Shown: piece after piece, positions 1 to 64,000 of the stretch | How positions within the stretch are numbered: the stretch's first letter is position 1 | Layout of the letters: each line of letters starts with the position of its first letter | Source: a virus | Taxonomy: Duplodnaviria; Caudoviricetes | Strand: one strand, 5' to 3' | IMG/VR virus record: IMGVR_UViG_2681813214_000004 | Span: 8,537 to 72,536 of that record | DNA: 64,000 nucleotides | Position numbers and translations under genes: made by a program | Notes under the pieces: model-generated | The model's database searches: none | Told to the model about the DNA's origin: nothing | The model's input: the letters and a program-made list of their open reading frames with translations, nothing else

Positions 1-501
1 CCTTCACGTGTTCTTAAAGACGCGAAGGGCATGGCTCATGTTTCGCAGCAGGATATTCGTGCTCATTTGACCCGGATTTTCGGGTTCGGGAACTGGGATA
101 TCGAAGTCTTGGACCACGAGATGGTTTTCGAGCAGCCGCACGTGAAGAACGGTGAGGCCGTTGAGGGCCGGTTCGATGTGTGTTATCGGGCACGTGTGCG
201 GCTGACGGTTCGGGGGGACCCGCATTGGACTTGCGTCCGATATGAGGATGTGTCTACTGGTGTTGCCCAGAACCAGAACCGTGCAGACGGGCATGATCTA
301 GCCGCTAAAACGGCTTTGTCTACCGCCATTAAGCGGTGCGCAATCAATCTGGGTGATCAGTTCGGTTTGTCTCTGTATAACAAGGGTCAAACGTCTGCTC
401 TGGTGAAGGCAACGATGGTGCGTCCCGAGGGCGCGGGTACCGGCGATGTTCAGGATGGTGTGCCTGAGCAGTTGGCGGATGAGGCTGTCTCGGATGGCTG
501 A
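1..501 (+). CDS. Rad52/Rad22-family single-strand annealing protein, probably 5'-truncated by the window
   Basis: HVSQQDIRAHLTRIFGFGNW...ARVRLTV...AAKTALSTAIKRCAINLGDQFGLSLY matches Rad52/22 motifs; frame is open from base 1. Confidence 0.85.
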   Translation, partial: PSRVLKDAKGMAHVSQQDIRAHLTRIFGFGNWDIEVLDHEMVFEQPHVKNGEAVEGRFDVCYRARVRLTVRGDPHWTCVRYEDVSTGVAQNQNRADGHDLAAKTALSTAIKRCAINLGDQFGLSLYNKGQTSALVKATMVRPEGAGTGDVQDGVPEQLADEAVSDG

Positions 502-691
502 ATCGATGCCCGAGGCGTATCGGGAGCTTGAAGAGTTCCGTGATAAGTATGCGGAGCTGGAGAAGGTTTATCTCGCTGTGTGCCGAGAGTTGAATCGCTA
601 TATGGGTTTGTTGGATTCCGCTGAGAAGGATGTTTTGGCGTTGATTGATGAGCGTGATTCTTTGAGCGCATTATTGATGGAGCGGGAATGA
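494..691 (+). CDS. Hypothetical coiled-coil protein
   Basis: ORF overlapping the upstream stop, heptad-like sequence. Confidence 0.6.
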   Translation: MAESMPEAYRELEEFRDKYAELEKVYLAVCRELNRYMGLLDSAEKDVLALIDERDSLSALLMERE

Positions 692-802
692 CTAATCAAT
701 CCGATATTGATACCGATAATCGTTGTGTGCGGTCTGATCTGATTGTTTCCCAGTGCGCTCATTGTCGCGGGGTTGAGTTGGATTTTGATCCTGGGGGTTT
801 GG

Positions 803-1171
803 TTGAGTGAGGATGCGCCGGAGGATTGGTCTCCGGTAGGGGTGGAAAAAGCAATCTACAAGGCGGTTCAGAGTATCGCTAAGGGCGTCGGCGTGTGTTC
901 AGACGCTCATGCCGCTTTCTTGGAAGCTGACCGGGAATTTGATAGACAATTCGCTCTCAAGTATGGCGCAGAGAATTGTGCGGCCCACGAGCGTAAATAT
1001 AAGGCGCAGCTGGAGACGATGGATGCGCGCGCTAAACGCGATGCTGCCGAGGTGGCTTATCAGTGGGCACGACAGAGGATGCGGGCGCTCGAAGCCGAAC
1101 TTGAGGCTTTGCGTTCTATTGGGGTTTCCGTGAGGCAGGCGTATCAAAACGCCGGTAGGGGAGAATACTAA
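803..1171 (+). CDS. Conserved actinophage coiled-coil protein
   Basis: TTG start chosen inside ORF 743-1171; C-terminus RMRALEAELEALRSIGVSVRQAY resembles a common actinophage family. Confidence 0.65.
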   Translation: MSEDAPEDWSPVGVEKAIYKAVQSIAKGVGVCSDAHAAFLEADREFDRQFALKYGAENCAAHERKYKAQLETMDARAKRDAAEVAYQWARQRMRALEAELEALRSIGVSVRQAYQNAGRGEY

Positions 1172-1443
1172 TGAGTGATTGCATGCCGCCACTTCGCGTA
1201 GGGGAGAAGTGGAATGTGTCTCGGACCGGCACGGGCGCCCTACGCGTTTGGCTGTCAACGCCCACGCGTCACGAAGCGGGATATTCCTATGTTCACCTCC
1301 CTGAATCGACTGTTGAGAAAGTTAGTGCTCAGATTGTTGGCGCTGCGGGCAAGATTTTTGATGAACTTAACGCAGCCCGCACGGCTTGTCGGGAACTAGG
1401 TATCAATTATTACGATGGCTGTGAATCGGATTACTACGGCTGA
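1171..1443 (+). CDS. Hypothetical protein
   Basis: TAATG coupling to upstream gene. Confidence 0.6.
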   Translation: MSDCMPPLRVGEKWNVSRTGTGALRVWLSTPTRHEAGYSYVHLPESTVEKVSAQIVGAAGKIFDELNAARTACRELGINYYDGCESDYYG

Positions 1444-1723
1444 ATTCACAGCTATAGCGGATTGCCCTAAATGTGGCGCTATAGGCGTCCACTGGCTGGT
1501 AGAACCGAGGCGAGATTCAGGCACCTGCCGTCATAGGCATTGCATTACAGCGCAGCGTCCGGTGCGCGAATTTGACGACGGTAACGTACTTATCGCCTGG
1601 GGATCGCCACGCGAGTTGAAATGTTGTGACTGTGGAACGTGGCTCTCTGGGCTGTATGACCCTGTTGATTGTGTGGTGGCGCGTGTCTGCCGGGAATGTG
1701 AGCATAGATGGCCGATGAAATAG
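1415..1723 (+). CDS. Cys-rich zinc-finger-like protein
   Basis: CPKC, CCDC and CREC motifs. Confidence 0.6.
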   Translation: MAVNRITTAEFTAIADCPKCGAIGVHWLVEPRRDSGTCRHRHCITAQRPVREFDDGNVLIAWGSPRELKCCDCGTWLSGLYDPVDCVVARVCRECEHRWPMK

Positions 1724-2055
1724 TAGACCCGCTGGACGGCTTGGACTTCGTTCCTTCGTGCGCTATCGAGTTGCAGGACGCCAATGGTGTGCGCAATTCG
1801 TGCTCGAACGCGGCGGTGTGTGTGGTGAAAATTCATCCACTAGATAATTGCACTGGCACGAATCATATCATTTCGTTGTTGGCGTGTGATTCTTGCGCGG
1901 TTCGTACCGTGGCCGAGTACACGAAGTATTGGAATCGTGAGATTGCGCCGTTTGTGGATTTGTTTGTTCGTGTTTGTAAGTCTTGTCGTGGGGTGGTGCC
2001 GACTGTGGCGACGCTGGTCAATGTTGTTCCTATCCCTAAACCGGAGGTGCCGTAA
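1708..2055 (+). CDS. Cys-rich hypothetical protein
   Basis: Several CxxC motifs; coupled in operon. Confidence 0.55.
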   Translation: MADEIVDPLDGLDFVPSCAIELQDANGVRNSCSNAAVCVVKIHPLDNCTGTNHIISLLACDSCAVRTVAEYTKYWNREIAPFVDLFVRVCKSCRGVVPTVATLVNVVPIPKPEVP

Positions 2056-2378
2056 TGAGCAAGCCAACCACGACTCGGGGCCTGAAGAGTCGAGTCAAAG
2101 AGCAGCAGCGGCGCGTTCGTGGATTGTTGATTATGTTTTGGTTAGCTTCTGTGGCCGCAATACTGTGTCTTGGTGCGGCCTCCGTCCCCGTGTTTCTCAT
2201 GGTGGTCAAGGTGGAACCATTCATCGCGACTGGTGTCTGTGGGGGCGGGTTTTCCTTTTTCCTTGCGTGTTGCTTCTATTCCCGCTGGGTTTCAGAGCTT
2301 CGCGAATTAGATACTCGCGAAGAAGAATATGATATTGCGCTTCAGGTCGAGGCCGATCGCATTCTGAATGTCGCATGA
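2055..2378 (+). CDS. Two-TM membrane protein
   Basis: Two hydrophobic segments; TAATG coupling. Confidence 0.65.
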   Translation: MSKPTTTRGLKSRVKEQQRRVRGLLIMFWLASVAAILCLGAASVPVFLMVVKVEPFIATGVCGGGFSFFLACCFYSRWVSELRELDTREEEYDIALQVEADRILNVA

Positions 2379-2698
2379 ATGAGAAGGAATGCCGCCGCAT
2401 TGTGTACGAACGCGCCGAGGGCCTGTGTGAGCGATGTACCAGAGGTTCGCAGATAACGATGCACCACCGCCTGAAACGCGGGCAAGGCGGTCCGTGGAGT
2501 CCCGAAAACATTGTCGCCGTATGCGGGTCGGGAGTTACGGGCTGTCATGGCTGGATCGAGAATCATCCGGACTTGGCCTCAACTGAGGGTTTCCATGTGC
2601 GGCCCTGGGAAGACCCTGCCGAGATTCCAGTGTTGTGGCGCGGTACCGGTCTTGTTTTGTTGACTAATGATGGGGGTTTCAAACCGTGGAATGTTTAA
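2375..2698 (+). CDS. HNH endonuclease
   Basis: CERC...HHRLKRGQGG...ENIVAVCG...CHGWIE. Confidence 0.8.
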   Translation: MNEKECRRIVYERAEGLCERCTRGSQITMHHRLKRGQGGPWSPENIVAVCGSGVTGCHGWIENHPDLASTEGFHVRPWEDPAEIPVLWRGTGLVLLTNDGGFKPWNV

Positions 2699-2731
2699 TG
2701 GTTTTAGTTGGCCTTCCTCTGAGGGCGTCTC

Positions 2732-2929
2732 GTGTTTCGTGAGCATGATGATGTGATTGTTGTGTTTGATGGCGTGGAACATGATGGTGAGGTTCTTACC
2801 GATGAGATGCGGGGTTGGGTTCGGGTCACAATGCTGATTGATCCGGAGTTGGATTACGGCTCTGGCACGGAACGGTTATCGGCGCATCAGACAGTAATGG
2901 TTAGAACTAAAGACGTGAGGTTGCGGTGA
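2732..2929 (+). CDS. Small beta-barrel-like hypothetical protein common in mycobacteriophages
   Basis: ORF with GAGG RBS; SH3-like pattern. Confidence 0.6.
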   Translation: MFREHDDVIVVFDGVEHDGEVLTDEMRGWVRVTMLIDPELDYGSGTERLSAHQTVMVRTKDVRLR

Positions 2930-3252
2930 AAGTTGTTACATGCCATTTTCCCAACCTTCCCAAAGGCTACAAGTGGGATGTTCAATACTACGTAGGTAAT
3001 TATGGCAATGCGAATCTCCGGGTGCGCATTCTCCGATGGGGCTGGTGGCAACGGCATCAAGTTTGGCGGGATTTCCAGGAAGATGTAGAGCCGTTTAATC
3101 CCTACACCCCTACGCCCGATCAGATATACGATAAGGGTGTCGAGTATGCCTTGATCTGCTGGGCTAGATTCACCAAGACGGGCGCTGGAGATGTGCGCCT
3201 CCAGGCCGCGTTGGATCTAATGAGTGACCTAAATTCGGGAACGCTACCGTGA
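2926..3252 (+). CDS. Hypothetical protein
   Basis: GTGA overlap coupling. Confidence 0.6.
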   Translation: MKVVTCHFPNLPKGYKWDVQYYVGNYGNANLRVRILRWGWWQRHQVWRDFQEDVEPFNPYTPTPDQIYDKGVEYALICWARFTKTGAGDVRLQAALDLMSDLNSGTLP

Positions 3253-3404
3253 AGTGGGGTTCACGGTATCCGGTGAGCGGCGTACATGAATGCCCATTCG
3301 GGCAGTGGCAGGCCGAACAGATAACCCTACTCGCTATGCAGAACGGCGTGAATGCTGTCGTTGTTTACGATAGCGGGAACGGTTGGGCCACCTTTAATGA
3401 GTGA
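3249..3404 (+). CDS. Small hypothetical protein (51 aa, not in ORF track)
   Basis: GTGA overlap; MKWGSRYPVSG...WATFNE fills the gap. Confidence 0.45.
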   Translation: MKWGSRYPVSGVHECPFGQWQAEQITLLAMQNGVNAVVVYDSGNGWATFNE

Positions 3405-4071
3405 TTATGGCCGAATTTATCGGGAACTTTGGAGACCCGACAAGAAAGCCAGGCGAGCCGGTAACGCCGCGATGGGGTTATGGACGCTTGGAATCTCATG
3501 GTGTAAAGATCACCGATCCGCTGGCCGAATCACCCGAGCCGCCGCGCTAGAGCTGGGCAGCGAAGCCGAAATAGAGGCCCTTGTCCGGGAGCGTTTGTGG
3601 CGTACAACTTCGGATGGGTACCTGTATAACGACTGGTCGGACTGGAACGCGGACGTTGAACCGGACACGATAGGCGGGGGCCTGGTCCGCAAGGCCATAC
3701 CGGAGTCTCAACCTAAAGCGGTGCGGGTGCAGCTGTCGCGTATCGCGGGCCAGCTAATCACGGACGGCTCCGATCCGGAGCATGTGGAAACCGGTTTACG
3801 TTTGTGGCTGGACAACACGTATCCGCCAACCAGCCTGCCACAGTTTGTGTCCCAGGCAGCCCGTATGGCCGAGTCGAATAAGTCGAAGCTGAATGCTTTG
3901 CGGGAAGCCTGGGTGGACGGCAAAACGGCGCGGCTGTCTGAGTTCGGCCTGATTTTCACTCCTTCTGCGGCACCTGAGGGGTTGTCGGATATGGCGTTGC
4001 GTGCTCACCGTCTCGCGGAGAAGCGTGCATGGATCGAGGGGCTGGTTAAAGAGATTGAAGTACATAGATGA
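3397..4071 (+). CDS. Putative replication initiator / helicase-loader region protein
   Basis: N-terminus (AMGLWTLGISWC...LW...DGYLYNDW) resembles phage replisome-organiser proteins; lies upstream of DnaB. Confidence 0.55.
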   Translation: MSDYGRIYRELWRPDKKARRAGNAAMGLWTLGISWCKDHRSAGRITRAAALELGSEAEIEALVRERLWRTTSDGYLYNDWSDWNADVEPDTIGGGLVRKAIPESQPKAVRVQLSRIAGQLITDGSDPEHVETGLRLWLDNTYPPTSLPQFVSQAARMAESNKSKLNALREAWVDGKTARLSEFGLIFTPSAAPEGLSDMALRAHRLAEKRAWIEGLVKEIEVHR

Positions 4072-4270
4072 CGGCGCTGGCCGTCCCACTCTGGAGCTGA
4101 CTGAGCGGAACTTGTTGACCCTGTTGGCGAAACTGGCCGATCCCGAGAGTGGTCGCCGCCTGATTTCGCCCTGCAACCGCATTCAGGTCCGGGCTGTTCC
4201 GAATGAGGAGCATTACAAGGATCGTGAGCCGGGTGTGGTGTACATGCCGACCTCGGGTGAGTATTGGTGA
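4055..4270 (+). CDS. Hypothetical protein
   Basis: TTG start within ORF 4001-4270. Confidence 0.55.
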   Translation: MKYIDDGAGRPTLELTERNLLTLLAKLADPESGRRLISPCNRIQVRAVPNEEHYKDREPGVVYMPTSGEYW

Positions 4271-5538
4271 CGGAGGACTTCGGCCCGCAGCCGCCGAATG
4301 ACGAAGCCGCCGAACAGTCGGTGCTGGGAGCGATGCTTCTCTCTGAGAAGGTGATCCCCGACATTGTTTCGAAGTTGAACGGGGAGGACTTCTACCGCCC
4401 CAATCATCAACGAATATTTGAGGCGATTGTCGAATTGTGGGCCGGGAGCGAGCCCGTCGATCCGACGACTGTGGCGCATAAGCTTGATGCGAGGGGGCTA
4501 CTGAGTCGGGTGGGCGGCGGGCCGTATCTGCACACTCTGTATTCCATGGTGCCGACTGCCGCGAATGGCGCATATTACGCCGGGATTGTGGTGGGTAAGG
4601 CCCGTCTTCGCAGGGTTATGGAGCTGGGTATCCGGCTTCAGCAGACGGCGATGACCCCAGCCTCCGGCTCCAATGATGTCGATGAGCTTTTGGCACAGGC
4701 TGGGGTGTTTTTCAGGGAGTTGGATCAGCCCGCCGAGGGCGGCATGTGGTTCTCGCAGATGATCGAAGATTGGCGCGCGGAGGAGAACATTCCACCCATC
4801 CCCACACCATGGGATGGGCTGAATGACCGCCTAAACGGGGGCCTGAGGCGCGGCGGACTGTATTCGATATGCGGACGCCCCGGAAGGGGCAAGACGGCAG
4901 TAGCGCTGAACCTGGCGGCATTCTTAGCCGAGCGCGATTACAGGGTGGGTGTGGTCTCGCTGGAGATGTCCAAGTCCGAGCTGACTCGTCGGATGCTTGC
5001 GTGCGGAGCGGGCGTCCAATTTTCGAGACTATTGCGGGACCGGCTGGATTTAGAGGACGAACGGCGGATACAGGAGTACATCGATTCGAACGGGTCGATG
5101 CCATTCTTCTGTGAGGATCAGCCCGCCCAAACTGTGGAGCAAGTCATCGCCACCTTGAGGGCGAATGGCCCGTTTGATCTGATGGTGGTTGATTATTTGC
5201 AGCTCATCCGTGGGACGGATATGAAAGCGGCAAAGCATTCACAGATCGCCCATATTTCGGAGTCATTAAAAATCGCTGCACGGGAGATGAATGCGGTGAT
5301 GGTTGCCCCCACTCAGTTGAATCGCAATGGGGTCGGTAAGGACGGCAAGGAACGCGCCCCGGTAATGAGTGATATTGGTGAGGGGGGCTCTATTGAGCGG
5401 GACTGTGACGGAGTGTTCCTTCTTCATCAGGAAGAGGGCGAGGACGATGAAGTGAACATGATTCTAGGCAAGGTTAGATCGGGGAGTGTAGGGAATGTCC
5501 GTTTGCGTTTCGATAAGCATTATCAGCGAGTGACGTGA
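4264..5538 (+). CDS. dnaB: DnaB-like replicative helicase
   Basis: N-terminal AEQSVLGAML/FYRPNHQRIF; Walker A GRPGRGKT; Walker B VVDYLQLI; QLNR motif. Confidence 0.95.
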   Translation: MVTEDFGPQPPNDEAAEQSVLGAMLLSEKVIPDIVSKLNGEDFYRPNHQRIFEAIVELWAGSEPVDPTTVAHKLDARGLLSRVGGGPYLHTLYSMVPTAANGAYYAGIVVGKARLRRVMELGIRLQQTAMTPASGSNDVDELLAQAGVFFRELDQPAEGGMWFSQMIEDWRAEENIPPIPTPWDGLNDRLNGGLRRGGLYSICGRPGRGKTAVALNLAAFLAERDYRVGVVSLEMSKSELTRRMLACGAGVQFSRLLRDRLDLEDERRIQEYIDSNGSMPFFCEDQPAQTVEQVIATLRANGPFDLMVVDYLQLIRGTDMKAAKHSQIAHISESLKIAAREMNAVMVAPTQLNRNGVGKDGKERAPVMSDIGEGGSIERDCDGVFLLHQEEGEDDEVNMILGKVRSGSVGNVRLRFDKHYQRVT

Positions 5539-5810
5539 GCGACGACTACACAGATGAACGCACTTATAGCCGTCTTATGCAGAATGCGCCGGAGCACTGG
5601 TCTGAGCGGGCTTCATGTAAGGGTGACGCCCGGTTCATTCAGCCTCTTCGACTGCTTGTCGTTAGTGATCTGAAGGATATGCAGCGTACTTGTTTGGGGT
5701 GTGAAGAGTTTGAAGCCTGTTTCGATTGGGCTAAATATTACGGCGACGAGGTATTCGCTGCCGGAGAATTCTGGGAGAGATCATGGCCGGAATCGGGTTT
5801 GCGTCGGTAG
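5535..5810 (+). CDS. WhiB-like protein (degenerate)
   Basis: WSERASC...CLGC...C four-Cys spacing; the G-V-W-G-G motif is altered. Confidence 0.6.
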   Translation: MSDDYTDERTYSRLMQNAPEHWSERASCKGDARFIQPLRLLVVSDLKDMQRTCLGCEEFEACFDWAKYYGDEVFAAGEFWERSWPESGLRR

Positions 5811-6082
5811 ATACTGATGTTTCGAGTTTGGTGAATGCGGCGTTCGATGAATTGGAATGCCCGATGGACGATGAGTACGGGCACAGTGGCGATCGAACGG
5901 CTTTCGTCACAGTCCACGGATGCGTCGAAGGTTATGTGTGCAGAAACCACTTTGATCGATTGACCGGCCCCTTCCCTGAAAATTTTAGGGAAATGCTGAT
6001 GGTCTGTGGACATGTGTCGTGCGGTGTGTGTGGAGGTCGCTTCACCTCCATTGATCAGTGGATGAAGGTGTATCCGCTGTGA
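5783..6082 (+). CDS. Cys/His-rich hypothetical protein
   Basis: GGAGAG RBS; CGVC motif. Confidence 0.55.
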   Translation: MAGIGFASVDTDVSSLVNAAFDELECPMDDEYGHSGDRTAFVTVHGCVEGYVCRNHFDRLTGPFPENFREMLMVCGHVSCGVCGGRFTSIDQWMKVYPL

Positions 6083-6209
6083 GTAACCGCTATAAGGATG
6101 TCGAGTTGGAGCGGTACAACGACTACGACCGCGATTGCATCGTCTATTGGTCACCCTTTGAGGGTGTGTTTGTGCGGGATTTTCGGTATTGGGAGTCTGA
6201 GGTGATCGA

Positions 6210-6494
6210 ATGAGAAAGGTTCTAGCCGCCACAGCTTGCGTGGCGCTATTGGCTGGCTGCACACCTCCACTGGAGTACGGCGACATTGAAGGCAAGGATT
6301 ATTACGCCGCCTACGATTCAATGGTCCCGATCGTGACATGCGCCGGTAACCCGATCATCTGTACGACGAATTTCATTTTCACCCATGAGGATGAGCGTTG
6401 GGTTCTGCATTTACGGCAGGGACCTAAAACCGGCGACCGGAATGTCACCTGAGAAGAATACGACCGCTACAAGGTGGGGGACAGGTATCCGTGA
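6210..6494 (+). pseudogene. Lipoprotein gene interrupted by an in-frame TGA at 6450-6452
   Basis: Lipobox LAGC; the frame continues EEYDRYKVGDRYP to TGA 6492-6494, which forms a GTGA overlap with the next gene. Confidence 0.6.
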
Positions 6495-6697
6495 TGTTTG
6501 TGGCGTGCAGTTCCCGCCACCATCATTGTTCACCCGCCCATTCACGCCTAGTCAATGACTATCGGCTGGAACGGGAACGCCAAGAGACGGCTTTAGAGTC
6601 GGTCACTGGCGGCTATCCGGGCGATTACAGGTTTTGGCGGGCTACAGGCGGGCATCTGATCGATTTCCGTGAATGGCTTGTACACAACAAAAGGTAG
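6491..6697 (+). CDS. Conserved mycobacteriophage hypothetical protein
   Basis: CSSRHHHCSPAHSRLVNDYRLERERQE motif. Confidence 0.6.
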   Translation: MMFVACSSRHHHCSPAHSRLVNDYRLERERQETALESVTGGYPGDYRFWRATGGHLIDFREWLVHNKR

Positions 6698-6705
6698 ATA
6701 GATTT

Positions 6706-6906
6706 ATGGATACTTTCGATACTTGGGAAGATGTTCCCCGTGGTGTGATTGTGCTAGATAAAAGCCCCTTTCCAATGTACTTCTTAAAGTTGGATAATGG
6801 CGAGTTCGCGTACAACTCTGCCGAGAATGACATCACGAATGGTTGGTGCAGCTTCAAGGTGGGGTTCCTCCCAGGCTTGGGTCCTTTTGAGCGGGTTGCG
6901 CTGTGA
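6706..6906 (+). CDS. Hypothetical protein
   Basis: ORF coupled to the Pnkp gene. Confidence 0.55.
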   Translation: MDTFDTWEDVPRGVIVLDKSPFPMYFLKLDNGEFAYNSAENDITNGWCSFKVGFLPGLGPFERVAL

Positions 6907-7820
6907 CAGCCCTCATCTGTATGCGCGGCTACGTGGCGTCGGGGAAGTCCACGCGCGCCCGTGAAATCGCTAAGGAAACCGGTGCAGTCGTAGTGAATCG
7001 GGATCTTCTACGTCTCCAGCTTCTCGGCTCCTACTGGACTGGTGATCCGGATGATGAGTCTCGGGTGTCTGTGGCCGAGGAAGCTCAGGTGTTGGCGTTG
7101 ATGAATGCCGGGGTACCTGTGGTTGTGGATGCAACTCACCTGGTGGCGTCGTATCTGCGGAAGTGGGCTCGGATGGCCACCCGCTACGGCTGGGAGTTCC
7201 ACGTTGAGGATGTGCCGACTCCGATGGATGTGTGTCTGGAGCGGCTAAGACGCCGCAACCGGGAATCGGATCGCATCATTGAAGCATCGGTTTTGTTCAA
7301 TCAGGCTAAAAGGTTCCCGATTAATCGTTGGCCTGTGATAACGAAGCGTGAGTTCAATCCGATACCGGTGGGCCGTCAGATATGCCTTCCGAGGGCGATA
7401 ATTGTCGATATAGACGGCACGCTTGCAGAAAAAAGCGACCGCAGCCCATATGACTACTCTCGGGTCTATGAAGATGGCCTGTATCAGGATATTGCGTTCC
7501 TGATAGATAGGCTGACCGACAACACCAGTTACTACACGCTAATTGTGTCTGGCCGCGACGATACGTGCCGTGATGAAACGATGGAATGGCTAGTTAGTCA
7601 CGGGATCTACTACGACGAACTCCTTATGCGCGAGACCGAAGTAGATATCGATGAGTTCGGGGGGAAGCTTCCCGATTTTGAAGTGAAGTATCGCTTATTC
7701 GATGAGTACATTCGGGACAAATGGTGTGTCGACTTTGTGATTGATGATCGCCGTCAGGTTATCGATATGTGGCGCGGTATCGGGCTGCGCGTACTCGATG
7801 TAGCAGGAAACGACTTTTGA
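6903..7820 (+). CDS. Polynucleotide 5'-kinase/3'-phosphatase (T4 Pnkp-like)
   Basis: P-loop GYVASGKST with NRD motif; C-terminal HAD phosphatase DIDGT, SGR and DDR motifs. Confidence 0.92.
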   Translation: MTALICMRGYVASGKSTRAREIAKETGAVVVNRDLLRLQLLGSYWTGDPDDESRVSVAEEAQVLALMNAGVPVVVDATHLVASYLRKWARMATRYGWEFHVEDVPTPMDVCLERLRRRNRESDRIIEASVLFNQAKRFPINRWPVITKREFNPIPVGRQICLPRAIIVDIDGTLAEKSDRSPYDYSRVYEDGLYQDIAFLIDRLTDNTSYYTLIVSGRDDTCRDETMEWLVSHGIYYDELLMRETEVDIDEFGGKLPDFEVKYRLFDEYIRDKWCVDFVIDDRRQVIDMWRGIGLRVLDVAGNDF

Positions 7821-8119
7821 TGGATAGTTTACCTAAACCACCGGCTGGATACCGTTGGAAAATCAAGCCCGTCGGCTGGGGGACAAGAAACTTTTACTTG
7901 ATAAAGCTCACGCGATTTGGTGTCACACGTGACAGTGAAAACTTCCTTGGTGAAGACATTATTTGGGGGCAGTGGGTGGCTTCAGAAGAGTGTTTTCGCA
8001 AGAATGCTGCCAGAGCGGCTACAAAGATACTTAATCGTTATGGCAAATCGTTTGATGGCAAATCGTTTGATTATCTATGCGCAGAAATGATAGATGAGCA
8101 GCGCAAGGGGGAGCTTTAG
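7820..8119 (+). CDS. Hypothetical protein
   Basis: TGATG coupling; contains a 15-bp tandem duplication (GKSFD x2). Confidence 0.55.
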   Translation: MDSLPKPPAGYRWKIKPVGWGTRNFYLIKLTRFGVTRDSENFLGEDIIWGQWVASEECFRKNAARAATKILNRYGKSFDGKSFDYLCAEMIDEQRKGEL

Positions 8120-8323
8120 ATGCCTAAGAGTTTGAAAGATAAACACCGTGACCGTCCTTGGTTCGACCGTGAAGGCGATCTATGGTTTTGGGATGACGAC
8201 AAAGATAAGTGGCATGTCTGCTACTACTCTGTGTTAACCAACCTGTGGCGCGGCACTGTCCATTCAGGAATCCCTGAGCGTGGCTTCGGCCCATACCGTC
8301 TAGCTGTTCCCAAGGTTGACTGA
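8120..8323 (+). CDS. Hypothetical protein
   Basis: Trp-rich small ORF in operon. Confidence 0.55.
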   Translation: MPKSLKDKHRDRPWFDREGDLWFWDDDKDKWHVCYYSVLTNLWRGTVHSGIPERGFGPYRLAVPKVD

Positions 8324-8687
8324 GTATGTAATCACCGTCCCCTGGCCACGGCCACCGATGCTTACGAACGAGTATCGGAACGCCCACCACTACAAACAGG
8401 CTAAAGCGAAGAAGGAAGTCGCTGAAGCTGTGTCTTGGCTGGTGAAACAACAGCGCATACCGGCGCTTGGACCGTCAAAGGTTGAAGTCTGCTGGTTTGT
8501 TCCAGATAAAAGGCGTAGAGACAATGATTCTCTTGCCGCCTTCTTTAAGGCTAGTTGTGATGCGATGGTGGATTGCGGTGTTTTTCCCGACGACTCGTAT
8601 ACGTACATAACTTACAGCGGCATGTGGATTGACGCTACCCAAGTTAAGAAACCCCGTCTAGAGATCAGGATTACCCCAGATGATTGA
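8316..8687 (+). CDS. rusA: RusA-like Holliday junction resolvase
   Basis: PDKRRRDNDSL...KASCDAMVDCGVFPDD and terminal RLEIRI. Confidence 0.88.
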   Translation: MTEYVITVPWPRPPMLTNEYRNAHHYKQAKAKKEVAEAVSWLVKQQRIPALGPSKVEVCWFVPDKRRRDNDSLAAFFKASCDAMVDCGVFPDDSYTYITYSGMWIDATQVKKPRLEIRITPDD

Positions 8688-9099
8688 TTTTGAGCCGCCG
8701 CCTTTCCGTGACGGTATTTGCCGAGAGACTGATCCTGATCTGTTTCACCAAATAGATAGGGGTGGTGTTGAGGCGGCGAAACGGGTGTGCCGTGGATGCC
8801 CCCGGATGTTGGAGTGCCGGGACTGGATTTTGGACTTGGAGGCCCGTTTAGGTGAACGCCAGTCGGGAGTTTGGGGCGGTTTAGCTGCCAGGGCTAGGCC
8901 TAAGCCTAAGAAAGTGTTTTGCGGTTCGGGTCTTCATCGTATTGATGAGTCTTGGGATTTCGAGAATGGTCGGTGCTCGGCTTGCCGATCTGAGGCGCAG
9001 CGCCGTTTGGATGCCGAGAAGATTGCGGCCCGCAGGTCTGCCCGGTTGGCGGATTCGTATTCGTGGATGGATGAGGTAGACGCACCATGGGCAAGCTGA
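8680..9099 (+). CDS. whiB: WhiB family transcription factor
   Basis: C...DPDLF...AKRVCRGCP...C...GVWGG; extra C-terminal Cys/His cluster. Confidence 0.9.
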   Translation: MIDFEPPPFRDGICRETDPDLFHQIDRGGVEAAKRVCRGCPRMLECRDWILDLEARLGERQSGVWGGLAARARPKPKKVFCGSGLHRIDESWDFENGRCSACRSEAQRRLDAEKIAARRSARLADSYSWMDEVDAPWAS

Positions 9100-9100
9100 A

Positions 9101-9559
9101 ATGACCACTCCGCAGCATACCCGGAATCTCCGGGAATGGATGTTCCAAGCACACGCCATAGACACCGGGGACGGAATGAAAACGCTCTGTGGTGAGTGTG
9201 GTGTTGAGTTGTCGATGGAAACTATGTCTATCGGGCATTGGCCTGTCCCGGACTATTTGGGTGGTACTCGTACTCGTAATAATGTGCGCCCGGAGTGTTT
9301 CGCCTGCAATAACGGCGAGGGTGGGGATATGTCGAAACTTCCTGCGAAGTTGGTGTGGGAGATTGTTTATGAGCGGGCTACGGGGTTTGTGTATGTGCGT
9401 AAGATGCGTGCACTTGGGTTGACGCCTATTCGTGTGTCTCCGAATTTCGGGAAGGTGTATCGGAAGGCGAAGCTTCAGGGTAGGCCGTGGACTGGTTTGC
9501 CGCGTAATTATCCGTGGCAGGCCCGTATTTGGCGTAATCCGGAATTGAAGGTGTCGTGA
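9101..9559 (+). CDS. HNH endonuclease-like protein
   Basis: CGEC...GHWPVP...GG...NNVRPECFACN. Confidence 0.7.
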   Translation: MTTPQHTRNLREWMFQAHAIDTGDGMKTLCGECGVELSMETMSIGHWPVPDYLGGTRTRNNVRPECFACNNGEGGDMSKLPAKLVWEIVYERATGFVYVRKMRALGLTPIRVSPNFGKVYRKAKLQGRPWTGLPRNYPWQARIWRNPELKVS

Positions 9560-9963
9560 AAGCAGAACGCGTAGGATTTACCGGCACCCGTAAAGGTCTC
9601 AGCGCACAGCAGCAAGACTGGCTGCTGTCGACCCTGCCTATGGCAGAGATACATCATGGGGCGTGCAGGGGTGCAGATGAAATGATGCACTGCTACGCGA
9701 TGGCCGGGGACCGGCCCGTTGTTGTGCATCCGCCGATCAAAACAGATCTCCGAATGGACTACGACCCTGGCGCCACGTGGCTTCCCGCCAAGGATTACCT
9801 GGAGCGGGATAGAGACATTGTGGATGCGACGGAGGTTCTGTTCGCAACACCGGACGGACCGGAGCGCAATCAGTCCGGCACTTGGTACACCGTCCGGTAC
9901 GCGGTTAAGGCCGGAAAGCCGGTGTATATCTGCTATCCGGACGGCTCCCTGGAGCAGCGGTGA
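9556..9963 (+). CDS. SLOG-superfamily (DprA/YspA-like) protein
   Basis: GFTGTR, HHGACRGAD, RDRDIVD, SGTWYTVRYA and GKPV motifs. Confidence 0.75.
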   Translation: MKAERVGFTGTRKGLSAQQQDWLLSTLPMAEIHHGACRGADEMMHCYAMAGDRPVVVHPPIKTDLRMDYDPGATWLPAKDYLERDRDIVDATEVLFATPDGPERNQSGTWYTVRYAVKAGKPVYICYPDGSLEQR

Positions 9964-10589
9964 ACCCGGATGTTGTTCACCGCTGCCTGTCTAAACGTGA
10001 CTGTGTAAACCTCACTGGGGATAAGGAACCTGCGGCCACTAAACGGCAAGACACACTCTGCCACGGCTGCATCACACAAATCCAGCAGCACATGGAGCGT
10101 TTACCGCACTTGTTGTCGGCCCTCAGATTGTCTCTGGGGCGTTCTATGGGGTCTTCCCTTGGCGGTGGAAGGGTATCGGGCAGTAAAGAGCCCCCAGCGC
10201 CATTCAACGTGAATGTGGATGCTGTTTTGGTTGACGCTGTTGAGGTTGTGGAGCGTGCCGGTGGTTGGCAAGTGCGGGTAGCGGATTTGGTGAACCGCAC
10301 CACGGAGCCGTTCACGGTGTGGAGGAACGGGCACAGACGCGACAATTATCCCCTGTCTGGGGTGGACCGCGCACTTGATATCCGCCGCGTGTATCGACTG
10401 GTTGACAAGATGACAGGTTTCTCGCCTGTGTGGTCACGGAAGCCTGGTAATTGTCCGGGATGCAGTTTACAAACGCTGGGCTCTATGAGCGGCACCGATT
10501 TAGTGCAATGCACGAACTCGGCATGCGGTATCAGCTTCACGTTTGATGAGTATGAGCGCGATTGGGCGCCGAAAGCAGGTAAAAAATAG
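9960..10589 (+). CDS. Zn-finger hypothetical protein
   Basis: N-terminal CHGC; C-terminal CPGC...CTNSAC. Confidence 0.6.
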   Translation: MNPDVVHRCLSKRDCVNLTGDKEPAATKRQDTLCHGCITQIQQHMERLPHLLSALRLSLGRSMGSSLGGGRVSGSKEPPAPFNVNVDAVLVDAVEVVERAGGWQVRVADLVNRTTEPFTVWRNGHRRDNYPLSGVDRALDIRRVYRLVDKMTGFSPVWSRKPGNCPGCSLQTLGSMSGTDLVQCTNSACGISFTFDEYERDWAPKAGKK

Positions 10590-11081
10590 ATGAGAGCGTA
10601 TTTCGACGCTTGCGCAATGGTTGAGGATGAGCTTCATTCACAAGTGGCGGGCTATCCGGAGTCACTTTTTGTGTTGCCGACTGGGGCTTGGCTGGATTCG
10701 GACACATACTTTCAAGGACGTGCGGCAGACAAGATCCGTGTTCAGGATCGGTATGGGCGTGGACACGATGTTCAACTGACTGATCACCGGTATTGCAAAT
10801 TAGAATTGCGGAACGACCAGCTTGAATTGAGGCCATCTGAGTTTGTGCGGCGGGCACTGCTTCCCGCAGTGGCGTCACTGTCGGAGAGTTACAACTGTAC
10901 TGTCCTGAACTCTGACGCCCCAGTGATTGTTACGCGTGCACCTAGGCCGGTGCATGGCGATAAACCTGGAGGATATCTCTCTATTAATGGTGTTGATATG
11001 CGGTGGATGGTCATGTATGACCCCACCACTATCTGTGATGCATTGACTGTGGATTTCTATATGGGCATGTCGGAGAACTAA
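10590..11081 (+). CDS. Miniature major-capsid-protein paralogue (P-domain only)
   Basis: Residues 61-99 align ungapped to own MCP 80-118 (14/39 identical); residues 113-159 align ungapped to MCP 231-277 (12/47 identical). Confidence 0.8.
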
Positions 11082-11082
11082 A

Positions 11083-11505
11083 TTGAACGATACAATGATT
11101 ACGGTCGTCGGCAATTTGACTGCGGACCCGGAATTGCGGTTCACGCCGTCTGGTGCTGCGGTCGCCAACTTTACGGTCGCGTCCACGCCTAGAACTTTTG
11201 ATCGTCAGAGTTCGGAGTGGAAGGACGGTGATCCGCTGTTTCTTCGCTGCAATATTTGGAAAGAGGCTGCGGAGAATGTTGCGGAGTCTCTTGTGCGGGG
11301 TTCTCGGGTGATTTTGTCTGGCCGGTTGAAGCAGCGTTCGTTTGAGACTCGTGAGGGTGAGAAGCGTTCGGTGTTTGAGGTTGAGGTTGATGAGATCGGC
11401 CCGTCTTTGCGGTATGCGACGGCGAAGGTTTCTAAGGCCGGTAAGGGTGGTTCTAAGCCTGCTAATGACAGTTGGGCTGCCGCCGACGATTCGGCACCGT
11501 TTTAA
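11083..11505 (+). CDS. ssb: Single-stranded DNA-binding protein
   Basis: [32 protein letters not shown], actinobacterial SSB type; acidic tail ending DDSAPF. Confidence 0.97.
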
Positions 11506-11517
11506 GCGAGGGTTGCT

Positions 11518-11826
11518 ATGGCTGAGAATCTTATTAATCTAACTCCGGACGATATTACAAATATTGCCATAAATCTTTACGAGAAGCACGGCGAGTATCA
11601 GGGCGGTGTTGCGTGGAGAACTCTGGTTGTGCGTGTTGTTGATGCGATGGATGACTATCGAAACACATTTCCGGAGTATCAGCTACGTGTGCACCCAGAC
11701 GGGTCGGCTGTTCGTAGGCGGGGAGGCGAATGGCACTGGGTTTATCCGTCAGGAGAAGCGCCGCCAGTGGTGCCACCTATCCCTGATGTTTGGAGTTGGA
11801 CAGTTGCGTACGAGGGGGATGACTAA
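11518..11826 (+). CDS. Hypothetical protein
   Basis: GAGG RBS; in operon. Confidence 0.6.
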   Translation: MAENLINLTPDDITNIAINLYEKHGEYQGGVAWRTLVVRVVDAMDDYRNTFPEYQLRVHPDGSAVRRRGGEWHWVYPSGEAPPVVPPIPDVWSWTVAYEGDD

Positions 11827-11957
11827 TGTTTCGGTGTTCTGAGTGCCGTAAGCCTATCGGGTTGATGGTCGATCCTAAGGGTAAGCCTGAGTTGTTTAAG
11901 TGCCCACATTCGGGGCGTGTGGCTTCTGCGATAGAAAAGGGCAGTTGGGGGAAATAG

Positions 11958-12287
11958 GTGGCTGAACTTGCCATCGGGGGATACTCGGATGATCTAGTGG
12001 AATTCTCCGGGGTATTCACTGAAGAATACTGCATCTATGAGGCGACGACGTTCCTGGTGACCATAGATATTGGTCACGATCGGGCGCAGTTCGAAGTGCT
12101 TGCCGAATTCGGTAAAGCGGACTGGCAGCTAGCGGTCCGCGTCAGCTCCATGCAGTCGAATATTCCGGTAGTTGTTCGTTTCGATCAAACTGATAGCCCG
12201 GGGTTTGATCCGATGATTGTTTTTGAGTTCGATGATGATGCGAAGGTTCGTGTCATTAAGGTTGGGGGAGAAGATGACGAAGATTGA
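11958..12287 (+). CDS. Hypothetical protein
   Basis: IGGYSDDLVEF motif; GGGGGAAA RBS. Confidence 0.6.
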   Translation: MAELAIGGYSDDLVEFSGVFTEEYCIYEATTFLVTIDIGHDRAQFEVLAEFGKADWQLAVRVSSMQSNIPVVVRFDQTDSPGFDPMIVFEFDDDAKVRVIKVGGEDDED

Positions 12288-13554
12288 ACTACTGGGCAAT
12301 AAGAACTACGCAATCACCGTGATTGCGGTGGGCGAACCACATGACCTTCAGGGCTTGGACAACCTCGTGGGGGTTTCAATCTATGGCCTTCAGGCCCTCA
12401 CGACTCGCGGTATCGAGGCAGGGGATCTGCGGCTGTTGTTTGTGAGTGAGGCACAGATCGGTGAACGGTTCGCGCACGAGAACGATTTGAATCGTAAGGC
12501 CGAGTCCAACAAGACGGAGGCGACCGGGTTTCTGGAGCAGAACCGGCGTGTGCGCGCGATTAAACTGCGCGGCCACGTCAGTAACGCCCTGCTGATGCCG
12601 CTCGACTCGCTGGCCTACACGGGTCTGGACACGTCCTCGCTGAAGGTTGGGGACACGTTCGACACCGTTAATGGAGAAACCGTCGTCCGAAAGTACGAGG
12701 TCCCCGGTAAGGGTGTTCAGGGTAAGCCGGGGCAGCCGAAGATCCGGCAGCGCGTGGACCAAAAGCTGTTCCCGATGCATCTGGACACGGAGCATCTGTT
12801 CCGGAACATGCAGGTGTTCCGTGCCCCTCGGCGAGTAGTGGTCACGCAGAAGTTGCACGGCACTTCTATCCGTATTGGCCGGGTTCCGGCCGCCCGCGAT
12901 AAGGGCTGGATTGAGCGGGTTGTGGTCAACAAGTGGCTGGGTATCTCTACCCCGGAAACGGCTTACGAGGATGTGGCGGGGTCTCGCAGGGCCATCAAGG
13001 GCCGCGACGACAACAACCACTACTACGACTCCGATATTTGGGCCGAGTACGCGAAGCGCCTTGAGGGAATGATCCCGGAGAACTTCATCGTGTACGGGGA
13101 GTTGATCGGGTGGGAGTCGCCGGAGAAGCCGATCATGCACGGCTACACCTACGACTTGAAGCCTGGCGAGCGGGAGCTGTACGTGTACCGGGTCGCGACA
13201 GTGAACGGCCAAGGTGTTATCGCTGATTTGTCATGGGAGGGTGTGGAGCAGTTCTGTGCCGCTATCGGGGTCAAGACTGTACCGACACTGGATATTCAGA
13301 CTATTTACTCGCCAATGGGCTTGGACGATGACCAGTACTTGTATGAGTTCACGGAATTGCTGGACGTGAATTATTCCACTGTTGGCTACCCGGATGCAGT
13401 GCCGCTATCAAACCCGAAGTCTGTCGATGAGGGCTTCTGTTTGCGTATTGAGGGGCAGGTTCCCCGCATCTACAAGGCGAAGTCGCCATTGTTCTTTGAG
13501 CATGAGACGAAGCTGCTCGATAAGGGCGAGGTCGATCTAGAGAGTGTGGCCTGA
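12274..13554 (+). CDS. ATP-dependent RNA ligase with N-terminal OB-like domain (DRB0094/Rnl5-like)
   Basis: Motif I TQKLHGTS, motif III VYGELIG, motif IV DEGFC, motif V YKAKS. Confidence 0.88.
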   Translation: MTKIELLGNKNYAITVIAVGEPHDLQGLDNLVGVSIYGLQALTTRGIEAGDLRLLFVSEAQIGERFAHENDLNRKAESNKTEATGFLEQNRRVRAIKLRGHVSNALLMPLDSLAYTGLDTSSLKVGDTFDTVNGETVVRKYEVPGKGVQGKPGQPKIRQRVDQKLFPMHLDTEHLFRNMQVFRAPRRVVVTQKLHGTSIRIGRVPAARDKGWIERVVVNKWLGISTPETAYEDVAGSRRAIKGRDDNNHYYDSDIWAEYAKRLEGMIPENFIVYGELIGWESPEKPIMHGYTYDLKPGERELYVYRVATVNGQGVIADLSWEGVEQFCAAIGVKTVPTLDIQTIYSPMGLDDDQYLYEFTELLDVNYSTVGYPDAVPLSNPKSVDEGFCLRIEGQVPRIYKAKSPLFFEHETKLLDKGEVDLESVA

Positions 13555-14244
13555 ATGGGCATTGGGCGTAAAGAAAAGCAGCTTTTAGACGATATCGTTG
13601 TCTCTGAGAATGCGGCGGATCGTGAGCTGAAGGAAGCTCAGGCGCGGAAGGCGAACGCCGAAGCTGATCTGCTCGATTTGGAATACGCGTTGATCGCTCG
13701 GGCTACGCAGCTTTCACTTGATAGTGATGAGTACTGCGAATACCACTTCGCCGGGGATGTCGATCACGATTCTGTGACTGATTGTTTGGCACAGTTGAAG
13801 TATTGGGATCGGCAGGCCCCTGAGTGTCCGTTCAATATTGAGCTGACATCGCAGGGTGGCTCGGTGTGGGATGGGTGTCGCCTGTTCGATTATCTGGTGG
13901 ATTGGTCGATACGGGGCGGCGGATCGCATGAGATAACTATCCGGGTTCGGGGTATCGCGGCGTCTATGGCGTCTGTGTTGTTGCAGGCTGCTGATCATCG
14001 TGTGATGGGGCGGGGGTCGGTGTTGATGATCCATGAGTCGGCTATGAATCCGGGGTTCGGGCGTAAGTCTGCTTTGGAGGATGCGTTGCGTGCTTTGGAG
14101 GTTGAGGAAAGGTTCTCTGACCCGATTTTTGCGGAGCGCGCGGGGTTGTCTGTTGAGGAGTTCCGGGAGTTGTATCGGCGCCGGGATTTGTGGCTTACAC
14201 CGGATGAGGCGCTGACTATTGGGTTTATAGATCGGATTGGGTAA
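13555..14244 (+). CDS. ClpP-like serine protease
   Basis: SQGGSV, AASMAS (catalytic Ser) and LMIHE (catalytic His). Confidence 0.9.
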   Translation: MGIGRKEKQLLDDIVVSENAADRELKEAQARKANAEADLLDLEYALIARATQLSLDSDEYCEYHFAGDVDHDSVTDCLAQLKYWDRQAPECPFNIELTSQGGSVWDGCRLFDYLVDWSIRGGGSHEITIRVRGIAASMASVLLQAADHRVMGRGSVLMIHESAMNPGFGRKSALEDALRALEVEERFSDPIFAERAGLSVEEFRELYRRRDLWLTPDEALTIGFIDRIG

Positions 14245-14589
14245 ATGGATTCTTTGAGTGCTTTCGCGCGTGGTGAGGCTTCGCGCGGTAATCGTATTCG
14301 TGTTTTCGATTGGGTGCGTGCAGCGGAGATTATTCGTGATGCGAAGCCTGAGTATGCGTCTGCTGGGTTAGCTATGGATTGGGAATACACGGGAGGGCTT
14401 ATCTACGATGATGGCGCCCCTGTGCCTATCGATGATACTTACACGTATCTCGCTTCTACATGGGCTACTCCCGAGTTGAAAATTGATGGGGATGTCTTGG
14501 ATTGTTGGACCTGGGCTGACGAGTCGGGCTGGGACGCAGGGACGTACTGGCCGGAGGAAGCGTTAGAGGTACTTAACGGGGGCGTGTAA
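14245..14589 (+). CDS. Conserved phage hypothetical protein
   Basis: VFDWVRAAEII...AGLAMDWEYTGGLIY...YLASTWATP. Confidence 0.65.
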   Translation: MDSLSAFARGEASRGNRIRVFDWVRAAEIIRDAKPEYASAGLAMDWEYTGGLIYDDGAPVPIDDTYTYLASTWATPELKIDGDVLDCWTWADESGWDAGTYWPEEALEVLNGGV

Positions 14590-14825
14590 TGCTGTTTTAT
14601 TTGGGTGAGTTGTTGAATTGGTATCGGGGTTTGTTTCGGCGCCGTAAAGAGTTGGGTAGACCTGCGACAGCGGTTGAGTTGTTGAGTGTGCGGAACAATG
14701 AGCCGTTGGGTGTTCCGGAGCGCTATCAACTGTTGAGTGATCAGGTTGAGGCTGGGCAATACGGGGTGGTACCTGATTCTGTTGAGGTGTTTCCGTGGGA
14801 TCGTCGGAGGGCGGACGATGAGTGA
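14589..14825 (+). CDS. Hypothetical protein
   Basis: TAATG coupling. Confidence 0.5.
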   Translation: MLFYLGELLNWYRGLFRRRKELGRPATAVELLSVRNNEPLGVPERYQLLSDQVEAGQYGVVPDSVEVFPWDRRRADDE

Positions 14826-15027
14826 CTATTATAAAACGGGGTTTGAGCAGGATGTGCTGGGAATCCTGAACGATATCCGAAAGACGCTTAATGAGGCGTT
14901 GGAGATTCAGAAGCGGCAATGGGAACGTGTGCTCCCGGGCATAAATATTACGGGTCGTGACATTGCCAATGTCGCGGGGGATGACTCGGCTAATCGGCAG
15001 AATTATCAGGGGAATCCGCGGCGATGA
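14818..15027 (+). CDS. Hypothetical protein
   Basis: Coupled ORF. Confidence 0.5.
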   Translation: MSDYYKTGFEQDVLGILNDIRKTLNEALEIQKRQWERVLPGINITGRDIANVAGDDSANRQNYQGNPRR

Positions 15028-15353
15028 GTGACCGTCTTACGCTTTCCGATGGATGCGTGCTTGTTGCGGAAGTCGGGGATTGGGATTACAGCTGGTGGAC
15101 ATGTGGCGTGTTCTATAACCCGTCCACTGGGAAGTTCCATGTTGAAACGGACTGCGGATGCTCGTGTTATGGGCCGTGGGAGGACGTGCGCTCTGCGGCG
15201 GATTTCGACTCCTCGCCCACGAGTCTGGCGGAGTCAATCAATAGCATCCGATCTACAGTCACGAATGTGCGCCTATGGGATGGGCGCGAGGAACTAATTC
15301 GCGAGCTACGCGACTTTTATCAGGCAGAGAAGCGGAGGTCCCGGAATGGCTGA
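15024..15353 (+). CDS. Conserved actinophage hypothetical protein
   Basis: DYSW...GVF...TDCGCSCYGPWE motif. Confidence 0.65.
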   Translation: MSDRLTLSDGCVLVAEVGDWDYSWWTCGVFYNPSTGKFHVETDCGCSCYGPWEDVRSAADFDSSPTSLAESINSIRSTVTNVRLWDGREELIRELRDFYQAEKRRSRNG

Positions 15354-15690
15354 CCAGGATTTGTGGTCTTCTGGGGAACGTGTGGCCGCTTTGAAAGCTA
15401 TCTTGGATGATGGTGGGGATGCGACTCTCCGGAAAATTGAGGCTGCGATCTCTAGGTTCCGTGAGGGCGACCCGCTCGGGGTTGTGCGTAAGGGTTCGGG
15501 GTCAACGTTTTCTAACAGTCCGGTGCTGTATGCATTCTCGCTGGGTGGGGGCCGATGGCTTGTCCAGGGTGATGGTGTATCTGAGACGGTCTACAACTTG
15601 GAGAATGGTCAACATATTAAGGGTTGGGAGAAAGTCTACGACCCGAGGTCTGGGTGTCTGTGTGATTGCGACGAGTACGACTACTACTAG
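15346..15690 (+). CDS. Hypothetical protein
   Basis: Coupled ORF. Confidence 0.55.
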   Translation: MADQDLWSSGERVAALKAILDDGGDATLRKIEAAISRFREGDPLGVVRKGSGSTFSNSPVLYAFSLGGGRWLVQGDGVSETVYNLENGQHIKGWEKVYDPRSGCLCDCDEYDYY

Positions 15691-15782
15691 TGGGGGCGTT
15701 TGTTGATGGATGAGTTTGATGAGGTGTTTTGGGATGATGACGACTATCCCCATACGATGGAATTAGACGAGTACTAATCGCC

Positions 15783-15959
15783 GTGGATGAGTATCTGCAT
15801 TTGGATGTCGAGGAGATGCGCCGAGCCGCCAATAAGCTCGGCGTGTTCCTTGATCGTGCAGCGTTGAAACGCAAGGTGGAGTTTGATCCTGAGTTTGTTT
15901 TGCGTGAGGTGTTGCAGTCTATCAACAATTACCGGGTAATGAAGGGGACAGAAGGATGA
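15783..15959 (+). CDS. Small hypothetical protein (not in ORF track)
   Basis: GTG start MDEYLHLDVEE...; ATGA overlap with the next gene. Confidence 0.45.
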   Translation: MDEYLHLDVEEMRRAANKLGVFLDRAALKRKVEFDPEFVLREVLQSINNYRVMKGTEG

Positions 15960-16273
15960 GCGAACCCGATAGCGTGCTGGCTCACCAGTTCTGGCTTTAT
16001 GGTAAGGATCGTAAGAAGCTGGAACGGTTGAGCAATAAGATCGTGGATCTGATCTTCAAAAAGTTCGGCTCGGATATCGGTGTTCTTACGTCAACTTTTG
16101 CGAACGCAGACGATGTTGAGGAGAACGCGGCTGAGCGGGCGCTGAAACGGTTGAGCGGTCCCGTACCGAAGCCGTGGGGCAAGAACCAGACGCATACTCA
16201 CGCCTATAATTCGGCGATCCGTCATGCTGAGCGGGTTATCCGCGAGGAACTGACGAAGTATCACGGCCTGTGA
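15956..16273 (+). CDS. Hypothetical protein
   Basis: ATGA coupling. Confidence 0.55.
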   Translation: MSEPDSVLAHQFWLYGKDRKKLERLSNKIVDLIFKKFGSDIGVLTSTFANADDVEENAAERALKRLSGPVPKPWGKNQTHTHAYNSAIRHAERVIREELTKYHGL

Positions 16274-16626
16274 CGGGGGTGTGGCCCTGGCCCGAGGACA
16301 CCGAAACTGACCGCCTGCGCCGCATTCTCCACTACTACCGCAGTGCCCTCCTGGAGGAATTTCCTACCCGCTGCCTGACCGTAGATGAACGCATGTTCCA
16401 GTACGGGCAGGAATGGATCACTGATGACGACATTATCGATGTCGATCAGTTGTTTACTGCCCGCGAGGTGTGTGAATATATCGCCGCTAAATGGGGGACG
16501 ACAAAGGTTTCACCGTTTGATGTTCGTAATTGGGAGCGGGCGGGCGCATTTGTGGGGGAGAAGCGTGGTTCGCGGAAGTATTTCCGTCTCGGGGATGTGC
16601 TGGTTGAGGCACAAAAACACAACTAG
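16270..16626 (+). CDS. Putative DNA-binding protein with C-terminal MerR/excisionase-like HTH
   Basis: WPWPEDT...RRILHYYR N-terminus; LFTAREVC...DVRNW...YFRLGDVL. Confidence 0.6.
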   Translation: MTGVWPWPEDTETDRLRRILHYYRSALLEEFPTRCLTVDERMFQYGQEWITDDDIIDVDQLFTAREVCEYIAAKWGTTKVSPFDVRNWERAGAFVGEKRGSRKYFRLGDVLVEAQKHN

Positions 16627-16667
16627 TTCAAATAGTCGTAGTATAAACTAGCATTAGTGGGGGAGAC

Positions 16668-17081
16668 GTGTATCCGAATGACGAGTTCCGTGATATTTCT
16701 GGTGTCCCCGGTTACCGTGCTTCAGCTTCCGGGTTGATTCGTTCTCGGCGCCGCATCCTGAAACAGTGGGTGGATGGTTCGGGCCTGAAACGTGTCCAGA
16801 TCCGTGATAGGCCGAGGCAGGTGCATTTGCTTATGTTGGTGACTTTCTGCGGTCCACGCCCCGATGGGGGCTTCCCTGTGTGGGTTAATGGAGACCGTTT
16901 AGATAATCGGGCCGAGAATTTGTTGTGGGGTGTCCCGGAGCCTGTGGTTGTTCGTTCTGAGGTGTGTTCGAGGGGTCATGCTTTGGATGGGGCTGAGTGT
17001 TGGGGTGCTGGTCGGCATCGTATTTGTCGGGCTTGTGTTGATGGTGTTCCACCGATAGTGGATTTACCCGAGGTGCTTTAA
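16668..17081 (+). CDS. NUMOD4-HNH homing-endonuclease-like protein, probably inactive
   Basis: FRDISGVPGYRAS..G.IRS; VHLLMLVTFCGPRP; NGDRLDNRAENL with W where the HNH His is expected. Confidence 0.75.
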   Translation: MYPNDEFRDISGVPGYRASASGLIRSRRRILKQWVDGSGLKRVQIRDRPRQVHLLMLVTFCGPRPDGGFPVWVNGDRLDNRAENLLWGVPEPVVVRSEVCSRGHALDGAECWGAGRHRICRACVDGVPPIVDLPEVL

Positions 17082-17232
17082 TCGGCACGATTTTGTGGAC
17101 ATTATGCGGGGTTTGTGGTCTTGATTAGGTTTGGTGCTCCCCTCGGGGTTCTGAGCACCGGGCAGTCAGAGTTGTAGGGGTTCTTCTCGCGCGCTCCCTT
17201 GCTGGCTGCCGTCTACTTGAGTAGGGGTCGGC

Positions 17233-17472
17233 ATGACAACTGGTGATGCCGCCTGGGCGGCTCTGGCCGCTGGGATTGCCTTGTATGAGGCGTCTGGGCA
17301 TGAACTCATGACTGATGCCTGGAGAAGGTATCTGATAATCCATCCCATTTTGGCGCGGATAGTTCCGCTTGTTGTTGCGTTTCATTTGAATGGTTGGCTG
17401 CCCTGGTGGGTTGATCCGATACACGGTATTGGGTGGCTGGGTTCTTTGTTGAAAGGTTTTTTCCGTGGCTGA
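17233..17472 (+). CDS. Small membrane protein
   Basis: Hydrophobic segments; resembles a common mycobacteriophage family. Confidence 0.6.
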   Translation: MTTGDAAWAALAAGIALYEASGHELMTDAWRRYLIIHPILARIVPLVVAFHLNGWLPWWVDPIHGIGWLGSLLKGFFRG

Positions 17473-17836
17473 TGCTACTTCACCTGAACATTATCAGTTT
17501 GGCGGTAACCAGCTTATCGACATTACTCGGCATTTGTCGGGGTGCGGTGCGCAGGCCACGCAGTATGTGGTGCGTGCTACTCGTATGGACGGTAAGAATA
17601 AGGGTAAGACGGTGCGTGAGCGCGTTGAGGATTTGGAAAAATCTAAGGTGTTCATTGATGCCGAGATTGAGCGTCTGTCTGCCGTGCAAGATGCTTTTGG
17701 GGTTGATTTGGAGACTCGTAGGGATCTGGTAGAGCGCGCTAAGAAAGCTAGTATCGACGTTCGGGGTACGGCGGGTGGCTCTGGTGGTTACTTTATTAAT
17801 GGCCGCCTCTATACAAGCGGTGGTCCACTTGGATAG
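17465..17836 (+). CDS. DUF3310-like protein
   Basis: SPEHYQ...IDI...YVVRA...K...EDLEKSKVFIDAEI. Confidence 0.75.
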   Translation: MADATSPEHYQFGGNQLIDITRHLSGCGAQATQYVVRATRMDGKNKGKTVRERVEDLEKSKVFIDAEIERLSAVQDAFGVDLETRRDLVERAKKASIDVRGTAGGSGGYFINGRLYTSGGPLG

Positions 17837-18608
17837 CGGCCCTAAGATCCTGACTGTAGACATTGAAACGCAGCGGGCTATCGTTGAAACGTTCAGTTTG
17901 TGGTCAACCTTCACGCATATTGATCGGGTGATTAAACCTTCTCGAATTCTGTGTTTCGCGGCTCAGTGGCGTGGTGATGAGCGTGTGTTGTTCCATATGG
18001 CTTGGGATGATGACGACGATGACGCTTACGACCGGATGATTAATGCGGCGTGGAAGCTGTTGAATGAGGCCGATATTGTTGTCACCTACAACGGTGACCG
18101 TTTTGATTTGCAGTGGTTTAATGCCGAGTTTGAGCGTCTTCGTTTAGGTCCGCCGTCGCCGTATAAGAGTCTTGACTTGGTGAAGGTGACTAAGAAGCAG
18201 TTCAAGCAGGGTTTGTTGTCGATGAAGCTGGATTGGTCTGCGCGGATCTTTTTGGGGGATCGGAAGACTCCTCATGGTGGTACTGATCTTTGGCATGATA
18301 TTCGTTATGGTGTTCGTGCTGAGCGGCGTGCTGCGCAGAAGGTTATGCGCGAGTATTGCGAGCATGACACTGTTTTGACTGGGCGTTTGTTGGAGCGTTG
18401 GTTGCCGTGGTCGAACATCAATATGGGTATTTACCATGATGATGGATTGCCGCATTGTTCTAAGTGTGGCAGGACTGATATGCATCGTGATGGTTTCCAT
18501 TACACGGGGGCTGGGAAGTTTCAGCAGTATCAGTGTAATGATAAGTCGTGTCGGGGTTGGTCTAAGGGTTCTAAGCGTTTGGCGACTACCGAGTTGAGGT
18601 CGGCCTGA
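17829..18608 (+). CDS. RNase H-like / DnaQ-superfamily exonuclease with C-terminal Zn ribbon
   Basis: TVDIET, YNGDRFD, SLDL and YCEHDT motifs; CSKC...CN..C. Confidence 0.85.
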   Translation: MDSGPKILTVDIETQRAIVETFSLWSTFTHIDRVIKPSRILCFAAQWRGDERVLFHMAWDDDDDDAYDRMINAAWKLLNEADIVVTYNGDRFDLQWFNAEFERLRLGPPSPYKSLDLVKVTKKQFKQGLLSMKLDWSARIFLGDRKTPHGGTDLWHDIRYGVRAERRAAQKVMREYCEHDTVLTGRLLERWLPWSNINMGIYHDDGLPHCSKCGRTDMHRDGFHYTGAGKFQQYQCNDKSCRGWSKGSKRLATTELRSA

Positions 18609-18772
18609 TGGCTGCTCGGGGTTCAATTAAGGCACCGCCTGACCCGGATAGGCAGATTCTTGTGACGTTGCCGCAGTCGAAAATGTTGAAGCTTGTGAGT
18701 AAGGCTGAGGCTGCTGGTGTGTGTACTCATGATTGGGTGCAGTCAAAACTATTGGAGTTAGCTAATGGATGA
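18608..18772 (+). CDS. Small putative ribbon-helix-helix protein (not in ORF track)
   Basis: ILVTLPQSKMLKLVSKAEAAG pattern; TGATG coupling. Confidence 0.4.
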   Translation: MAARGSIKAPPDPDRQILVTLPQSKMLKLVSKAEAAGVCTHDWVQSKLLELANG

Positions 18773-18877
18773 GAAGACGCTAGAGGAGCGTGTTGCGCTG
18801 CTTGAGGCTTGGCAGGCCGATGTGGATGCTGCGGCTACATCGTTCATACGCGGGATATTTGGTCCGCCTGACACCGA

Positions 18878-19309
18878 GTGAGTGGGAATGTACGGCAGAA
18901 GGCCGGGGAGAATGCGGCTAAGGTAGATCGCCTGTATCAGAAGGCGCGGCAGCGGGCTAAACGTAAGTCGCAGATTTGTGTGCACTGCCACGAGGCTGTG
19001 GATTTGAGTTTGAAGTCTATTTGCCGGTTTGTGGATACTTCTGGATACTCTGTTGAGCGGGCGCGCGAGATTCCGTTTTATTGTGGTGATCCGGGGTGTA
19101 AGGGTAGCCATTCGCGTAAGCCTAATCCTTGGTCGTGGTCTGCTAACCATAAGATTCCTGTTGATCAGTTGCCGCCTGATTCGCCGTTGTTGTATGACGA
19201 CTCAAATATTGAGGCTATGCATTTGCGGTGCAATAAGCAGGTTAACAAGTATGGCGCGGAGTCGCCGCGTGAGAAGAAGTTTAGGACATCCCGTGACTGG
19301 TTCCTGTAG
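18878..19309 (+). CDS. HNH endonuclease (packaging-associated type)
   Basis: CVHC...WSWSANHKIPV...NIEAMHLRCNK and terminal TSRDW. Confidence 0.8.
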   Translation: MSGNVRQKAGENAAKVDRLYQKARQRAKRKSQICVHCHEAVDLSLKSICRFVDTSGYSVERAREIPFYCGDPGCKGSHSRKPNPWSWSANHKIPVDQLPPDSPLLYDDSNIEAMHLRCNKQVNKYGAESPREKKFRTSRDWFL

Positions 19310-19497
19310 TGATTGCATAAGACTGCTGTTGAATTATCCGGTGGGCACCATCCTATGCTCGGGGACTGTGGTGGCTGTTCGTGTGCAAAAGTACAACGGC
19401 TGGGCCGTGACTGATAGCTGGGACACGGAACTGATGAACAGTTATGAGTTGGCACGGGTATTGAGACACGACTTCAGGGTTTTACGGGAGGGCACTG

Positions 19498-19680
19498 ATG
19501 GCGTCTTGTGCTGATTATGTGAAGGTTGCTGAGCAGTTTCAGTGTGTTGAGTGTCCGGAGAAGAATCGGCGTGTCTATTCGTTGAAGTGGATGTTGCAGG
19601 TTCATCTGTTTGCTTATGGGCATCGTGGGTGGCGTGTGGTGTCTGAGGATGCTGATGTGGTGGAGTGGGATAACTCGTGA
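19498..19680 (+). CDS. Small Zn-finger-like protein
   Basis: CVEC...H...GH. Confidence 0.5.
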   Translation: MASCADYVKVAEQFQCVECPEKNRRVYSLKWMLQVHLFAYGHRGWRVVSEDADVVEWDNS

Positions 19681-20083
19681 GCGTCGAATTTGTGTTCGTT
19701 GAGGGTTGGGAAGCGGTCCTCATGGACTTCAAAATGTGGCGCAAGACTTACATGCATATCTGGGATCATCTGCAACACAAAATTGATCTTGAGTGTAGTC
19801 ACCAGGCTTATTGGATAGAGCGTTGTTATGCCTAACCGTGAAACTGGGGTTGACTTCTGGTTTGAGAAGTATCCGGCTGTAGAGGGCTTCGGTTCGCACG
19901 TGTCCGCTGATTATTCGACGCTTGATGCGGTTATTGATTGTTGGTGTGATGATGACCGATATTGATGATTGGGAAGCCGAGTTTGTTGTTTCTCATCGTG
20001 ACAGTCTTGTGCGTTGGTTTGGTTCGTGGGCTTACCGGGATTATGTGGAGAGGCTAATCCAATAAACCGCTATGCAAGGTGCC

Positions 20084-20112
20084 TTGACGGTTGTTGTGTT
20101 TGGGTGTAGCAT
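20084..20112 (+). promoter_or_regulatory. SigA-type promoter for a leaderless toxin-antitoxin transcript
   Basis: TTGACG-17 nt-TAGCAT with ATG at 20120, 8 nt downstream. Confidence 0.7.
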
Positions 20113-20119
20113 TCATTGC

Positions 20120-20354
20120 ATGGAGCTAAGGGATTCGGCTAGGAAGCATGGAATATCTGATGAGGATATTCCATGCCTACGAGAATGCGCTCCGTGTTGT
20201 TGAGTACGAATACCATGGTGAAGAGCGGTTGTTGGTGATTGGACCGGCGCGTGATGGGATGCTGCTGGAGTTGGTGGCGGTTCCTGTTGATGTTCCGGCC
20301 CGGATTATTCACGCTGATCGTCTTCGCCCTAAATACTATGACTATTTGAGGTGA
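20120..20354 (+). pseudogene. Frameshifted RelE/BrnT-like toxin
   Basis: The frame from 20120 reads [17 protein letters not shown]; the cognate C-terminus [12 protein letters not shown]...LELV...[11 protein letters not shown] is in the +1 frame. Confidence 0.7.
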
Positions 20355-20626
20355 TACTGATGACTGTTGCACATGATGATTTGACTGGGTTGGATCAGGT
20401 TGATCCGAAGACTCATCCGGCGCGGGATGCTAGGCATATGCGTCGGATTATTGCGGCTGTGAAGCAGGTTGAGGCTGCCGATAATGAGTTGTATGCGGCT
20501 GTGGCTGCTGCGCGGGCTGCGGGAGATTCGTGGACTGTGATTGCGGTTGGGTTGGGTACGTCTCGTCAGGCCGCTCAGCAGAGGTTTGAGCCTGTATTGA
20601 GGGCCAGTAAAGACGCGCCCCGTTGA
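20351..20626 (+). CDS. Antitoxin with C-terminal HTH
   Basis: [10 protein letters not shown]...[26 protein letters not shown]; overlaps the toxin stop. Confidence 0.75.
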
Positions 20627-20630
20627 AATA

Positions 20631-20887
20631 GACACGGGGAAGTGGAGTGATGTCGGTCCCCATGGGACGGCATTGGTATACGCTCCGCGCTACGGCCACG
20701 ACATGACGTGTACGTGGTTGGGGTGACACCGCCAAGGGTGGTGAAGAAACCCGAAAATAACTCCCGGTCGGGGCAGTGACCGGCGCCAATGGATAGGACT
20801 GCAATCCTTCCGGTGAAGATGCCGTTGAGTGGGGCCGAATGGACCCGCGAGTAGATCCTTGCAGGGATCTTCGGCTACTGTCCACCA
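20631..20887 (+). ncRNA. Candidate structured non-coding RNA, two domains, ending in ACCA
   Basis: Nearly continuous hairpins across an ORF-free 257 nt; 20771-20777 GGGCAGT pairs with 20877-20883 ACTGTCC, followed by ACCA; abuts tRNA-Asn. Confidence 0.55.
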
Positions 20888-20888
20888 T

Positions 20889-20962
20889 TGATCTATAGCT
20901 CAATTTGGTAGAGCAGCGCACTGTTAATGCGCGGGTTCCTGGTTCGAGTCCAGGTAGGTCAG
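20889..20962 (+). tRNA. tRNA-Asn(GTT)
   Basis: Acceptor TGATCTA/TAGGTCA; D arm GCTC/GAGC; anticodon arm GCGCA-CTGTTAA-TGCGC; T arm CCTGG-TTCGAGT-CCAGG; no encoded CCA. Confidence 0.93.
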
Positions 20963-20963
20963 C

Positions 20964-20999
20964 AAGGCTTGGTTGGTGGTTCGAGTCCACCTGCGATTG
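20964..20999 (+). pseudogene. Isolated tRNA 3' half
   Basis: AA-GGCTT, GGTT, perfect T arm GGTGG-TTCGAGT-CCACC, acceptor strand TGCGATT-G. Confidence 0.7.
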
Positions 21000-21055
21000 T
21001 TGCCTGGCGTGCACGTTGGGAGCTGGTGCTTAGTTCGCGCGAAAGTTACTGGTGC

Positions 21056-21096
21056 GATCGTCGTATACGTCTCAATTGGTAGAGCGGAGCCGTTAA
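21056..21096 (+). pseudogene. Isolated degenerate tRNA 5' half
   Basis: D arm CTC-AATTGGTA-GAG followed by GAGCC-GTTAA; no T arm follows. Confidence 0.6.
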
Positions 21097-21105
21097 CGTT
21101 GTGTA

Positions 21106-21177
21106 GCCCTGCGTAGCTCAATGGTAGAGCGGCGGTTTGTGGCACCGCAGATCCGGGTCCGATTCCTGGCGCGTGGA
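21106..21177 (+). tRNA. tRNA-His(GTG), non-canonical
   Basis: G-1; anticodon arm GCGGT-TTGTGGC-ACCGC; T loop TCCGATT; one acceptor mismatch; A73. Confidence 0.75.
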
Positions 21178-21206
21178 CGTGTTTCTAGATCATATTCGGT
21201 GCCGGG

Positions 21207-21407
21207 TTATAGTTCGGGGTTGAGTCTCGGGTTTTCGCCTGCCACGATGCGTTGTAGGGTTGGGCGTGGTATGTGTGTGGCGTTTTCTAAACGTTTGTAT
21301 CCGTATCCGGCGTTGTTGAGTGCCCGTATTTCGGCGTAGTAGGTGAGTATGTCTAGCCGGAGTCGTTCGGTGGTTTCGGCGAGGTTTTCCAACGCGGGCT
21401 CATTCAT
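21207..21407 (-). CDS. Small HTH DNA-binding protein
   Basis: AGYGYKRLENATHIPRPTLQRIV helix-turn-helix pattern. Confidence 0.7.
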   Translation of the reverse strand: MNEPALENLAETTERLRLDILTYYAEIRALNNAGYGYKRLENATHIPRPTLQRIVAGENPRLNPEL

Positions 21408-21456
21408 ATGCTCAAATACTCCCAGCTAGCCAATTTAAAGCTGTGCATTGTTGATG

Positions 21457-21771
21457 TCACTGTGACGTTATGGTGCGGGTGTTGAGGATGGTTAATCCCT
21501 CGTACCATTGGCCCCATGTTTCTATCCATGCTAGTTCGGCCTGGTTTTTTGTTGTGAACACGGCTACTTGGCTGACTGTGATGCCGTTGGGGAGTGTGCG
21601 GTCGAGGGTTGGCCACCATTCTTCATCGAAGCAGGGTCCTCCCCAGTAGTGGCCGTCTGGGTTTTGGATGACCCATCCTTTTTGGCCGGTGTAGTAGCGG
21701 GTTTTCTGCCATAGGGCGCGGGCTGGGTTTTTTCCTTGCTGTACTTTTTCGGTTCGATGCAGGATTCGCAT
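21457..21771 (-). CDS. Hypothetical protein
   Basis: GGGAG RBS; leftward island. Confidence 0.6.
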   Translation of the reverse strand: MRILHRTEKVQQGKNPARALWQKTRYYTGQKGWVIQNPDGHYWGGPCFDEEWWPTLDRTLPNGITVSQVAVFTTKNQAELAWIETWGQWYEGLTILNTRTITSQ

Positions 21772-21852
21772 CTCTAATTCTCCCAGCTTGGCGTATTAAT
21801 CCATTTGCAAAGTAGCTCGGTAATCGGGTGTTTTGGTATGTGGCTGTTGTGG

Positions 21853-22041
21853 CTACGGGATAGCCCAGTATTCGCAGCGGTTGTTTGTTGGGTTGCATGC
21901 GATGGCGGGTCCGCTGTTGGTGTATGGGGGTACTTCCCATGTGGGTTGTAGTGGCCCGTTGTATCCGGGTTGGTATTGGCAGACGTTGAACTGTTCGCAT
22001 GGTGCTGTGTAGATGGCTAGTGCTAGTAGCGTGGTGATCAT
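21853..22041 (-). CDS. Small secreted Cys-containing protein
   Basis: Hydrophobic N-terminus MITTLLALAIYTAPC; four Cys. Confidence 0.55.
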   Translation of the reverse strand: MITTLLALAIYTAPCEQFNVCQYQPGYNGPLQPTWEVPPYTNSGPAIACNPTNNRCEYWAIP

Positions 22042-22226
22042 TAGGACAGTGTTTCCGCCCGAACAGCCTTGGCTGTCTCTATAAGCTTGGGTAGCCCCTG
22101 TAGCACCTTTTCGGCGTCTTCAATTGTGAGCGCCAGCCATGATGTGCATTGCTTGCCAAAGAACCTAAGCTCTATTTCGTCATGTGACGTAGTGAGCTGC
22201 ACATTCTCGTTTATGTCGATTCTCAT
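22041..22226 (-). CDS. Hypothetical protein
   Basis: AAGGA RBS; TAATG coupling. Confidence 0.55.
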   Translation of the reverse strand: MRIDINENVQLTTSHDEIELRFFGKQCTSWLALTIEDAEKVLQGLPKLIETAKAVRAETLS

Positions 22227-22528
22227 TTCAGCTTTCCTTGTGTTGCTGTAGGTAGGCGACTAGTTGCCTATGTGTTTCTTTTATGTACTTGCGTACCGGG
22301 TTTAGGTTCAGTCCGATAGCTTCGGGCGCCTGTTCTATACGTTCACGACCAGTCATAAAATTCCTCAACATCCACCGTCTGCACCTTTAAACCCTTGATC
22401 TTCTCTAGCGCGTCCCCGATAGCCCAGACGTCTATGGGTTCTGTGTATGTGAAGTCAACGTATAGCTTGTACTCCTTGCGTTCACGCCCGGTCATCATTG
22501 ACCCTCTAGGTCGATTATTGTGAGTAGA

Positions 22529-22891
22529 TCAGTCGCGGTCAATGAAGTAGTCGAGAATCGTGGTCAAATGGTCGGCGCTACCCATAGACCACCGATCGGC
22601 ACCCCAATACCCCTCTAGCGTCGGGTTACTCCCACCACTGGCCGTAATCTCGATGTGTGGGCCACCAATGGTGAGTACTACCGCGAAGTCCCTACCGCGT
22701 TCGTCCACCACTTCCAACGGCCATTCTCCGATGGCATCGTTAACGTCGTACTCGTCTACGGGAACCCCGTAATCCTCAGCTAAGCGCGCTGTAGCTTCTT
22801 CATCGCCACCCAATGCGGCCGCGTAGTCCTTGATGGTTTGATCCGTGGCCCTCATCTGGTCGATAAGTAGTTGCTTGTCACGTTCGGTCAT
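22529..22891 (-). CDS. Conserved phage hypothetical protein
   Basis: VVLTIGGPHIEI...LEGYWG motif; AGAGG RBS. Confidence 0.65.
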   Translation of the reverse strand: MTERDKQLLIDQMRATDQTIKDYAAALGGDEEATARLAEDYGVPVDEYDVNDAIGEWPLEVVDERGRDFAVVLTIGGPHIEITASGGSNPTLEGYWGADRWSMGSADHLTTILDYFIDRD

Positions 22892-22921
22892 TGTTCTAGC
22901 CTCTCTATTAGTTGGTATGGG

Positions 22922-23062
22922 TTAGGCGATTGTGTCTGGTCTGCCGATGATTGATTCTATGTATCGGGTTATATTGTCGGCTTGCTTGTCGGTGATGTTC
23001 TGCCAGCGGGCGGCCCAATTATCGCCGCTCTCATCGGTTGCTTCGATCCAAAACTTAGCCAT
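22922..23062 (-). CDS. Small hypothetical protein (not in ORF track)
   Basis: AAGGA RBS; MAKFWIEATDESG... Confidence 0.5.
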   Translation of the reverse strand: MAKFWIEATDESGDNWAARWQNITDKQADNITRYIESIIGRPDTIA

Positions 23063-23091
23063 TGTTTCTATCCTTGGTATGTAGTAGGGGA

Positions 23092-23280
23092 TTAGGACTC
23101 GTACGGGGCGCGCAGTGAGAGCAGTTCGGCCATATCGGTTGGCGATCCGATAGGGTGCGAGTTCGCGTGAGCCACAACTTGCGCCTTAGTTCCGATGAAT
23201 ACCGCCATCTCGGGATCGCGTGTGCCATCTACTTTGCGGCTGTAGTAGTCGCAGTAGGTGCAGTAGTATTGCTCACTCAT
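23092..23280 (-). CDS. Zn-finger-like small protein
   Basis: CTYC...H...H. Confidence 0.55.
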   Translation of the reverse strand: MSEQYYCTYCDYYSRKVDGTRDPEMAVFIGTKAQVVAHANSHPIGSPTDMAELLSLRAPYES

Positions 23281-23319
23281 CAGTTCATTCCTTACTTGTG
23301 TGTAGTGGCTAGAGAGCAG

Positions 23320-23541
23320 TTAGTCGCAGTAGCGCAGATCAGCGGCAATGTTCGTTCGGAACATGTACCCGTGGTGCATGCAGTCGGGCGAATAAGTGGT
23401 GATCTGGTGATTTGTGAACCGGTGAAACTGCCCAGAATGTCCGCAGTCGCAACCGGGGGCGCATATGTGGGACTCGCAGATGCAATGCGGACCGAGCTGC
23501 TGTGAACGCGGTGGGACTGTGAGCGAATCACGAGTTTTCAT
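23320..23541 (-). CDS. Cys/His-rich small protein
   Basis: HCICESHIC...CDC...C...C. Confidence 0.5.
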   Translation of the reverse strand: MKTRDSLTVPPRSQQLGPHCICESHICAPGCDCGHSGQFHRFTNHQITTYSPDCMHHGYMFRTNIAADLRYCD

Positions 23542-23545
23542 GTCT

Positions 23546-23734
23546 CTATCTCGTCTCTTGCGTAGCGGCTAGGTGGCGCCGCATTGCTTCTGATTGGTCA
23601 CCCGCATAGGGCATTGCCGCCGCGATACGACTCGTGTCCCACAGTCGCCAATCTGATCCACGTTGAACAATCGCCTGTAGGTCTGGCACCCGCGCTAACG
23701 CTGCCCGCAGGGTGATCCGATCTTCTTTTCTCAT
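23546..23734 (-). CDS. Hypothetical protein
   Basis: GGGGAG RBS. Confidence 0.5.
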   Translation of the reverse strand: MRKEDRITLRAALARVPDLQAIVQRGSDWRLWDTSRIAAAMPYAGDQSEAMRRHLAATQETR

Positions 23735-23747
23735 GTCTCCATCTCCC

Positions 23748-23933
23748 CTATAGGTAGTCTTTTGGCGCGTCTACGACTGTGCCCATGCTTGGGTTGTCTG
23801 CGAGCGATTGGATGAACCCGCGTGCCGCTTCTTCTGTGGGTAGCGCTACCGGCCCTATTCCGTCCTCGTCTTGCACCCATACATGGAATTGGACGGCACC
23901 GCTTTCGGTGATTGCTTCGTAGTAGGTGCTCAT
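23748..23933 (-). CDS. Hypothetical protein
   Basis: AAGGA RBS. Confidence 0.55.
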   Translation of the reverse strand: MSTYYEAITESGAVQFHVWVQDEDGIGPVALPTEEAARGFIQSLADNPSMGTVVDAPKDYL

Positions 23934-23959
23934 TGGTCTAGTTCCTTATCGGTAGTTGG

Positions 23960-24124
23960 CTAGCGATTCGGTGTCAGCATCCGCACGGGAACGCTACAAA
24001 GGATGAAGGGCTCGCCGAACTCATCGGTTCCAGACAGGCTGGCGTAGCGTCCGCTCTGGCTTATCTGAGTGATGGTGGCGTGTAGGTCTGCTTCACCGAA
24101 TGTAACGAGATCTCCTGTTTTCAT
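23960..24124 (-). CDS. Small beta-barrel-like protein, first gene after the leftward promoter (not in ORF track)
   Basis: MKTGDLVTFG...; AAGGGA RBS. Confidence 0.55.
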   Translation of the reverse strand: MKTGDLVTFGEADLHATITQISQSGRYASLSGTDEFGEPFILCSVPVRMLTPNR

Positions 24125-24156
24125 TGGTCTATGTCCCTTCCCTAAGCCGATAACTA

Positions 24157-24185
24157 ACGGTACCGCTACGATACCCCTATGTCAA
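24157..24185 (-). promoter_or_regulatory. Near-consensus SigA promoter driving the leftward island
   Basis: TTGACA-17 nt-TACCGT on the minus strand. Confidence 0.75.
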
Positions 24186-24348
24186 CCCCATGAATCGAAA
24201 ATCTTTTCAACCGCATCATGCTCACCCCGCACAGCGGCTAGAACACACACGCAACCAGGCGCGAACAACCGGCCTACCCAACACCCGCATTCCACATCTA
24301 AACGCGCCACACGCCCATCTGGGAGCCTTTTATGCCCCGTCCGTGTGA

Positions 24349-24585
24349 TCACCGGGAACACCCCCATGTAACCCACACACCCAGTACAGGTATGCGCCAC
24401 CCACGCCCACACACCACAGGCACAGACAGCCCCTCCTTAGTGGCCTCATATCCGCCCCATATGGATGCCCACACCTCAGCTTCGGGCACACCCAGATACT
24501 CCACGTACCGCTCATATGCGGCCTGTTCACCGTAGGCGGCACCTGTGACACGTAGTTCCGCGTCAATCTCCGACATGGCGCTCAT
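24349..24585 (-). CDS. Hypothetical protein
   Basis: ATGA coupling. Confidence 0.5.
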   Translation of the reverse strand: MSAMSEIDAELRVTGAAYGEQAAYERYVEYLGVPEAEVWASIWGGYEATKEGLSVPVVCGRGWRIPVLGVWVTWGCSR

Positions 24586-24845
24586 CGGGTAACCCCAACA
24601 AAACGGGCCTGCACCCGGCTATAACCGAACGGTGTATGCGCCCTACCCCGCATAGGGTCTTTCTTAGTAGGGGTCACATTGTGCCGCCTATACAGTTCTG
24701 CTAGTACATCCAACGGGTCAGCGCTACCAACAGCGAGGCTAGACCGCATACCCCCATATTCAATACACACAGCGGCCACCACATTGGATGCACCATAGGT
24801 ACGCATAGCGTGGTCGTACTTCTCAAGCGTCGTATAGCTGGTCAT
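24582..24845 (-). CDS. Hypothetical protein
   Basis: ATG with AGGA RBS. Confidence 0.5.
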   Translation of the reverse strand: MTSYTTLEKYDHAMRTYGASNVVAAVCIEYGGMRSSLAVGSADPLDVLAELYRRHNVTPTKKDPMRGRAHTPFGYSRVQARFVGVTR

Positions 24846-24869
24846 GACGATTGTCCTATCTGTTGGGTT

Positions 24870-25150
24870 CCTATCAACACCCACCACACAACCACACCAC
24901 AGGTACCACCACAATACCCCAACACTATCTATTCACAGCTAATTGAATACGCACACACATACACACATACAAGCTATCTATAGCGTTATTAGCCACACAC
25001 CCACACCAACACACACCGCCACCTGCACAAACACACACAACACCTAGTGAACAAACACCACACACCAGCTATCACCATCTCAAGCAAACATGAGACAACA
25101 AACATGCCCTGACCTGCACAAACACAACCCCCTGGGGAGTGCCCCTCGCA
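24870..25150. repeat. CA-rich low-complexity intergenic region with short palindromes; divergent control region or probable genome end
   Basis: Extreme C/A skew; ACCTGCACAAACAC twice (about 25021 and 25112); TATTCA-N8-TGAATA at 24930-24949. Confidence 0.6.
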
Positions 25151-25424
25151 AACATGCAGGTACCGCCTTCAACTGCTAGCGGACGCTCTCTCTCTGGGGT
25201 TTCCTGGGCGATATTTTTCACTTATTTGCAGGTTTCATCGCGCATTGAAAGGTGCGACCTGCGGTTTTCGAGCATTTTCCAGGAGGTTTTCGTGATTTAT
25301 CCAATGAGTGACTGGGAATTGCTTGCCTGGTACATCCGGGCGCGTATTCAGGCTCGTGATTGGGAGCTTCTTCCATCTGATCCGTTCGACGCGTCGGAAT
25401 GGTTTGGTGCAGGGGGATTCGTTG

Positions 25425-25553
25425 ATGTCTGATGAGTTTGATGAGGTGGACCCGGAGTGGTACGAGTGGGCGGGCTCTTTTCTTGGAACGAATGCACGCC
25501 ATCCTTGGCTGATTTATTGCGAAGGTAACCCGACGACTGTGACTAGCCGGTGA
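25425..25553 (+). CDS. Small hypothetical protein
   Basis: MSDEFDEVDPEW...HPWLIYCEGNP. Confidence 0.45.
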   Translation: MSDEFDEVDPEWYEWAGSFLGTNARHPWLIYCEGNPTTVTSR

Positions 25554-25714
25554 GCACTGTTCATGTGCTGCCAATCAATGACTTGATTGAGCATGAAGAT
25601 GTGGGTGATGACTGTTGTTGTGGCCCGGATATTGAGCCTGTTGTTCGCGACGATGGTTCGTGTGGCTGGGTGGTGACTCATCATTCTTTGGATGGGCGGG
25701 AGCGGTTTGAATGA
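25550..25714 (+). CDS. Conserved actinophage small protein (not in ORF track)
   Basis: VHVLPINDLIEH...CCCGP...RDDGSCGWVVTHHSLDGRE motif; GTGA and ATGA overlaps. Confidence 0.7.
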   Translation: MSTVHVLPINDLIEHEDVGDDCCCGPDIEPVVRDDGSCGWVVTHHSLDGRERFE

Positions 25715-25872
25715 ATGAGCCGCTTGATTGGGTCAGTCGTTCGCATTGGCTGATCTATTACGAAGGCAACCCGAACGAGTTCCGAACAATGAGTATTAAC
25801 GAATTCATGGAAACTGTGGGGCTTGAGGACGCAGGTCTGACGATGACCGTCCGCTGGCCTGATAAACAATAA
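25711..25872 (+). CDS. Small hypothetical protein (not in ORF track)
   Basis: HWLIYYEGNP motif; ATGA overlap. Confidence 0.45.
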   Translation: MNEPLDWVSRSHWLIYYEGNPNEFRTMSINEFMETVGLEDAGLTMTVRWPDKQ

Positions 25873-25904
25873 GTTCAGGAACTTTATTCATCACTGGGGG
25901 TGTT

Positions 25905-26228
25905 GTGAGGGAATCGGCGTTGGATCATGCCGCGCTTGAGGCTGTCGGTGGTGGCCGGGTGCTTTATGCGTGTAAAAGCTGGGAGCGGGCGCGTGAAGCG
26001 TTGGAGGCTTTTGAGAGTCGCGGGTATTGGGCGGTTAAGAAGGTCACTCGCTCGTTTGGGGATATGCGGGTTGTTTTTGAGTCGGGTGGCGTTGTCACGT
26101 TTCTGAGTGCGACTCCGCACTCATCTCGTGGTTTTGTTGCTGATCTTTTGTGCCTCGATGGGGTTACTGATGAGCGGACGTTGGAATGTCTGCTGCCGTG
26201 TACGCGGGGTGCGGTGTTGTCTTTCTAG
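25905..26228 (+). CDS. Truncated terminase ATPase-subdomain paralogue
   Basis: GGVVTFLSATPHSSRGFVADLLCLDG...LLP aligns to own TerL GGFVRYISRNKDSGRGFTEIDLVVGDE...LLP; no Walker A. Confidence 0.7.
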   Translation: MRESALDHAALEAVGGGRVLYACKSWERAREALEAFESRGYWAVKKVTRSFGDMRVVFESGGVVTFLSATPHSSRGFVADLLCLDGVTDERTLECLLPCTRGAVLSF

Positions 26229-26256
26229 ATTGTTTTTGGTGCCGGAGGGGGGACTG

Positions 26257-26607
26257 ATGGCTGATATTCCTGAGGGTTTGGGTCTTGCCGGGGCGGCATT
26301 GTGGGCTGATGTGAGTGCTGGGCGTGCTTTGACTGCTGCGAATAAGATCCTGCTGCTTAATGCGTGCCGTATCGCCGATAATTTGGACAATTTGAGTGCG
26401 GAGACGCCTAAGAATCGGGTTGTTTCTGAGAATCATTTGGGTACGGAGTGTATTCATCCGACGATTTCGGAGTTCCGGCAGCAGGTGACTGCGTTGCAGA
26501 ACATTTTGACGAAGTTGGGTGTGGCCGATTTGCCCGCCGAGGGTGGCGGCGGTAAAGGGTTCTTTGATCAGTTGGCCGCTAAGCGCCGGGAGCGTGACGC
26601 GGGGTGA
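26257..26607 (+). CDS. Terminase small subunit
   Basis: GLGLAGAALW...LLNACRIADNL...HPTISEFRQQ (P27-like); GGAGGGG RBS; immediately upstream of TerL. Confidence 0.85.
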   Translation: MADIPEGLGLAGAALWADVSAGRALTAANKILLLNACRIADNLDNLSAETPKNRVVSENHLGTECIHPTISEFRQQVTALQNILTKLGVADLPAEGGGGKGFFDQLAAKRRERDAG

Positions 26608-28145
26608 CGTTGGCGTTGGATTCCGGCCTGATTGGCTGCCAGACTCCACGCCTCTTCCATTACCCGGAAACCCATTTCCCGACCTATTTCACGTCGCTGG
26701 CGGATGACGCCTATGACGTTGCTTGTCTACTTGGCTACGACCTGCTGGATTGGCAGGAAGATACGTTCAGGCGCTCATTCCACAAGAATGATGTGGACCG
26801 CTGGTTGGCTCGCATGGTTTTGCTTGTCATTACCAGGCAGCAAGGAAAAACTGAGCTGGTTGAGGCCCGTGAAGGCACCGGACTGATCCTGCTCAATGAG
26901 CGGATTTTCCACACCAGCCAGCAGGCCAAGACGAACTCTCAGGCGTGGTTGTCGCTGCGGAACCGGCTGTATGCCATCCCCGATATTGCGGCACTTCTTG
27001 ATAAGCCGAAGAACGGTGGCGAGGAAGTATCGATTCGTCGTCTGCCTCTTAAGCGTGGCGATCCTGGCGGGAAGCCGGGGGATGAGGGCGGGTTTGTCCG
27101 CTATATCTCTCGTAACAAGGATTCTGGGCGCGGGTTCACCGAGATCGACTTGGTGGTGGGTGACGAGGCGTATGCGCTGACTGATGGGGAGATGGGCGCG
27201 TTGCTGCCCACGCAGTCAGCGTCGCGTAACCCGCAAACATGGCTCATCTCGTCGGCTGGCACTGAAGACTCTGAGGTGTTGTCCCGTATGCGGGATTTGG
27301 GCATTTCGGGCGCGGATTTGCGGATGCTTTTCAAGGAATGGTCGCTACCCGAGGGGTCTGATCCGACTAACCGGAAGCTGTGGCCGGTCGCGAAGCCTTC
27401 ATTGGGTGCGGCGTTCTGTTCGTTAGAGAACCTTGAAGCCGATTTCTCGATGATGGATCTTCGCGAGTTCGCTCGTGAGCACATGGGTATGTGGGACGAC
27501 CCGCGCATGAATTCGGTGATTGATCTGGATGCGTGGGATGCGTGTGGGGAGCCTGATGTTGCCGAGGGTGTGGCGCCGGAGATTCCGGTCGATTGGACTG
27601 TTGCTGCGCTTGATGTTGCACCTGATCGGTCGTCTTGGTCTGCGGTTATTGCTGGGATGCGTCCTGATGGGCGCCACCATGTTGAGGTCGTGGCGTGCGA
27701 GTCGGGGTCAACGAAGGGCATTCTCCCGCTTTTTCAGCGGTTGAGGGCTTCGTCTAGCCCACCTAAGGCTGTTGCGGTGCAGGCTGGGGGCCGTGCCGGG
27801 GATTTCGGTCCGGAATTGGAACAAATCGGGTTCAAGGTGACCTATTTCGGGTCTAAGGAGATCGCGAATTCGACGGGCCAGTTTGAGGACGACATTGTTG
27901 GCGGGAAATTGTCGCATTTGGTGGACCAATTCCTGTTTGACGGGCTTGCTGGTGCCGCTAAATACCAAATTGGCGGCGATGAAGAGAAGTCTGGCGGCTG
28001 GGGGTGGCTGCGCAAGAACTCTGCTGTGGATATTACTGGAATTGTGGCGTGTTCGTACGCTAATAGGCTTTTGACGTTGGAGTCTGTTGATCAGACCATC
28101 AACAAGAAGAAGCGGGGGAGGATGCTGGGGGTTGGCCGTAGTTGA
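26604..28145 (+). CDS. Terminase large subunit
   Basis: Walker A TRQQGKT; Walker B VVGDEA; coupling motif SSAG; nuclease ALDVAPD. Confidence 0.95.
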   Translation: MTLALDSGLIGCQTPRLFHYPETHFPTYFTSLADDAYDVACLLGYDLLDWQEDTFRRSFHKNDVDRWLARMVLLVITRQQGKTELVEAREGTGLILLNERIFHTSQQAKTNSQAWLSLRNRLYAIPDIAALLDKPKNGGEEVSIRRLPLKRGDPGGKPGDEGGFVRYISRNKDSGRGFTEIDLVVGDEAYALTDGEMGALLPTQSASRNPQTWLISSAGTEDSEVLSRMRDLGISGADLRMLFKEWSLPEGSDPTNRKLWPVAKPSLGAAFCSLENLEADFSMMDLREFAREHMGMWDDPRMNSVIDLDAWDACGEPDVAEGVAPEIPVDWTVAALDVAPDRSSWSAVIAGMRPDGRHHVEVVACESGSTKGILPLFQRLRASSSPPKAVAVQAGGRAGDFGPELEQIGFKVTYFGSKEIANSTGQFEDDIVGGKLSHLVDQFLFDGLAGAAKYQIGGDEEKSGGWGWLRKNSAVDITGIVACSYANRLLTLESVDQTINKKKRGRMLGVGRS

Positions 28146-29604
28146 ATTACCATCACAGGTGGGTCCTCGTGATGTTAAAGAGTATGTTACCGAGATTGTT
28201 TACCCGCATCTAATTGGTATCCGCTCGCAGTTGGGTAAATTGCAGAAGTGGGCGCGTGGCGCGCAGCCTGATTATCTGTTGGTTCGTAAGGCGAATGCTG
28301 AGAAGCGCGCGCTTTTGAAGCTGGCCAAGACTCCGTTGGTGAAATTGGCTGTTGATTCGTTGGCGCAGTGTTTGTTTGTTGACGGGTATCGGGCTGAGGG
28401 GGAGCGGGTTAATGTTCCTGGGCCTTGGCGTACGTGGATGGCGAATGGTTTTCAGCGGCATCAGATCGGTATTCATCGGGCGGCGTTGACGTATGGGTAT
28501 GCGTATGCGCGGGCTTTGCCGGGGACAGCGTTGGACGGTTCTGATCAGGCTGTTTTAGCCGGGTTTTCGCCGATGGACGCGTTGTGCCTGTATGAGGATG
28601 CGGTTCGGGACATGTATCCGAAGTATGCCCTTGAGCTGCTGCCGAATAAGCGTGGTGTTCGTTTCTATGACGAGAACGTTTATTACGAGTTGCCGCTGCC
28701 TTTTGATAATTCGAATGATATCCAGTTTGTTGATCCTGTTGAGCATGGGGTTGGGAAGGTGCCGTTTGTCCGCTATTTGAATGTGGCGGATTTGGATGGT
28801 TACACGATGGGTGAGGTTGAGGCCATTGTTTCGGTGGCTTCTCGTGGCGATAAGACGACTTTTGATCGTCTGTTGGCGCAGCACTATAACTCGTGGAAGG
28901 TCAAGACCGCTACGGGTATCGATGACCTATTGGCATCTGATGACCCGAATGAGCCTCCGGCTAATGAGGACGAAGTGCTTATGGTTATTGAGCACGACAC
29001 AGTTTTGGCGTCTTCCAGCGACAAAGCGCAATTCGGCACGCTAGACGAAACAGATCTGGCCGGATTCATTAGCGCACATGAGCAGGATGTTGAGGATTTC
29101 GCGGCTGCCGCGCAGCTTCCGGCATATTTGTTCGGCAAGTTGTCGAATGTTAATGCGGATACGTTGGCTGCCGCTAACTGGCCGATGACTCAGAAGTTGT
29201 TTGAACGCAAGATGATGTTCGGTGACGCCCATAACCAGTTGATGAGGTTGGCTGCCCATATTGAGGGTGATGCTGATGGCGCGTCTGATTTCACTGCGTC
29301 TGTGACGTGGCAGGACACTTCTGCACGTTCGTTGGCTGCTGCTGCGGATGCTTACGGGAAGATGGCATCGATGCTTGGCGTGCCGAAGCCGTTCCTGTGG
29401 TTGAAGTTGTTCCCGCAGTCTGATGTGGAAGCAATGTTGAAGCATCTGATGGATGACGATGAGGCTTCGGAGTTTCTTCGGTATTGGGGGCCGGGTGGCC
29501 CGCAGATTGATCCTGAAGGCAATTATGTCGGCGGCAAAACTGGGCCTGCACCGGCCGCTGGCGGGGTTCCGGGTAATGACCCTAGCTCTCGCCCGTCGAT
29601 CTAG
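28132..29604 (+). CDS. Portal protein (SPP1 gp6-like)
   Basis: Position after TerL; TPLVKLAVDSLAQ, HRAALTYGYAY and HGVGKVPFVRY motifs. Confidence 0.92.
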   Translation: MAVVELPSQVGPRDVKEYVTEIVYPHLIGIRSQLGKLQKWARGAQPDYLLVRKANAEKRALLKLAKTPLVKLAVDSLAQCLFVDGYRAEGERVNVPGPWRTWMANGFQRHQIGIHRAALTYGYAYARALPGTALDGSDQAVLAGFSPMDALCLYEDAVRDMYPKYALELLPNKRGVRFYDENVYYELPLPFDNSNDIQFVDPVEHGVGKVPFVRYLNVADLDGYTMGEVEAIVSVASRGDKTTFDRLLAQHYNSWKVKTATGIDDLLASDDPNEPPANEDEVLMVIEHDTVLASSSDKAQFGTLDETDLAGFISAHEQDVEDFAAAAQLPAYLFGKLSNVNADTLAAANWPMTQKLFERKMMFGDAHNQLMRLAAHIEGDADGASDFTASVTWQDTSARSLAAAADAYGKMASMLGVPKPFLWLKLFPQSDVEAMLKHLMDDDEASEFLRYWGPGGPQIDPEGNYVGGKTGPAPAAGGVPGNDPSSRPSI

Positions 29605-29609
29605 GGTTT

Positions 29610-30584
29610 GTGACTCAGCCGTCTAATCAGGACCGTCTTACACCTATCCCGGAGCTTGCCGCGTGGTATGCGGTGCAGCATCAGCGTGAGCAGGAGTCGA
29701 TTGCGGCGAAGGTGGCGGCGGGAATGCTGCTGCTGTGGCCGAATTTGGTGTTTGACCGTCTTACGGAGACCACGGAGTCGTGGCTTCACGGGGCGATGTT
29801 GCAAGTGCAGCGGGGCTGGGATGAGTCCGCTGCCGCTGCTGGTGAGTTTGTTCAGGCGTCTTTATGGTCCGTGGAACCGGACGGCCCGCCGATACCCGAC
29901 TTGAAGGTTGAGTTTCCGGCGCGGGATGTTGCGACAGCCTTGACGGTCACTGGCCCTGTGAATGTGAAGAAGCAGATGCCCGCCCCGCAGGCCGATGTGA
30001 TGGCCAAAGCGCAGAAAGCGTCAAGTGGCGCAGCCCAGACGCGGGCGTTGGATGGTGGCCGGGAGATGGTTCAGGCTCAGGTGCTGCGACTGGGGCCGGA
30101 ACGTAAGTCGCGCCGCAAGGCTGTCGGCTACGCACGCTTCACGGACTCCAATCCTTGCTATTTCTGCGCAATGTTGGCGTCTAGGGGTGCTTTCTACCTG
30201 TCTAAAGACTCGTTTAAGGCATCGAATAAGCGTTTCGAGGGTGATGGTACCGCGAAGGTACACGATCACTGCAAATGCTCTTTGAGGCCCGTTTTTTCTT
30301 TAGCTGATGGGCTGGATGATCGGGCTAAATACTTTTACAACATGTGGGTTGATGCCCAAAATACTCGGAAGTCTGGCGAAACTGCGATTCAGGCTTACCG
30401 CAGGTTTTATGTACCACCTCCACCCTACAAACTGGGTGAGGTGTTGAGTTTGGATGAGCGCCGCAATGCTATCGAGGTGTCTCGCCGTAACCGCGACATT
30501 CTTTTGTTGAATCGCGGGCTGAGGGAAGATTCCCCTCAAATTGTTTTCTGGGAGCGCACCATGGCGCTGCTGGAGCAAGGTTAA
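29610..30584 (+). CDS. Capsid maturation protease / MuF-like head protein
   Basis: GYARF...PCYFCAMLASRG...HDHCKC. Confidence 0.8.
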   Translation: MTQPSNQDRLTPIPELAAWYAVQHQREQESIAAKVAAGMLLLWPNLVFDRLTETTESWLHGAMLQVQRGWDESAAAAGEFVQASLWSVEPDGPPIPDLKVEFPARDVATALTVTGPVNVKKQMPAPQADVMAKAQKASSGAAQTRALDGGREMVQAQVLRLGPERKSRRKAVGYARFTDSNPCYFCAMLASRGAFYLSKDSFKASNKRFEGDGTAKVHDHCKCSLRPVFSLADGLDDRAKYFYNMWVDAQNTRKSGETAIQAYRRFYVPPPPYKLGEVLSLDERRNAIEVSRRNRDILLLNRGLREDSPQIVFWERTMALLEQG

Positions 30585-30662
30585 TTCGAAACTAGATTCT
30601 TTCTAGGCGCGGACAGACACGCGATTTATGTCTGGTCATTTTGAAAGAAGTTCAAAACAGTA

Positions 30663-31295
30663 ATGAATGTAGAAAACGAGCCTGTCATCAATCTTTCTGG
30701 CAGCAGCGACGACGTAAACCAGATCCTTGAAGAGGCATTCGGCACGCCGAATGAGCCCAAGGTTGAGGCCCCTAAAGATGAGCCGAAGAAGCCTGTCAAG
30801 GAATATGTTGCGCCGCAATCGCAAGAGGATCTTGATCGGATTATCGCTGACCGTATCCGCAGGGTGGAAAACAAGTACAAGGACTACGACGAACTCAAGG
30901 ATCGTGCATCGAAGTATGACGACCTGGAGGCGGAAAAGGGTTCTGACGTTGAGAAGGCTACCCGCCGATACGAGAAGGCCGAAAAAGATTTAGCGGATTT
31001 GCAGGCGACTATTGCTAAGCGTGACCGGGAAGACTTGGTTCGCGATATTGGTGATGAGTTGGGCCTTCCCGCTAAGTTGCGTGCTCGCGTGCAGGGGGAT
31101 GACGAGACGGCTATTAGAGCTGATATTTCTGAACTTCTGGATGGGTTGCCAGCGGTTAAATCCGCTCCGGCTGGTCCTCCGGTGAATGCTCCAAAGGAAA
31201 AGCTGAAGCTATCAACACCTACTGATGCTGAGCCTGAGGTTTCATCGGATGACATCGTGAAGTCGATTCCACGTGGTGGTCTCAGCTTCTTCTAG
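30663..31295 (+). CDS. Scaffolding protein
   Basis: SQEDLDRIIADRI...YKDYDELK coiled-coil; precedes the MCP. Confidence 0.88.
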   Translation: MNVENEPVINLSGSSDDVNQILEEAFGTPNEPKVEAPKDEPKKPVKEYVAPQSQEDLDRIIADRIRRVENKYKDYDELKDRASKYDDLEAEKGSDVEKATRRYEKAEKDLADLQATIAKRDREDLVRDIGDELGLPAKLRARVQGDDETAIRADISELLDGLPAVKSAPAGPPVNAPKEKLKLSTPTDAEPEVSSDDIVKSIPRGGLSFF

Positions 31296-31342
31296 ATCTG
31301 AAAACACAATTTCATAGAGATAATTAATTAGGGGGAATCTTC

Positions 31343-32515
31343 GTGGCTGACCATGAAGTTCTAAAGTCCGACATTATTGTTGATGCCGGTATTAAGTTGC
31401 TGCGCCGTGAGCGCACTCTTGGCGCGCTGGTCACTGACCATGGCCTTTCTGACTGGAGTGGCCGTCGAGGCGACACCATCACCATCCGTGTGCCGGGAAT
31501 CATGAAGGCGAATCAGCGTTTGCTTCGCGATGCGAACCGAACTCTGATTGAGGACGAGTACACCGAATACCCGATTCCGGTGAAGATCGATCAGCATCTT
31601 TACCAGGCGCTCGCCATGAAGGATGAGCAGCTGACCTTGGATATCAAGGATTGGTCGCGTCAGATCCTTTACCCGGCTGTTCAGTCTATTGCCGAGAAGA
31701 ACGAGGCGAACGTCGCCAATCTGATCGAGACGGCTCCTTACCAGGAAGTCATCACTATCGATCCGACCGACACGTTTAAGGCATTCTCTACCGCTACTCA
31801 GCGTCTTGGTGAGACCAATGTGCCGCGTCCTGGCCGTGTGCTGGTTGTGGGTTCTGCTGTTGCTACTGCGCTGCGTAATGATCCTCAGTTCCGTCATGCC
31901 GATATCTCGGGTGACTCTGCGAACTCGGCTCTGCGTGAGGCGTGGGTATCTCGCGTGTCGGGTATGAACGTGTTTGAGTCGCAGTGGCTTGCTCAGGATT
32001 CGGCGTATGTGTTCCATCCGACCGCGTTCCTGGTGGCGTATGTTGCGCCGCTGGTGCCTCGTGGTGCTGCTTATGGTGATTCGGCTTCGGTTGACGGCAT
32101 TGCGCTGCGTTTCCTGGCCGACTACAACTACAGCGGCCTGAATGACCGCTACGTGCTGGACACCTACGCGGGCTACAACATCATCGAGGACCCGGATCAG
32201 GGCTTCGTGCGTGCCGTGAAGCTGCGTCTGGCTATGACTGGGAATATCGAAGTGGTTTCTGCTGGTGGCGGCACTGTTTCTCTGGCTGTTGGCGATACGT
32301 TGCAGCTGAAGGTCCGTGACGCTAACGGTGCACTGATCACTGATCGTTGCACCTTCGTTTCCGGCACTCCGGCCAAGGCCACCGTTACGCCTGGTCCCGG
32401 CTACGAGAATGGTGGCCTGGTTACCGCTGTGGCTGCTGGTACTTCGGCGATCACTGTCACTTACGCCGGTCCTAGCGGTGCAAAGACCGCAACCGTGAAT
32501 GTGACGGTCGCTTAG
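31343..32515 (+). CDS. Major capsid protein (P22 coat-like HK97 fold) with C-terminal Ig-like domain
   Basis: GDTITIRVP, EQLTL and GIALR...YN...D motifs; C-terminal Big_2-like ATVT...GLVTAVAAGTSAITVT. Confidence 0.93.
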   Translation: MADHEVLKSDIIVDAGIKLLRRERTLGALVTDHGLSDWSGRRGDTITIRVPGIMKANQRLLRDANRTLIEDEYTEYPIPVKIDQHLYQALAMKDEQLTLDIKDWSRQILYPAVQSIAEKNEANVANLIETAPYQEVITIDPTDTFKAFSTATQRLGETNVPRPGRVLVVGSAVATALRNDPQFRHADISGDSANSALREAWVSRVSGMNVFESQWLAQDSAYVFHPTAFLVAYVAPLVPRGAAYGDSASVDGIALRFLADYNYSGLNDRYVLDTYAGYNIIEDPDQGFVRAVKLRLAMTGNIEVVSAGGGTVSLAVGDTLQLKVRDANGALITDRCTFVSGTPAKATVTPGPGYENGGLVTAVAAGTSAITVTYAGPSGAKTATVNVTVA

Positions 32516-32519
32516 TCTG

Positions 32520-33014
32520 ATGGCGGGTTTGGCGTCTGTTGACGAATTGCAAACCCTGATGAAAAAGACGTTCGAAAACGAGGATCTAGGGCAGGCCGAG
32601 CTTGTCCTAGAAATCGTTTCTTCGTGGGTGCAGGTCATTGCCGGTAAGGCGTGGCCTGCCCCAGCGGACGTTCCTTTTGATGTCAAGGGTGTTGTGTTGG
32701 CGGCGTCACGTCGTGATCTATTGGCGCCGCCCGATCGCGCTGTTGCGCGGACCATGGGGCCTTTGCAGGTCCAGTATGCGCCACCTCCGGACGGGTTTTT
32801 CACTGATGCGGAGATGGCGATTCTTCGCCGGTTCCGGCCCCAGGCCCGCAATGGCGGGTTGCGCACTATCTCAACTACGCGCGGCGAGTATGGGCGTCCT
32901 TGGGCCGGGAAGGTCCGGTTAGGGAAGAACGGTCAGCCGTGGACGATCTTCGAATACGGGGATCTGGGCTGGTGGGACGAAACGGATTGCTGGGAAGGTG
33001 ACCCGTTCGAATGA
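32520..33014 (+). CDS. Head-to-tail adaptor
   Basis: LASVDEL...AELVLEIVSSWV; synteny. Confidence 0.75.
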   Translation: MAGLASVDELQTLMKKTFENEDLGQAELVLEIVSSWVQVIAGKAWPAPADVPFDVKGVVLAASRRDLLAPPDRAVARTMGPLQVQYAPPPDGFFTDAEMAILRRFRPQARNGGLRTISTTRGEYGRPWAGKVRLGKNGQPWTIFEYGDLGWWDETDCWEGDPFE

Positions 33015-33370
33015 CACCGTTTTGGGAAGCCATGGGCGTGGACGCCGAACAGGTGTCCGTGGAGCGTGGAGCGACAGATACGGCCGGAAAAACCGACAAG
33101 ACTGCTGTAAACCCAGTTAAAGGGGTCTTCAGCTGGGGTAGTGGGTCCCGGTCTACGGGTCGATACAGCACAGCATCCGAAACCCGCGCCGAGTCTGCCG
33201 CTATCAGTCCGCAGTTCTACGTGGCTGCGGATGCGGATTTGCAGGCCAGGGACCGCATAAAGCGGGCCAACGGCGAAAAGTATCGGGTTTCTGGCCGTGC
33301 TCTGTGGGATGCCGATTTCGGTTACGACTGGGGGGTCAAGGTGTTCCAACTGGAGTCAACGAATGGCTAA
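33011..33370 (+). CDS. Head-to-tail stopper
   Basis: ADLQARDRI...YRVSG; synteny. Confidence 0.7.
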   Translation: MTPFWEAMGVDAEQVSVERGATDTAGKTDKTAVNPVKGVFSWGSGSRSTGRYSTASETRAESAAISPQFYVAADADLQARDRIKRANGEKYRVSGRALWDADFGYDWGVKVFQLESTNG

Positions 33371-33734
33371 TGATCATTTTTTGGCTGATGTGAACGTGTA
33401 TAAGCCGAATAAGGCGTTGGCGGCGATCTTGGCTGGCACCGAGGGCGGACTTGAGGGTCTGTTGATGGTGGAAGCCGAGAAGGTGAAGCTGGCTTATCAG
33501 GCGAAGGTGGCGAAGAAGACAGGCCATTTGGCTGAATCCGCCACGGCGTCTGTTGAGGTCGGAGGCCACGACAACGACCGTTTAGTTGGCAAGGTGACCG
33601 TTGGCCCCGTCGAAAACGACGGCTTCTTCTACGGCAACTTGCACGAATACGGCTCCAAGGCGAAGGCCGAGGCGTATCCGGGCGCAAAGGATCTGCGTGA
33701 AGTCGCGCATGAGTTGTGGGGTGGTGAGAAGTGA
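33363..33734 (+). CDS. Neck / tail-completion protein (HK97 gp10-like)
   Basis: KTGHLAES...YGNLHEYGS; synteny. Confidence 0.65.
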   Translation: MANDHFLADVNVYKPNKALAAILAGTEGGLEGLLMVEAEKVKLAYQAKVAKKTGHLAESATASVEVGGHDNDRLVGKVTVGPVENDGFFYGNLHEYGSKAKAEAYPGAKDLREVAHELWGGEK

Positions 33735-34225
33735 TCCTTCCCGCCTATATACCCGCGTGGTTCGAAAACAACTTTTTCGATATCGAGCGACTGTTGATGC
33801 ACGTGTTTGGCCAGCTGGCACCGGATGTGACGTTCGGCTGTTGGAAACCAGACTTGTGGGTCGATGGGCAGGGCGATGTTCCCGCTGTGTGGTTTTTCAA
33901 ACTACCCGGCGCCGTCGTGGACTGGGAAAGGAACCGTGAAAATCACCTGATTCAGGCTATCGCCGTCACGGATGATCCGGATGCTTCTAAGGGTCTTGCC
34001 GGGTTTGTTCGGGGCATTCTTATGTCGTTGTCTGATGGGGCGAAAGTCACGGGCGAGGACGGGGATACAGCCCAGTTTTGGGGGGCCGAGGAACGGTCCG
34101 CGCCGTACATGCTTTCACCAGAACAACAGTTCGATGCCCGGGTTGTACCGGCCACCTTCTGTGTGACCACAAATCTGCGGTCGAATAAACGCTATACGGA
34201 TATGGTTCGCGCTTTAAGGGCGTAG
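33731..34225 (+). CDS. Tail terminator
   Basis: Synteny immediately before the major tail protein. Confidence 0.65.
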   Translation: MILPAYIPAWFENNFFDIERLLMHVFGQLAPDVTFGCWKPDLWVDGQGDVPAVWFFKLPGAVVDWERNRENHLIQAIAVTDDPDASKGLAGFVRGILMSLSDGAKVTGEDGDTAQFWGAEERSAPYMLSPEQQFDARVVPATFCVTTNLRSNKRYTDMVRALRA

Positions 34226-34253
34226 TTCAACAATTTAATAAGGACAACTGAAT

Positions 34254-35150
34254 ATGGATTTCTATTCTATTAAGGACCCGCGCCCTGATTTGGTGCTGGC
34301 TCCTCTTAACCTGATCGCGCTTTTCGCGCCGATTGATGCGACTCCGGCTTTGACTCTTGAGTCGCCTACTGATGGCTCGCTGGATGTTCCGGTTGCGTAT
34401 CGGTCGTTGGGTCATTTCGAGAAGAAGGCCGGTGTTGGTATCGGCAACGAGTTCGACTCGAAGGACATTGAGGCTTACGGTGAGCCGGAGCCTATTCGTG
34501 TCATCAAGAATAAGCGCACCACCACTTTCGAGGTCTCTCTGTTTGAGAACAGCCTTGATGTGTTGGGCATTGTTTGGACCGAGGATTTCTCGAATATCAC
34601 CCCGTCCGAATTCGGTGGTGTGGTCCTGCCTGCGCCGAAGCAGCCGAAGAACATCTACTACCGATGCATTCTGCTGGGCCTTGATGACCGTAATGACCGC
34701 GAGGTTTGGGTTTACTGGCTGTTGCCGCGTGTGCAGCTGGACAAGGTTGATAACCAGACCCTTAACGACGACAACGTTATCGAATACAAGGTGACGATGA
34801 AGGCGTCTAAGGACCCGGTTCTCGGCTATTCGGTGGCGCAGGGCTTCGCGGGTCCCGGCTGGCGTGACATTGTTGACCAGGCTCGTTTTGGTCAGCCTTT
34901 GACTTCGCTGTCAGCTACTCCGGCTTCTGTGTCGGTGACCGTTGCTAGTGGTGCTTCGCACACTGCGCAGCTGGTTATTGAGGGCGATAACGGCATCAAT
35001 TACACCCCGGACTGCAAGTTCGAGTCTCTGGACCCGACCAAGGCCACTGTGTCTGCGTCCGGTTTGGTGACTGGTGTCGCTACTGGTTCTACTTCGGTCA
35101 CTGCTACCAAGGGTGCTCTTACAAAGACCATCACGGTAACTGTTACCTAG
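34254..35150 (+). CDS. Major tail protein with C-terminal Ig-like domain
   Basis: YRSLGHFEKKAG...DIEAYGEPEPIR; C-terminal KATVSASGLVTGVATG. Confidence 0.92.
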   Translation: MDFYSIKDPRPDLVLAPLNLIALFAPIDATPALTLESPTDGSLDVPVAYRSLGHFEKKAGVGIGNEFDSKDIEAYGEPEPIRVIKNKRTTTFEVSLFENSLDVLGIVWTEDFSNITPSEFGGVVLPAPKQPKNIYYRCILLGLDDRNDREVWVYWLLPRVQLDKVDNQTLNDDNVIEYKVTMKASKDPVLGYSVAQGFAGPGWRDIVDQARFGQPLTSLSATPASVSVTVASGASHTAQLVIEGDNGINYTPDCKFESLDPTKATVSASGLVTGVATGSTSVTATKGALTKTITVTVT

Positions 35151-35161
35151 TTTGTTTTGAG

Positions 35162-35203
35162 TAGGGGTGGGGGTTTAACGGCTCCCACCCCTATCAGTAT
35201 TTT
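35162..35203 (+). terminator. Intrinsic terminator after the major tail gene
   Basis: TAGGGGTGGG/CCCACCCCTA stem followed by a T-rich tail. Confidence 0.7.
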
Positions 35204-35226
35204 GATTGTAAAAGGGGAAACATATT

Positions 35227-35529
35227 ATGGCTGCTGCACGTCGTAAGGCTGCTGTGGAACTCACTGAGTTTGATAAGAAGATTGCTTCGGCGGTTGGTCC
35301 GGAGCCGATCAAGTTGGATGGCGGCAATATTGTCGCCGAGGCTCCTACGGTGGCTGAGCTTGAAGGTTTGGCTGAGCTGGAGACTGATGATGAGCTTCGT
35401 CGGGCGATTTTTGGCGAGGACGCAGACAAGGCTAAGGAGTATTTCCGGAACAAGCCGCTGCATGCGTGGGGCGTGTTCCTGAGCGAGTATATGGACCACT
35501 GGACGAATTTCTCTGACCTGGGAAAATAG
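35227..35529 (+). CDS. Tail assembly chaperone (gpG-like)
   Basis: Between MTP and TMP; ends at the slippery sequence G GGA AAA TAG. Confidence 0.85.
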   Translation: MAAARRKAAVELTEFDKKIASAVGPEPIKLDGGNIVAEAPTVAELEGLAELETDDELRRAIFGEDADKAKEYFRNKPLHAWGVFLSEYMDHWTNFSDLGK

Positions 35530-35972
35530 GGGAGGTCGCGGAACTTGTCAATCGGCATTGGGCCGCTATCCTTTGGGATTTCCAGGAAGCCCTGGGGATC
35601 AATCCGAATTGGTATTTCTCTGACAGAATGTACCGTTGGGAAGATTTTCAGGCACTCTATGGCGTTTTTGCGCAGTCGCCGGGTTCGGCTATCTATGCGT
35701 CGGTGTTTAATGATCCGGAGATAGTGGATGAGTTGGCGGGGTTGAAGGAGCCGGATGGCCCAACCCCTGCACCGCCACTGTTCCGGTGGAGCCCGATTAT
35801 GGGGAAGCTGGCCGATATTGAGGATCAGCTGAACATCGCTAATTTCCGTGGCGAGGCGAAGCTGTCTAAGCGGCCGGTGTATCCGCATCTGCGTGAGCGT
35901 AAGCGTCGGAAGATGCAGCATCAAACTGACCGCATTGCGGAGTCTCAGGCAAGGAATTCTGTGCGCGACTGA
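35227..35972 (+). CDS. Tail assembly chaperone, -1 frameshift product (gpGT-like)
   Basis: GGGAAAA at 35520-35526; the -1 frame is open (IGEVAELVNRHW...) and continuous with ORF 35628-35972. Confidence 0.85.
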
Positions 35973-36041
35973 GTTTTATAACTCTTTATAAATTAATATA
36001 GGCTTTTCTCTATAACTTAATATAGTTTTTCGGGGGTATTT

Positions 36042-39000
36042 GTGGCTGAATTTGTTGCCGCCCAGGCGGCGGTACTCATGGTGCCCTCTATTAAGGGTTT
36101 TCATTCTAAGCTGAAAACCGCATTGGAAACGGTGCGCCAGGACTTCACTGTCCAGGTTAAGGCGCAAACCGATAAAATGTTGGCCGAGATTACGGCCGCT
36201 AAGAAGGCTGCCGAGGCCACTCCTATCGACCTTCGAGTGAAGGTTCACGATAAGGAGTACGTCAAGCAGATCACTGAGATTCGCCATAAGTACGAGAATC
36301 TTAGTTCGCAGTTCCGCAAGGGCCTGATTCTTAACGTGGCGGTTACGGGCGCCCAGTTCATACCTCAGCTGGGTGTGGCGGTCGCGGCTCTGAATGAGTC
36401 GATTGTTTCGCTGTCCCAGAATGTACTGTTGCTGCCGGGGGCGTTCTCTGCTGCTGCCGCATCGGTGAGCACCCTGTTGCTCGGTACGCGTGGTTTGAAG
36501 GATGCGTTCAAGGCGTACGGGGATGCGCAGAAGTCGGCTACCGAGGATGGGCGCCGTCTGCGTGATGCTCAGCGGTCGTTGACGGATGCGAACCGTGACT
36601 ATGCGCGGTCGTTGAAGGATTCGCAGCGCAATCTTCGTGACCTGAATTTGGAGATGAAGGGTGCCCGCCTCTCCGAGGCTGAGGCCCGCCTGAATCTACG
36701 CGAGGCGCAGGCTGAGGAAGCGAACACGGCGGGTAAGTCGGCGTTGCAGAGGCAGCGCGACAACCTGAACGTTCAGCAGTCGTATCAGCGGTTGCAGGAG
36801 GTTTTGAACCGCAACAACGATTTGGCGCAGGATGCCGCTGAGGCGAACGCTAAGGGTGTCCGTGGCGCCGACACGGTGGTTGCGGCGCTGGAGCGGATCA
36901 AGAACGCCCAGGAGGGTGTTCAGGACTCCTCTAAGGGTGCGCAGGGCATCGCGCAGGCGATGGGGAATCTGTCGCCGAACGCGCGCTCGTTTGTTGCGGC
37001 GATGCAGGCGCTCCGCACCTCGTACGGCGGTTTACGTGCCGATGTTCAGGACCGCATTTTCGCGGGTCTGGACCGAGATGTTGTGGAGCTGGCGGGGAAG
37101 TCTCTGCCGATGCTCAAGCAGGGCTTGGGCTCTATCGGTACGGCATGGAACCGGAACATCCGCACGATGCTGCAATCGTTGGGCACTGGTCCGAATCAGA
37201 GCTTGATTGGCAGGATTCTCGGTAACACGGCGCAGTCCCAGTCTCAGCTGTCGAATGCAATCAATCCGTTCCTGGATGCGTTCCTGCGGCTGTCGTCGGT
37301 GGGCTCTACGTCGCTGCCTCGGCTGGCAAATGGTTTCGCGAGGCTGATGGATCGGTTCGATGCGTTCGTTAAGCGTTCCGAGTCTTCCGGCAAGTTGGAT
37401 GAGTGGATCAATCGGGCGATTGATGCGGCGAAGAACTTCGGTAACTCGCTGATCAACATCGGTTCGATCATGAACACGTTCGCTGAGGGCTTTTTGAAGT
37501 CTGGCGGCAAGGGTTTCCTTCAGTGGTTCCAGGAGTCCACGAAGCGGCTATCGGACTATCTGAAGACTGCTGAGGGTCAGGAGAAGATCAACAAGTTCTT
37601 CCGGGATGCGCGGGATGTGTTGCGCCAGTTCAGCCCCATGCTTAGTGCGTTGCCGGATTTGTTCCGTGCTGCGCGCGACGGTGCGGGTGCGTGGGCGAGC
37701 TTGATGCTTCCGTTCTTGAATGCGGCAGCTACCTTACTGAAGGCGCATCCGGGGCTGGTTTCTTCGGCTGTAGTTGCATATATAGGTTTTAAAACGGTAT
37801 CGCCAATCATCAGGGGTGTGACGGCAGCGTTCGAGCTGCTAAGGCCAATGGTGCAGGGCGTTGCTGCGGCGGCTTCCGCTGGGGCCGAACTGTTCAGCAA
37901 AAGCGGTTGGGTGATGATTGGCCGCGCAACGGCGATGCGTAACAGCATTTCCGGTTTAGCGGCCAGTGTGGGTCCTGGCGGCGCCTTGGCGATCGGGTTG
38001 ACATCCCTGGCGACGGTTGTGCTGGCTAAATACATTCAGCAGCAGGAACGCGCCGCTGGTGCGGCCCAGGATCACGCAGATGCGTTGCGGTCCATGAAGA
38101 GTGCGCTGGACGAAGTAACCGGCGCCATGGACAAGGAAGGACTTCTCCGGCTCGGTAAAGAGCTGGAGGATGTTAACACTTCCGGTGGTGACGGCCAAAA
38201 GCTGGAACATACCAACGCGTTAAAGCTGGCTGAGAATTCGGGGGTTGGGCGCGGCGAGTACCTGAACTCGTTTGTCAACGAGAACGGTGCACTGCGTAAC
38301 AAGACGTTGGGCGAACTGGACAAGGTTGTTCAGGATGATCTTGCGGCGTCGAGCTTTTGGGCTAGGTACGGCGATAAGTATCAGGATGTGGGGATCAGCA
38401 AGGAGCTGATCACCCGCGCCCTCAACGGCGATCAGGGCGCCATCTCTGAGTTTAAAGACAAGTTGGCCAACAACCGCGTCGATTTCCAGATCAAGGGCCG
38501 TGACCTCTTCCAGATTCAAAATGAGCTGGGGGAGAAGGCTCATGACGCGTCTACTGCTGCCGGTATATTGCGTGACCGCACTAACCAGGGCAGCCAGGCG
38601 CAGTCGGATATCCGCGATACCAACAAGGCCGTTTACGGTAGTTCTGAGCTGAATGCGCAGGGGTTGCAGACATTTGGGCGCTTCGGTAGTCCTCGCGCGT
38701 TCGCGAGCGGTAGCGGTGTCGATATCACTGTTGATCGGTACCCTGATGCGCAGTTCGTCAAGGATATTCAGGCGAACGGCGGATCTGTTAAGGCGACTGC
38801 TGGTGGTGGCGCCCAGATTCATCTGAATCAGGATCGGGCTGGCCTATATACGTCGATCAAGCCGCCTGTGCGTCGTGCCGGTGGCGGCATGATGTTCGGC
38901 GAGGGTTCTGGTACGTCGGATTCGATCTTGGCGAGGTTGTCGAACGGCGAGTTTGTCACTAAGGCGGCGTCTGTCGCCAAGTATGGTCCTGGTCTGTTCC

Positions 39001-41405
39001 ATGCGCTTAACGCTGGGAAGATTGATCCGGAGTCGCTGCCTGGGTTTGATGGTGGTGGCGGGCCGATCGTGGTTAGCCCGAATAGGCCGAATCCGTACAT
39101 TCCTAATACGTCGGTTGCTCCCGGTGGGGCGTCTGTTTCGACGCCGTTGCCGCAGGATTTGGTTGGCGGGGCGCCTAATACGGCGCTGAATCCGCCTCCT
39201 GCACCTGCTGCGGGGCCGAAGCTGGAGTCACCGATCAATCAGGAAGCTGTTCGTGGTCCTGATCCGAATCGACATGGCGGCGGTAGTTCTGCGCTGACTG
39301 GCCCGCTTCCGGGTCCTGATCCGTCAACGATTGTTCCGGATGTTCCTTCAGCACCTCAGGTGCCTGTGGACACTCCGTCCGATCTTGGGTTGGGGGCTAT
39401 TCAGGGGCTTCCGGACAACATTCAGCCGGTCAACATTCTCGCCCAAATCGGTGAGGTGTTGTTGGGTGCGGTGTTGTCGTTCTTCGGAATTGATCCGACT
39501 TACTTCAATCTGGGTAAGCAGGTCATTCAGGGGGTCACTGGCCGACGTAAGGGTGTTGGTGGTGCGGCTGATCCGCAGGCGCAGGCGTTGCTTGATGGCG
39601 CTCCTGGCGCGGCAGCTTTGACTGCTGAGCAGTCTGGTCTGGTGGGCTTGGGTTATGACTCTAAGGGCATGCAGGTCAACACAATTCGTGCCGCTAACGC
39701 AGCGAAGGAAGCCTTCCCTGGTATTGCGAAGATCGGCGGGTTCCGGGATGATCCCGGATTCCCTGATGAGCATCCGGCAGGCAAGGCGGCTGATCTCATG
39801 GTTGGCGACGACCGCGAGACTGGTGATGCGGTCAAGTCGTACATGCTTGGCCGTGCACAGGAATACGGCATTGACTATGTGATCTGGGACCAGAAGATGT
39901 GGTATCCGGATGGTCGGGTTACGCCTATGCCGGATCGTGGGGGGCCGACCGCCAACCACAAGGATCACGTCCACATTCACACGAATGGCGGCGGGTATCC
40001 GCAGGATGTGGCGAAGCAACTCAGTGGCAACGCAGAAGCGATGTCGGGCAAGGCTGAGCAGTCTGCCTACAACCCGCAGGGCGGTGCTGAACAGTGGCGC
40101 CCACGCGTGCATGCGGCAATCGATAAGTACGGAGCCCAGTACGGGATTCAGAACAGTAAGGCGTGGGAAGACGCGATTGTTCGGCAGATCGATACCGAAT
40201 CGCACGGCAATCCGGGAGCGGTAAACAACTGGGATTCAAACGCCAAGGCGGGGCATCCATCTAAGGGTCTGTTGCAGTTCATTCCGTCCACGTTCAACGC
40301 GAACAATGTCACGGGCGGCGACTTCATGGACCCTGATGCGCAGATCGCTGCGGTGCTGCCTTACGTGTCCCGGAAGTACGGGATGAACTCTGTTGGTGGC
40401 CCCAACTTCATTGGTGAGGGTCACGGATATGCGGGCGGCGGAATCTTGCGCGGGGCCGGAACCGGTACGTCGGATTCGATGTTGGCGCGAGTTTCGAACG
40501 GCGAGTTCATCACTCGCGCGGCGTCTGTCGCGAAGTATGGTCCGAGCCTGTTTCATGCGTTGAATGAGGGCAAGATAGATCCGTCCGCCCTTCCGGGGTA
40601 TGCGGATGGTGATCAGGTTCTTATTCCGGGGCTTCCGGCGCCTGATCCTGGTCCGGGACAATCGACAGGTCCGTTGCCTGATGCGCCGCCTCCGGCTGAT
40701 ATTCCTCTTGCTGGCCCGTCTGTGGGGCCGACTACGAATGTGGGTGCCCCTACTGAGGGTGTTCAGGCTCCGGCCCCGGTTACGGAGGCTAATCCGACAC
40801 CTGATGTGAATGCTCCGGCTGTCACTGAGCAAGCCACAGATAACGCTGTGGGCGAGGCTGTGGGCGGTATCGGTGCGGCGTTGAAGGGTACTGGCGGCGG
40901 GGTTAATCCTGGCGCTCAGGCTCCGCAGGGAGCTAAGCCTGATAAGGACCCGCGTTCTGTGATGGGTGCGGCTCCGAAGAATCTGAACCACAACAATCCG
41001 GGGTTGCAGAAGGGCATCGAGGGTGCCGCTTCTGCGATTGGTGGCGCTTTGTCTACGGCTATTTCTGTGGCGGCGTCGGCGGGTTCGTTTGGTGCTGCCG
41101 GTCCTGCCGGTGGTGCTGCTGGTTCGTTGGCTGCTGCTGGTGTGCAGATGGGTGGCCAGGCTGTCGCGGGTGCCGCGAACATCCTGTCCAGCCTGTTGGT
41201 GGGCACGTTGACGAGTGGTTCGACTGCGAATCCGTCCGGTGTTCCGATGCTGCCCCAGGAACAGCAGAAGCAGGCCGCCGGTCCGAAGATTGTGAATAAC
41301 TTCAATGGGGGTATTCATACTTCGAATTTGGAGCAGTGGAAACAGCAGCAGGATCGTCGTGAGGCGCAGCAGGCGGCTTCGTATATGGGGCCTCCGTCGA
41401 GATAA
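36042..41405 (+). CDS. Tape measure protein with embedded muralytic domains
   Basis: 1787 aa, Ala/Gly-rich; H-x-D...H-x-H peptidase-like motif (EHPAGKAAD...NHKDHVH) and SLT-like ES.G...GLLQF. Confidence 0.95.
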   Translation: MAEFVAAQAAVLMVPSIKGFHSKLKTALETVRQDFTVQVKAQTDKMLAEITAAKKAAEATPIDLRVKVHDKEYVKQITEIRHKYENLSSQFRKGLILNVAVTGAQFIPQLGVAVAALNESIVSLSQNVLLLPGAFSAAAASVSTLLLGTRGLKDAFKAYGDAQKSATEDGRRLRDAQRSLTDANRDYARSLKDSQRNLRDLNLEMKGARLSEAEARLNLREAQAEEANTAGKSALQRQRDNLNVQQSYQRLQEVLNRNNDLAQDAAEANAKGVRGADTVVAALERIKNAQEGVQDSSKGAQGIAQAMGNLSPNARSFVAAMQALRTSYGGLRADVQDRIFAGLDRDVVELAGKSLPMLKQGLGSIGTAWNRNIRTMLQSLGTGPNQSLIGRILGNTAQSQSQLSNAINPFLDAFLRLSSVGSTSLPRLANGFARLMDRFDAFVKRSESSGKLDEWINRAIDAAKNFGNSLINIGSIMNTFAEGFLKSGGKGFLQWFQESTKRLSDYLKTAEGQEKINKFFRDARDVLRQFSPMLSALPDLFRAARDGAGAWASLMLPFLNAAATLLKAHPGLVSSAVVAYIGFKTVSPIIRGVTAAFELLRPMVQGVAAAASAGAELFSKSGWVMIGRATAMRNSISGLAASVGPGGALAIGLTSLATVVLAKYIQQQERAAGAAQDHADALRSMKSALDEVTGAMDKEGLLRLGKELEDVNTSGGDGQKLEHTNALKLAENSGVGRGEYLNSFVNENGALRNKTLGELDKVVQDDLAASSFWARYGDKYQDVGISKELITRALNGDQGAISEFKDKLANNRVDFQIKGRDLFQIQNELGEKAHDASTAAGILRDRTNQGSQAQSDIRDTNKAVYGSSELNAQGLQTFGRFGSPRAFASGSGVDITVDRYPDAQFVKDIQANGGSVKATAGGGAQIHLNQDRAGLYTSIKPPVRRAGGGMMFGEGSGTSDSILARLSNGEFVTKAASVAKYGPGLFHALNAGKIDPESLPGFDGGGGPIVVSPNRPNPYIPNTSVAPGGASVSTPLPQDLVGGAPNTALNPPPAPAAGPKLESPINQEAVRGPDPNRHGGGSSALTGPLPGPDPSTIVPDVPSAPQVPVDTPSDLGLGAIQGLPDNIQPVNILAQIGEVLLGAVLSFFGIDPTYFNLGKQVIQGVTGRRKGVGGAADPQAQALLDGAPGAAALTAEQSGLVGLGYDSKGMQVNTIRAANAAKEAFPGIAKIGGFRDDPGFPDEHPAGKAADLMVGDDRETGDAVKSYMLGRAQEYGIDYVIWDQKMWYPDGRVTPMPDRGGPTANHKDHVHIHTNGGGYPQDVAKQLSGNAEAMSGKAEQSAYNPQGGAEQWRPRVHAAIDKYGAQYGIQNSKAWEDAIVRQIDTESHGNPGAVNNWDSNAKAGHPSKGLLQFIPSTFNANNVTGGDFMDPDAQIAAVLPYVSRKYGMNSVGGPNFIGEGHGYAGGGILRGAGTGTSDSMLARVSNGEFITRAASVAKYGPSLFHALNEGKIDPSALPGYADGDQVLIPGLPAPDPGPGQSTGPLPDAPPPADIPLAGPSVGPTTNVGAPTEGVQAPAPVTEANPTPDVNAPAVTEQATDNAVGEAVGGIGAALKGTGGGVNPGAQAPQGAKPDKDPRSVMGAAPKNLNHNNPGLQKGIEGAASAIGGALSTAISVAASAGSFGAAGPAGGAAGSLAAAGVQMGGQAVAGAANILSSLLVGTLTSGSTANPSGVPMLPQEQQKQAAGPKIVNNFNGGIHTSNLEQWKQQQDRREAQQAASYMGPPSR

Positions 41406-41417
41406 CTAAATAGTGGT

Positions 41418-41453
41418 CCCGCCCCAGGGAAATTTGAGAGTACCTGGGGCGGG
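41418..41453 (+). terminator. GC-rich hairpin after the TMP gene
   Basis: CCCGCCCCAGG/CCTGGGGCGGG 11-bp stem, no U tract. Confidence 0.5.
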
Positions 41454-41474
41454 GGTTGGGGAGACAACTTAATA

Positions 41475-42356
41475 GTGACTGACCATCTTAAAATTGAGCT
41501 GGTTGGCCGGGATGGCTCGTATTGGTGTCTTTCCGGCCCCGGTATGGGGGAGCAGGGCGTCACACTAGGTGTGAACCCGCAAAACTTGTACGAACCCGAT
41601 GTAAAGACGTTATTTGTTCCTGGCCCGTTCGGTGAGGAATTCGTAGGTAAGCGCGTTCAGAAACGTGAAATGGTTTTGACGTTCCAAATCTACGATGACG
41701 ATCCTGATACGTGGCGAACTATCGATGCGATGTTCAGGTGGGCGTGGGATTACGAAGAACTCGCCACCTTGTATGTGACTACCGCTGACGGTACTCGATA
41801 TTTGAAACTGCGATTGCAGGAGTCACCGAAATACAATTATGAGAAAGATCCGCACATTCTGGCGGATATTCAGGTTCAGCTGACAATCGCAGCGGACTTC
41901 CCGTATTGGCAGGAAGACCCGTATGAGGTTGTGTGGGAGACCCTGAACGTTGAGGATTTCAAAACATTCCACATCTCTAATCCGGGCGACATTCCGGTGT
42001 GGTTGCGGTGGACTTTGACCGCTCCAGGGACGTGGACTCTGCCCGATTTTTCATGGGGCAACGACATGTATTCGCGGGGCGAGCAGGATCGTGGCCGCAC
42101 TATCCCGGTACCGACTTTGGTGTACGGGGAGGACGTATCGGTTGATTCTGATCCTCGCGTTCAAACGATCATCGCCGCGAATGAATCCCCTGTTCAGCAC
42201 AGGTGGAAGGGCAACGACCTTATCTATCCGTTGATGCCGGGTAAGCAGGGCGATGTTCCGGTGACGTTGAAGGACGCCGAGTTCGGTGGGGCCTTGAAGT
42301 TGACGGTGCCGCGCTGGTATTCGCGTCCGTGGTCGCATCCGTGGGCCATCCTGTGA
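41475..42356 (+). CDS. Minor tail protein (distal tail-like)
   Basis: First gene after TMP; GRDGSYWCLSG, ADFPYW and NPGDIPVWLRW motifs. Confidence 0.85.
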   Translation: MTDHLKIELVGRDGSYWCLSGPGMGEQGVTLGVNPQNLYEPDVKTLFVPGPFGEEFVGKRVQKREMVLTFQIYDDDPDTWRTIDAMFRWAWDYEELATLYVTTADGTRYLKLRLQESPKYNYEKDPHILADIQVQLTIAADFPYWQEDPYEVVWETLNVEDFKTFHISNPGDIPVWLRWTLTAPGTWTLPDFSWGNDMYSRGEQDRGRTIPVPTLVYGEDVSVDSDPRVQTIIAANESPVQHRWKGNDLIYPLMPGKQGDVPVTLKDAEFGGALKLTVPRWYSRPWSHPWAIL

Positions 42357-44074
42357 CCGCCGTTATGGATCGGCTGCGGGAGATTGACCGCAGGACCGAT
42401 GAGACGCGAGATAAGCACAAGAGTCTGCGGCGCGCGAAGCCGGAGATTCGGGTGTTGATGAACCGGCCCGATGGTGGGGCGGGCGCGGTGTCAGTCGGCA
42501 CCATCGACTATGACACCACTTTGAAGGGGTCGTTCCCGTTCAAAAACAACACCCCGACTCAGGGGATTCTTGAAATACCGGATGACCATTGGATGGCGGT
42601 CTGGTTGAAGCAGTTGCCGAACAATCCGGATTTCCTCAAGAACATTCTGATTGTTGTCGACTTCTACGGCGGGCAGAAACGCTGGTCCGGCCTGATGGAT
42701 AAATGGACTATCAAGTCTAAGGGTGGCATCAAATATCTTGAACTGACGTTCGATGATGATTTGAAGCCGCTGCAATACTTGCTATGCCCGCCGAACCCGT
42801 TGCTGCCGATCCCAATCTTCCAGTTCCCGCGTATTTTCGCTATCGCAGGTCCGGCCAAATGGTGCATTTCCATGATCATTCTTATCAACCTTATCAGGGT
42901 TGAGGGGAATCTTTGGAGTCTTCCGGATGATCCGTTTGACATAAACAGTTGGGTGGCTTCATTCGACTGGAATCAGTGGCAATGCTTCATTAAATGCAAC
43001 AGCTTCCTTTTGGATGATTCGTCACTGTGGACCTTCTTGGCGTCCCGGATGAACCCAATTGATTCGATCATTGCGGATGCGCTGGATGACTGCCAGCTCA
43101 CCATCCGGTATCGGCGCGTGTTGACAGATCTTGGGGAGTCTGCGGACATTCCTGGTGTATTCAATCCACGTAATGGCGCCCTGTATTGGGAGGTTGTCGA
43201 CAACTCCGAGGCTCACGCCTTGGGCGGGACGTTCCTTGAGGGCACCATCGTTGACGGCTTTCTGCGGTCAGTTGTGACCTATGGTGGCGGGTTCGTTGAG
43301 GACACCTTCAACATGGTGGACGATTCGCAGACGTTGCAGCCTGACGAGTATTACCAGTCTGGCTGGTTGGCGTCTATGGCGAAACAGCCGTGGCTGGTTA
43401 TCCGAGACAGTGAGTGGACTCCTATCGAGTCTGGAGACTTGTCGTGGGGACCGGCAAAGAATGTCACGGTGGTTGTTGGTGGCGATAATCCGGCAGCTGA
43501 CGCTATCGCGAAATTAGTCATCGAAACCACGGGGAATTTGCTTGGCTACTTTTTGTTGGGCGGTTTCAGTTCTGCCGGAACTATAGCCGCCGATATCATT
43601 ATGCCATTCATTGTTGGCACTATTGCGGCGTGGTTATCGTGGAAGAACTTCGGTCGGGCTCAAAAGCTCGGCTGGATTCACTATTGGGAACTGTATCAGC
43701 AGGGTGCCGAGAACAATGCGTGGTCGTTGTCTGCGTTGTCGGCGTTGCGTGGCGGGTTCTTAGCTGGAAGGTCTGAGACCACTCACCTGTTGGCGTTCCA
43801 TGACAGCTGGGCTTTGCCTGGTTTGCATTTCGATATCGGTCAGCGTATCGGCTCCACTATCAACTCTAAGGGTGTTGAGTCGATTATCTGGGTCAATCAG
43901 GTTGAGGAGATGACGCCGGGTTGGGATAACTCTGATTCGGTGCAGCCTTTGTCGTGGATTGTTAAGGCCGGTAAATCTGAGCGGGCTATGTCTTTGGGGG
44001 AGCGTTCTACGCGTTTGGCGAAGAAGTTCACAGAGGCTACCCGAAACCTAGGGGTCCAACTCATCGCTGCCTAG
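42353..44074 (+). CDS. Minor tail protein (baseplate hub / Tal-like)
   Basis: LQYLLCPPNPLLP.PIFQFP motif; synteny. Confidence 0.85.
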   Translation: MTAVMDRLREIDRRTDETRDKHKSLRRAKPEIRVLMNRPDGGAGAVSVGTIDYDTTLKGSFPFKNNTPTQGILEIPDDHWMAVWLKQLPNNPDFLKNILIVVDFYGGQKRWSGLMDKWTIKSKGGIKYLELTFDDDLKPLQYLLCPPNPLLPIPIFQFPRIFAIAGPAKWCISMIILINLIRVEGNLWSLPDDPFDINSWVASFDWNQWQCFIKCNSFLLDDSSLWTFLASRMNPIDSIIADALDDCQLTIRYRRVLTDLGESADIPGVFNPRNGALYWEVVDNSEAHALGGTFLEGTIVDGFLRSVVTYGGGFVEDTFNMVDDSQTLQPDEYYQSGWLASMAKQPWLVIRDSEWTPIESGDLSWGPAKNVTVVVGGDNPAADAIAKLVIETTGNLLGYFLLGGFSSAGTIAADIIMPFIVGTIAAWLSWKNFGRAQKLGWIHYWELYQQGAENNAWSLSALSALRGGFLAGRSETTHLLAFHDSWALPGLHFDIGQRIGSTINSKGVESIIWVNQVEEMTPGWDNSDSVQPLSWIVKAGKSERAMSLGERSTRLAKKFTEATRNLGVQLIAA

Positions 44075-44152
44075 TTGTTCAGTTTCTCTGCTGTTCAGTA
44101 TTGCTGAACAACAGGGCGATTGAACACATTTATTATTGGGGGAAACAAAGAA

Positions 44153-44620
44153 TTGTTGTCACAGGACGAATGCAATCCGGAAGATCCTAAGACCGCGTTT
44201 GCGTGGATGTTCGCTGCCGGTATTCCTGATCCCAGGAGCGCTAAGGAAGATCCTCAGCGCAGGTTTCCGAATCAGCCGTTGATTCCGCCGCAGTGTTTCG
44301 AGGCGGTTTCGGAGATGTTGTGGGATTTCGGTTGCCGCCCGCACGCGGATTTGCAGACGAAGTGGATTAAGGCCGGTACTGGTCCGACCCGCAATTTTGA
44401 GGTGTGGGACGTGGTGACTGAGAAGCCTATCGATATTTCAAAGGATGCGACCGGGTTCCTGGTCGATCAGTTCCCAGATAAGGCCGCTGAGGTTGCGGCT
44501 GCGTTCCGCACGCCGGAAGACCACAAGAAGGCTTTGGAGGAATTCGGCGGCGCACTGCAAGCGAATCTAGCGGCTCTTGAGGCTGCGCGGAAGCGTCTGG
44601 ATGAGGCTAAGGGGGTGTAG
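44153..44620 (+). CDS. Minor tail protein (DUF2744-like)
   Basis: ECNPEDP...AFAWMF...SEMLWDFG; TTG start after a GGGGGA RBS. Confidence 0.75.
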   Translation: MLSQDECNPEDPKTAFAWMFAAGIPDPRSAKEDPQRRFPNQPLIPPQCFEAVSEMLWDFGCRPHADLQTKWIKAGTGPTRNFEVWDVVTEKPIDISKDATGFLVDQFPDKAAEVAAAFRTPEDHKKALEEFGGALQANLAALEAARKRLDEAKGV

Positions 44621-44622
44621 CC

Positions 44623-47600
44623 ATGTCAATGCCTAACGGCGAAGACGGATTGGACCCCGCTGGCTGGAGAGGCCAGTTTGTCAATCAGGCCGATATGACG
44701 AAGCTCCCGGCCCGCACCCAGGACGCGATTACCGCGTTCTTCGGGGACATGGTGCAGGGTGATACCGGGTGGAATTCGGCATCCGGAACATTCTTTGAAA
44801 CAATTCTGCACGGGTTCGAGAACCTTGGTGAATTCATCACCCTGATTGTTCAGGCTATTACCGGCGCACCTGGCGGATTGGCGAACCTTCAATCGTTTCT
44901 GTCTGACCGGTGGGGCGATCTTGCTAACGCATTGGATTCGGCGCTTGATGCGTTGACTCGTGTAGCTGGTTTGTTCGGTTTAGACGGGTTCCTGAAGAAC
45001 ACGATTATTCCGATGCTGGAGCCGTGGAAGATCCCGGTCCTCGGCACAAGCTCTTTGACTAACGATCAGCCCAACTTGCTGCTCGCAGGGAACTTCACCG
45101 AGGGCAGTGTTGTCGATAACCCGATTTGGACTTGGGAAGCTGGCGTTTCCCACACTTCGGATAGTTCGGGCAGCGTAAAGGTTGTCGCGGACGGCACCAT
45201 GAAGGCGCTGCAATCGCATCTGATCGCAGTCGCGCCGGAGCAAAAATGTGACCTTTCGGTATTCACGCAGTGGTCGGGATTCACGGCTGCTCCTGGTGTA
45301 ACGGGGCCTGCGGTCCAGATATCAATTCTGGAGTATGCGAAGGTCGGGGACCGGTATGAGCGTATCGGCGAAAAGTCGGTGTTTGGTTTCGTGCCCCCTG
45401 CGGCTAACGGAACCTGGCTTCCAATGCCAGGCACGTACACCGTTCGTGACGGTGTGGAATCGATCCGGGTCCGACTCCTCATAACTAAGGCTGCTCTGCA
45501 CGGCGTTTTCAACTTTGACGACGCCGTGAGCAAGAAGACGAACAAGCCCCAGATGGGCTGGATTGACGGCCTAAGCGAAGAACTGACAGGCATTCAGGGG
45601 CAGGCCCAAGCACTGATCACCGGTCTGTTCAATACGCTGACTGGCAAGGATTCAATTTTTGCGCAGCTGGCCGACCTGTTGCAGGTGTTCACGGCTATCC
45701 CGTCCGACAAGGTTGGGGGCGTCGGCGGTCCTGCGGATATCGGTAAGACGGTCCTGGAATTCTTCAACCACCTTGTGGGCGGAATCCTCGGTACCGGAGT
45801 CGGCGGCGGCGACAAAGACCCAGCGGACGTGTACAACGTCGTTAACGGTCTCGCGAACAATGCGGGTCTCGGCGCGGAGGCGTGGGATCTACTTGGGGTT
45901 CGCAACAATAAGCCGCTGTTCACGGGGTTCTTCCCTTCGGGCACATCGAATTACAACATCACCGATGTAGCGTTTAACAGCACGCCCCCCACGATTCCGG
46001 TCACGCAGTCGGCTTCCGGGATCAGCATTGAACGCTACGAAGAAGCCAAATCGCTTGGGGTGGTGTCGTGGCTCGGGTATGGCCTGACGGATCTGACCGC
46101 GTTCTACGTAAACATTTGGAAGATCAGCTCGACTGACGGCTCTTGGTCGCTGCTGCATCACTCTCCAAACATATTGGGGGACTTGGACCCATCGGGGTCT
46201 TCAGCCCAGCCCGCGTTCCAGTTCTACATTCTCGATGAGGCTATCGAGGGCTTGGCCGCTGGCGACGACATTGCGCGTGAGCTGGTCCCGGTCGGTACGG
46301 GCACTCACAACGTGGTGGGCCGCGTCACGTGGCTGCCGAATCATCCCTATGCGCAGGCTGTCTCATTCGCCGCTAAACGCGATAACACCACTGGCCCTAA
46401 CACGCCTCCTGCGACTATCGCGAAGGCATCCGTTGTTCGGTCGGCGAACGTTCCGTGGATCGAAACTGCGATTAACACAGGTATCGATGTGTCGCAGCAC
46501 GCAGATGTTGTCAGGTACTTATCTACGGGGCAGACGATTCCGGTCCCGAAGTGGGCCAACTACGTTGATGTGGTCGCGAACGGTGCGGGTGGTGGTGGCC
46601 ATGCTGGCGCCACGTTCGGCATCTACGGCGAAGGCGGCGACCACGGCAAGTTCAATGGTGTCACCTGGTGGCGCGGAGAACATTTCGAGGATGACGCGGT
46701 AATCACGGTCGCGCTAGGCGAGGGCGGCAACGGCGGTACTGCGATCCTCGGTGTTGGTCAAGATGGTGGCGCTACCACTGTCTCCATTCCCGGCTACAGC
46801 TTGGTTGCTGAGGGCGGCGAAGGTGGACAGCAGCTCCAGGGACCTGGCGGCAGGACGCGCGGTATCGGTGCTGGCGAGTTCGTCTTTAAGGACTGGAAGG
46901 TCCAGGCCGGTGGGGACCAGAACACCTTCGGTGGAGTGGGCACTGCCCCTGGTGGCGGCGCTGGCGGCGGCGACTGGTTAATGCTCGGGTCGGGCGGAAA
47001 GGGTGCCCGTGGTGGCGCCTGGATTCGTTTCCGCCGTAACGCGTTGGTGGATGAACCTTCGGGTGATATCACGCCTCCTACGGCGCCGACGCTGAGCTTG
47101 GGCGAGGTTGCGTATTCGCGTGCAACGGTTACCGCTTCGGGGGCTACGGACAACGTTGGGGTTGTTGGCTACACGTTCTATGTCGATGGCGTGCGCGCCG
47201 CGCAATGGCAGGTCGGCACGACCTACACCTACACGGGGCTGTCGTCCGGTCATGAATACACTCTTACTGCTACGGCACGAGACCTGGCGGGCAACGAATC
47301 TGAGCATTCCGCACCGTTAGTGATCACGACCCTCGCGTACGGCGATCCGCTGGACGAGGAGATGTCTCTGTCTGAGCGCAATGCTATCGATGCGATCGTT
47401 GCGCAGTGCATGTCAGAGATGCCACTGACTCCGGGCTTGTCTATCGATATCACGGGGCCAACGGGCTTCTACCGCAAGGCGTACGGGTTCGCCGACAATG
47501 CGAAGACATCCCCGTACACTCTGGATCTGCATACGCGTGTCGGTTCTGCAACGAAAGCGTTCACGGCACACTGCATCCTGATCCTTGCTGATCGTGGCCT

Positions 47601-48492
47601 ACTGGACTTGGATGATCTTCTTTATCCGCATATTCAGCGACCGGATTTGGCGTTGTGGCTGGATCTGAATCCGAATGTCCATGAGGTGACCATCCGTCAG
47701 CTGTTGACGATGCGGTCGGGCGTGTGGGAGTACCAGAAGGACCCTTTGACGGGTGCTTTCTCGGTGATGATGCCCGAGTTTGATTTCCGCTACGACAACG
47801 TGATTATGAATAGTGCCCGTCAGCCCGCCTCGTTTGCTCCGGGGGAGGACTACGAGTATTGCAATACGAACTTCTATCACCTTGGGCGTGTGATCGAAAC
47901 CGTGTCAGGCAAGCCGTATGCGCAGTTCGTGAAGGATGAGATTTTCACTCCGCTGGGGATGGCTGAGACCAGTTACCCTGCAAACGCGTATATTCCGGCG
48001 CCGTTTGCGCGCGGCTACATGCCGATGGGGAATATTTTCGGCCAGCTTGGGCAGCAGGACGTTACGACGTTCAACCCGAACTTCATCGGCGCTGCTGGCG
48101 GTTTGGTCTCCACTGTTGGAGATTTGCAGAAGTGGGGCCAGGAGTTGCGTGACTGCAATCTTTTGCTTCCGGCGACTAGGGCGGACCTGAAGGATCTTTC
48201 CAAGTTCTCATCGGATGTGCAGGGCAACAACGCGGATGTTCCGGCCCGTTACGGGTACGGCAAGGGTCTTTACAGCTACGGATCGTGGTTCGGGCATGCG
48301 GGCAACATCAACGGTTTCGATGCGGTTATTCATTACGAAAAGAACTCTGGTGCAGTGCTTGCGGGGACGGCGAACTTTAATGACTTCGCGATGTTTATCA
48401 AGGTGTTCCCGAGGATAGCAACTTATCTGTATCCGGGTTCGATGGTGGCTCCGGAGTATAACCCTGAGTTTGCGGCGAAGAGGGGGCATTGA
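44623..48492 (+). CDS. Large minor tail protein with FN3 and C-terminal beta-lactamase-family (D-Ala-D-Ala carboxypeptidase-like) domain
   Basis: FN3-like ATDNVGVVGY...YTLTATARDLAGNES; SxxK (SATK), YxN (YCN) and HAG motifs intact. Confidence 0.88.
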   Translation: MSMPNGEDGLDPAGWRGQFVNQADMTKLPARTQDAITAFFGDMVQGDTGWNSASGTFFETILHGFENLGEFITLIVQAITGAPGGLANLQSFLSDRWGDLANALDSALDALTRVAGLFGLDGFLKNTIIPMLEPWKIPVLGTSSLTNDQPNLLLAGNFTEGSVVDNPIWTWEAGVSHTSDSSGSVKVVADGTMKALQSHLIAVAPEQKCDLSVFTQWSGFTAAPGVTGPAVQISILEYAKVGDRYERIGEKSVFGFVPPAANGTWLPMPGTYTVRDGVESIRVRLLITKAALHGVFNFDDAVSKKTNKPQMGWIDGLSEELTGIQGQAQALITGLFNTLTGKDSIFAQLADLLQVFTAIPSDKVGGVGGPADIGKTVLEFFNHLVGGILGTGVGGGDKDPADVYNVVNGLANNAGLGAEAWDLLGVRNNKPLFTGFFPSGTSNYNITDVAFNSTPPTIPVTQSASGISIERYEEAKSLGVVSWLGYGLTDLTAFYVNIWKISSTDGSWSLLHHSPNILGDLDPSGSSAQPAFQFYILDEAIEGLAAGDDIARELVPVGTGTHNVVGRVTWLPNHPYAQAVSFAAKRDNTTGPNTPPATIAKASVVRSANVPWIETAINTGIDVSQHADVVRYLSTGQTIPVPKWANYVDVVANGAGGGGHAGATFGIYGEGGDHGKFNGVTWWRGEHFEDDAVITVALGEGGNGGTAILGVGQDGGATTVSIPGYSLVAEGGEGGQQLQGPGGRTRGIGAGEFVFKDWKVQAGGDQNTFGGVGTAPGGGAGGGDWLMLGSGGKGARGGAWIRFRRNALVDEPSGDITPPTAPTLSLGEVAYSRATVTASGATDNVGVVGYTFYVDGVRAAQWQVGTTYTYTGLSSGHEYTLTATARDLAGNESEHSAPLVITTLAYGDPLDEEMSLSERNAIDAIVAQCMSEMPLTPGLSIDITGPTGFYRKAYGFADNAKTSPYTLDLHTRVGSATKAFTAHCILILADRGLLDLDDLLYPHIQRPDLALWLDLNPNVHEVTIRQLLTMRSGVWEYQKDPLTGAFSVMMPEFDFRYDNVIMNSARQPASFAPGEDYEYCNTNFYHLGRVIETVSGKPYAQFVKDEIFTPLGMAETSYPANAYIPAPFARGYMPMGNIFGQLGQQDVTTFNPNFIGAAGGLVSTVGDLQKWGQELRDCNLLLPATRADLKDLSKFSSDVQGNNADVPARYGYGKGLYSYGSWFGHAGNINGFDAVIHYEKNSGAVLAGTANFNDFAMFIKVFPRIATYLYPGSMVAPEYNPEFAAKRGH

Positions 48493-50225
48493 TGGCTTCT
48501 GTTGGCTGGTGGTCTGAGGCGTTCGTGGAGCCTGCGGGCATTCCGTCTGCCGAGGCTTTCGGTGGGGGCGGGTTGTCGTTGGCGATTCGTCCTACCGGCA
48601 TCCCGTCCACCGAGGCGTTCGGTGCAGTCAGAGTTACTTATTTACAGGATGTTTCACCTACCGGCATTCCGTCCGCCGAGGCGTTTGGTACTGCTGCCGT
48701 GGGTCAAACGTTGACGGTTTCGGGTATCGCATCGGCTGAGGCGTTCGGTGCGGCAGCGGCCGTTGTTGGCCCCGTAACCATCACACCTACGGGCATTGCT
48801 TCCGCCGAGGCGTTTGGTACTGCCGGTGTGGGACAACGGATCACGCCTGTTGGGATTGCTTCTTCGGAGGCATTCGGTGTCGCGAAGGCGAATCTGAATG
48901 TTGTTGCGTCCGGGATTGCCTCGGGCGAAGCATTCGGTTCCGCTACGGCCACGCGCGGGCCTGTGACGGTCACGGCGTCCGGTATCGCTTCCGGCGAAGC
49001 GTTCGGTTCTCCGATAGTGACGCAGCCCGCGACGGTCATCTACAGCACGCAGGGTGTCGGTAGTGAGAACAACGGTACGCCGCTGTCTTGCTCGATCAAC
49101 CCCAGCACTAACGATGATGTGCTGGCGTTCGCGACACTCGGCACGTCGTCCGGTCCGACTGAACTGTTCAAAGCCACATACGGTGCGAGCAATCTGCCGA
49201 TGACCTGTGTGGGGCAGGCAGTCTCCAACGGTGTGGTGATCGCGGCCTACATCATCCGTGGTGTCGCATCAGGTAGCGCGACCATCAACATCACGCGCGG
49301 CACCAGCCCTGCTCCTTGGGGGCAGGTTGTGGCGGTGTCCTATTCGGGTGCTGCCGGATATGACCCGGCTGCGGTCGCCATTGGTACGGGAACATCGTTC
49401 TCTCATTCGGTCACAGCCCCCTTGAATGGTCGAGCGGTGCAAGCCCTCACCACGGGTGACTCTGGTGCTACTTTGTCCAGTCTGGCTGGCGGCACCAGCC
49501 GCTACCTGGATAACTCCGGGTTCTGCATCCAGTCCGTGCGCGACACCGATGTGGTGGTGTCACCTACGGCATTCACGGGAACGATCAGCAGCTCGCGCGA
49601 CTGGGCATCTATCGCGGTGCCGCTGCGCACGATCGCGCCTACAGGGGTGCGTGCCGGATACAACATCGGCACCTCCAGCGTTTTGGGTGCCACCACAACA
49701 ACGGTCGATGTTTCCGCAGCGGTCGGGGATTACGTCTACACGGTGGTGGTGCAAGACCGCCCCGGCGATCCGTCGTCCGTGACCTGCGCCGGTACGGGAA
49801 TGACGCTGATTGACACCGCCGCATGGACATCCGGTTCAGGCTCGGCGTTCATCAAGATCTACCGCAGCGCCTCCACGATGGGGTCTGCTGGCGCCAAGAC
49901 GGTATCTGTGGTGACCACCGGTAGTGGGTGGAGCCGTTGTTTCGGTATCGCGGTGTCCGGAGTGAGCAGCCCATCAGGAACGGTCACTAAGACTTCCGGT
50001 ACGGGTTCGCAGCCGACGCAGGCGGTCACATGTTCTGCGGGGCAGATGATCCTGCAAGTGCTGGGCACATCGAACACGCCGACAGGGTTCTCTGGCGGCA
50101 GCACGTTGGTTGCGGCCACTTCAGGGCAGGTCTTTTGGTCAATCAGCATCTCGTACAGCTCCGCGACGTTCTCACTGTCCAACACCTCAGCCAACTGGGG
50201 TGCGCTAGCAATCGTACTGAGCTAG
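48492..50225 (+). CDS. Repeat-containing tail fibre-like protein
   Basis: Eight GI(P/A)SxEAFG repeats, then Ser/Thr/Gly-rich beta domains. Confidence 0.7.
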   Translation: MASVGWWSEAFVEPAGIPSAEAFGGGGLSLAIRPTGIPSTEAFGAVRVTYLQDVSPTGIPSAEAFGTAAVGQTLTVSGIASAEAFGAAAAVVGPVTITPTGIASAEAFGTAGVGQRITPVGIASSEAFGVAKANLNVVASGIASGEAFGSATATRGPVTVTASGIASGEAFGSPIVTQPATVIYSTQGVGSENNGTPLSCSINPSTNDDVLAFATLGTSSGPTELFKATYGASNLPMTCVGQAVSNGVVIAAYIIRGVASGSATINITRGTSPAPWGQVVAVSYSGAAGYDPAAVAIGTGTSFSHSVTAPLNGRAVQALTTGDSGATLSSLAGGTSRYLDNSGFCIQSVRDTDVVVSPTAFTGTISSSRDWASIAVPLRTIAPTGVRAGYNIGTSSVLGATTTTVDVSAAVGDYVYTVVVQDRPGDPSSVTCAGTGMTLIDTAAWTSGSGSAFIKIYRSASTMGSAGAKTVSVVTTGSGWSRCFGIAVSGVSSPSGTVTKTSGTGSQPTQAVTCSAGQMILQVLGTSNTPTGFSGGSTLVAATSGQVFWSISISYSSATFSLSNTSANWGALAIVLS

Positions 50226-50272
50226 ACGGCTCTATTATAAAATTTAGATTAGCAGAAAAGAATAAATAAAAT

Positions 50273-50674
50273 ATGGCTAATGCGCTTTACGATAAGGGCC
50301 GAGAGGCTTTCCTTAATGGCGGGATTAACTGGACCAGTGACACCATCAAGGTTCTTTTGGTGACTAGCGCTTATACTCCGAACCTTGCAACTCACCAGTA
50401 CCGGTCAGACATTTCTAGTGGTGTCACCGCTACCTCTGCGGCCCTCACGGGTAAGGGTTCCACGGCTGGTGTTGCGAACGCTGCGGGTGTCACATATTCC
50501 GCTGTTACGGGATCAGTGTCCAATGCGCTGGTGATTTTCAAGGATACTGGTACCGCTTCCACGTCGCCTTTGATTGCCTACATTGATACGGCTACTGGTA
50601 TTCCGGTCACGCCGAATGGCGGCGATGTGAACATTGCTTGGGACACTGGCGCGAATAAGATTTTCAAGCTCTGA
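50273..50674 (+). CDS. Conserved tail-associated protein
   Basis: ANALYDKGREAFL...INW.SDTIKVLLV...PNGGD.NIAW family. Confidence 0.7.
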   Translation: MANALYDKGREAFLNGGINWTSDTIKVLLVTSAYTPNLATHQYRSDISSGVTATSAALTGKGSTAGVANAAGVTYSAVTGSVSNALVIFKDTGTASTSPLIAYIDTATGIPVTPNGGDVNIAWDTGANKIFKL

Positions 50675-50859
50675 TGAATGTGGTGGCTGGCCCACCTGAG
50701 CTGCATTGCCCTGTTTGTGATGGGCGCGTTGGTTGGGGTGGGCATGAGGCGAGTTTTCGGCATCGGGCACATATTTTCGTGATGGCCGCTGAAGTTAAGG
50801 CGCGGCTGTTGGGGGCTCGGTGCCGTTTGTGGCTTACGGAGCTTTTGGGGGTTATGTAG
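50674..50859 (+). CDS. Small hypothetical protein
   Basis: CPVC; TGATG coupling. Confidence 0.45.
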   Translation: MNVVAGPPELHCPVCDGRVGWGGHEASFRHRAHIFVMAAEVKARLLGARCRLWLTELLGVM

Positions 50860-51792
50860 GTGTTGAGCGAATCGCCGCAGATTGAAACAGTGAGTTTGTC
50901 TGCGGATTCATGTTTGGAAATGCCCGAGTGGCGGTTGCGTGGCGACTTCACTGGGTGCACGTCGCAGTTGGTGATCTTGGATGACGCGGCTGTGGAGTTG
51001 GCGCGGTTCGATGGTGTGTGTACTTCGCGAGGTATCTCGTTTTATGAGGAACCTGATGCGGTTAAGGACATTGCGCATGGATCTAACTTTGAAATCTATG
51101 TGACGAAGCCGAGTCTTGCTCCGGCGATGCTGTGGTACGGGAAGGTGATCCGTAAGGAACCACGGTTTCCGTTGTCGCCGCCTGTGGACGAATCTGACTA
51201 CACAGTGCAGTACACGGCGAACTTTGTGGGCTCATTTATCGGCCCGAAGTGGATTCCGATGGGTGGGACAGGTATGGAGATACATACCCATGGTCTGATC
51301 ACCAATAAGAAGTCGATGGGTCCGAAGTATGCGTTTTTCAATCAGGCTTGCGCTAAGTGGTATGCGCCGATGCATATGGATTCGGTATCTATCAATGTCA
51401 GTTTGTTGAATGTGGGTGCCGGTAAGTTAAATGTGATTGTGTGCGGCGATTATGCGATGACGAAGTGGCTGGGTATCCAGTTTGAGACGGGCATTATCAA
51501 TAACAAGCTGCATGTGGTTAAGGGGACGAGCCCGCTGACAGGTGTTTATGTCGGTGATGAGGTTGCGTCTATCACGAACAATAATGATACGGCGAAGATC
51601 GTGTATAACCATTTGGCCGGAACATTGTCTTGCTACAAGAACGGCAATCTTGGTACGCCCGTTATCTCCGTGGATGTGACGGATTTGGTGCCGCATGGTG
51701 AGGGTTTCCGGCATGTGGGTTTGTCGTGGTCTACGTCTTTGTTCACGCCGGGGGTCGAGCCTACCGCTTGGGAAGCGCGTGACGGTATCTAG
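50860..51792 (+). CDS. Minor tail protein (LamG/lectin-like C-terminus)
   Basis: beta-rich; HGEGFRHVG motif; synteny. Confidence 0.7.
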   Translation: MLSESPQIETVSLSADSCLEMPEWRLRGDFTGCTSQLVILDDAAVELARFDGVCTSRGISFYEEPDAVKDIAHGSNFEIYVTKPSLAPAMLWYGKVIRKEPRFPLSPPVDESDYTVQYTANFVGSFIGPKWIPMGGTGMEIHTHGLITNKKSMGPKYAFFNQACAKWYAPMHMDSVSINVSLLNVGAGKLNVIVCGDYAMTKWLGIQFETGIINNKLHVVKGTSPLTGVYVGDEVASITNNNDTAKIVYNHLAGTLSCYKNGNLGTPVISVDVTDLVPHGEGFRHVGLSWSTSLFTPGVEPTAWEARDGI

Positions 51793-51817
51793 TTAATAGT
51801 TTTATTGGGGGAAACAA

Positions 51818-52144
51818 TTGAAATTTATTGAAAATTTGGTGCTGATGTTCGCCGAAAAGGTAGCAGAAGCAGTGGCTAAGGAAATCGCTAAGCAGATTCC
51901 GGAAATTACGAAGAGTGTCACCGATGCGGTGGCGCGGGAGATCGGTGATGTTGCGGACAAGCTGGGGGATGTAGCGGCCGATATTTCTAAGACTGTTGTG
52001 TCTGAGGTTTCTGGTTCGGTGCAACATATCTCTGATGGCATGCTGAAAGCTTTCGGTGATTCCGTTCAGGGGATTTCTGGGCTTGTCGCTAAGTCGATCA
52101 ATGATGCGTTGGCGAATCTGAATCCGTTTAACTGGGGGAAATAG
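51818..52144 (+). CDS. Hypothetical amphipathic helical protein
   Basis: TTG with GGGGGA RBS; precedes lysin A. Confidence 0.6.
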   Translation: MKFIENLVLMFAEKVAEAVAKEIAKQIPEITKSVTDAVAREIGDVADKLGDVAADISKTVVSEVSGSVQHISDGMLKAFGDSVQGISGLVAKSINDALANLNPFNWGK

Positions 52145-53350
52145 GTGCCGTCTAGCGATGATTATGCGCGGGCAGTCATAGCGGAGGGTATTCGCCGTAA
52201 CATCACCCCTCGTGGTATCCAGATTGGTTTAGCGACCGTCCTGGTTGAGGCTGCGGAAGGCGCCACTATCTATATGTGGGCCAATTCTAAGGTTCCGGAA
52301 TCTCTAAACATTCCGCATGACACGGTGGGTTCAGACGGGTTTTCGGTCGGAATTTTCCAGCAGCAAGTTGTTTGGAACCCGGATGTTAAAGCGTGGTGGT
52401 GGGCTGATTGCGCTACCTGTATGGACCCGACTAAATCTGCGGGTCTTTTCTTTGCCCGTCTCGTGAAGTTGAACTACAACGATACGTCGAAGTCGCCGGG
52501 GTCTTTTGCGCAAGACGTTCAGGACTCAGCGTTCCCGGATCGGTATGACGGTCGTTTCGCTGACGCGGTTGCCTTGTATAACCGGTTGACTGTTGGGGGG
52601 AAGTTGTTGGATAGGCCAGATTTCAATGAGTTTCCTTTGTGGAGCCCAAGCAATTCGTCTCGTGGCGGGGTGAAGGTAGATGCGTTTTTCATTCACACGC
52701 AGGAGGGTGGCGGCGGGGATTCTGCTGCCGAGGATCTGGCTAAATACCTTGGAAACCCTGCCAACCAGGTCTCATACCACTACACGATCAGCCAAGCCTC
52801 TGATGGTGGCGTGACGGTGGTGGATGTTGTTGACACGGATTACGCGTCGTGGTCGGTGCTTTCCGCGAACAGCCGGAGCGTCAATGCGTGCATCGCTGGT
52901 TCTAGGGCTTCCTGGACCCGCGACCAGTGGATGAAGCAGTCCAAAGCTATTGATGTTCTGGCCTATCTGGCGGTCCAGGATTGCAAGAAGTACGGAATCC
53001 CGATCAACGTTGTTGCCCCTCCGTACACGGGCCGGATTCCGGGTATCTCGGACCATCGCTATGTCACGCAGGTGTTGAAGGACGGCACTCACACAGATGT
53101 GGGTGACCAGTTCCCCTGGGACTACTTCACGCAACGAGTCAATTTCTACGCGGGGATAGAGGCGCCAGGGCCGTCCGAGCCTGCGCCGAAGGTGTATCCG
53201 CGTGACTTCACCGACAGGCAGCTTATGGAGGAAATCTGGGAGCAGCTGCGGGGGCCTGGGGGCAAGGGCTGGCCGCAATTGGGGAAGAACGAGCGGGGTC
53301 AAGACCTGTCGCTTGTTGACGCTGTCGCGAAACTTTTGGGGGGCAAATGA
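52145..53350 (+). CDS. Lysin A (N-terminal lysozyme-like domain, Amidase_2, C-terminal binding domain)
   Basis: SDGFSVGIFQQ; IHTQEG...SYHY...DH...THTDVG; EIWEQLRGPGGKGWPQLG. Confidence 0.92.
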   Translation: MPSSDDYARAVIAEGIRRNITPRGIQIGLATVLVEAAEGATIYMWANSKVPESLNIPHDTVGSDGFSVGIFQQQVVWNPDVKAWWWADCATCMDPTKSAGLFFARLVKLNYNDTSKSPGSFAQDVQDSAFPDRYDGRFADAVALYNRLTVGGKLLDRPDFNEFPLWSPSNSSRGGVKVDAFFIHTQEGGGGDSAAEDLAKYLGNPANQVSYHYTISQASDGGVTVVDVVDTDYASWSVLSANSRSVNACIAGSRASWTRDQWMKQSKAIDVLAYLAVQDCKKYGIPINVVAPPYTGRIPGISDHRYVTQVLKDGTHTDVGDQFPWDYFTQRVNFYAGIEAPGPSEPAPKVYPRDFTDRQLMEEIWEQLRGPGGKGWPQLGKNERGQDLSLVDAVAKLLGGK

Positions 53351-54393
53351 GGATAGGTGGACAGTACGTAGGTCTCGGATTGGGCGATTCTTCTGACGAG
53401 ATCCGGAAGATAAAGGCGTACATGCGGAACAAGTTCCGTTCTTACGCGGGGGATCTTGCCGACACGTCTTTGTTTGATGAGCAGATGCAGGCTGCGGTTG
53501 TTGAGATGCAGGCGCGGTATCGAAACTCCGGGAAACTGTCTGTGGACGCCTATATCCCCGGTGTGATCAACGCCGAGACCAAGTATGTGATGGGCTATCT
53601 GCCTCGTCCCGTTGCTGTTAAGCCGGTGATCTTCACTGTTGAAGGCCACCTCTCTGATATGTGGGCGGGTCCGTCCGCATCTATTGGTGCGCAGTTGTCT
53701 GCCGAAGGGTTGGCTTTCTGGCAGCCGGTGGGCTACAACAGCGGGGCTCTGCCGTTCGACAACAAATCCGGGGTTAACGAATTGGTGCGGCTGCTCAGTT
53801 CTACTGTGCTGACTGATGATTCGGGCAAGGCTGTTGCGCTGTTCCCTGCCGGTACTCCGTGGGGGATTACGGGTTTCTCGCAGGGTGCGATGGTGGTGTG
53901 CGAGTTCATGATGCAGTACGTGCTGCCGGAAGGCGCCCCTCTGCACTGGCGGTTGAAGGACTTCAAGCGCGGTCTGTGTTTCGGCAATCCGCGCAGGGAG
54001 AAGGACAGGGTTTGCCCTTGGTCAACTGACCCGCCTTCTGCGGGGACACAGGGAATCATGGATGTGACATTCGATACGTCGAAGACGGATATCGCTGACC
54101 GCTGGCAGGAGCACCCCCGTAAGGGTGACATGTTCGCGGAGAACACGACCGATGCTGCCGGTAAGGATAAGACGGCTATCGCGAAGATTATTTGCGAGAA
54201 TTCGTGGGTTGGTGGGCCGTCTGCCCTGTTCGCGCGTGTCCTGGCGTTGTTCGGGAATCCGGTTGGTGAGAGCTTCGCCGCCATTAAGGCAATATTTGAC
54301 GCGATTATGTTTTTGGTGCGTAGCCCGAACCCGCATTATTCGACTGTGGCTGAGCCTGGGGATTTTGATTGGATGCGCGGTATCGCGGCATAG
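53347..54393 (+). CDS. Lysin B (cutinase-like esterase)
   Basis: GFSQGA nucleophile elbow; FGNP; N-terminal peptidoglycan-binding-like segment. Confidence 0.92.
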   Translation: MRIGGQYVGLGLGDSSDEIRKIKAYMRNKFRSYAGDLADTSLFDEQMQAAVVEMQARYRNSGKLSVDAYIPGVINAETKYVMGYLPRPVAVKPVIFTVEGHLSDMWAGPSASIGAQLSAEGLAFWQPVGYNSGALPFDNKSGVNELVRLLSSTVLTDDSGKAVALFPAGTPWGITGFSQGAMVVCEFMMQYVLPEGAPLHWRLKDFKRGLCFGNPRREKDRVCPWSTDPPSAGTQGIMDVTFDTSKTDIADRWQEHPRKGDMFAENTTDAAGKDKTAIAKIICENSWVGGPSALFARVLALFGNPVGESFAAIKAIFDAIMFLVRSPNPHYSTVAEPGDFDWMRGIAA

Positions 54394-54403
54394 AGGGAAT
54401 TTG

Positions 54404-54814
54404 ATGATTTTTTGTGAAGATGGCGAATACCTGGACGGTAAGTTTAAGGGTTCGGAAGTTGTGTTGAATGCTGTGGTTGGTGCACGGCAGGATAAGCATT
54501 TCCGCCGCAATTATAGCGAAGCTAAGCATTTGGCTGATCAAGGCAAGATCAAGCGCATTGTCGTTGATGTCGGCGTGTCGGGCGCCCCAGTGGTTTATGT
54601 CGTGAACGCTGTAAAGGCTGCCCTCGGGGGAGTTCCGGCACACGAGAAGGCTGTTCTGTACGTGAGCGGGGGGGATCTTGACGGCGACGAGATTTTCTGT
54701 TCGTTGCGGGGATTATTTCCGTCCGACCCGCCGAAGCCTGCGATTAAGGCTGTCAAGCCGGAAGAAGTTGTAGTTCCAGCCGTAGAGGCTGAAGAGAAAG
54801 TTGGGGGAGTATAA
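54404..54814 (+). CDS. Hypothetical protein, possible degenerate GH25 muramidase fragment
   Basis: RQDKHFRRNY...DQGKI and GG..HEKAVLYVSGG weakly recall mycobacteriophage GH25 lysin domains (recollection only). Confidence 0.45.
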   Translation: MIFCEDGEYLDGKFKGSEVVLNAVVGARQDKHFRRNYSEAKHLADQGKIKRIVVDVGVSGAPVVYVVNAVKAALGGVPAHEKAVLYVSGGDLDGDEIFCSLRGLFPSDPPKPAIKAVKPEEVVVPAVEAEEKVGGV

Positions 54815-54816
54815 AA

Positions 54817-55029
54817 ATGGTTCGTATTCTGGGCAAGAAGCCGTCCGAGATCCGCAAGGCGGTAGCGGCGGTTGTGGCGGTGCTGTTGGCGGTCCTGGTG
54901 GCGATCCCGGTGGTTGGGTTGCCGTTGAAGGTAGCTGCTGTTGTGGCGGGCGCTATCGCTGTTCTTAAGGGCGCTGAGGTGATCCTGAACAAGGTCGCTG
55001 GCGCTATCGACTCCGCAGATAACCTGTAA
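54817..55029 (+). CDS. Holin
   Basis: 70 aa, two TM segments, in the lysis cassette. Confidence 0.75.
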   Translation: MVRILGKKPSEIRKAVAAVVAVLLAVLVAIPVVGLPLKVAAVVAGAIAVLKGAEVILNKVAGAIDSADNL

Positions 55030-55035
55030 ACCCCG

Positions 55036-55395
55036 GTGGGGTTGGTTGAGGCCGTAACAACGATAGTCGTGGCCCTTATTGCGGGCCTCGGTTACTGGTT
55101 AGGGCGGAAGTCGAAGAAGGAAACCAACCAAAACGATTTGACGGAGCTTCAACAGAAGGCCATCGAAGTGTTATTGGCGCCGCTGACGAAGCGTGTTGAG
55201 GATCTGGAGAAAGAGTTGGCTGAGGTTAGGGCTGCTCTTGAGTCTGAGCGTAGTGACCACGCCCACACGGATGCCCTGCTGGTTACTGCCACTGGGCATA
55301 TACGGGATGTTCATGGGGCGTGGCGCGCGGGTGTTCCTGATCCGCCTCCTGTTCCCGCTGTCCTGTTGTCGAGAGTTTTCCCTGAAGGTCGATAG
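55036..55395 (+). CDS. Lysis-cassette membrane protein (one TM plus coiled coil)
   Basis: N-terminal TM, heptad repeat, PPPVP motif. Confidence 0.7.
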   Translation: MGLVEAVTTIVVALIAGLGYWLGRKSKKETNQNDLTELQQKAIEVLLAPLTKRVEDLEKELAEVRAALESERSDHAHTDALLVTATGHIRDVHGAWRAGVPDPPPVPAVLLSRVFPEGR

Positions 55396-55397
55396 TT

Positions 55398-55655
55398 TTG
55401 TTGGTTGAAGTTTATACACCGAAAGATGTTCCGTGCCATAAATGCGCGGTGACGAAATCACGATTGGAGAAGGCTGGTGTTTCGTTCTCTGAGATTGTGG
55501 TGGACGACGAGTTGGCTGCGGTATTGCGCAGTGAGGGTTTTTCGTCGTTTCCGGTAGTTAAAGTCGATATGGGTGATGGCGCTACGTGGTCGTGGTGTGA
55601 TTTCCGGTTCGAAAATATTCGGCGGTTGCAGGATTTGTTTCTGAAAGCTGCGTGA
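55398..55655 (+). CDS. nrdH: NrdH-like glutaredoxin
   Basis: VYT...CHKC...TK..L...FPVV. Confidence 0.85.
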   Translation: MLVEVYTPKDVPCHKCAVTKSRLEKAGVSFSEIVVDDELAAVLRSEGFSSFPVVKVDMGDGATWSWCDFRFENIRRLQDLFLKAA

Positions 55656-55677
55656 TCTTGTCTGTGTTGAGCAGGCT

Positions 55678-55735
55678 GGGCGGGTCTAGTTCCCTTTTTC
55701 GGTTTCCCGAAGGGTTCTAGACCCGCCCCCTTTTT
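55678..55735 (+). terminator. Intrinsic terminator ending the late operon
   Basis: GGGCGGGTCTAG/CTAGACCCGCCC stem followed by CCTTTTT. Confidence 0.8.
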
Positions 55736-55742
55736 CTGTTTC

Positions 55743-56264
55743 TCAGCCCTGAAGGTGCAATACTTGTAGGGATTTATACTGATTTTCCGCATGCCATCGG
55801 GCTTCAATGTATGGATCGAGATCCAGGTACCTTTGTACCTCTTTCTGGTATTGGGCGTGCACGCAGGTTTGACAAGTATCCGGTTTAGCGTATGAATTCC
55901 ATATGTAGGAACTAATCGAGTCGGATGAATAGTGGAGTTCGGTCGCATACTTTCCGCATCTCGCGCAAATGTGGCCCTCGTTGAGTGCCACCAATTTTTG
56001 GGTAGACCAATGAATATCTAGTAGTTGCGGTAGGTCTATGGTGGCATATTTCAGCACGTCGTCGCTGTCTAGGTTTATGGGCGGGTAGTCGCCGTGCTGG
56101 GCTTCTTGTTTCCCGGACATAAGGTCGCGGTGTTGTGTCCATGCTTTCTTGACCATGCGAGTAGTGGTGTCGGCCCGCTCAGCGAACACATGAATTGTCA
56201 CGAGGAGAGCTACAAGCCCGACTGTAATTGCAACACATATGATGGCTATCACAGGATCACGCAC
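55743..56264 (-). CDS. Membrane-anchored protein with CxxC pair
   Basis: N-terminal TM; CARC...CQTC. Confidence 0.65.
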   Translation of the reverse strand: MRDPVIAIICVAITVGLVALLVTIHVFAERADTTTRMVKKAWTQHRDLMSGKQEAQHGDYPPINLDSDDVLKYATIDLPQLLDIHWSTQKLVALNEGHICARCGKYATELHYSSDSISSYIWNSYAKPDTCQTCVHAQYQKEVQRYLDLDPYIEARWHAENQYKSLQVLHLQG

Positions 56265-56286
56265 CGCCCGGTGTCTTGGTAGTCAG

Positions 56287-56481
56287 TCATGGCAAAGTCT
56301 CGGCTAGTAGTTCCACAAGCACTGGATAGACGGGAGTGATGTGGTGTTGAAGTTCCATTGAGACCGTCTCGGCACGGCAATCGGCTTCCATTGCTAGGGA
56401 TATGGCGTGTCTGAACACGCTCCTGAAACGCATGGGCGCGCCCTCCATTGCTACATGAAGCTTGTCGGTTGTGTCGCTCAT
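56287..56481 (-). CDS. Hypothetical protein
   Basis: GAGGTG RBS. Confidence 0.5.
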   Translation of the reverse strand: MSDTTDKLHVAMEGAPMRFRSVFRHAISLAMEADCRAETVSMELQHHITPVYPVLVELLAETLP

Positions 56482-56614
56482 TCGGTCACCTCAGGTACTC
56501 GGCGGGGGTAGGTGTGCTTACTGGTCGAGTCTCGGTGGTCTCCCTTGTGTTCCGGCTTTTTGTCGCATACATCGCAGCCGTACTGGGTGTCGTTGAACTC
56601 AAACCCGCAGATGC

Positions 56615-56851
56615 TCATTCAGTCTCCTCGGTCCAACCGGATACCCAACGTCCATGGTCGGTGACACCCAGGCGCCCCGCCATTTCCCGCTCAAGTCCCC
56701 CTAGGGCTTTATCTATCTCAGTAGACTGGTGTGCCGTCGCTTCTCCTACGTTCTCGAACGACTCTTTACATCCCGTGCAGATGAATTGATCTAGGTAGGC
56801 AACGCGGTGCTCACTGAGGACTTCCGCCATGAGCTTCCTTGCCTCGCTCAT
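56615..56851 (-). CDS. Hypothetical Zn-finger-like protein
   Basis: CTGC...H; GAGGAG RBS. Confidence 0.55.
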   Translation of the reverse strand: MSEARKLMAEVLSEHRVAYLDQFICTGCKESFENVGEATAHQSTEIDKALGGLEREMAGRLGVTDHGRWVSGWTEETE

Positions 56852-56867
56852 CGCTCTAGCTCCTCAG

Positions 56868-57197
56868 TCACAGGCCGACGACTGAAATAGGGAACGCACC
56901 AGGCGTGCTCTCGGTTACATCGAGCCAGGTGAATCTCCACTCTGGGGCGGGCTCAACGGTTACCGCCCACCGATGCTCTATATCGCTCGAATCGAACTCG
57001 GCTTCATCGGGGGGACAGCCTCCGACTTCAATGCAGTACTCCCGTAGCTGCCTTACGAATTCGTCATCGCGGTCATGGCCGTAGGTGTAGTACATGTCGC
57101 CGTTCTCATCCTCGGTGAACATGTATCGGTGTTTTTCGTCGTACTGTGTTTCGAAGTCTTCCGGCGTGAGTGGCGGGTAGACGCGTGTGATTGTCAT
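56868..57197 (-). CDS. Hypothetical protein
   Basis: GAGGAG RBS; ATGA overlap. Confidence 0.6.
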   Translation of the reverse strand: MTITRVYPPLTPEDFETQYDEKHRYMFTEDENGDMYYTYGHDRDDEFVRQLREYCIEVGGCPPDEAEFDSSDIEHRWAVTVEPAPEWRFTWLDVTESTPGAFPISVVGL

Positions 57198-57457
57198 TGG
57201 TTCAACTCCTCTGTCGAAAAGATCAAGGGGGCGAGGGATTCCAGTAGATCTTGCTGCTCGTACAGGTCTTCGGCGATAGCCGTAGCCATGGCTTTCCCGT
57301 ACCACTTACATATCGGCCTCAAAGCCTCACAGGCAGCGAATTCGCCGATCTCATCCACACCCGGAGAATGGGTGGTGGAGTCTGGATCAGCTGGTATCTG
57401 GCCACGGCAATATGCCTCCGACGTTCTTTTTGCCGCCTCTTCTGCAGGATCGCTCAT
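57194..57457 (-). CDS. MSDPAVEA-family small protein, copy 3
   Basis: MSDPAEEAAKR...AACEALRPI...FSTEEL. Confidence 0.65.
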   Translation of the reverse strand: MSDPAEEAAKRTSEAYCRGQIPADPDSTTHSPGVDEIGEFAACEALRPICKWYGKAMATAIAEDLYEQQDLLESLAPLIFSTEELNQ

Positions 57458-57702
57458 CGCTCTAGCTCCTCTGACGAATAGATGAACGGGGCCAATTCAG
57501 CGATGGCATAGTCAACGCCCTCTCCGAACTTTGGGTCATCCGTAGGTATATCCGCCTGTAACTCCCGGATCTTCTCCCTTATCGGCTTCAAAGCCTCACG
57601 GGCAGCGCGGGTGGCAACGTCCACCGCCGCCCCTGGTGGGTCGATGAACTGCCAAGCAGCACATTTGACCCGCTGGACTGCTTCTACTGCTGGATCGCTC
57701 AT
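57454..57702 (-). CDS. MSDPAVEA-family small protein, copy 2
   Basis: MSDPAVEAVQR...AAREALKPI...YSSEEL. Confidence 0.65.
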   Translation of the reverse strand: MSDPAVEAVQRVKCAAWQFIDPPGAAVDVATRAAREALKPIREKIRELQADIPTDDPKFGEGVDYAIAELAPFIYSSEELER

Positions 57703-57947
57703 AGTCCTAGTTCCTCACTTGGATAAACACGCTTCGCGGTCTCACAAGGCCAGTCGTCGTCACACTCCCAGCAGAACGGCCTTGGATCGGGGTTGCTTAG
57801 CGCATACGGAGCAGGCTTGTGTAGTTCCTGTACCGACTTAGCCATCTCAAGGGCAGCGGCTTCCATGATCTGCTGACGGGTTGCGTAAGACCGCTCGGGC
57901 AACGTGTCCCACGCCCGTTGTGCGGCTTCTACTGCTGGGTCAGTCAT
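57699..57947 (-). CDS. MSDPAVEA-family small protein, copy 1
   Basis: MTDPAVEAAQR...CWEC...WPCET...YPSEEL. Confidence 0.65.
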   Translation of the reverse strand: MTDPAVEAAQRAWDTLPERSYATRQQIMEAAALEMAKSVQELHKPAPYALSNPDPRPFCWECDDDWPCETAKRVYPSEELGL

Positions 57948-58144
57948 GACTCCTCCTCGCATCCGCACGTTGGGGTATGAAGGTCGCCATGCTTGCCGTC
58001 TATACCGACCGGCCGGTGCAGGTGCAGCAGTTCAACGAGATGCTTGATAGCCTCGCGGGTTGGTCGATCTGGCGCGTATACCGCTTGGGCGCAAAGTGCT
58101 TCTAGGAGTACTTTGGGGCGCCATCTATTCACGAAATAACTCAT
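57944..58144 (-). CDS. Hypothetical protein
   Basis: HRPVG.DGKHGDLHTPTCGC motif. Confidence 0.55.
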   Translation of the reverse strand: MSYFVNRWRPKVLLEALCAQAVYAPDRPTREAIKHLVELLHLHRPVGIDGKHGDLHTPTCGCEEES

Positions 58145-58320
58145 CGCCCACCTGCCGCGAATGCTGCGATAGCCTCAGCACCAGAGGGGGAGTGGTACTC
58201 GGGGTCAAAGTCATCGAATCCTGGCGTGGCCGGTGTAATCACTTGCCACGGCTCCGGGTATCCGTCCCACAGTGGCTCTTTGCGGATGATCCACTTCGTA
58301 CGCATCTCGATGTCGCTCAT
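58141..58320 (-). CDS. Hypothetical protein
   Basis: Coupled ORF. Confidence 0.5.
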   Translation of the reverse strand: MSDIEMRTKWIIRKEPLWDGYPEPWQVITPATPGFDDFDPEYHSPSGAEAIAAFAAGGR

Positions 58321-58712
58321 AGCTTCACCACGCCTCGCTTCGGCTGGTAATACCAACCCACGTATTGGTACGGAACCTCGGGGAATGCCTTCAGATACCC
58401 GTCGAGCATCCCCACAAGTTCACGGTGTCGATACGTCGTGACGGCGCTCCCGGTGATGAGCGTTTCCCCATCCCACTTAGCCTCGTAGGCGCCCCCGTAT
58501 CGCATATCAATCTTCTCAATAAACTCATCGAATGAATCGACCCGGCTTGCCGTCAGGGTTCCGTATGAAACGGTAGTGCGCCCATTCTTGCGACCAGCCC
58601 ATATTGCCGTGACTACCGACAGATAGTCCATGTAGTTTCTGAATGATTTCGGGATGAACGCGTATGGGGTTTGTGATGGCGCGAACTTATCCATCAACAC
58701 GAGACTGCTCAT
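58317..58712 (-). CDS. Hypothetical protein
   Basis: Coupled ORF. Confidence 0.6.
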   Translation of the reverse strand: MSSLVLMDKFAPSQTPYAFIPKSFRNYMDYLSVVTAIWAGRKNGRTTVSYGTLTASRVDSFDEFIEKIDMRYGGAYEAKWDGETLITGSAVTTYRHRELVGMLDGYLKAFPEVPYQYVGWYYQPKRGVVKL

Positions 58713-58903
58713 TCCGCCCCTCCTTTACCTGAGTGGTATTCGCAGAAGAATCCTGTAGGTGTGGGTGTCCATGAAAAGGACTGCGCGAGATTGTCGAATG
58801 CTGACTTTTCCACATCTGGTCCTTCGGCGAACACCGTCATGTGATTCCATCGAATGCAGTTTGGCGCTTCGCAGTGGAATGTGCGGGCGATCATGCCGCT
58901 CAT
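58709..58903 (-). CDS. Zn-finger-like small protein
   Basis: CEAPNC...CEYH. Confidence 0.55.
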   Translation of the reverse strand: MSGMIARTFHCEAPNCIRWNHMTVFAEGPDVEKSAFDNLAQSFSWTPTPTGFFCEYHSGKGGAE

Positions 58904-59067
58904 AGCTCCTCCGAATCATGTTCAGCTGGTACTAGCCCCGCCACCACCGCACACAGAAGTTCGATAGCAGTAGCTAGATTTCGGTTAGAGCTAGAAGTAG
59001 GGGGTGAAGCAGTCTTGGCCAACTCGGCTAGATAAATAGACTGTCTAATCTTGTGGTGGGCGCTCAC
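58900..59067 (-). CDS. Hypothetical protein
   Basis: GTGA coupling. Confidence 0.45.
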   Translation of the reverse strand: MSAHHKIRQSIYLAELAKTASPPTSSSNRNLATAIELLCAVVAGLVPAEHDSEEL

Positions 59068-59267
59068 GGCTTTTCCTTTCCGTCCAAATCGGACCGGCAC
59101 CACTTACACAAAGGGCGACCCCATGGGACGTTGCTTGTCATATCGAATTGAAGACCTCCAGTGCGGCCACAGATCGGTTCCATGGTCTTATTACCGAACT
59201 GGTCAAACCGGCATAGGTGTACAACTCGGCGAAGGGAGCCTTTACCGCGTTTCAGTAGGTAGGTCAC
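59064..59267 (-). CDS. Zn-finger-like small protein
   Basis: H...C...CKWC. Confidence 0.5.
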   Translation of the reverse strand: MTYLLKRGKGSLRRVVHLCRFDQFGNKTMEPICGRTGGLQFDMTSNVPWGRPLCKWCRSDLDGKEKP

Positions 59268-59488
59268 GGCTTTTCCTCTCCACCGGTAGAAATAACCTGG
59301 AACGGGCGCCCGTTGTTGTAGTGCCACATCGTCTCGCTAGACCAAGGCACAGGAAACGAGGAAGCACCCCTAAACCACCCGTTTTCCTCCTTGACCCAAA
59401 TAAGCAGTTCGCCCTCGAATGCGATCCGACTACCCACCGGCAGTGACCCGAGTTTGATTGGCGACTTGTAGAACTTGGGTTTAGGCAT
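59264..59488 (-). CDS. Hypothetical protein
   Basis: Coupled ORF. Confidence 0.5.
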   Translation of the reverse strand: MPKPKFYKSPIKLGSLPVGSRIAFEGELLIWVKEENGWFRGASSFPVPWSSETMWHYNNGRPFQVISTGGEEKP

Positions 59489-59843
59489 CTGTCTCTCCAC
59501 CGGTAGAACCATCAGCGGCAGCGGCAGCAGCGAGGAACCTGCCCGCGATAGAACGTGACTGATCCGGCGTCAAATCGTACCCATCGCTGAAAATCTTGGG
59601 CGGCCCAAACTTGTCAAACTGGACACAGATGGTTCCAACTCGGTTATCGCCGAATTTCACGAGTCTAAAGAAACGCTCATCCGGCTCCGGCAGCTCTACT
59701 AGCTCAATGCGTTTGGCCTTGAGCACCTCCAGAATGGCCGCTGCTGCAGCTTCTCCTGAGCAGCCCGCAGGGTAGTAACCATCACTCTCTAGGTATTGGA
59801 AGTACTGTTCAGCGGCTTCGGCCAATGCCTCTAGTGCGCTCAC
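59481..59843 (-). CDS. Hypothetical protein
   Basis: IELVELPEPD...AGRFLAAA, common in mycobacterial prophages. Confidence 0.6.
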   Translation of the reverse strand: MSALEALAEAAEQYFQYLESDGYYPAGCSGEAAAAAILEVLKAKRIELVELPEPDERFFRLVKFGDNRVGTICVQFDKFGPPKIFSDGYDLTPDQSRSIAGRFLAAAAAADGSTGGETDA

Positions 59844-59967
59844 TGTTTTTCCTCAGATATGCAGATAGAAGTCCCAAAGCCTAAGAAACGCACACTCACT
59901 GCTTCTAATTCGGCCGATCGGTGGCGGGGCAACGTCGCCCGCTGAGTCATCTCGAATGCCTCTTTGC

Positions 59968-60216
59968 TCACTGTTTGTCCCCTGTCTCTACTTGCAGATC
60001 GGCAGCGGGCGAGAACTTGACCCATGACCAAAACTTCATCTCTTCTAGGGTTACGACATCACCGTCATCATCCATGAACAGATCTCCATTACGGATATAG
60101 CCGAGTTTCCGCACGGGGTGCACGAGGTCATCAAACTGCGGGACAACCCGCACACCCTGTGGGATTTCATGGAATGCGTATTCGCCCGGGTAGATACCTC
60201 GCAGGTAGTCGCTCAT
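59968..60216 (-). CDS. Hypothetical protein
   Basis: Coupled ORF. Confidence 0.55.
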   Translation of the reverse strand: MSDYLRGIYPGEYAFHEIPQGVRVVPQFDDLVHPVRKLGYIRNGDLFMDDDGDVVTLEEMKFWSWVKFSPAADLQVETGDKQ

Positions 60217-60518
60217 CTCCCGCTCTCCTCTACAGGCTCATAGGTCCGAGCGAAAATGTCTGGTTTGCACGGGTAGAACTCACCGGCAACACCCTCAATA
60301 ACCCAGTCGTACGGGGAAACCTCCATGGTTCCCTCAAGGGTGTCGATTTCGAGACAACCCCAGTCCTCGCCGTGTGGTCCGCATCCACCAGCCACATCGG
60401 AGTCATAGCTGCCGTCGCACCATTCGGCGATTTCCTCGGCAAGTTGTTCCGGTAGATCCGACACCCACTGCGCCGCCCGGATAACGACGGGCCTCTTACG
60501 GAATTCTTGGATGATCAT
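60213..60518 (-). CDS. Widely conserved phage protein
   Basis: FRKRPVVIRAAQW...IDTLEG...DWVI.GV.GEFYPCKPDIF..TYE. Confidence 0.8.
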   Translation of the reverse strand: MIIQEFRKRPVVIRAAQWVSDLPEQLAEEIAEWCDGSYDSDVAGGCGPHGEDWGCLEIDTLEGTMEVSPYDWVIEGVAGEFYPCKPDIFARTYEPVEESGR

Positions 60519-60790
60519 TTGTTCTCCTCTACAGCTCTCGATGCGGCAGCGGAGCCCTCATCGCAACTCTTATGCCAGACAATGTTTTCCCACTCCTGCC
60601 CGCGAGCGTCATCGGACATCCATAGGTATTTGGGCCTAATCAGGTTGTAGACATCCACACCGTCGTCAATTTCCTCACCGCACGCTTCGCATTCCGTGGG
60701 TGTCCAGGTGGCGCAGTTGCAGGTGTCGGGGTTCATGCTGGAGCAGCCAGAAAATCCGTATGCGGCTGGCCAGAGAAACACGTCACTCAC
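60515..60790 (-). CDS. Cys-rich hypothetical protein
   Basis: CEAC...HKSC. Confidence 0.55.
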   Translation of the reverse strand: MSDVFLWPAAYGFSGCSSMNPDTCNCATWTPTECEACGEEIDDGVDVYNLIRPKYLWMSDDARGQEWENIVWHKSCDEGSAAASRAVEENK

Positions 60791-61130
60791 GCCCGCTCTC
60801 CTCTACTTGCAGTGCATCCCAAAGACGCTGAAGAGTGGCAGTGGAGTAGGAGCTATCCCCGGACTGGAAGTACAGGCCAGCTTGGCGGATGTCTTTTATT
60901 AGAGCGCCACGGCGCTGACGTTCGGACCAATCCTCAAGGGTGTAGATAATGTCCCCGTACCCACACTGGTTGTCGCCCCGTCCGGTCTCGATGTTGAACC
61001 GTCTTTCGCGGCCCCATTGAGTGACGTAAACATACTTGCGGGCTACCCGAGTAACGGGCGCCTCAACTGGTCCCCGGCAGTTTTCCACGAGCATTACGTT
61101 CTGTCCGACATGCCACTTAGATTCACTCAC
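60783..61130 (-). CDS. Beta-barrel-type hypothetical protein
   Basis: W.VGQ.V...VTRVARKYVYV. Confidence 0.6.
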   Translation of the reverse strand: MSESKWHVGQNVMLVENCRGPVEAPVTRVARKYVYVTQWGRERRFNIETGRGDNQCGYGDIIYTLEDWSERQRRGALIKDIRQAGLYFQSGDSSYSTATLQRLWDALQVEESGRE

Positions 61131-61437
61131 CGGACTCTCCTTGCAGTGCTTCCTGAAGGGCCGCGACAGATTCACGTGCATACCGAGCCGCTTCATCGGC
61201 GTCCGCGCAGAACCACACACCGCCCGTTTCCATACCAGGGCCTTCACTAATGCCCAGAGCGTCAGCGACTTCGCGCTGCCACCGCCCCAGCTTCTCTGCT
61301 TCTTCGATGAGTTCGGGAAGCAACTCATATGCACGGGAGAATCTGTCGTACTCCTCCCAGCCGCACTCGGAAACGCCGCAATCTCGGCACACCTTCGTTT
61401 CTATGAGCGCCTTGGCGCGTTCAGTCAGTTCACTCAT
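61123..61437 (-). CDS. Hypothetical protein
   Basis: Coupled ORF. Confidence 0.55.
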   Translation of the reverse strand: MSELTERAKALIETKVCRDCGVSECGWEEYDRFSRAYELLPELIEEAEKLGRWQREVADALGISEGPGMETGGVWFCADADEAARYARESVAALQEALQGESGE

Positions 61438-61529
61438 GGGTCAGCTCCCGCCATGGCTCCATCGCAAGCTCGTGAATCTGCTCGTTGGTTAATCCGGCGA
61501 ATGCTGCCCGGATAGCGTTCTCTATCGCC

Positions 61530-61700
61530 TCACTCATAGATCGTTCCTTGCGGTGCGGTGTAGATGGTGATGCTGAGTTCCGGGCCTTGCTCTAGATACA
61601 ACCGTGAGTTCCCAAGAATCAGGGGCTCAGCCGGGGCTTTCAGCCAGCCGATCAGGTCCCTGCGTTCTGTAATTGATAGCTCAATGATGTGCTCACTCAC
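61530..61700 (-). CDS. Hypothetical protein
   Basis: GTG start with AGGAGG RBS. Confidence 0.45.
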   Translation of the reverse strand: MSEHIIELSITERRDLIGWLKAPAEPLILGNSRLYLEQGPELSITIYTAPQGTIYE

Positions 61701-62064
61701 TGGTTTCCTCCTGTACATCCCGCGACCAGCTAGAGATGATGCGAGAGCCGGGAGTCCAGAGATCCGCATTCGTGTACCGCTGGGGTATTCGACGTTCAAC
61801 CGATGCTTTTGAACCGCAGACGGTTTGTTCGTCATGGAAGACGCCTTTGTATCCGGCCATGTCTTGCCTCCGGCATGCCGCCCACTCCAGCTCTAAACCA
61901 AGAGAGGCAATCAACGAGGAAGCAATCGCGGGAATCTCGACATATCCGTCAAGGCTGAAAAGGCCGTCCTTGGTTACTGCGTAACATTGCTGTTCGCTAG
62001 CCTCTGCTGCCGCCTCCAGGGCTTTCCCCAGCGCTTCGGCTATCCGTTCCTGTAGAGAAGTCAT
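61693..62064 (-). CDS. Hypothetical protein
   Basis: Coupled ORF. Confidence 0.55.
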   Translation of the reverse strand: MTSLQERIAEALGKALEAAAEASEQQCYAVTKDGLFSLDGYVEIPAIASSLIASLGLELEWAACRRQDMAGYKGVFHDEQTVCGSKASVERRIPQRYTNADLWTPGSRIISSWSRDVQEETSE

Positions 62065-62297
62065 AGAGTCTCCAGACTTAGATCACCTAGTGCGAAAGCG
62101 GCTTTTAGGTCGGCCAGATTCATGCCCTCCAGCTCCGTCCAGCACCCGCATTTGTTTGCATACGAATCCAGCTGTCCACATTGATCGCATAACCATGGCG
62201 GGCACTTGTCGCAATGCTCGGGGATAGGTTCATCGGCTGTCCGTGGATCCCCGCATCCGCGACAAGCCCTCGGCTGTTCCTGTAGAGAGTCAGACAT
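62061..62297 (-). CDS. Cys-rich Zn-finger protein
   Basis: CRGC, CDKC, CDQC and CGC motifs. Confidence 0.55.
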   Translation of the reverse strand: MSDSLQEQPRACRGCGDPRTADEPIPEHCDKCPPWLCDQCGQLDSYANKCGCWTELEGMNLADLKAAFALGDLSLETL

Positions 62298-62451
62298 CGT
62301 GGGTGCCCTTCCAAGATGTCTCAATAGAGCCCCCGAGGGATCGGCAGAACTTCCGGAACTTCTCGTCAGCCTCACCGGAGTCCACATACACCGTGTATTC
62401 CTCGTAGGTTTCTGGAAGCTTTGCGCCTGGAACAAAATCGTGGTCAGACAT
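62290..62451 (-). CDS. Hypothetical protein
   Basis: Coupled ORF. Confidence 0.45.
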   Translation of the reverse strand: MSDHDFVPGAKLPETYEEYTVYVDSGEADEKFRKFCRSLGGSIETSWKGTHDV

Positions 62452-62568
62452 CGCCGTCCTCTTCCGCCATTTCCTCATCGATCTGCCTGTTCAAATCCAG
62501 AACATTTCGATCACCAGGACTAACCGTAGGAACGAAACCGGGGCGCTGCGGCTGACCAGCCAAAACAC

Positions 62569-62925
62569 TCACAGCGACCTACCTTTAGCGGACGCCATCT
62601 CGGGGCAATAAGCGGCCATCGCGGCATTCAGAAGAGCCGACGACTCAGGGCGCGTAAAACCCATATTCATGAGCTTCGTGGCAGTGATCCTGTTCGGGGT
62701 GCCGGACCTCAACTCGTTACAGGTTTGGATACCCAACGACCTCACAGCGGGCGGATTGAGAACCGCCACGTCCTGCTGCTCAAGGGCCGTGTAGAACGCG
62801 TCGTCCTGATTCGGATCAGCGTGAGAGGTGGGGGAGGCGATGAGCATCCCCGTGACGGCTGCCACGATTCCGGCAGCGACGAGTGGGAGTGGCGGGCGGG
62901 GTTTCCGCCCACGAGTAGGTAGCAT
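62569..62925 (-). CDS. DUF732-family secreted protein
   Basis: Signal peptide ending SHA-DP; QDDAF...L...G..TC..L..G...AAM.AYCP. Confidence 0.85.
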   Translation of the reverse strand: MLPTRGRKPRPPLPLVAAGIVAAVTGMLIASPTSHADPNQDDAFYTALEQQDVAVLNPPAVRSLGIQTCNELRSGTPNRITATKLMNMGFTRPESSALLNAAMAAYCPEMASAKGRSL

Positions 62926-62952
62926 GATGAAGCCTTCCTTCGGGTTGGTGGC

Positions 62953-62999
62953 CCAGGTGGTCGGCTCAAGGTTCCTAAGCTGTGAGGCCGACCACCTGG
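62953..62999. terminator. Strong hairpin between lsr2 and the DUF732 gene
   Basis: CCAGGTGGTCGGC/GCCGACCACCTGG 13-bp stem. Confidence 0.55.
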
Positions 63000-63036
63000 T
63001 GGTCAAAAACGCTATTCAGTTATTTGAAGACTGTGT

Positions 63037-63375
63037 TCAGTTAGCGGCAGTGAATGCTTCAAAAACCGTTTCGGGGATTCGTCCCCTGGAAGAAATGGTG
63101 TGGCCGTTCTTCGCGGCCCATTCCCTGATGGCGACCGATTGAGCCCTGTCGATCTTGGCCCTTGGCCTTCCGCTGGACGGCCTTCCGGTGCGTCGCCTGC
63201 CGGAAACACGCCTTGCGTGATCAATCCAGGGCTGGAGTTGTTTCCTGAGTTTGTCGCCGTTCTTCGTGGAGAGATCAATTTCGTAGGTTACGCCGTCGAT
63301 GGCGAACTCCACGGTCCCCTCTGCCGGAGATTCGTCTATGTCATCCACGAAGGTGACGTTCACTTTCTTAGCCAC
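63037..63375 (-). CDS. lsr2: Lsr2 nucleoid-associated protein
   Basis: [13 protein letters not shown]...[15 protein letters not shown]...[15 protein letters not shown]; GAAAGGA RBS with GTG start. Confidence 0.95.
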
Positions 63376-63412
63376 GATGGTTCCTTTCATCTGTGCTGCG
63401 TGGTTGAAAAGA

Positions 63413-63442
63413 ACTTTATGTTTACGGGAATGGAATTGTCAA
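63413..63442 (-). promoter_or_regulatory. SigA-type promoter for lsr2
   Basis: TTGACA-18 nt-TAAAGT on the minus strand in an AT-rich gap. Confidence 0.7.
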
Positions 63443-63491
63443 TAAGATTCTTTTAAGAAGAGTGGATGTGTCTCTCTAGTCACAGAAATCA

Positions 63492-63788
63492 CTATTGCTG
63501 TAGTGTAACTATCACAGAGTTGTAGTACTCCATCTGGGCTTCGTACGTCCTCATCGCCCTGCAATGGGCGCCTTCTAGCCCCATGTTGCGGTGATGCTCA
63601 TCTAGATAGTCCCAGGGTCGAGTCTTATCCTCGTACTCGTATTCAGGCTCTACAGGACACGCGGGAGCTGGGATGTCGATCCACGCTTTACCGTCTGTGA
63701 ATATCCGAGTGAAGTCGTCACTCATTGGTTCCCCATCAACGTAGTGTCCCATCAGCCGCCCAAGTTTGGTCAGCTTCGACTCACGCAT
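63492..63788 (-). CDS. Hypothetical protein
   Basis: TAATG coupling to the upstream ORF. Confidence 0.55.
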   Translation of the reverse strand: MRESKLTKLGRLMGHYVDGEPMSDDFTRIFTDGKAWIDIPAPACPVEPEYEYEDKTRPWDYLDEHHRNMGLEGAHCRAMRTYEAQMEYYNSVIVTLQQ

Positions 63789-64000
63789 TATTGCCACCCG
63801 TAGTGTTTCGCCACCATCTCCCACTCCTTGGAACCAGGAAGAATCTCTTCAAGTTTCAAATACTTCTCTAAGTCATCGAGTGTCGTATCACCCATGTCGG
63901 TGTCTGCATCTAGGTTGTGCATCCACCACAACTCTTCGTTGGTGTCGTTGATCCATTCACCGGGTTGGATAGGGGAACCTACCCAGTAGGGGTGCATCAT
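63788..64000 (-). CDS. Hypothetical protein, possibly truncated by the window end
   Basis: Open reading frame reaching the window edge. Confidence 0.5.
   Translation of the reverse strand: MMHPYWVGSPIQPGEWINDTNEELWWMHNLDADTDMGDTTLDDLEKYLKLEEILPGSKEWEMVAKHYGWQ

Follow-up and report, generated by a model that had tools for sequence, protein, structure and literature searches.

A small, domain-deleted paralogue of the P22/HK97-type major capsid protein encoded among the early genes of a tailed-phage provirus

Background

The topology of HK97 gp5 underlies the assignment of domains in capsid proteins of the HK97 fold, and in shells of this fold the E-loop clasps the neighbouring subunit. In T4, the genome encodes a paralogue of its major capsid protein gp23, the vertex protein gp24; gp24 has the complete fold, is encoded by a late structural gene and builds pentons. 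The Ccm protein of SaPIbov5 is a full-length capsid homologue. It is satellite-encoded, stands apart from the main capsid gene, forms shells, is incorporated into small capsids and acts on assembly (PMC8569155). The P22-type HK97-fold major capsid proteins (MCPs) of Vilmaviridae-like actinophages (phrog_283; PF11651/PF25209) have a close structural reference in Douge gp8 (PDB 8ZDH), and the names of the E-loop, the A-domain and the other parts of Douge-type MCPs, as well as the contacts that the A-domain makes round the capsomer axis, have been described (PMC13033339).

The MCP is also a common trigger of bacterial immunity, and directly activates CapRel, Lit, Avs7/8/10 and Dsr1 (10.64898/2026.01.04.697583; PMC13728456). 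The phage protein DSAD1 acts against DSR2, which senses the tail tube protein (PMC11087589). No countermeasure built from a capsid fold appears in a review of phage countermeasures dated November 2026 (PMC13728456), and in the limited set of literature searched we found no description of a domain-deleted early capsid paralogue.

In this paper we analyse a gene, here called mini-MCP, in a window of 64,000 nucleotides that forms part of the 72.5-kb provirus record of a mycobacterial prophage. Its product is homologous to the MCP family in the N-arm, the base of the E-loop, the spine helix and the sheet of the P-domain, and shares with it the motif G-x-A-L-R-W-L-x-D-Y-D...D-R...D...G and structural similarity at Z 10.1. 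Unlike that family, it is 163 rather than 390 aa long, is encoded in the early region, matches no Pfam family, evolves 4-10 times faster and is without the E-loop hairpin, the A-domain, the C-terminal A-strand and the Ig domain. Since the fold is incomplete, the gene lies outside the head module and the Pfam threshold is not reached, we file mini-MCP as an MCP-derived family and not as a capsid protein. It differs from T4 gp24 in having lost the capsomer-forming domain and in lying among early genes. Like Ccm it is a capsid homologue apart from the main capsid gene, but it is phage-encoded and domain-deleted. DSAD1 would be a functional analogue if mini-MCP were a decoy, as it counters a sensor of a structural protein; for DSAD1 the abstract of its description reports no homology to the tail tube protein (PMC11087589), whereas mini-MCP would be a homologous mimic of the trigger itself. 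The literature searched suggests that this small family is previously undescribed.

Methods

Relatives of mini-MCP were sought by phmmer in 1.84 billion representative proteins, and 50,697 phage records were then searched with the relatives found. The correspondence of mini-MCP and MCP columns was taken from hhalign, as the minis came out badly fragmented when hmmalign was run against the MCP HMM. The tree was built on 131 columns shared by minis and MCPs. AF2 models were computed from a pooled mini and MCP alignment and from four minis alone, and were compared with known structures by Foldseek and VIA-align.

Results

The early locus

Mini-MCP is embedded in a long operon of early genes, replication and repair genes among them, that all lie on one strand, in the order WhiB, HNH endonuclease, a 135-aa gene, the phrog_1568 Zn-ribbon protein, mini-MCP and ssb; three small genes, an RNA ligase and a ClpP-like protease follow downstream of ssb. 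The genes that concern us here are:

9960..10589, + strand, Zn-ribbon DNA-binding gene, 209 aa (phrog_1568 'DNA binding protein', E 4e-51)
10590..11081, + strand, mini-MCP gene, ATG start, 163 aa in the ORF listing
11083..11505, + strand, ssb (Pfam SSB 2.4e-29; phrog_44 3.7e-47)
31343..32515, + strand, MCP, 390 aa, the paralogue of mini-MCP (Pfam PF11651 P22_CoatProtein 1.8e-11; phrog_283 3e-50)

The product of the gene at 9960-10589 has a C-terminal CxxC...C zinc ribbon with a weak match to Ogr/Delta-like zinc fingers, and the stop codon of this gene directly abuts the mini-MCP ATG; between the mini-MCP stop and the start of ssb there is a gap of 1 nt. The start at 10590 is preferred over an internal ATG at 10617 because the homologues align from residue 1 (MFDxFGMVSD) and the ATG abuts the upstream TAG. 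The GC content of mini-MCP, 51%, is near that of its neighbours. Across 8000-14500 no promoter-like site was found, and terminator-like sites were no more frequent than in shuffled sequence. The head module (TerS, TerL, portal, a phrog_193 protein at 29610-30584, scaffold at 30663-31295 and MCP) lies 16-22 kb downstream; mini-MCP lies 20.3 kb upstream of the MCP gene and does not adjoin the scaffold or portal. Coordinates, phrog_1568 and Pfam SSB thus agree with the original prediction, which had placed a 163-aa gene between a Zn-finger gene and ssb about 20 kb from the head genes.

Several other features of the region were recorded. A Pnkp gene (AAA_33 + HAD_PNKP) at 6903-7820 (+) and the RNA ligase (phrog_968, E 6e-102) at 12274-13554 (+) flank it, and suggest a T4-like tRNA-repair pair and hence a counter-defence against anticodon nucleases. 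For the RNA ligase, the listed TTG start at 12217 overlaps the preceding gene, and 12274 agrees with the gene call on an identical NCBI contig. Over the 8 kb compared (8000-16000), the provirus is 100% identical to contig LJFR01000001.1 of GCA_001296255.1, a 1.1-Mb contig of a bacterial genome, and a contig from run SRR27946752 matches it over 5.4 kb at 99.93% identity, so that the same prophage has been sampled more than once.

Relationship to the phage's own capsid protein

The MCP of this phage combines a P22/HK97-type fold with a C-terminal Ig-like domain (Big_2), and its profile matches PDB 8ZDH (Douge gp8) with an E value of 8.6e-188. Its closest relatives are 80-81% identical and include a Mycobacteroides abscessus record. 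The Ig-like domain (about 300-390) is also found on the Douge-type tail tube protein and in second MCP-profile matches of Kumao, prophiGD54-2 and one further genome (G001); the same Ig decoration domain thus seems to be carried by both head and tail.

Mini-MCP had been matched to this MCP by eye, in ungapped blocks, and BLASTP, phrog_283 and hhalign all recover the match. BLASTP aligns mini residues 44-107 with MCP 62-126 (20/65 identical, E 2e-7). The phrog_283 'major head protein' profile matches mini 107-161 at profile positions 314-371 (E 5.2e-5), and does so in 3/4 of the minis scanned, with a best E of 4.1e-7. When a profile of six minis was aligned by hhalign with one of 33 MCPs, mini 1-163 corresponded to MCP 2-281 with a probability of 99.4 and an E value of 9.4e-21; four minis against 29 MCPs gave 98.9 and 1.6e-16. 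This alignment jumps from MCP 49 to 72 and from about 126 to 236 and ends at MCP 281, and MAFFT placed the same blocks independently on the pooled sequences. The proposed pairing of GRAADKIRV with GRRGDTITI is reproduced by hhalign, with mini D47 on MCP D44, and the proposed C-terminal block reappears as mini 120-163 on MCP 236-281; all three blocks drawn by eye are thus borne out. In a PDB search with the mini profile to E <= 10, Douge gp8 was the sole credible match (E 7.3e-12). Pfam-A gave no family for mini-MCP at E <= 1, so the curated capsid threshold is not reached. These comparisons of sequences and profiles establish true homology between mini-MCP and the P22/HK97-type MCP of the same phage.

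What is kept and what is lost of the fold

Mapped on the MCP, mini-MCP divides into five segments, all on the + strand:

10590..10745, + strand, aa 1-52, N-arm-like helix and first E-loop strand with a G-x-x-x-D-x-I/V motif (hhalign to MCP 2-49)
10746..10763, + strand, aa 53-58, short turn in place of the E-loop hairpin, MCP 50-71 (MCP 49 to 72 jump; gap in all minis)
10764..10895, + strand, aa 59-102, returning E-loop strand and P-domain spine helix (BLASTP E 2e-7; model strand 58-73, helix 82-101)
10896..10946, + strand, aa 103-119, linker replacing an A-domain segment of ~109 aa, MCP about 127-235 (MCP 126 to 236 jump)
10947..11078, + strand, aa 120-163, P-domain beta-sheet, G-V-x-x-R-W-x-x-x-Y-D...D-R...D...G (phrog_283 E 5e-5)

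The first segment has 4 residues more than MCP 2-49 and is aligned with a low hhalign posterior of 0.26-0.5; its D47 is kept in 5/6 minis. In the linker the posterior falls below 0.2 and the model pLDDT dips to 56. The mini profile aligns at 47-98 with Douge gp8 66-117, and again with Douge gp8 229-278 at a domain E-value of 1.4e-6. G134, R138, W139, D144, D155 and G159 are invariant in 6/6 minis.

Three parts of the MCP are without a counterpart: the E-loop hairpin (50-71), the A-domain (about 127-235), and residues 282-390, where the final strand of the A-domain and the Ig domain are located. Two internal deletions had been predicted, of which the one of ~110 aa stands as the absent A-domain segment, and the other, put at ~30 aa, comes to about 22 aa. 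Their assignment to the E-loop and the A-domain is upheld by the structural alignments to Douge gp8 and P22 coat protein described below together with the HK97 topology. The description of mini-MCP as P-domain only is not strictly correct, as an N-arm-like segment and an E-loop stub are also kept and the MCP C-terminus is missing as well.

The AF2 model from the pooled alignment has a pLDDT of 79.4 and a pTM of 0.78, and consists of a helix (2-19), strands (34-38, 48-52 and 58-73), a second helix (82-101) and four strands within 112-160. Its top Foldseek match is Douge gp8 (E 8.7e-7). VIA-align superposes it on Douge gp8 with Z 10.1, 130 of 373 Douge residues aligned, rmsd 5.0 and 25% identity (model 17-163, chain 17-280), and on the P22 procapsid coat protein with Z 9.7, 156 aligned residues and rmsd 4.4; ranks 1-32 are all HK97-fold capsid, encapsulin or encapsulin-like shell proteins. 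Since the pooled alignment contained MCPs, this model is not independent of the sequence evidence. The AF2 model from four minis alone, at pLDDT 47.6 too poor for a fold search, has the same order of elements. As a prediction from the single sequence, the ESM Atlas model of the exact protein is an independent check on the fold, and over residues 1-163 it resembles P22-type capsid clusters with a query-normalised TM of 0.65-0.75; the language-model features likewise point to capsid families, and the AF2 model gives the same neighbours. Comparison with the capsid fold by profile and by structure, which the original prediction had proposed as a check, therefore returns HK97/P22-coat matches by hhalign, Foldseek and VIA-align. 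In the models, the fold of mini-MCP is an N-arm, an E-loop stub, a spine helix and a P-domain sheet, and the E-loop hairpin, A-domain and Ig domain are absent. With A-domain and E-loop missing, mini-MCP should not polymerise, and we infer that it is unable to form capsomers, whether hexamers or pentamers.

Relatives and their genomic neighbourhoods

True relatives in the phmmer search numbered only three; they are 158-160 aa long, with 31-38% identity. Of the long matches, P0031 (1235 aa) was rejected as false, its match being due to a 20-residue segment repeated ten times, and P0035 (2002 aa) has the same many-stretch pattern, the two showing 10 and 12 matched stretches. The search of phage records added two members from Vilmaviridae, both annotated 'hypothetical protein':

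NC_053512 57608-58093, Kumao gp93, 161 aa
MW584202 44178-44648, prophiGD54-2 gp65, 156 aa

The family thus has six members of 156-163 aa with 20-51% pairwise identity, and all six share both internal deletions and the C-terminal truncation. A search for homologues with the same deletions had been proposed along with the capsid assignment, and the five found have shared boundaries and are not random truncations. The family is rare and patchy, with 2 of 50,697 phage records and 4 other sequences. In these searches it was not found in cluster L, Streptomyces, Arthrobacter and other phages with the same MCP family; in LeBron (cluster L), searched with the family profile, only the MCP matched. When viral, genome and metagenome contigs were scanned with the mini profile, nothing came up but the IS-836 copy and full-length MCPs, and in the ESM Atlas mini-sized look-alikes form no large cluster. 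A full MCP of the same family and a complete head module are present in 4/4 mini genomes searched whole. The setting of Ccm, a satellite with no capsid gene of its own, is therefore not that of mini-MCP, and no satellite context was seen for it.

The genes next to mini-MCP vary from genome to genome: the Zn-finger gene and ssb in the window, ssb in L008, RNA ligase in IS-836, ERF/Cas4 in prophiGD54-2 and UvsX/MazG in Kumao. None of the adjacent genes recurs in every mini genome, which leaves mini-MCP with no fixed partner gene. More broadly, it lies in all cases in an early region of replication, recombination, repair and nucleotide metabolism. In prophiGD54-2, genes 57-133 are predicted to be early lytic, and M. 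abscessus prophages are mostly silent in lysogens except for cassettes near the attachment sites (PMC8092301). By analogy, mini-MCP would be an early lytic gene and not an exclusion gene expressed in the lysogen.

Two candidate associations of mini-MCP with other genes were rejected. The ClpP-like protease, at 13555-14244 (+), has 'head maturation protease' families as its best PHROG (phrog_94, E 1.7e-43), though the head module has its phrog_193 protein, and many mycobacteriophages, Faith1, Crossroads and Rumpelstiltskin among them, have a homologue annotated 'ClpP-like protease' near 57 kb. All 4/4 mini genomes have this protease, but so do about 315 Mycobacterium phage records, among them cluster L Faith1 and Crossroads, where no mini was found, and in Kumao it lies 17 kb from the mini gene. 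The other candidate is a 107-aa ORF at 25905-26228 (+), earlier read as a dead mini-terminase. It belongs to phrog_6910 (E 7e-19) and has a weak terminase-like signal (phrog_7579 E 3e-4; BLASTP against the phage's own TerL E 0.013). Among the genomes tested its sole homologue is in LeBron (58527-58793), where there is no mini-MCP, and none was found in three other mini-MCP genomes; the two 'mini' genes do not travel together.

Divergence and constraint

In the tree, the minis lie on one side of a single branch with support of 94/94, subject to a long-branch caveat, and their terminal branches exceed MCP branches in length by a factor of about 4-10. No mini is nearer to the MCP of its own phage than to other MCPs (24% versus 27-29%). 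A single branch and the lack of affinity to the own MCP point to a duplication that happened once, long ago, and then spread vertically or by mosaicism; they speak against gene conversion and against several separate origins. Between the window and L008, mini-MCP is 28% identical, SSB 34%, the ClpP-like protease and DnaB 53%, WhiB 56%, RNA ligase 66% and Pnkp 75%; mini-MCP is the lowest of all syntenic genes compared, narrowly below SSB.

The MCP residue is retained by the minis in 47% of cells at MCP columns conserved to >= 85%, versus 17% at variable columns, and conserved, family-specific replacements stand at MCP-invariant sites (T98 to E, D100 to R and Q107 to R). The window copy has lost two motif residues kept by the other minis (R151 to A and D142 to M). 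In the closest pair of minis dN is 0.47 and dS above 2.6; dN/dS can be read only as a rough bound, because every pair has reached saturation in dS and such close copies as exist are 99.9-100% identical. These sequence comparisons indicate that the minis are a neofunctionalised paralogue under a constraint of its own.

Discussion

With six divergent members that share the same two internal deletions, an apparent single origin and family-specific residues, the suggestion that mini-MCP is a selected, intact, domain-deleted derivative has held up, and we regard it as very probable that mini-MCP is a truncated MCP paralogue under selection. What the protein does is less securely judged. The peripheral face and the N-arm of the MCP remain, so that the simplest kind of mechanism would be competition with the MCP by a mimic of that face. 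We tentatively favour the reading in which mini-MCP is a non-polymerising mimic of the MCP that serves as a decoy for, or an antagonist of, a capsid sensor. It would be made early in lytic growth, before the late MCP, would act as a soluble mimic of the peripheral face, and would occupy a partner that normally binds this face of the MCP; the most likely partner would be a capsid-protein sensor encoded by the host or by a prophage, with mini-MCP as its decoy or antagonist. The early position, the fast evolution and the patchy, accessory distribution speak for this reading, as does the role of the MCP as an immune trigger. Against it, the hosts concerned have no known capsid-sensing system, fast evolution and patchiness fit other accessory roles equally well, and a fragment bound to a sensor might activate it instead of blocking it, as the Gol peptide of T4 does with Lit. 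Sensors of the Avs7 type grip mainly the A-domain (10.64898/2026.01.04.697583), which is absent from mini-MCP, and for that class it would be a poor decoy.

The same remaining surfaces could instead act on assembly. Mini-MCP may dock on MCP or scaffold through its N-arm and P-domain and, having no A-domain, stop or misdirect assembly, either of related co-resident or superinfecting phages or of its own MCP, as a holdase or timer; we consider this rather unlikely, for either target. By the HK97 topology (PMC13033339), the kept segments lie at the capsomer periphery and under the E-loop of the neighbour in HK97-fold shells, charged residues conserved in MCPs are kept (D47, R138, D142/Y143/D144 and D150/R151), every mini genome tested has an MCP of the same family, and in SaPIbov5 Ccm there is a precedent for the redirection of assembly by a homologue of the capsid protein (PMC8569155). 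An early protein would, however, meet the phage's own MCP in its own lytic cycle and risk self-poisoning, and the similarity of mini-MCP to own and foreign MCPs alike gives no sign of self-avoidance or co-evolution. Nor is the gene where exclusion genes expressed by prophages usually sit, the early regions of M. abscessus prophages being mostly silent in lysogens (PMC8092301), and the MCP-invariant basic residues of the N-arm, K8 and R22, and also D100, are not retained. The alternative that the fold has been exapted for an unrelated task in replication, recombination or repair, for example the binding of nucleic acid or of a replication protein, with capsid ancestry as history only, is in our judgement unlikely. 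It would accord with the constant presence of minis among early replication, recombination and nucleotide-metabolism genes, with the family-specific residues at MCP-invariant sites and with the long branches; opposed to it are the lack of any neighbour conserved across all mini genomes and the lack of a match to any non-capsid family in Pfam, PHROGs, PDB or ESM Atlas. The acidity of the minis is only moderate (pI 4.4-5.05), like that of the same MCP region, which counts against such a task and leaves a DNA-mimic reading unsupported.

A place in the virion or procapsid, as a cement-like, vertex or portal-proximal accessory bound through P-domain-like contacts, seems to us very improbable. We know of no HK97 shell with a subunit that lacks the A-domain. 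The Douge cement protein gp113 is on the shell although its gene number is far from the head genes gp5-gp13 (PMC13033339), so gene position alone leaves a structural role possible; yet the mini profile, in the PDB sequence search at E <= 10, returned gp8 and not gp113, and mini-MCP is absent from most phages with this MCP family. That mini-MCP is a decaying, functionless remnant of a duplicated capsid gene, or a chance resemblance, is barely credible. The motif residues lost from the window copy could be taken as decay, but six lineages at 20-51% identity have retained the open frame, the length and the boundaries of both deletions, the profile match has an E value of 9e-21, and dN in the closest pair is well below the saturated dS. 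The conserved family, the tree, the residues and the dN/dS evidence together exclude a relic.

Among the molecular patterns through which tailed phages are detected by bacteria, the capsid protein is a major one. Some mycobacteriophages may make an early, domain-deleted copy of their MCP as a non-activating mimic, which would dampen immunity based on capsid sensing, or as a saboteur of the shells of related rival phages, a possibility we hold to be doubtful as it stands. It can be tested directly, as Kumao gp93 is encoded by a cultured phage of M. smegmatis mc2 155 and the Douge capsid (PDB 8ZDH) offers a close structural reference. Kumao gp93 and prophiGD54-2 gp65 could be re-annotated as MCP-derived. 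The family keeps exactly the peripheral half of the HK97 fold, and may thus serve as a reagent for asking which face of the MCP is sensed or contacted, and whether phages practise self-mimicry. Even if its function proves unrelated to capsids, it would be a rare documented case of an HK97 fold pared down to N-arm and P-domain and kept under selection.

Follow-up and report, generated by a model that had tools for sequence, protein, structure and literature searches.

Miniature homologues of the major capsid protein and the large terminase subunit in a Cluster L-related prophage belong to separately inherited accessory families

Two miniature genes in separate operons

The window, a 64,000-nucleotide stretch of viral DNA, is part of a prophage that is a distant relative of the Cluster L mycobacteriophages. 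In addition to genuine genes for a major capsid protein (MCP) and a large terminase subunit (TerL), this prophage contains a much smaller derivative of each, referred to here as mini-MCP and mini-TerL. The features under discussion are the following:

10590..11081, + strand: mini-MCP, 163 aa, derivative of an HK97-fold MCP
12217..13554, + strand: RNA ligase (phrog_968, E 7e-102)
13555..14244, + strand: stand-alone ClpP-family protease (PF00574, E 1.7e-17; phrog_94)
25905..26228, + strand: mini-TerL, 107 aa, derivative of the TerL ATPase core, member of phrog_6910
26257..26607, + strand: TerS (phrog_1496, E 4.7e-25; frame checked)
26604..28145, + strand: genuine TerL (phrog_9, E 8e-67)
31343..32515, + strand: genuine MCP, P22-coat-like HK97 fold with a C-terminal Big_2 Ig-like domain

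A first-pass annotation of this DNA had proposed that intact, miniaturised versions of MCP and TerL lie at these positions, and this is borne out, with homology to the parent proteins well beyond chance. The two genes occupy separate operons: mini-MCP lies in an early operon for replication and RNA repair, and mini-TerL lies in the packaging operon. Self-comparison of all large open reading frames of the genome, at the sensitivity of single sequences, revealed no mini-portal or further shrunken paralogue. Contigs from four sequencing runs, three of them metagenomes, are nearly all more than 99% identical to the window, the exceptions being a few divergent pieces from one of the runs. In these contigs the mini-TerL gene shows no variant and the mini-MCP gene shows one, 11069 G>T, seen in a single contig of low depth.

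The start of mini-MCP at 10590 directly abuts the preceding stop codon and agrees with the N termini of its homologues. The gene lies between that of a DNA-binding protein and ssb, approximately 20 kb from the head genes, and thus outside the head module with its scaffold and protease genes. The genes on either side of it are homologous to gp80 and gp81 of LeBron, a pair of direct neighbours in that phage; mini-MCP is a variable accessory insertion in the early operon. No promoter-like site was detected near it, and the sole terminator-like match falls within the downstream SSB gene. The same operon encodes a polynucleotide kinase and the RNA ligase, to which the operon of relatives adds a nicotinamide phosphoribosyl transferase; the RNA ligase gene is a neighbour of mini-MCP in the window and lies immediately 3′ of it in a phage of Mycobacterium sp. 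IS-836.

Mini-TerL is directly upstream of terS and terL, with a GGGGG Shine-Dalgarno-like run 5 nt upstream of its GTG start and 28 nt between its stop codon and the start of terS. The true start of TerS is the ATG at 26257, with GGAGGGGGG before it. The genuine TerL has a Walker A motif (RQQGKT, approximately residues 78–83), an Arg-Gly pair at 176–177 and a Walker B motif (VVGDE, 183–187), and the genuine MCP shares 51% identity with the MCP of LeBron and Cluster L.

A capsid protein reduced to its periphery

The relationship between mini-MCP and capsid proteins is supported at several levels. By BLASTP, mini-MCP is 31% identical to the window's own MCP over residues 44–107 (MCP 62–126, E 2e-7), and a second block, weak but collinear, pairs residues 107–159 with 225–277; mini-MCP also matches phrog_283, 'major head protein' (E 5e-5). 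A profile of the four-member mini-MCP family matches the genuine MCPs of four genomes, in two collinear blocks each, and alignment of the family with MCP by hhalign (probability 98.5%, E 3.7e-15) places mini-MCP residues 5–163 against MCP 6–281, with approximately MCP 50–72 and 125–227 deleted and zero residues past MCP 281. The feature and structure neighbours of mini-MCP in the ESM Atlas are all capsid proteins of the HK97/P22 type (TM by query 0.65–0.75). The AlphaFold2 model, built on a 4-sequence alignment, is of low confidence (pLDDT 47.6), and the first rank of the Douge capsid protein in a Foldseek search with it (E 0.0098, TM 0.33) is a weak hint only; the domain assignment is based on the alignment and the ESM Atlas model instead. 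Mini-MCP is a genuine derivative of an HK97-fold MCP.

The protein starts with a segment that resembles the N-arm; its E-loop persists in shortened form, and the spine helix is retained together with the strands of the P-domain. Lost are the A-domain, a portion of the E-loop and the Ig-like domain at the C terminus. The fold is therefore not a complete HK97 fold, as the A-domain forms the centres of capsomers. In the capsid of the Cluster L phage Douge, the A-domain and the Ig domain make intra-capsomer contacts (PMC13033339), and because both are missing, mini-MCP would be unable to build capsomers. Homology with the MCPs of Cluster L (Douge gp8, PDB 8ZDH; LeBron gp8) extends over the N-arm, the E-loop, the spine helix and the strands of the P-domain, and a motif, NG-V/I-x-L/M-R-W/F-L/M-x-x-Y-D ... 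D-x-Y-x-G, is held in common; mini-MCP differs in that about 100 A-domain residues, some 22 from the region of the E-loop and the entire Ig-bearing C terminus are absent, and in having its gene in an early operon rather than the head operon.

The mini-MCP family is rare. Four lineages are known, with lengths of 158–163 aa, 31–38% identity and 22 invariant columns, and mini-MCP was absent from the 50,697 phage records searched. A metagenome scan with the family returned one match, confined to residues 112–160, which most probably stems from an MCP of full length. The representative search also gave two long proteins of repetitive sequence (P0007 and P0011), which were rejected as spurious summed matches. 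The HK97 fold can thus be maintained by selection away from the head operon even when only its peripheral half is left, and we found no account of a pared-down HK97-fold protein of this kind in the literature searched.

A terminase core without its catalytic motifs

Compared pairwise, mini-TerL is only weakly similar to the TerL of the window itself (E 0.013). A profile of the mini-TerL family recovers the small gene together with TerL in 7 of 7 phages, and it also matches the window's own TerL (E 4e-4) and TerLs within Mycobacteriaceae genomes (down to E 8e-14). By hhalign, mini-TerL residues 12–106 align with TerL 94–210 (97.9%, E 3.4e-13). The AlphaFold2 model is a confident, compact fold (pLDDT 86.8) whose top Foldseek matches in the PDB are nearly all TerL ATPase domains (TM by query ≤0.74); a sequence search of the PDB with the mini-TerL profile gave zero matches. 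Mini-TerL is an ASCE ATPase fold homologous to TerL.

The motifs for catalysis are gone. The protein begins past the P-loop, around the Walker-A helix, and contains no GK[ST]; its Walker B reads LCLDG, in which DG replaces DE and the catalytic Glu is lost, and this position varies across the family (DG, DD, NG, EY and others). With 107 aa in total and an alignment that stops at TerL residue 210, there is likewise no C-terminal RNase-H-like nuclease domain. The first-pass annotation had called the TerL version apparently inactive, and that description holds: mini-TerL lacks Walker A, the DE pair and the nuclease domain, and hence should be inactive as an ATPase and as a nuclease. One feature of the parent has been retained, in that Arg75-Gly76 is invariant in both alignments of the family. 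This pair aligns with R176-G177 of the genuine TerL, which in turn aligns with the Arg-Gly of pUL15, so that Arg75 aligns with, and may be the equivalent of, the arginine finger of HSV pUL15 (R346) and P74-26 (R139), which acts in trans (PMC7196598, PMC5727402). The HK97 TerL has a His at the aligned position.

The mini-TerL family is widespread among actinophages. The window's member falls in phrog_6910 (E 7.3e-19, residues 6–102; similar size), which spans 29 phage records, and is 30–36% identical to its phage homologues; relatives include those of Gordonia phage Hedwig and Mycobacterium phages Catdawg, LeBron (gp94) and Firecracker (gp4), and additional members of this type occur in Tsukamurella and Gordonia. 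In BFVD, the model's neighbours (TM by query 0.81–0.87) are a cluster of uncharacterised actinophage proteins of 101–155 aa. Mini-TerL and this phrog_6910/BFVD cluster are one family, structurally without difference, although the genomic position differs. In most lineages examined, mini-TerL is near terminase or head genes; it directly precedes terS/terL here and in several prophages, and other genomes have it among the head-tail genes or in the early arm. In Cluster L, where it follows a DnaQ-like gene, and in Cluster O, where it is beside methyltransferases, the terminase is not nearby, and these positions weaken the case for a packaging-specific role. Single-sequence scans of viral contigs yielded no relatives.

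It is worth considering whether such genes are decaying, functionless remnants of capsid and terminase genes, left after module replacement. Phage mosaicism leaves gene fragments, and Mycobacteriaceae prophages contain a graded series, often beside a full TerL, from ATPase-only proteins of about 250 aa with intact motifs through degenerate ones of about 200 aa to those of about 110 aa. Against decay, the frames of both miniature genes are intact and constant in length across many lineages at 24–39% identity, motifs are invariant, the mini-TerL model is compact and confident, and in the tree mini-TerLs cluster with one another and apart from TerLs, among which the window's own pairs with that of LeBron. 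The purifying selection that the first-pass annotation had made a test of its proposal is seen in a dN/dS of 0.27 between two mini-TerL orthologues and in the constant length of mini-MCP over four lineages. Decay was already disfavoured as an explanation, and we judge it extremely improbable. The profile searches and the tree also speak against an origin as shrunken copies of this phage's own genes, as first suggested: neither is recent, and both belong to old, separate families.

Inheritance and possible function

The first-pass annotation had joined the two genes in one shared strategy, and this did not hold up. Apart from the window, the sole complete genome with mini-MCP is that of the IS-836 phage (G001), which has no mini-TerL at E≤1; LeBron and Firecracker have mini-TerL and lack mini-MCP; and of 401 species genomes from the Mycobacteriaceae, about 7 contain small TerL-derived genes and 1 contains mini-MCP, with an overlap of 0. 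Other phages inherit each family without the other, and in the window the two genes occupy different operons. Since both families are rare, the scope of this result is modest; missing co-occurrence rules out an obligate partnership only, not occasional cooperation.

On balance, and with a confidence only slightly better than even, we favour the view that these are two unrelated accessory genes, each old, selectively maintained and non-functional as its parent, and each most likely a mimic of a binding surface of that parent. Mini-MCP, presumably transcribed along with the early replication and RNA-repair genes, keeps the inter-capsomer surfaces (E-loop, spine helix and P-domain) and may bind whatever usually recognises the P-domain of MCP, for which a host sensor, the assembling capsid protein of a competitor or of the phage itself, or a scaffold would be candidates. 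Mini-TerL, probably co-transcribed with terS and terL, keeps the strand-helix core of TerL from the Walker-A helix to the helix after Walker B, plus the Arg-Gly, and is predicted to be incapable of binding or hydrolysing ATP. It may dock on the inter-subunit face of TerL, where it would either cap the ring of terminase subunits or modulate it; alternatively, it could occupy proteins that recognise that face.

One variant of this idea, which we consider fairly unlikely, is that each protein, gene by gene, is a decoy that blocks or titrates a sensor of MCP or TerL (Avs/STAND or CapRel-like) and so protects the phage. The company kept by mini-MCP, a variable accessory in its operon, is suggestive here: polynucleotide kinase, RNA ligase and, in relatives, nicotinamide phosphoribosyl transferase are genes of a counter-defence type. 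MCP and TerL are established triggers of bacterial sensors, as the first-pass annotation had stated (PMC9712102; PMC13601566; PMC13728456), and Avs2 senses the TerL ATPase domain, in part through salt bridges to terminase Arg154 (PMC13601566). This residue sits 7 positions before D161 of PhiV-1, mutated as the Walker-B aspartate, and the conserved Arg-Gly of mini-TerL is approximately 10 residues ahead of its Walker-B aspartate. The closest precedent for mini-TerL is also found here, in T4 vs.8 and Ksap1/Ksap2, small non-terminase TerL-ATPase-like proteins that fill the Avs2 pocket and that their authors suggest are possible anti-defence proteins (PMC13601566). Like mini-TerL, these are small, stand-alone proteins of the TerL-ATPase fold, additional to the real terminase and limited to particular phage lineages. 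However, vs.8 retains Walker A and Walker B, whereas mini-TerL lacks the P-loop and the catalytic Glu; mini-TerL also comes from actinophages. Moreover, vs.8 and Ksap1/2 are activators of Avs2, and inhibition has been demonstrated for none of them. Furthermore, in a review of phage countermeasures from November 2026, 'decoy' appears only in a reference title on decoy nucleotides, and the passages on CapRel and Avs name no mimic of MCP or TerL (PMC13728456). The two genes are also not found together elsewhere, the outcome that the first-pass annotation had named as counting against its proposal. A reading that covers both genes as independent 'PAMP-mimic' decoys, mini-MCP as a P-domain-only capsid mimic and mini-TerL as an arginine-finger-only terminase mimic that would occupy Avs/STAND- or CapRel-like sensors without activation, we hold to be very unlikely; if true, it would constitute a counter-defence class of which we found no description in the literature searched.

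It is also conceivable, if quite unlikely, that the miniature proteins act as dominant-negative subunits against other phages or satellites in the same cell, poisoning the assembly of their capsids or the formation of their terminase rings. Their location in a prophage suits such a role, a ring ATPase would presumably stall on a subunit that supplies an arginine finger but has no ATP site, and there is a precedent in SaPIbov5 Ccm, a satellite-encoded homologue of the phi12 capsid protein that redirects capsid assembly of the helper (PMC8569155). Mini-MCP resembles Ccm as a second HK97-type capsid homologue that is not the main shell builder, but it is phage-encoded and lacks the A-domain that capsomers require. 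Moreover, both genes are within lytic operons with no promoter-like site nearby, so expression in the lysogen is not indicated; the phage's own MCP and TerL would be encountered first; and although similarity to these parents is low, it is not higher to any identified competitor.

A catalytically dead TerL core that presents only an apparent arginine-finger face offers a handle on how the terminase ring is regulated and on how terminase-sensing immunity is countered. Mini-TerL also extends the TerL-ATPase-like accessory class of vs.8 and Ksap1/2 to a different phage world, in a more reduced form, and both genes can be tested cheaply by the phage genetics of Mycobacterium smegmatis. An additional observation concerns the early operon: the ClpP-family protease, which has no match in the right arm of LeBron by tblastn and whose gene adjoins that of the RNA ligase, is common to both of the phages that carry mini-MCP.

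A capsid-protein derivative in the early arm

The mini-MCP ORF (10590-11081, +) encodes 163 aa, of which residues 44-107 align by BLASTP with residues 62-126 of the phage's own MCP (31% identity, E 2e-7; a second collinear block is weak). A HMMER search through all 1.84 billion representative proteins recovered three further clusters (158-160 aa, 31-38% identity), one of them a Mycobacterium sp. IS-836 protein annotated as hypothetical; two long repetitive proteins among the matches were artefacts. The four aligned sequences share 22 invariant columns, and in LeBron, two other viral genomes and the phage's own genome their profile aligns with true capsid proteins over two collinear blocks. That shrunken derivatives of both MCP and TerL exist, as the first-pass annotation had proposed, is borne out more strongly than a reading of the sequence alone could have known, with hhalign probabilities of 98.5% for mini-MCP against a capsid-protein alignment (E 3.7e-15) and 97.9% for mini-TerL. 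Specifically, mini-MCP 5-163 aligns with MCP 6-281, with deletions at approximately MCP 50-72 and 125-227 and nothing past 281. Whether ranked by features or by structure, every ESM Atlas neighbour is an HK97/P22-type capsid protein (TM by query 0.65-0.75). AlphaFold2 modelled the protein with low confidence (pLDDT 47.6); in that model a long helix is flanked on each side by three strands, an order that fits an E-loop, a spine helix and a P-domain sheet. Because the A-domain and Ig-like domain, which in the solved capsid of Douge (Cluster L) mainly make intra-capsomer contacts (PMC13033339), are absent, mini-MCP should be unable to build a shell. Our literature search found no description of a capsid paralogue lacking the A-domain.

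The mini-MCP start codon adjoins the upstream neighbor's stop codon, and the gene ends 2 nt ahead of the next ORF. No promoter-like site was found near it, and the sole terminator-like match around it lies within the downstream SSB gene. In LeBron, gp80 and gp81 are adjacent, and mini-MCP is inserted between their homologues.

Genes accompanying mini-MCP
9556-9963, +: 135-aa ORF with a sub-threshold SLOG-family domain match (YAcAr, E 3.5e-4) and a match to a 'GTP-binding domain' phrog; adjoins an HNH endonuclease, two genes upstream of mini-MCP
13555-14244, +: stand-alone ClpP-family protease (PF00574) that also matches 'head maturation protease' phrogs; adjoins the RNA ligase
12748-13443 of locus L029, in the second mini-MCP-bearing phage: ClpP-family protease adjoining the RNA ligase

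The RNA ligase and the protease thus accompany mini-MCP in both genomes, and a search of the LeBron right arm yielded neither protease nor mini-MCP. This could reflect a functional tie or mere co-inheritance, the latter because the two phages are related.

An old family of terminase ATPase derivatives

The mini-TerL ORF (25905-26228, +; 107 aa) matches phrog_6910, which has no assigned function, at E 7e-19; a phrog annotated 'terminase large subunit' gives a weak match. By tblastn, 'hypothetical' genes 30-36% identical to it occur in Cluster L and Cluster O mycobacteriophages, the Omegavirus mycobacteriophage WXIN, Gordonia phages and M. abscessus prophages. A four-sequence profile finds exactly two matches per genome in 7/7 phages, one at the small gene and one at TerL, and likewise two in the phage's own genome; across 401 Mycobacteriaceae species genomes, the majority of its matches are prophage TerLs (E down to 8e-14). 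By hhalign, residues 12-106 align with 94-210 of the TerL alignment (E 3.4e-13). AlphaFold2, given 13 family members, predicts a compact alpha/beta fold with confidence (pLDDT 86.8, pTM 0.81), for which Foldseek ranks the TerL ATPase domains of D6E, T4, HK97, P74-26 and Sf6 first in the PDB and, in BFVD, actinophage proteins of 101-155 aa (TM 0.81-0.87) ahead of terminases.

The protein extends from the helix after the P-loop to just before the coupling-motif strand. Its Walker B reads LCLDG, versus VVGDE in TerL, and the catalytic Glu is conserved nowhere in the family. Invariant, just ahead of the Walker-B strand, is Arg75-Gly76, which aligns with R176-G177 of TerL and in turn with the R-G of HSV pUL15, where R346 is an experimentally verified trans-acting arginine finger that its authors equate with P74-26 R139 (PMC7196598; PMC5727402). 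We infer that Arg75 may be the equivalent of this finger.

A maximum-likelihood tree built on the shared core places the minis that lack a P-loop in one group, separate from the TerLs, and pairs the phage's own TerL with that of LeBron rather than with the phage's mini-TerL; the family is therefore old rather than a local duplication. The dN/dS between two orthologues from different genomes is 0.27. Longer TerL N-domain paralogues occur in Mycobacteriaceae prophages at loci L053 (genome G117), L059 (G189) and L074 (G239): one, of ~250 aa, is ATPase-only with Walker A and B intact and directly adjoins a full TerL, and two of ~200 aa have degenerate motifs (GRT or GKS, and DD). These and the 107-125-aa forms line up as a graded series of genes for the terminase ATPase alone.

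In the window, three small + strand ORFs precede mini-TerL, and terS follows 28 nt on; none of the three has a Pfam match.

ORFs upstream of mini-TerL
25427-25553, +: first of two small tandem ORFs with the common motif H-x-W-L-I-Y-C/Y-E-G-N-P
25550-25714, +: 54-aa Cys/His-rich ORF between them
25711-25872, +: second tandem ORF

Positions of mini-TerL homologues elsewhere
1-2 kb or less upstream of TerL: two prophages and phage WXIN
Right genome end, adjoining or a few genes before an HNH gene: two phages
Between portal and protease: Kiko
Among connector genes: UmaThurman
After a DnaQ-like gene: Cluster L (LeBron)
Beside methyltransferases: Cluster O (Firecracker)

Between the block of leftward small genes and the rightward packaging operon lies an intergenic stretch of low complexity, rich in CA/TG (24920-25110), that may be a cos or promoter region.

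Two genes that are not obligate partners

The only other complete genome with mini-MCP, a 77-kb, terminally repeated contig (G001) of Mycobacterium sp. IS-836, has no mini-TerL at E<=1, and LeBron and Firecracker, both with mini-TerL, have no mini-MCP. By tblastn, no mini-MCP was found in 50,697 phage records, and mini-TerL was found in 29 records; among the 401 Mycobacteriaceae genomes, small TerL-derived genes occur in ~7 and mini-MCP in 1, with an overlap of 0. The two are thus not obligate partners, and the proposal that they form one joint decoy system is unsupported; because both families are rare, the counts are compatible with occasional cooperation.

The premise that MCP and TerL trigger sensors holds, being established for CapRel and Avs (PMC9712102; PMC13601566). 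T4 vs.8 is a TerL-ATPase paralogue that keeps its Walker motifs, whereas mini-TerL lacks the P-loop and catalytic Glu. In the same 2026 Avs2/Upx paper, the small terminase-like proteins vs.8, Ksap1 and Ksap2 all activate Avs2, which salt bridges with a terminase arginine shortly ahead of Walker B; the authors leave the function of these proteins open and suggest that they are possibly anti-defence proteins (PMC13601566). A November 2026 review uses 'decoy' solely in a reference title on decoy nucleotides and, where it discusses CapRel and Avs, names no mimic of capsid or terminase (PMC13728456). Among capsid-protein homologues that serve to interfere with assembly, SaPIbov5 Ccm comes nearest (PMC8569155).

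We read mini-MCP and mini-TerL as two independent, putative binding-surface mimics. For mini-TerL, modulation of the terminase ring would be the preferred role, ahead of immune interplay and then competitor interference. As mini-MCP is an accessory gene that is early and variable, immune or competitor interplay would rank above a role in the phage's own assembly.

The phage and its virion genes

The source is an IMG/VR provirus record of 72.5 kb (completeness 96%), of which bases 8537-72536 were analyzed. Cluster L mycobacteriophages are distant relatives: the phage's own MCP is 51% identical to LeBron gp8, and LeBron gp67-gp93 is syntenic with the early arm (DnaB, polynucleotide kinase, WhiB, DNA-binding protein, SSB, RNA ligase and DnaQ-like exonuclease).

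Packaging and head genes, and tRNAs
20889-21178: tRNAs (Asn, His)
26257-26607: terS
26604-28145: terL
28087-29604: portal
29610-30584: VG15/MuF-like
30663-31295: scaffold
31343-32515: MCP

The C-terminal Big_2 Ig-like domain of this MCP (32240-32515) is paralogous to the C-terminus (34950-35150) of ORF 34254-35150 (E ~1e-5), which we take to be the major tail protein; Douge similarly carries a C-terminal Ig-like domain on both capsid and tail tube protein. Besides the real tRNAs, ARAGORN called a tRNA-Trp at 45384-45463, within a 1289-aa ORF (44623-48492), that is probably a false positive. Nearly all wastewater and aquatic metagenome contigs matching 9500-27500 are >99% identical to it, and 98-99% of sampled words from 10000-19999 are present in five sequencing runs of one organism, indicating that the prophage is widespread and little diverged.
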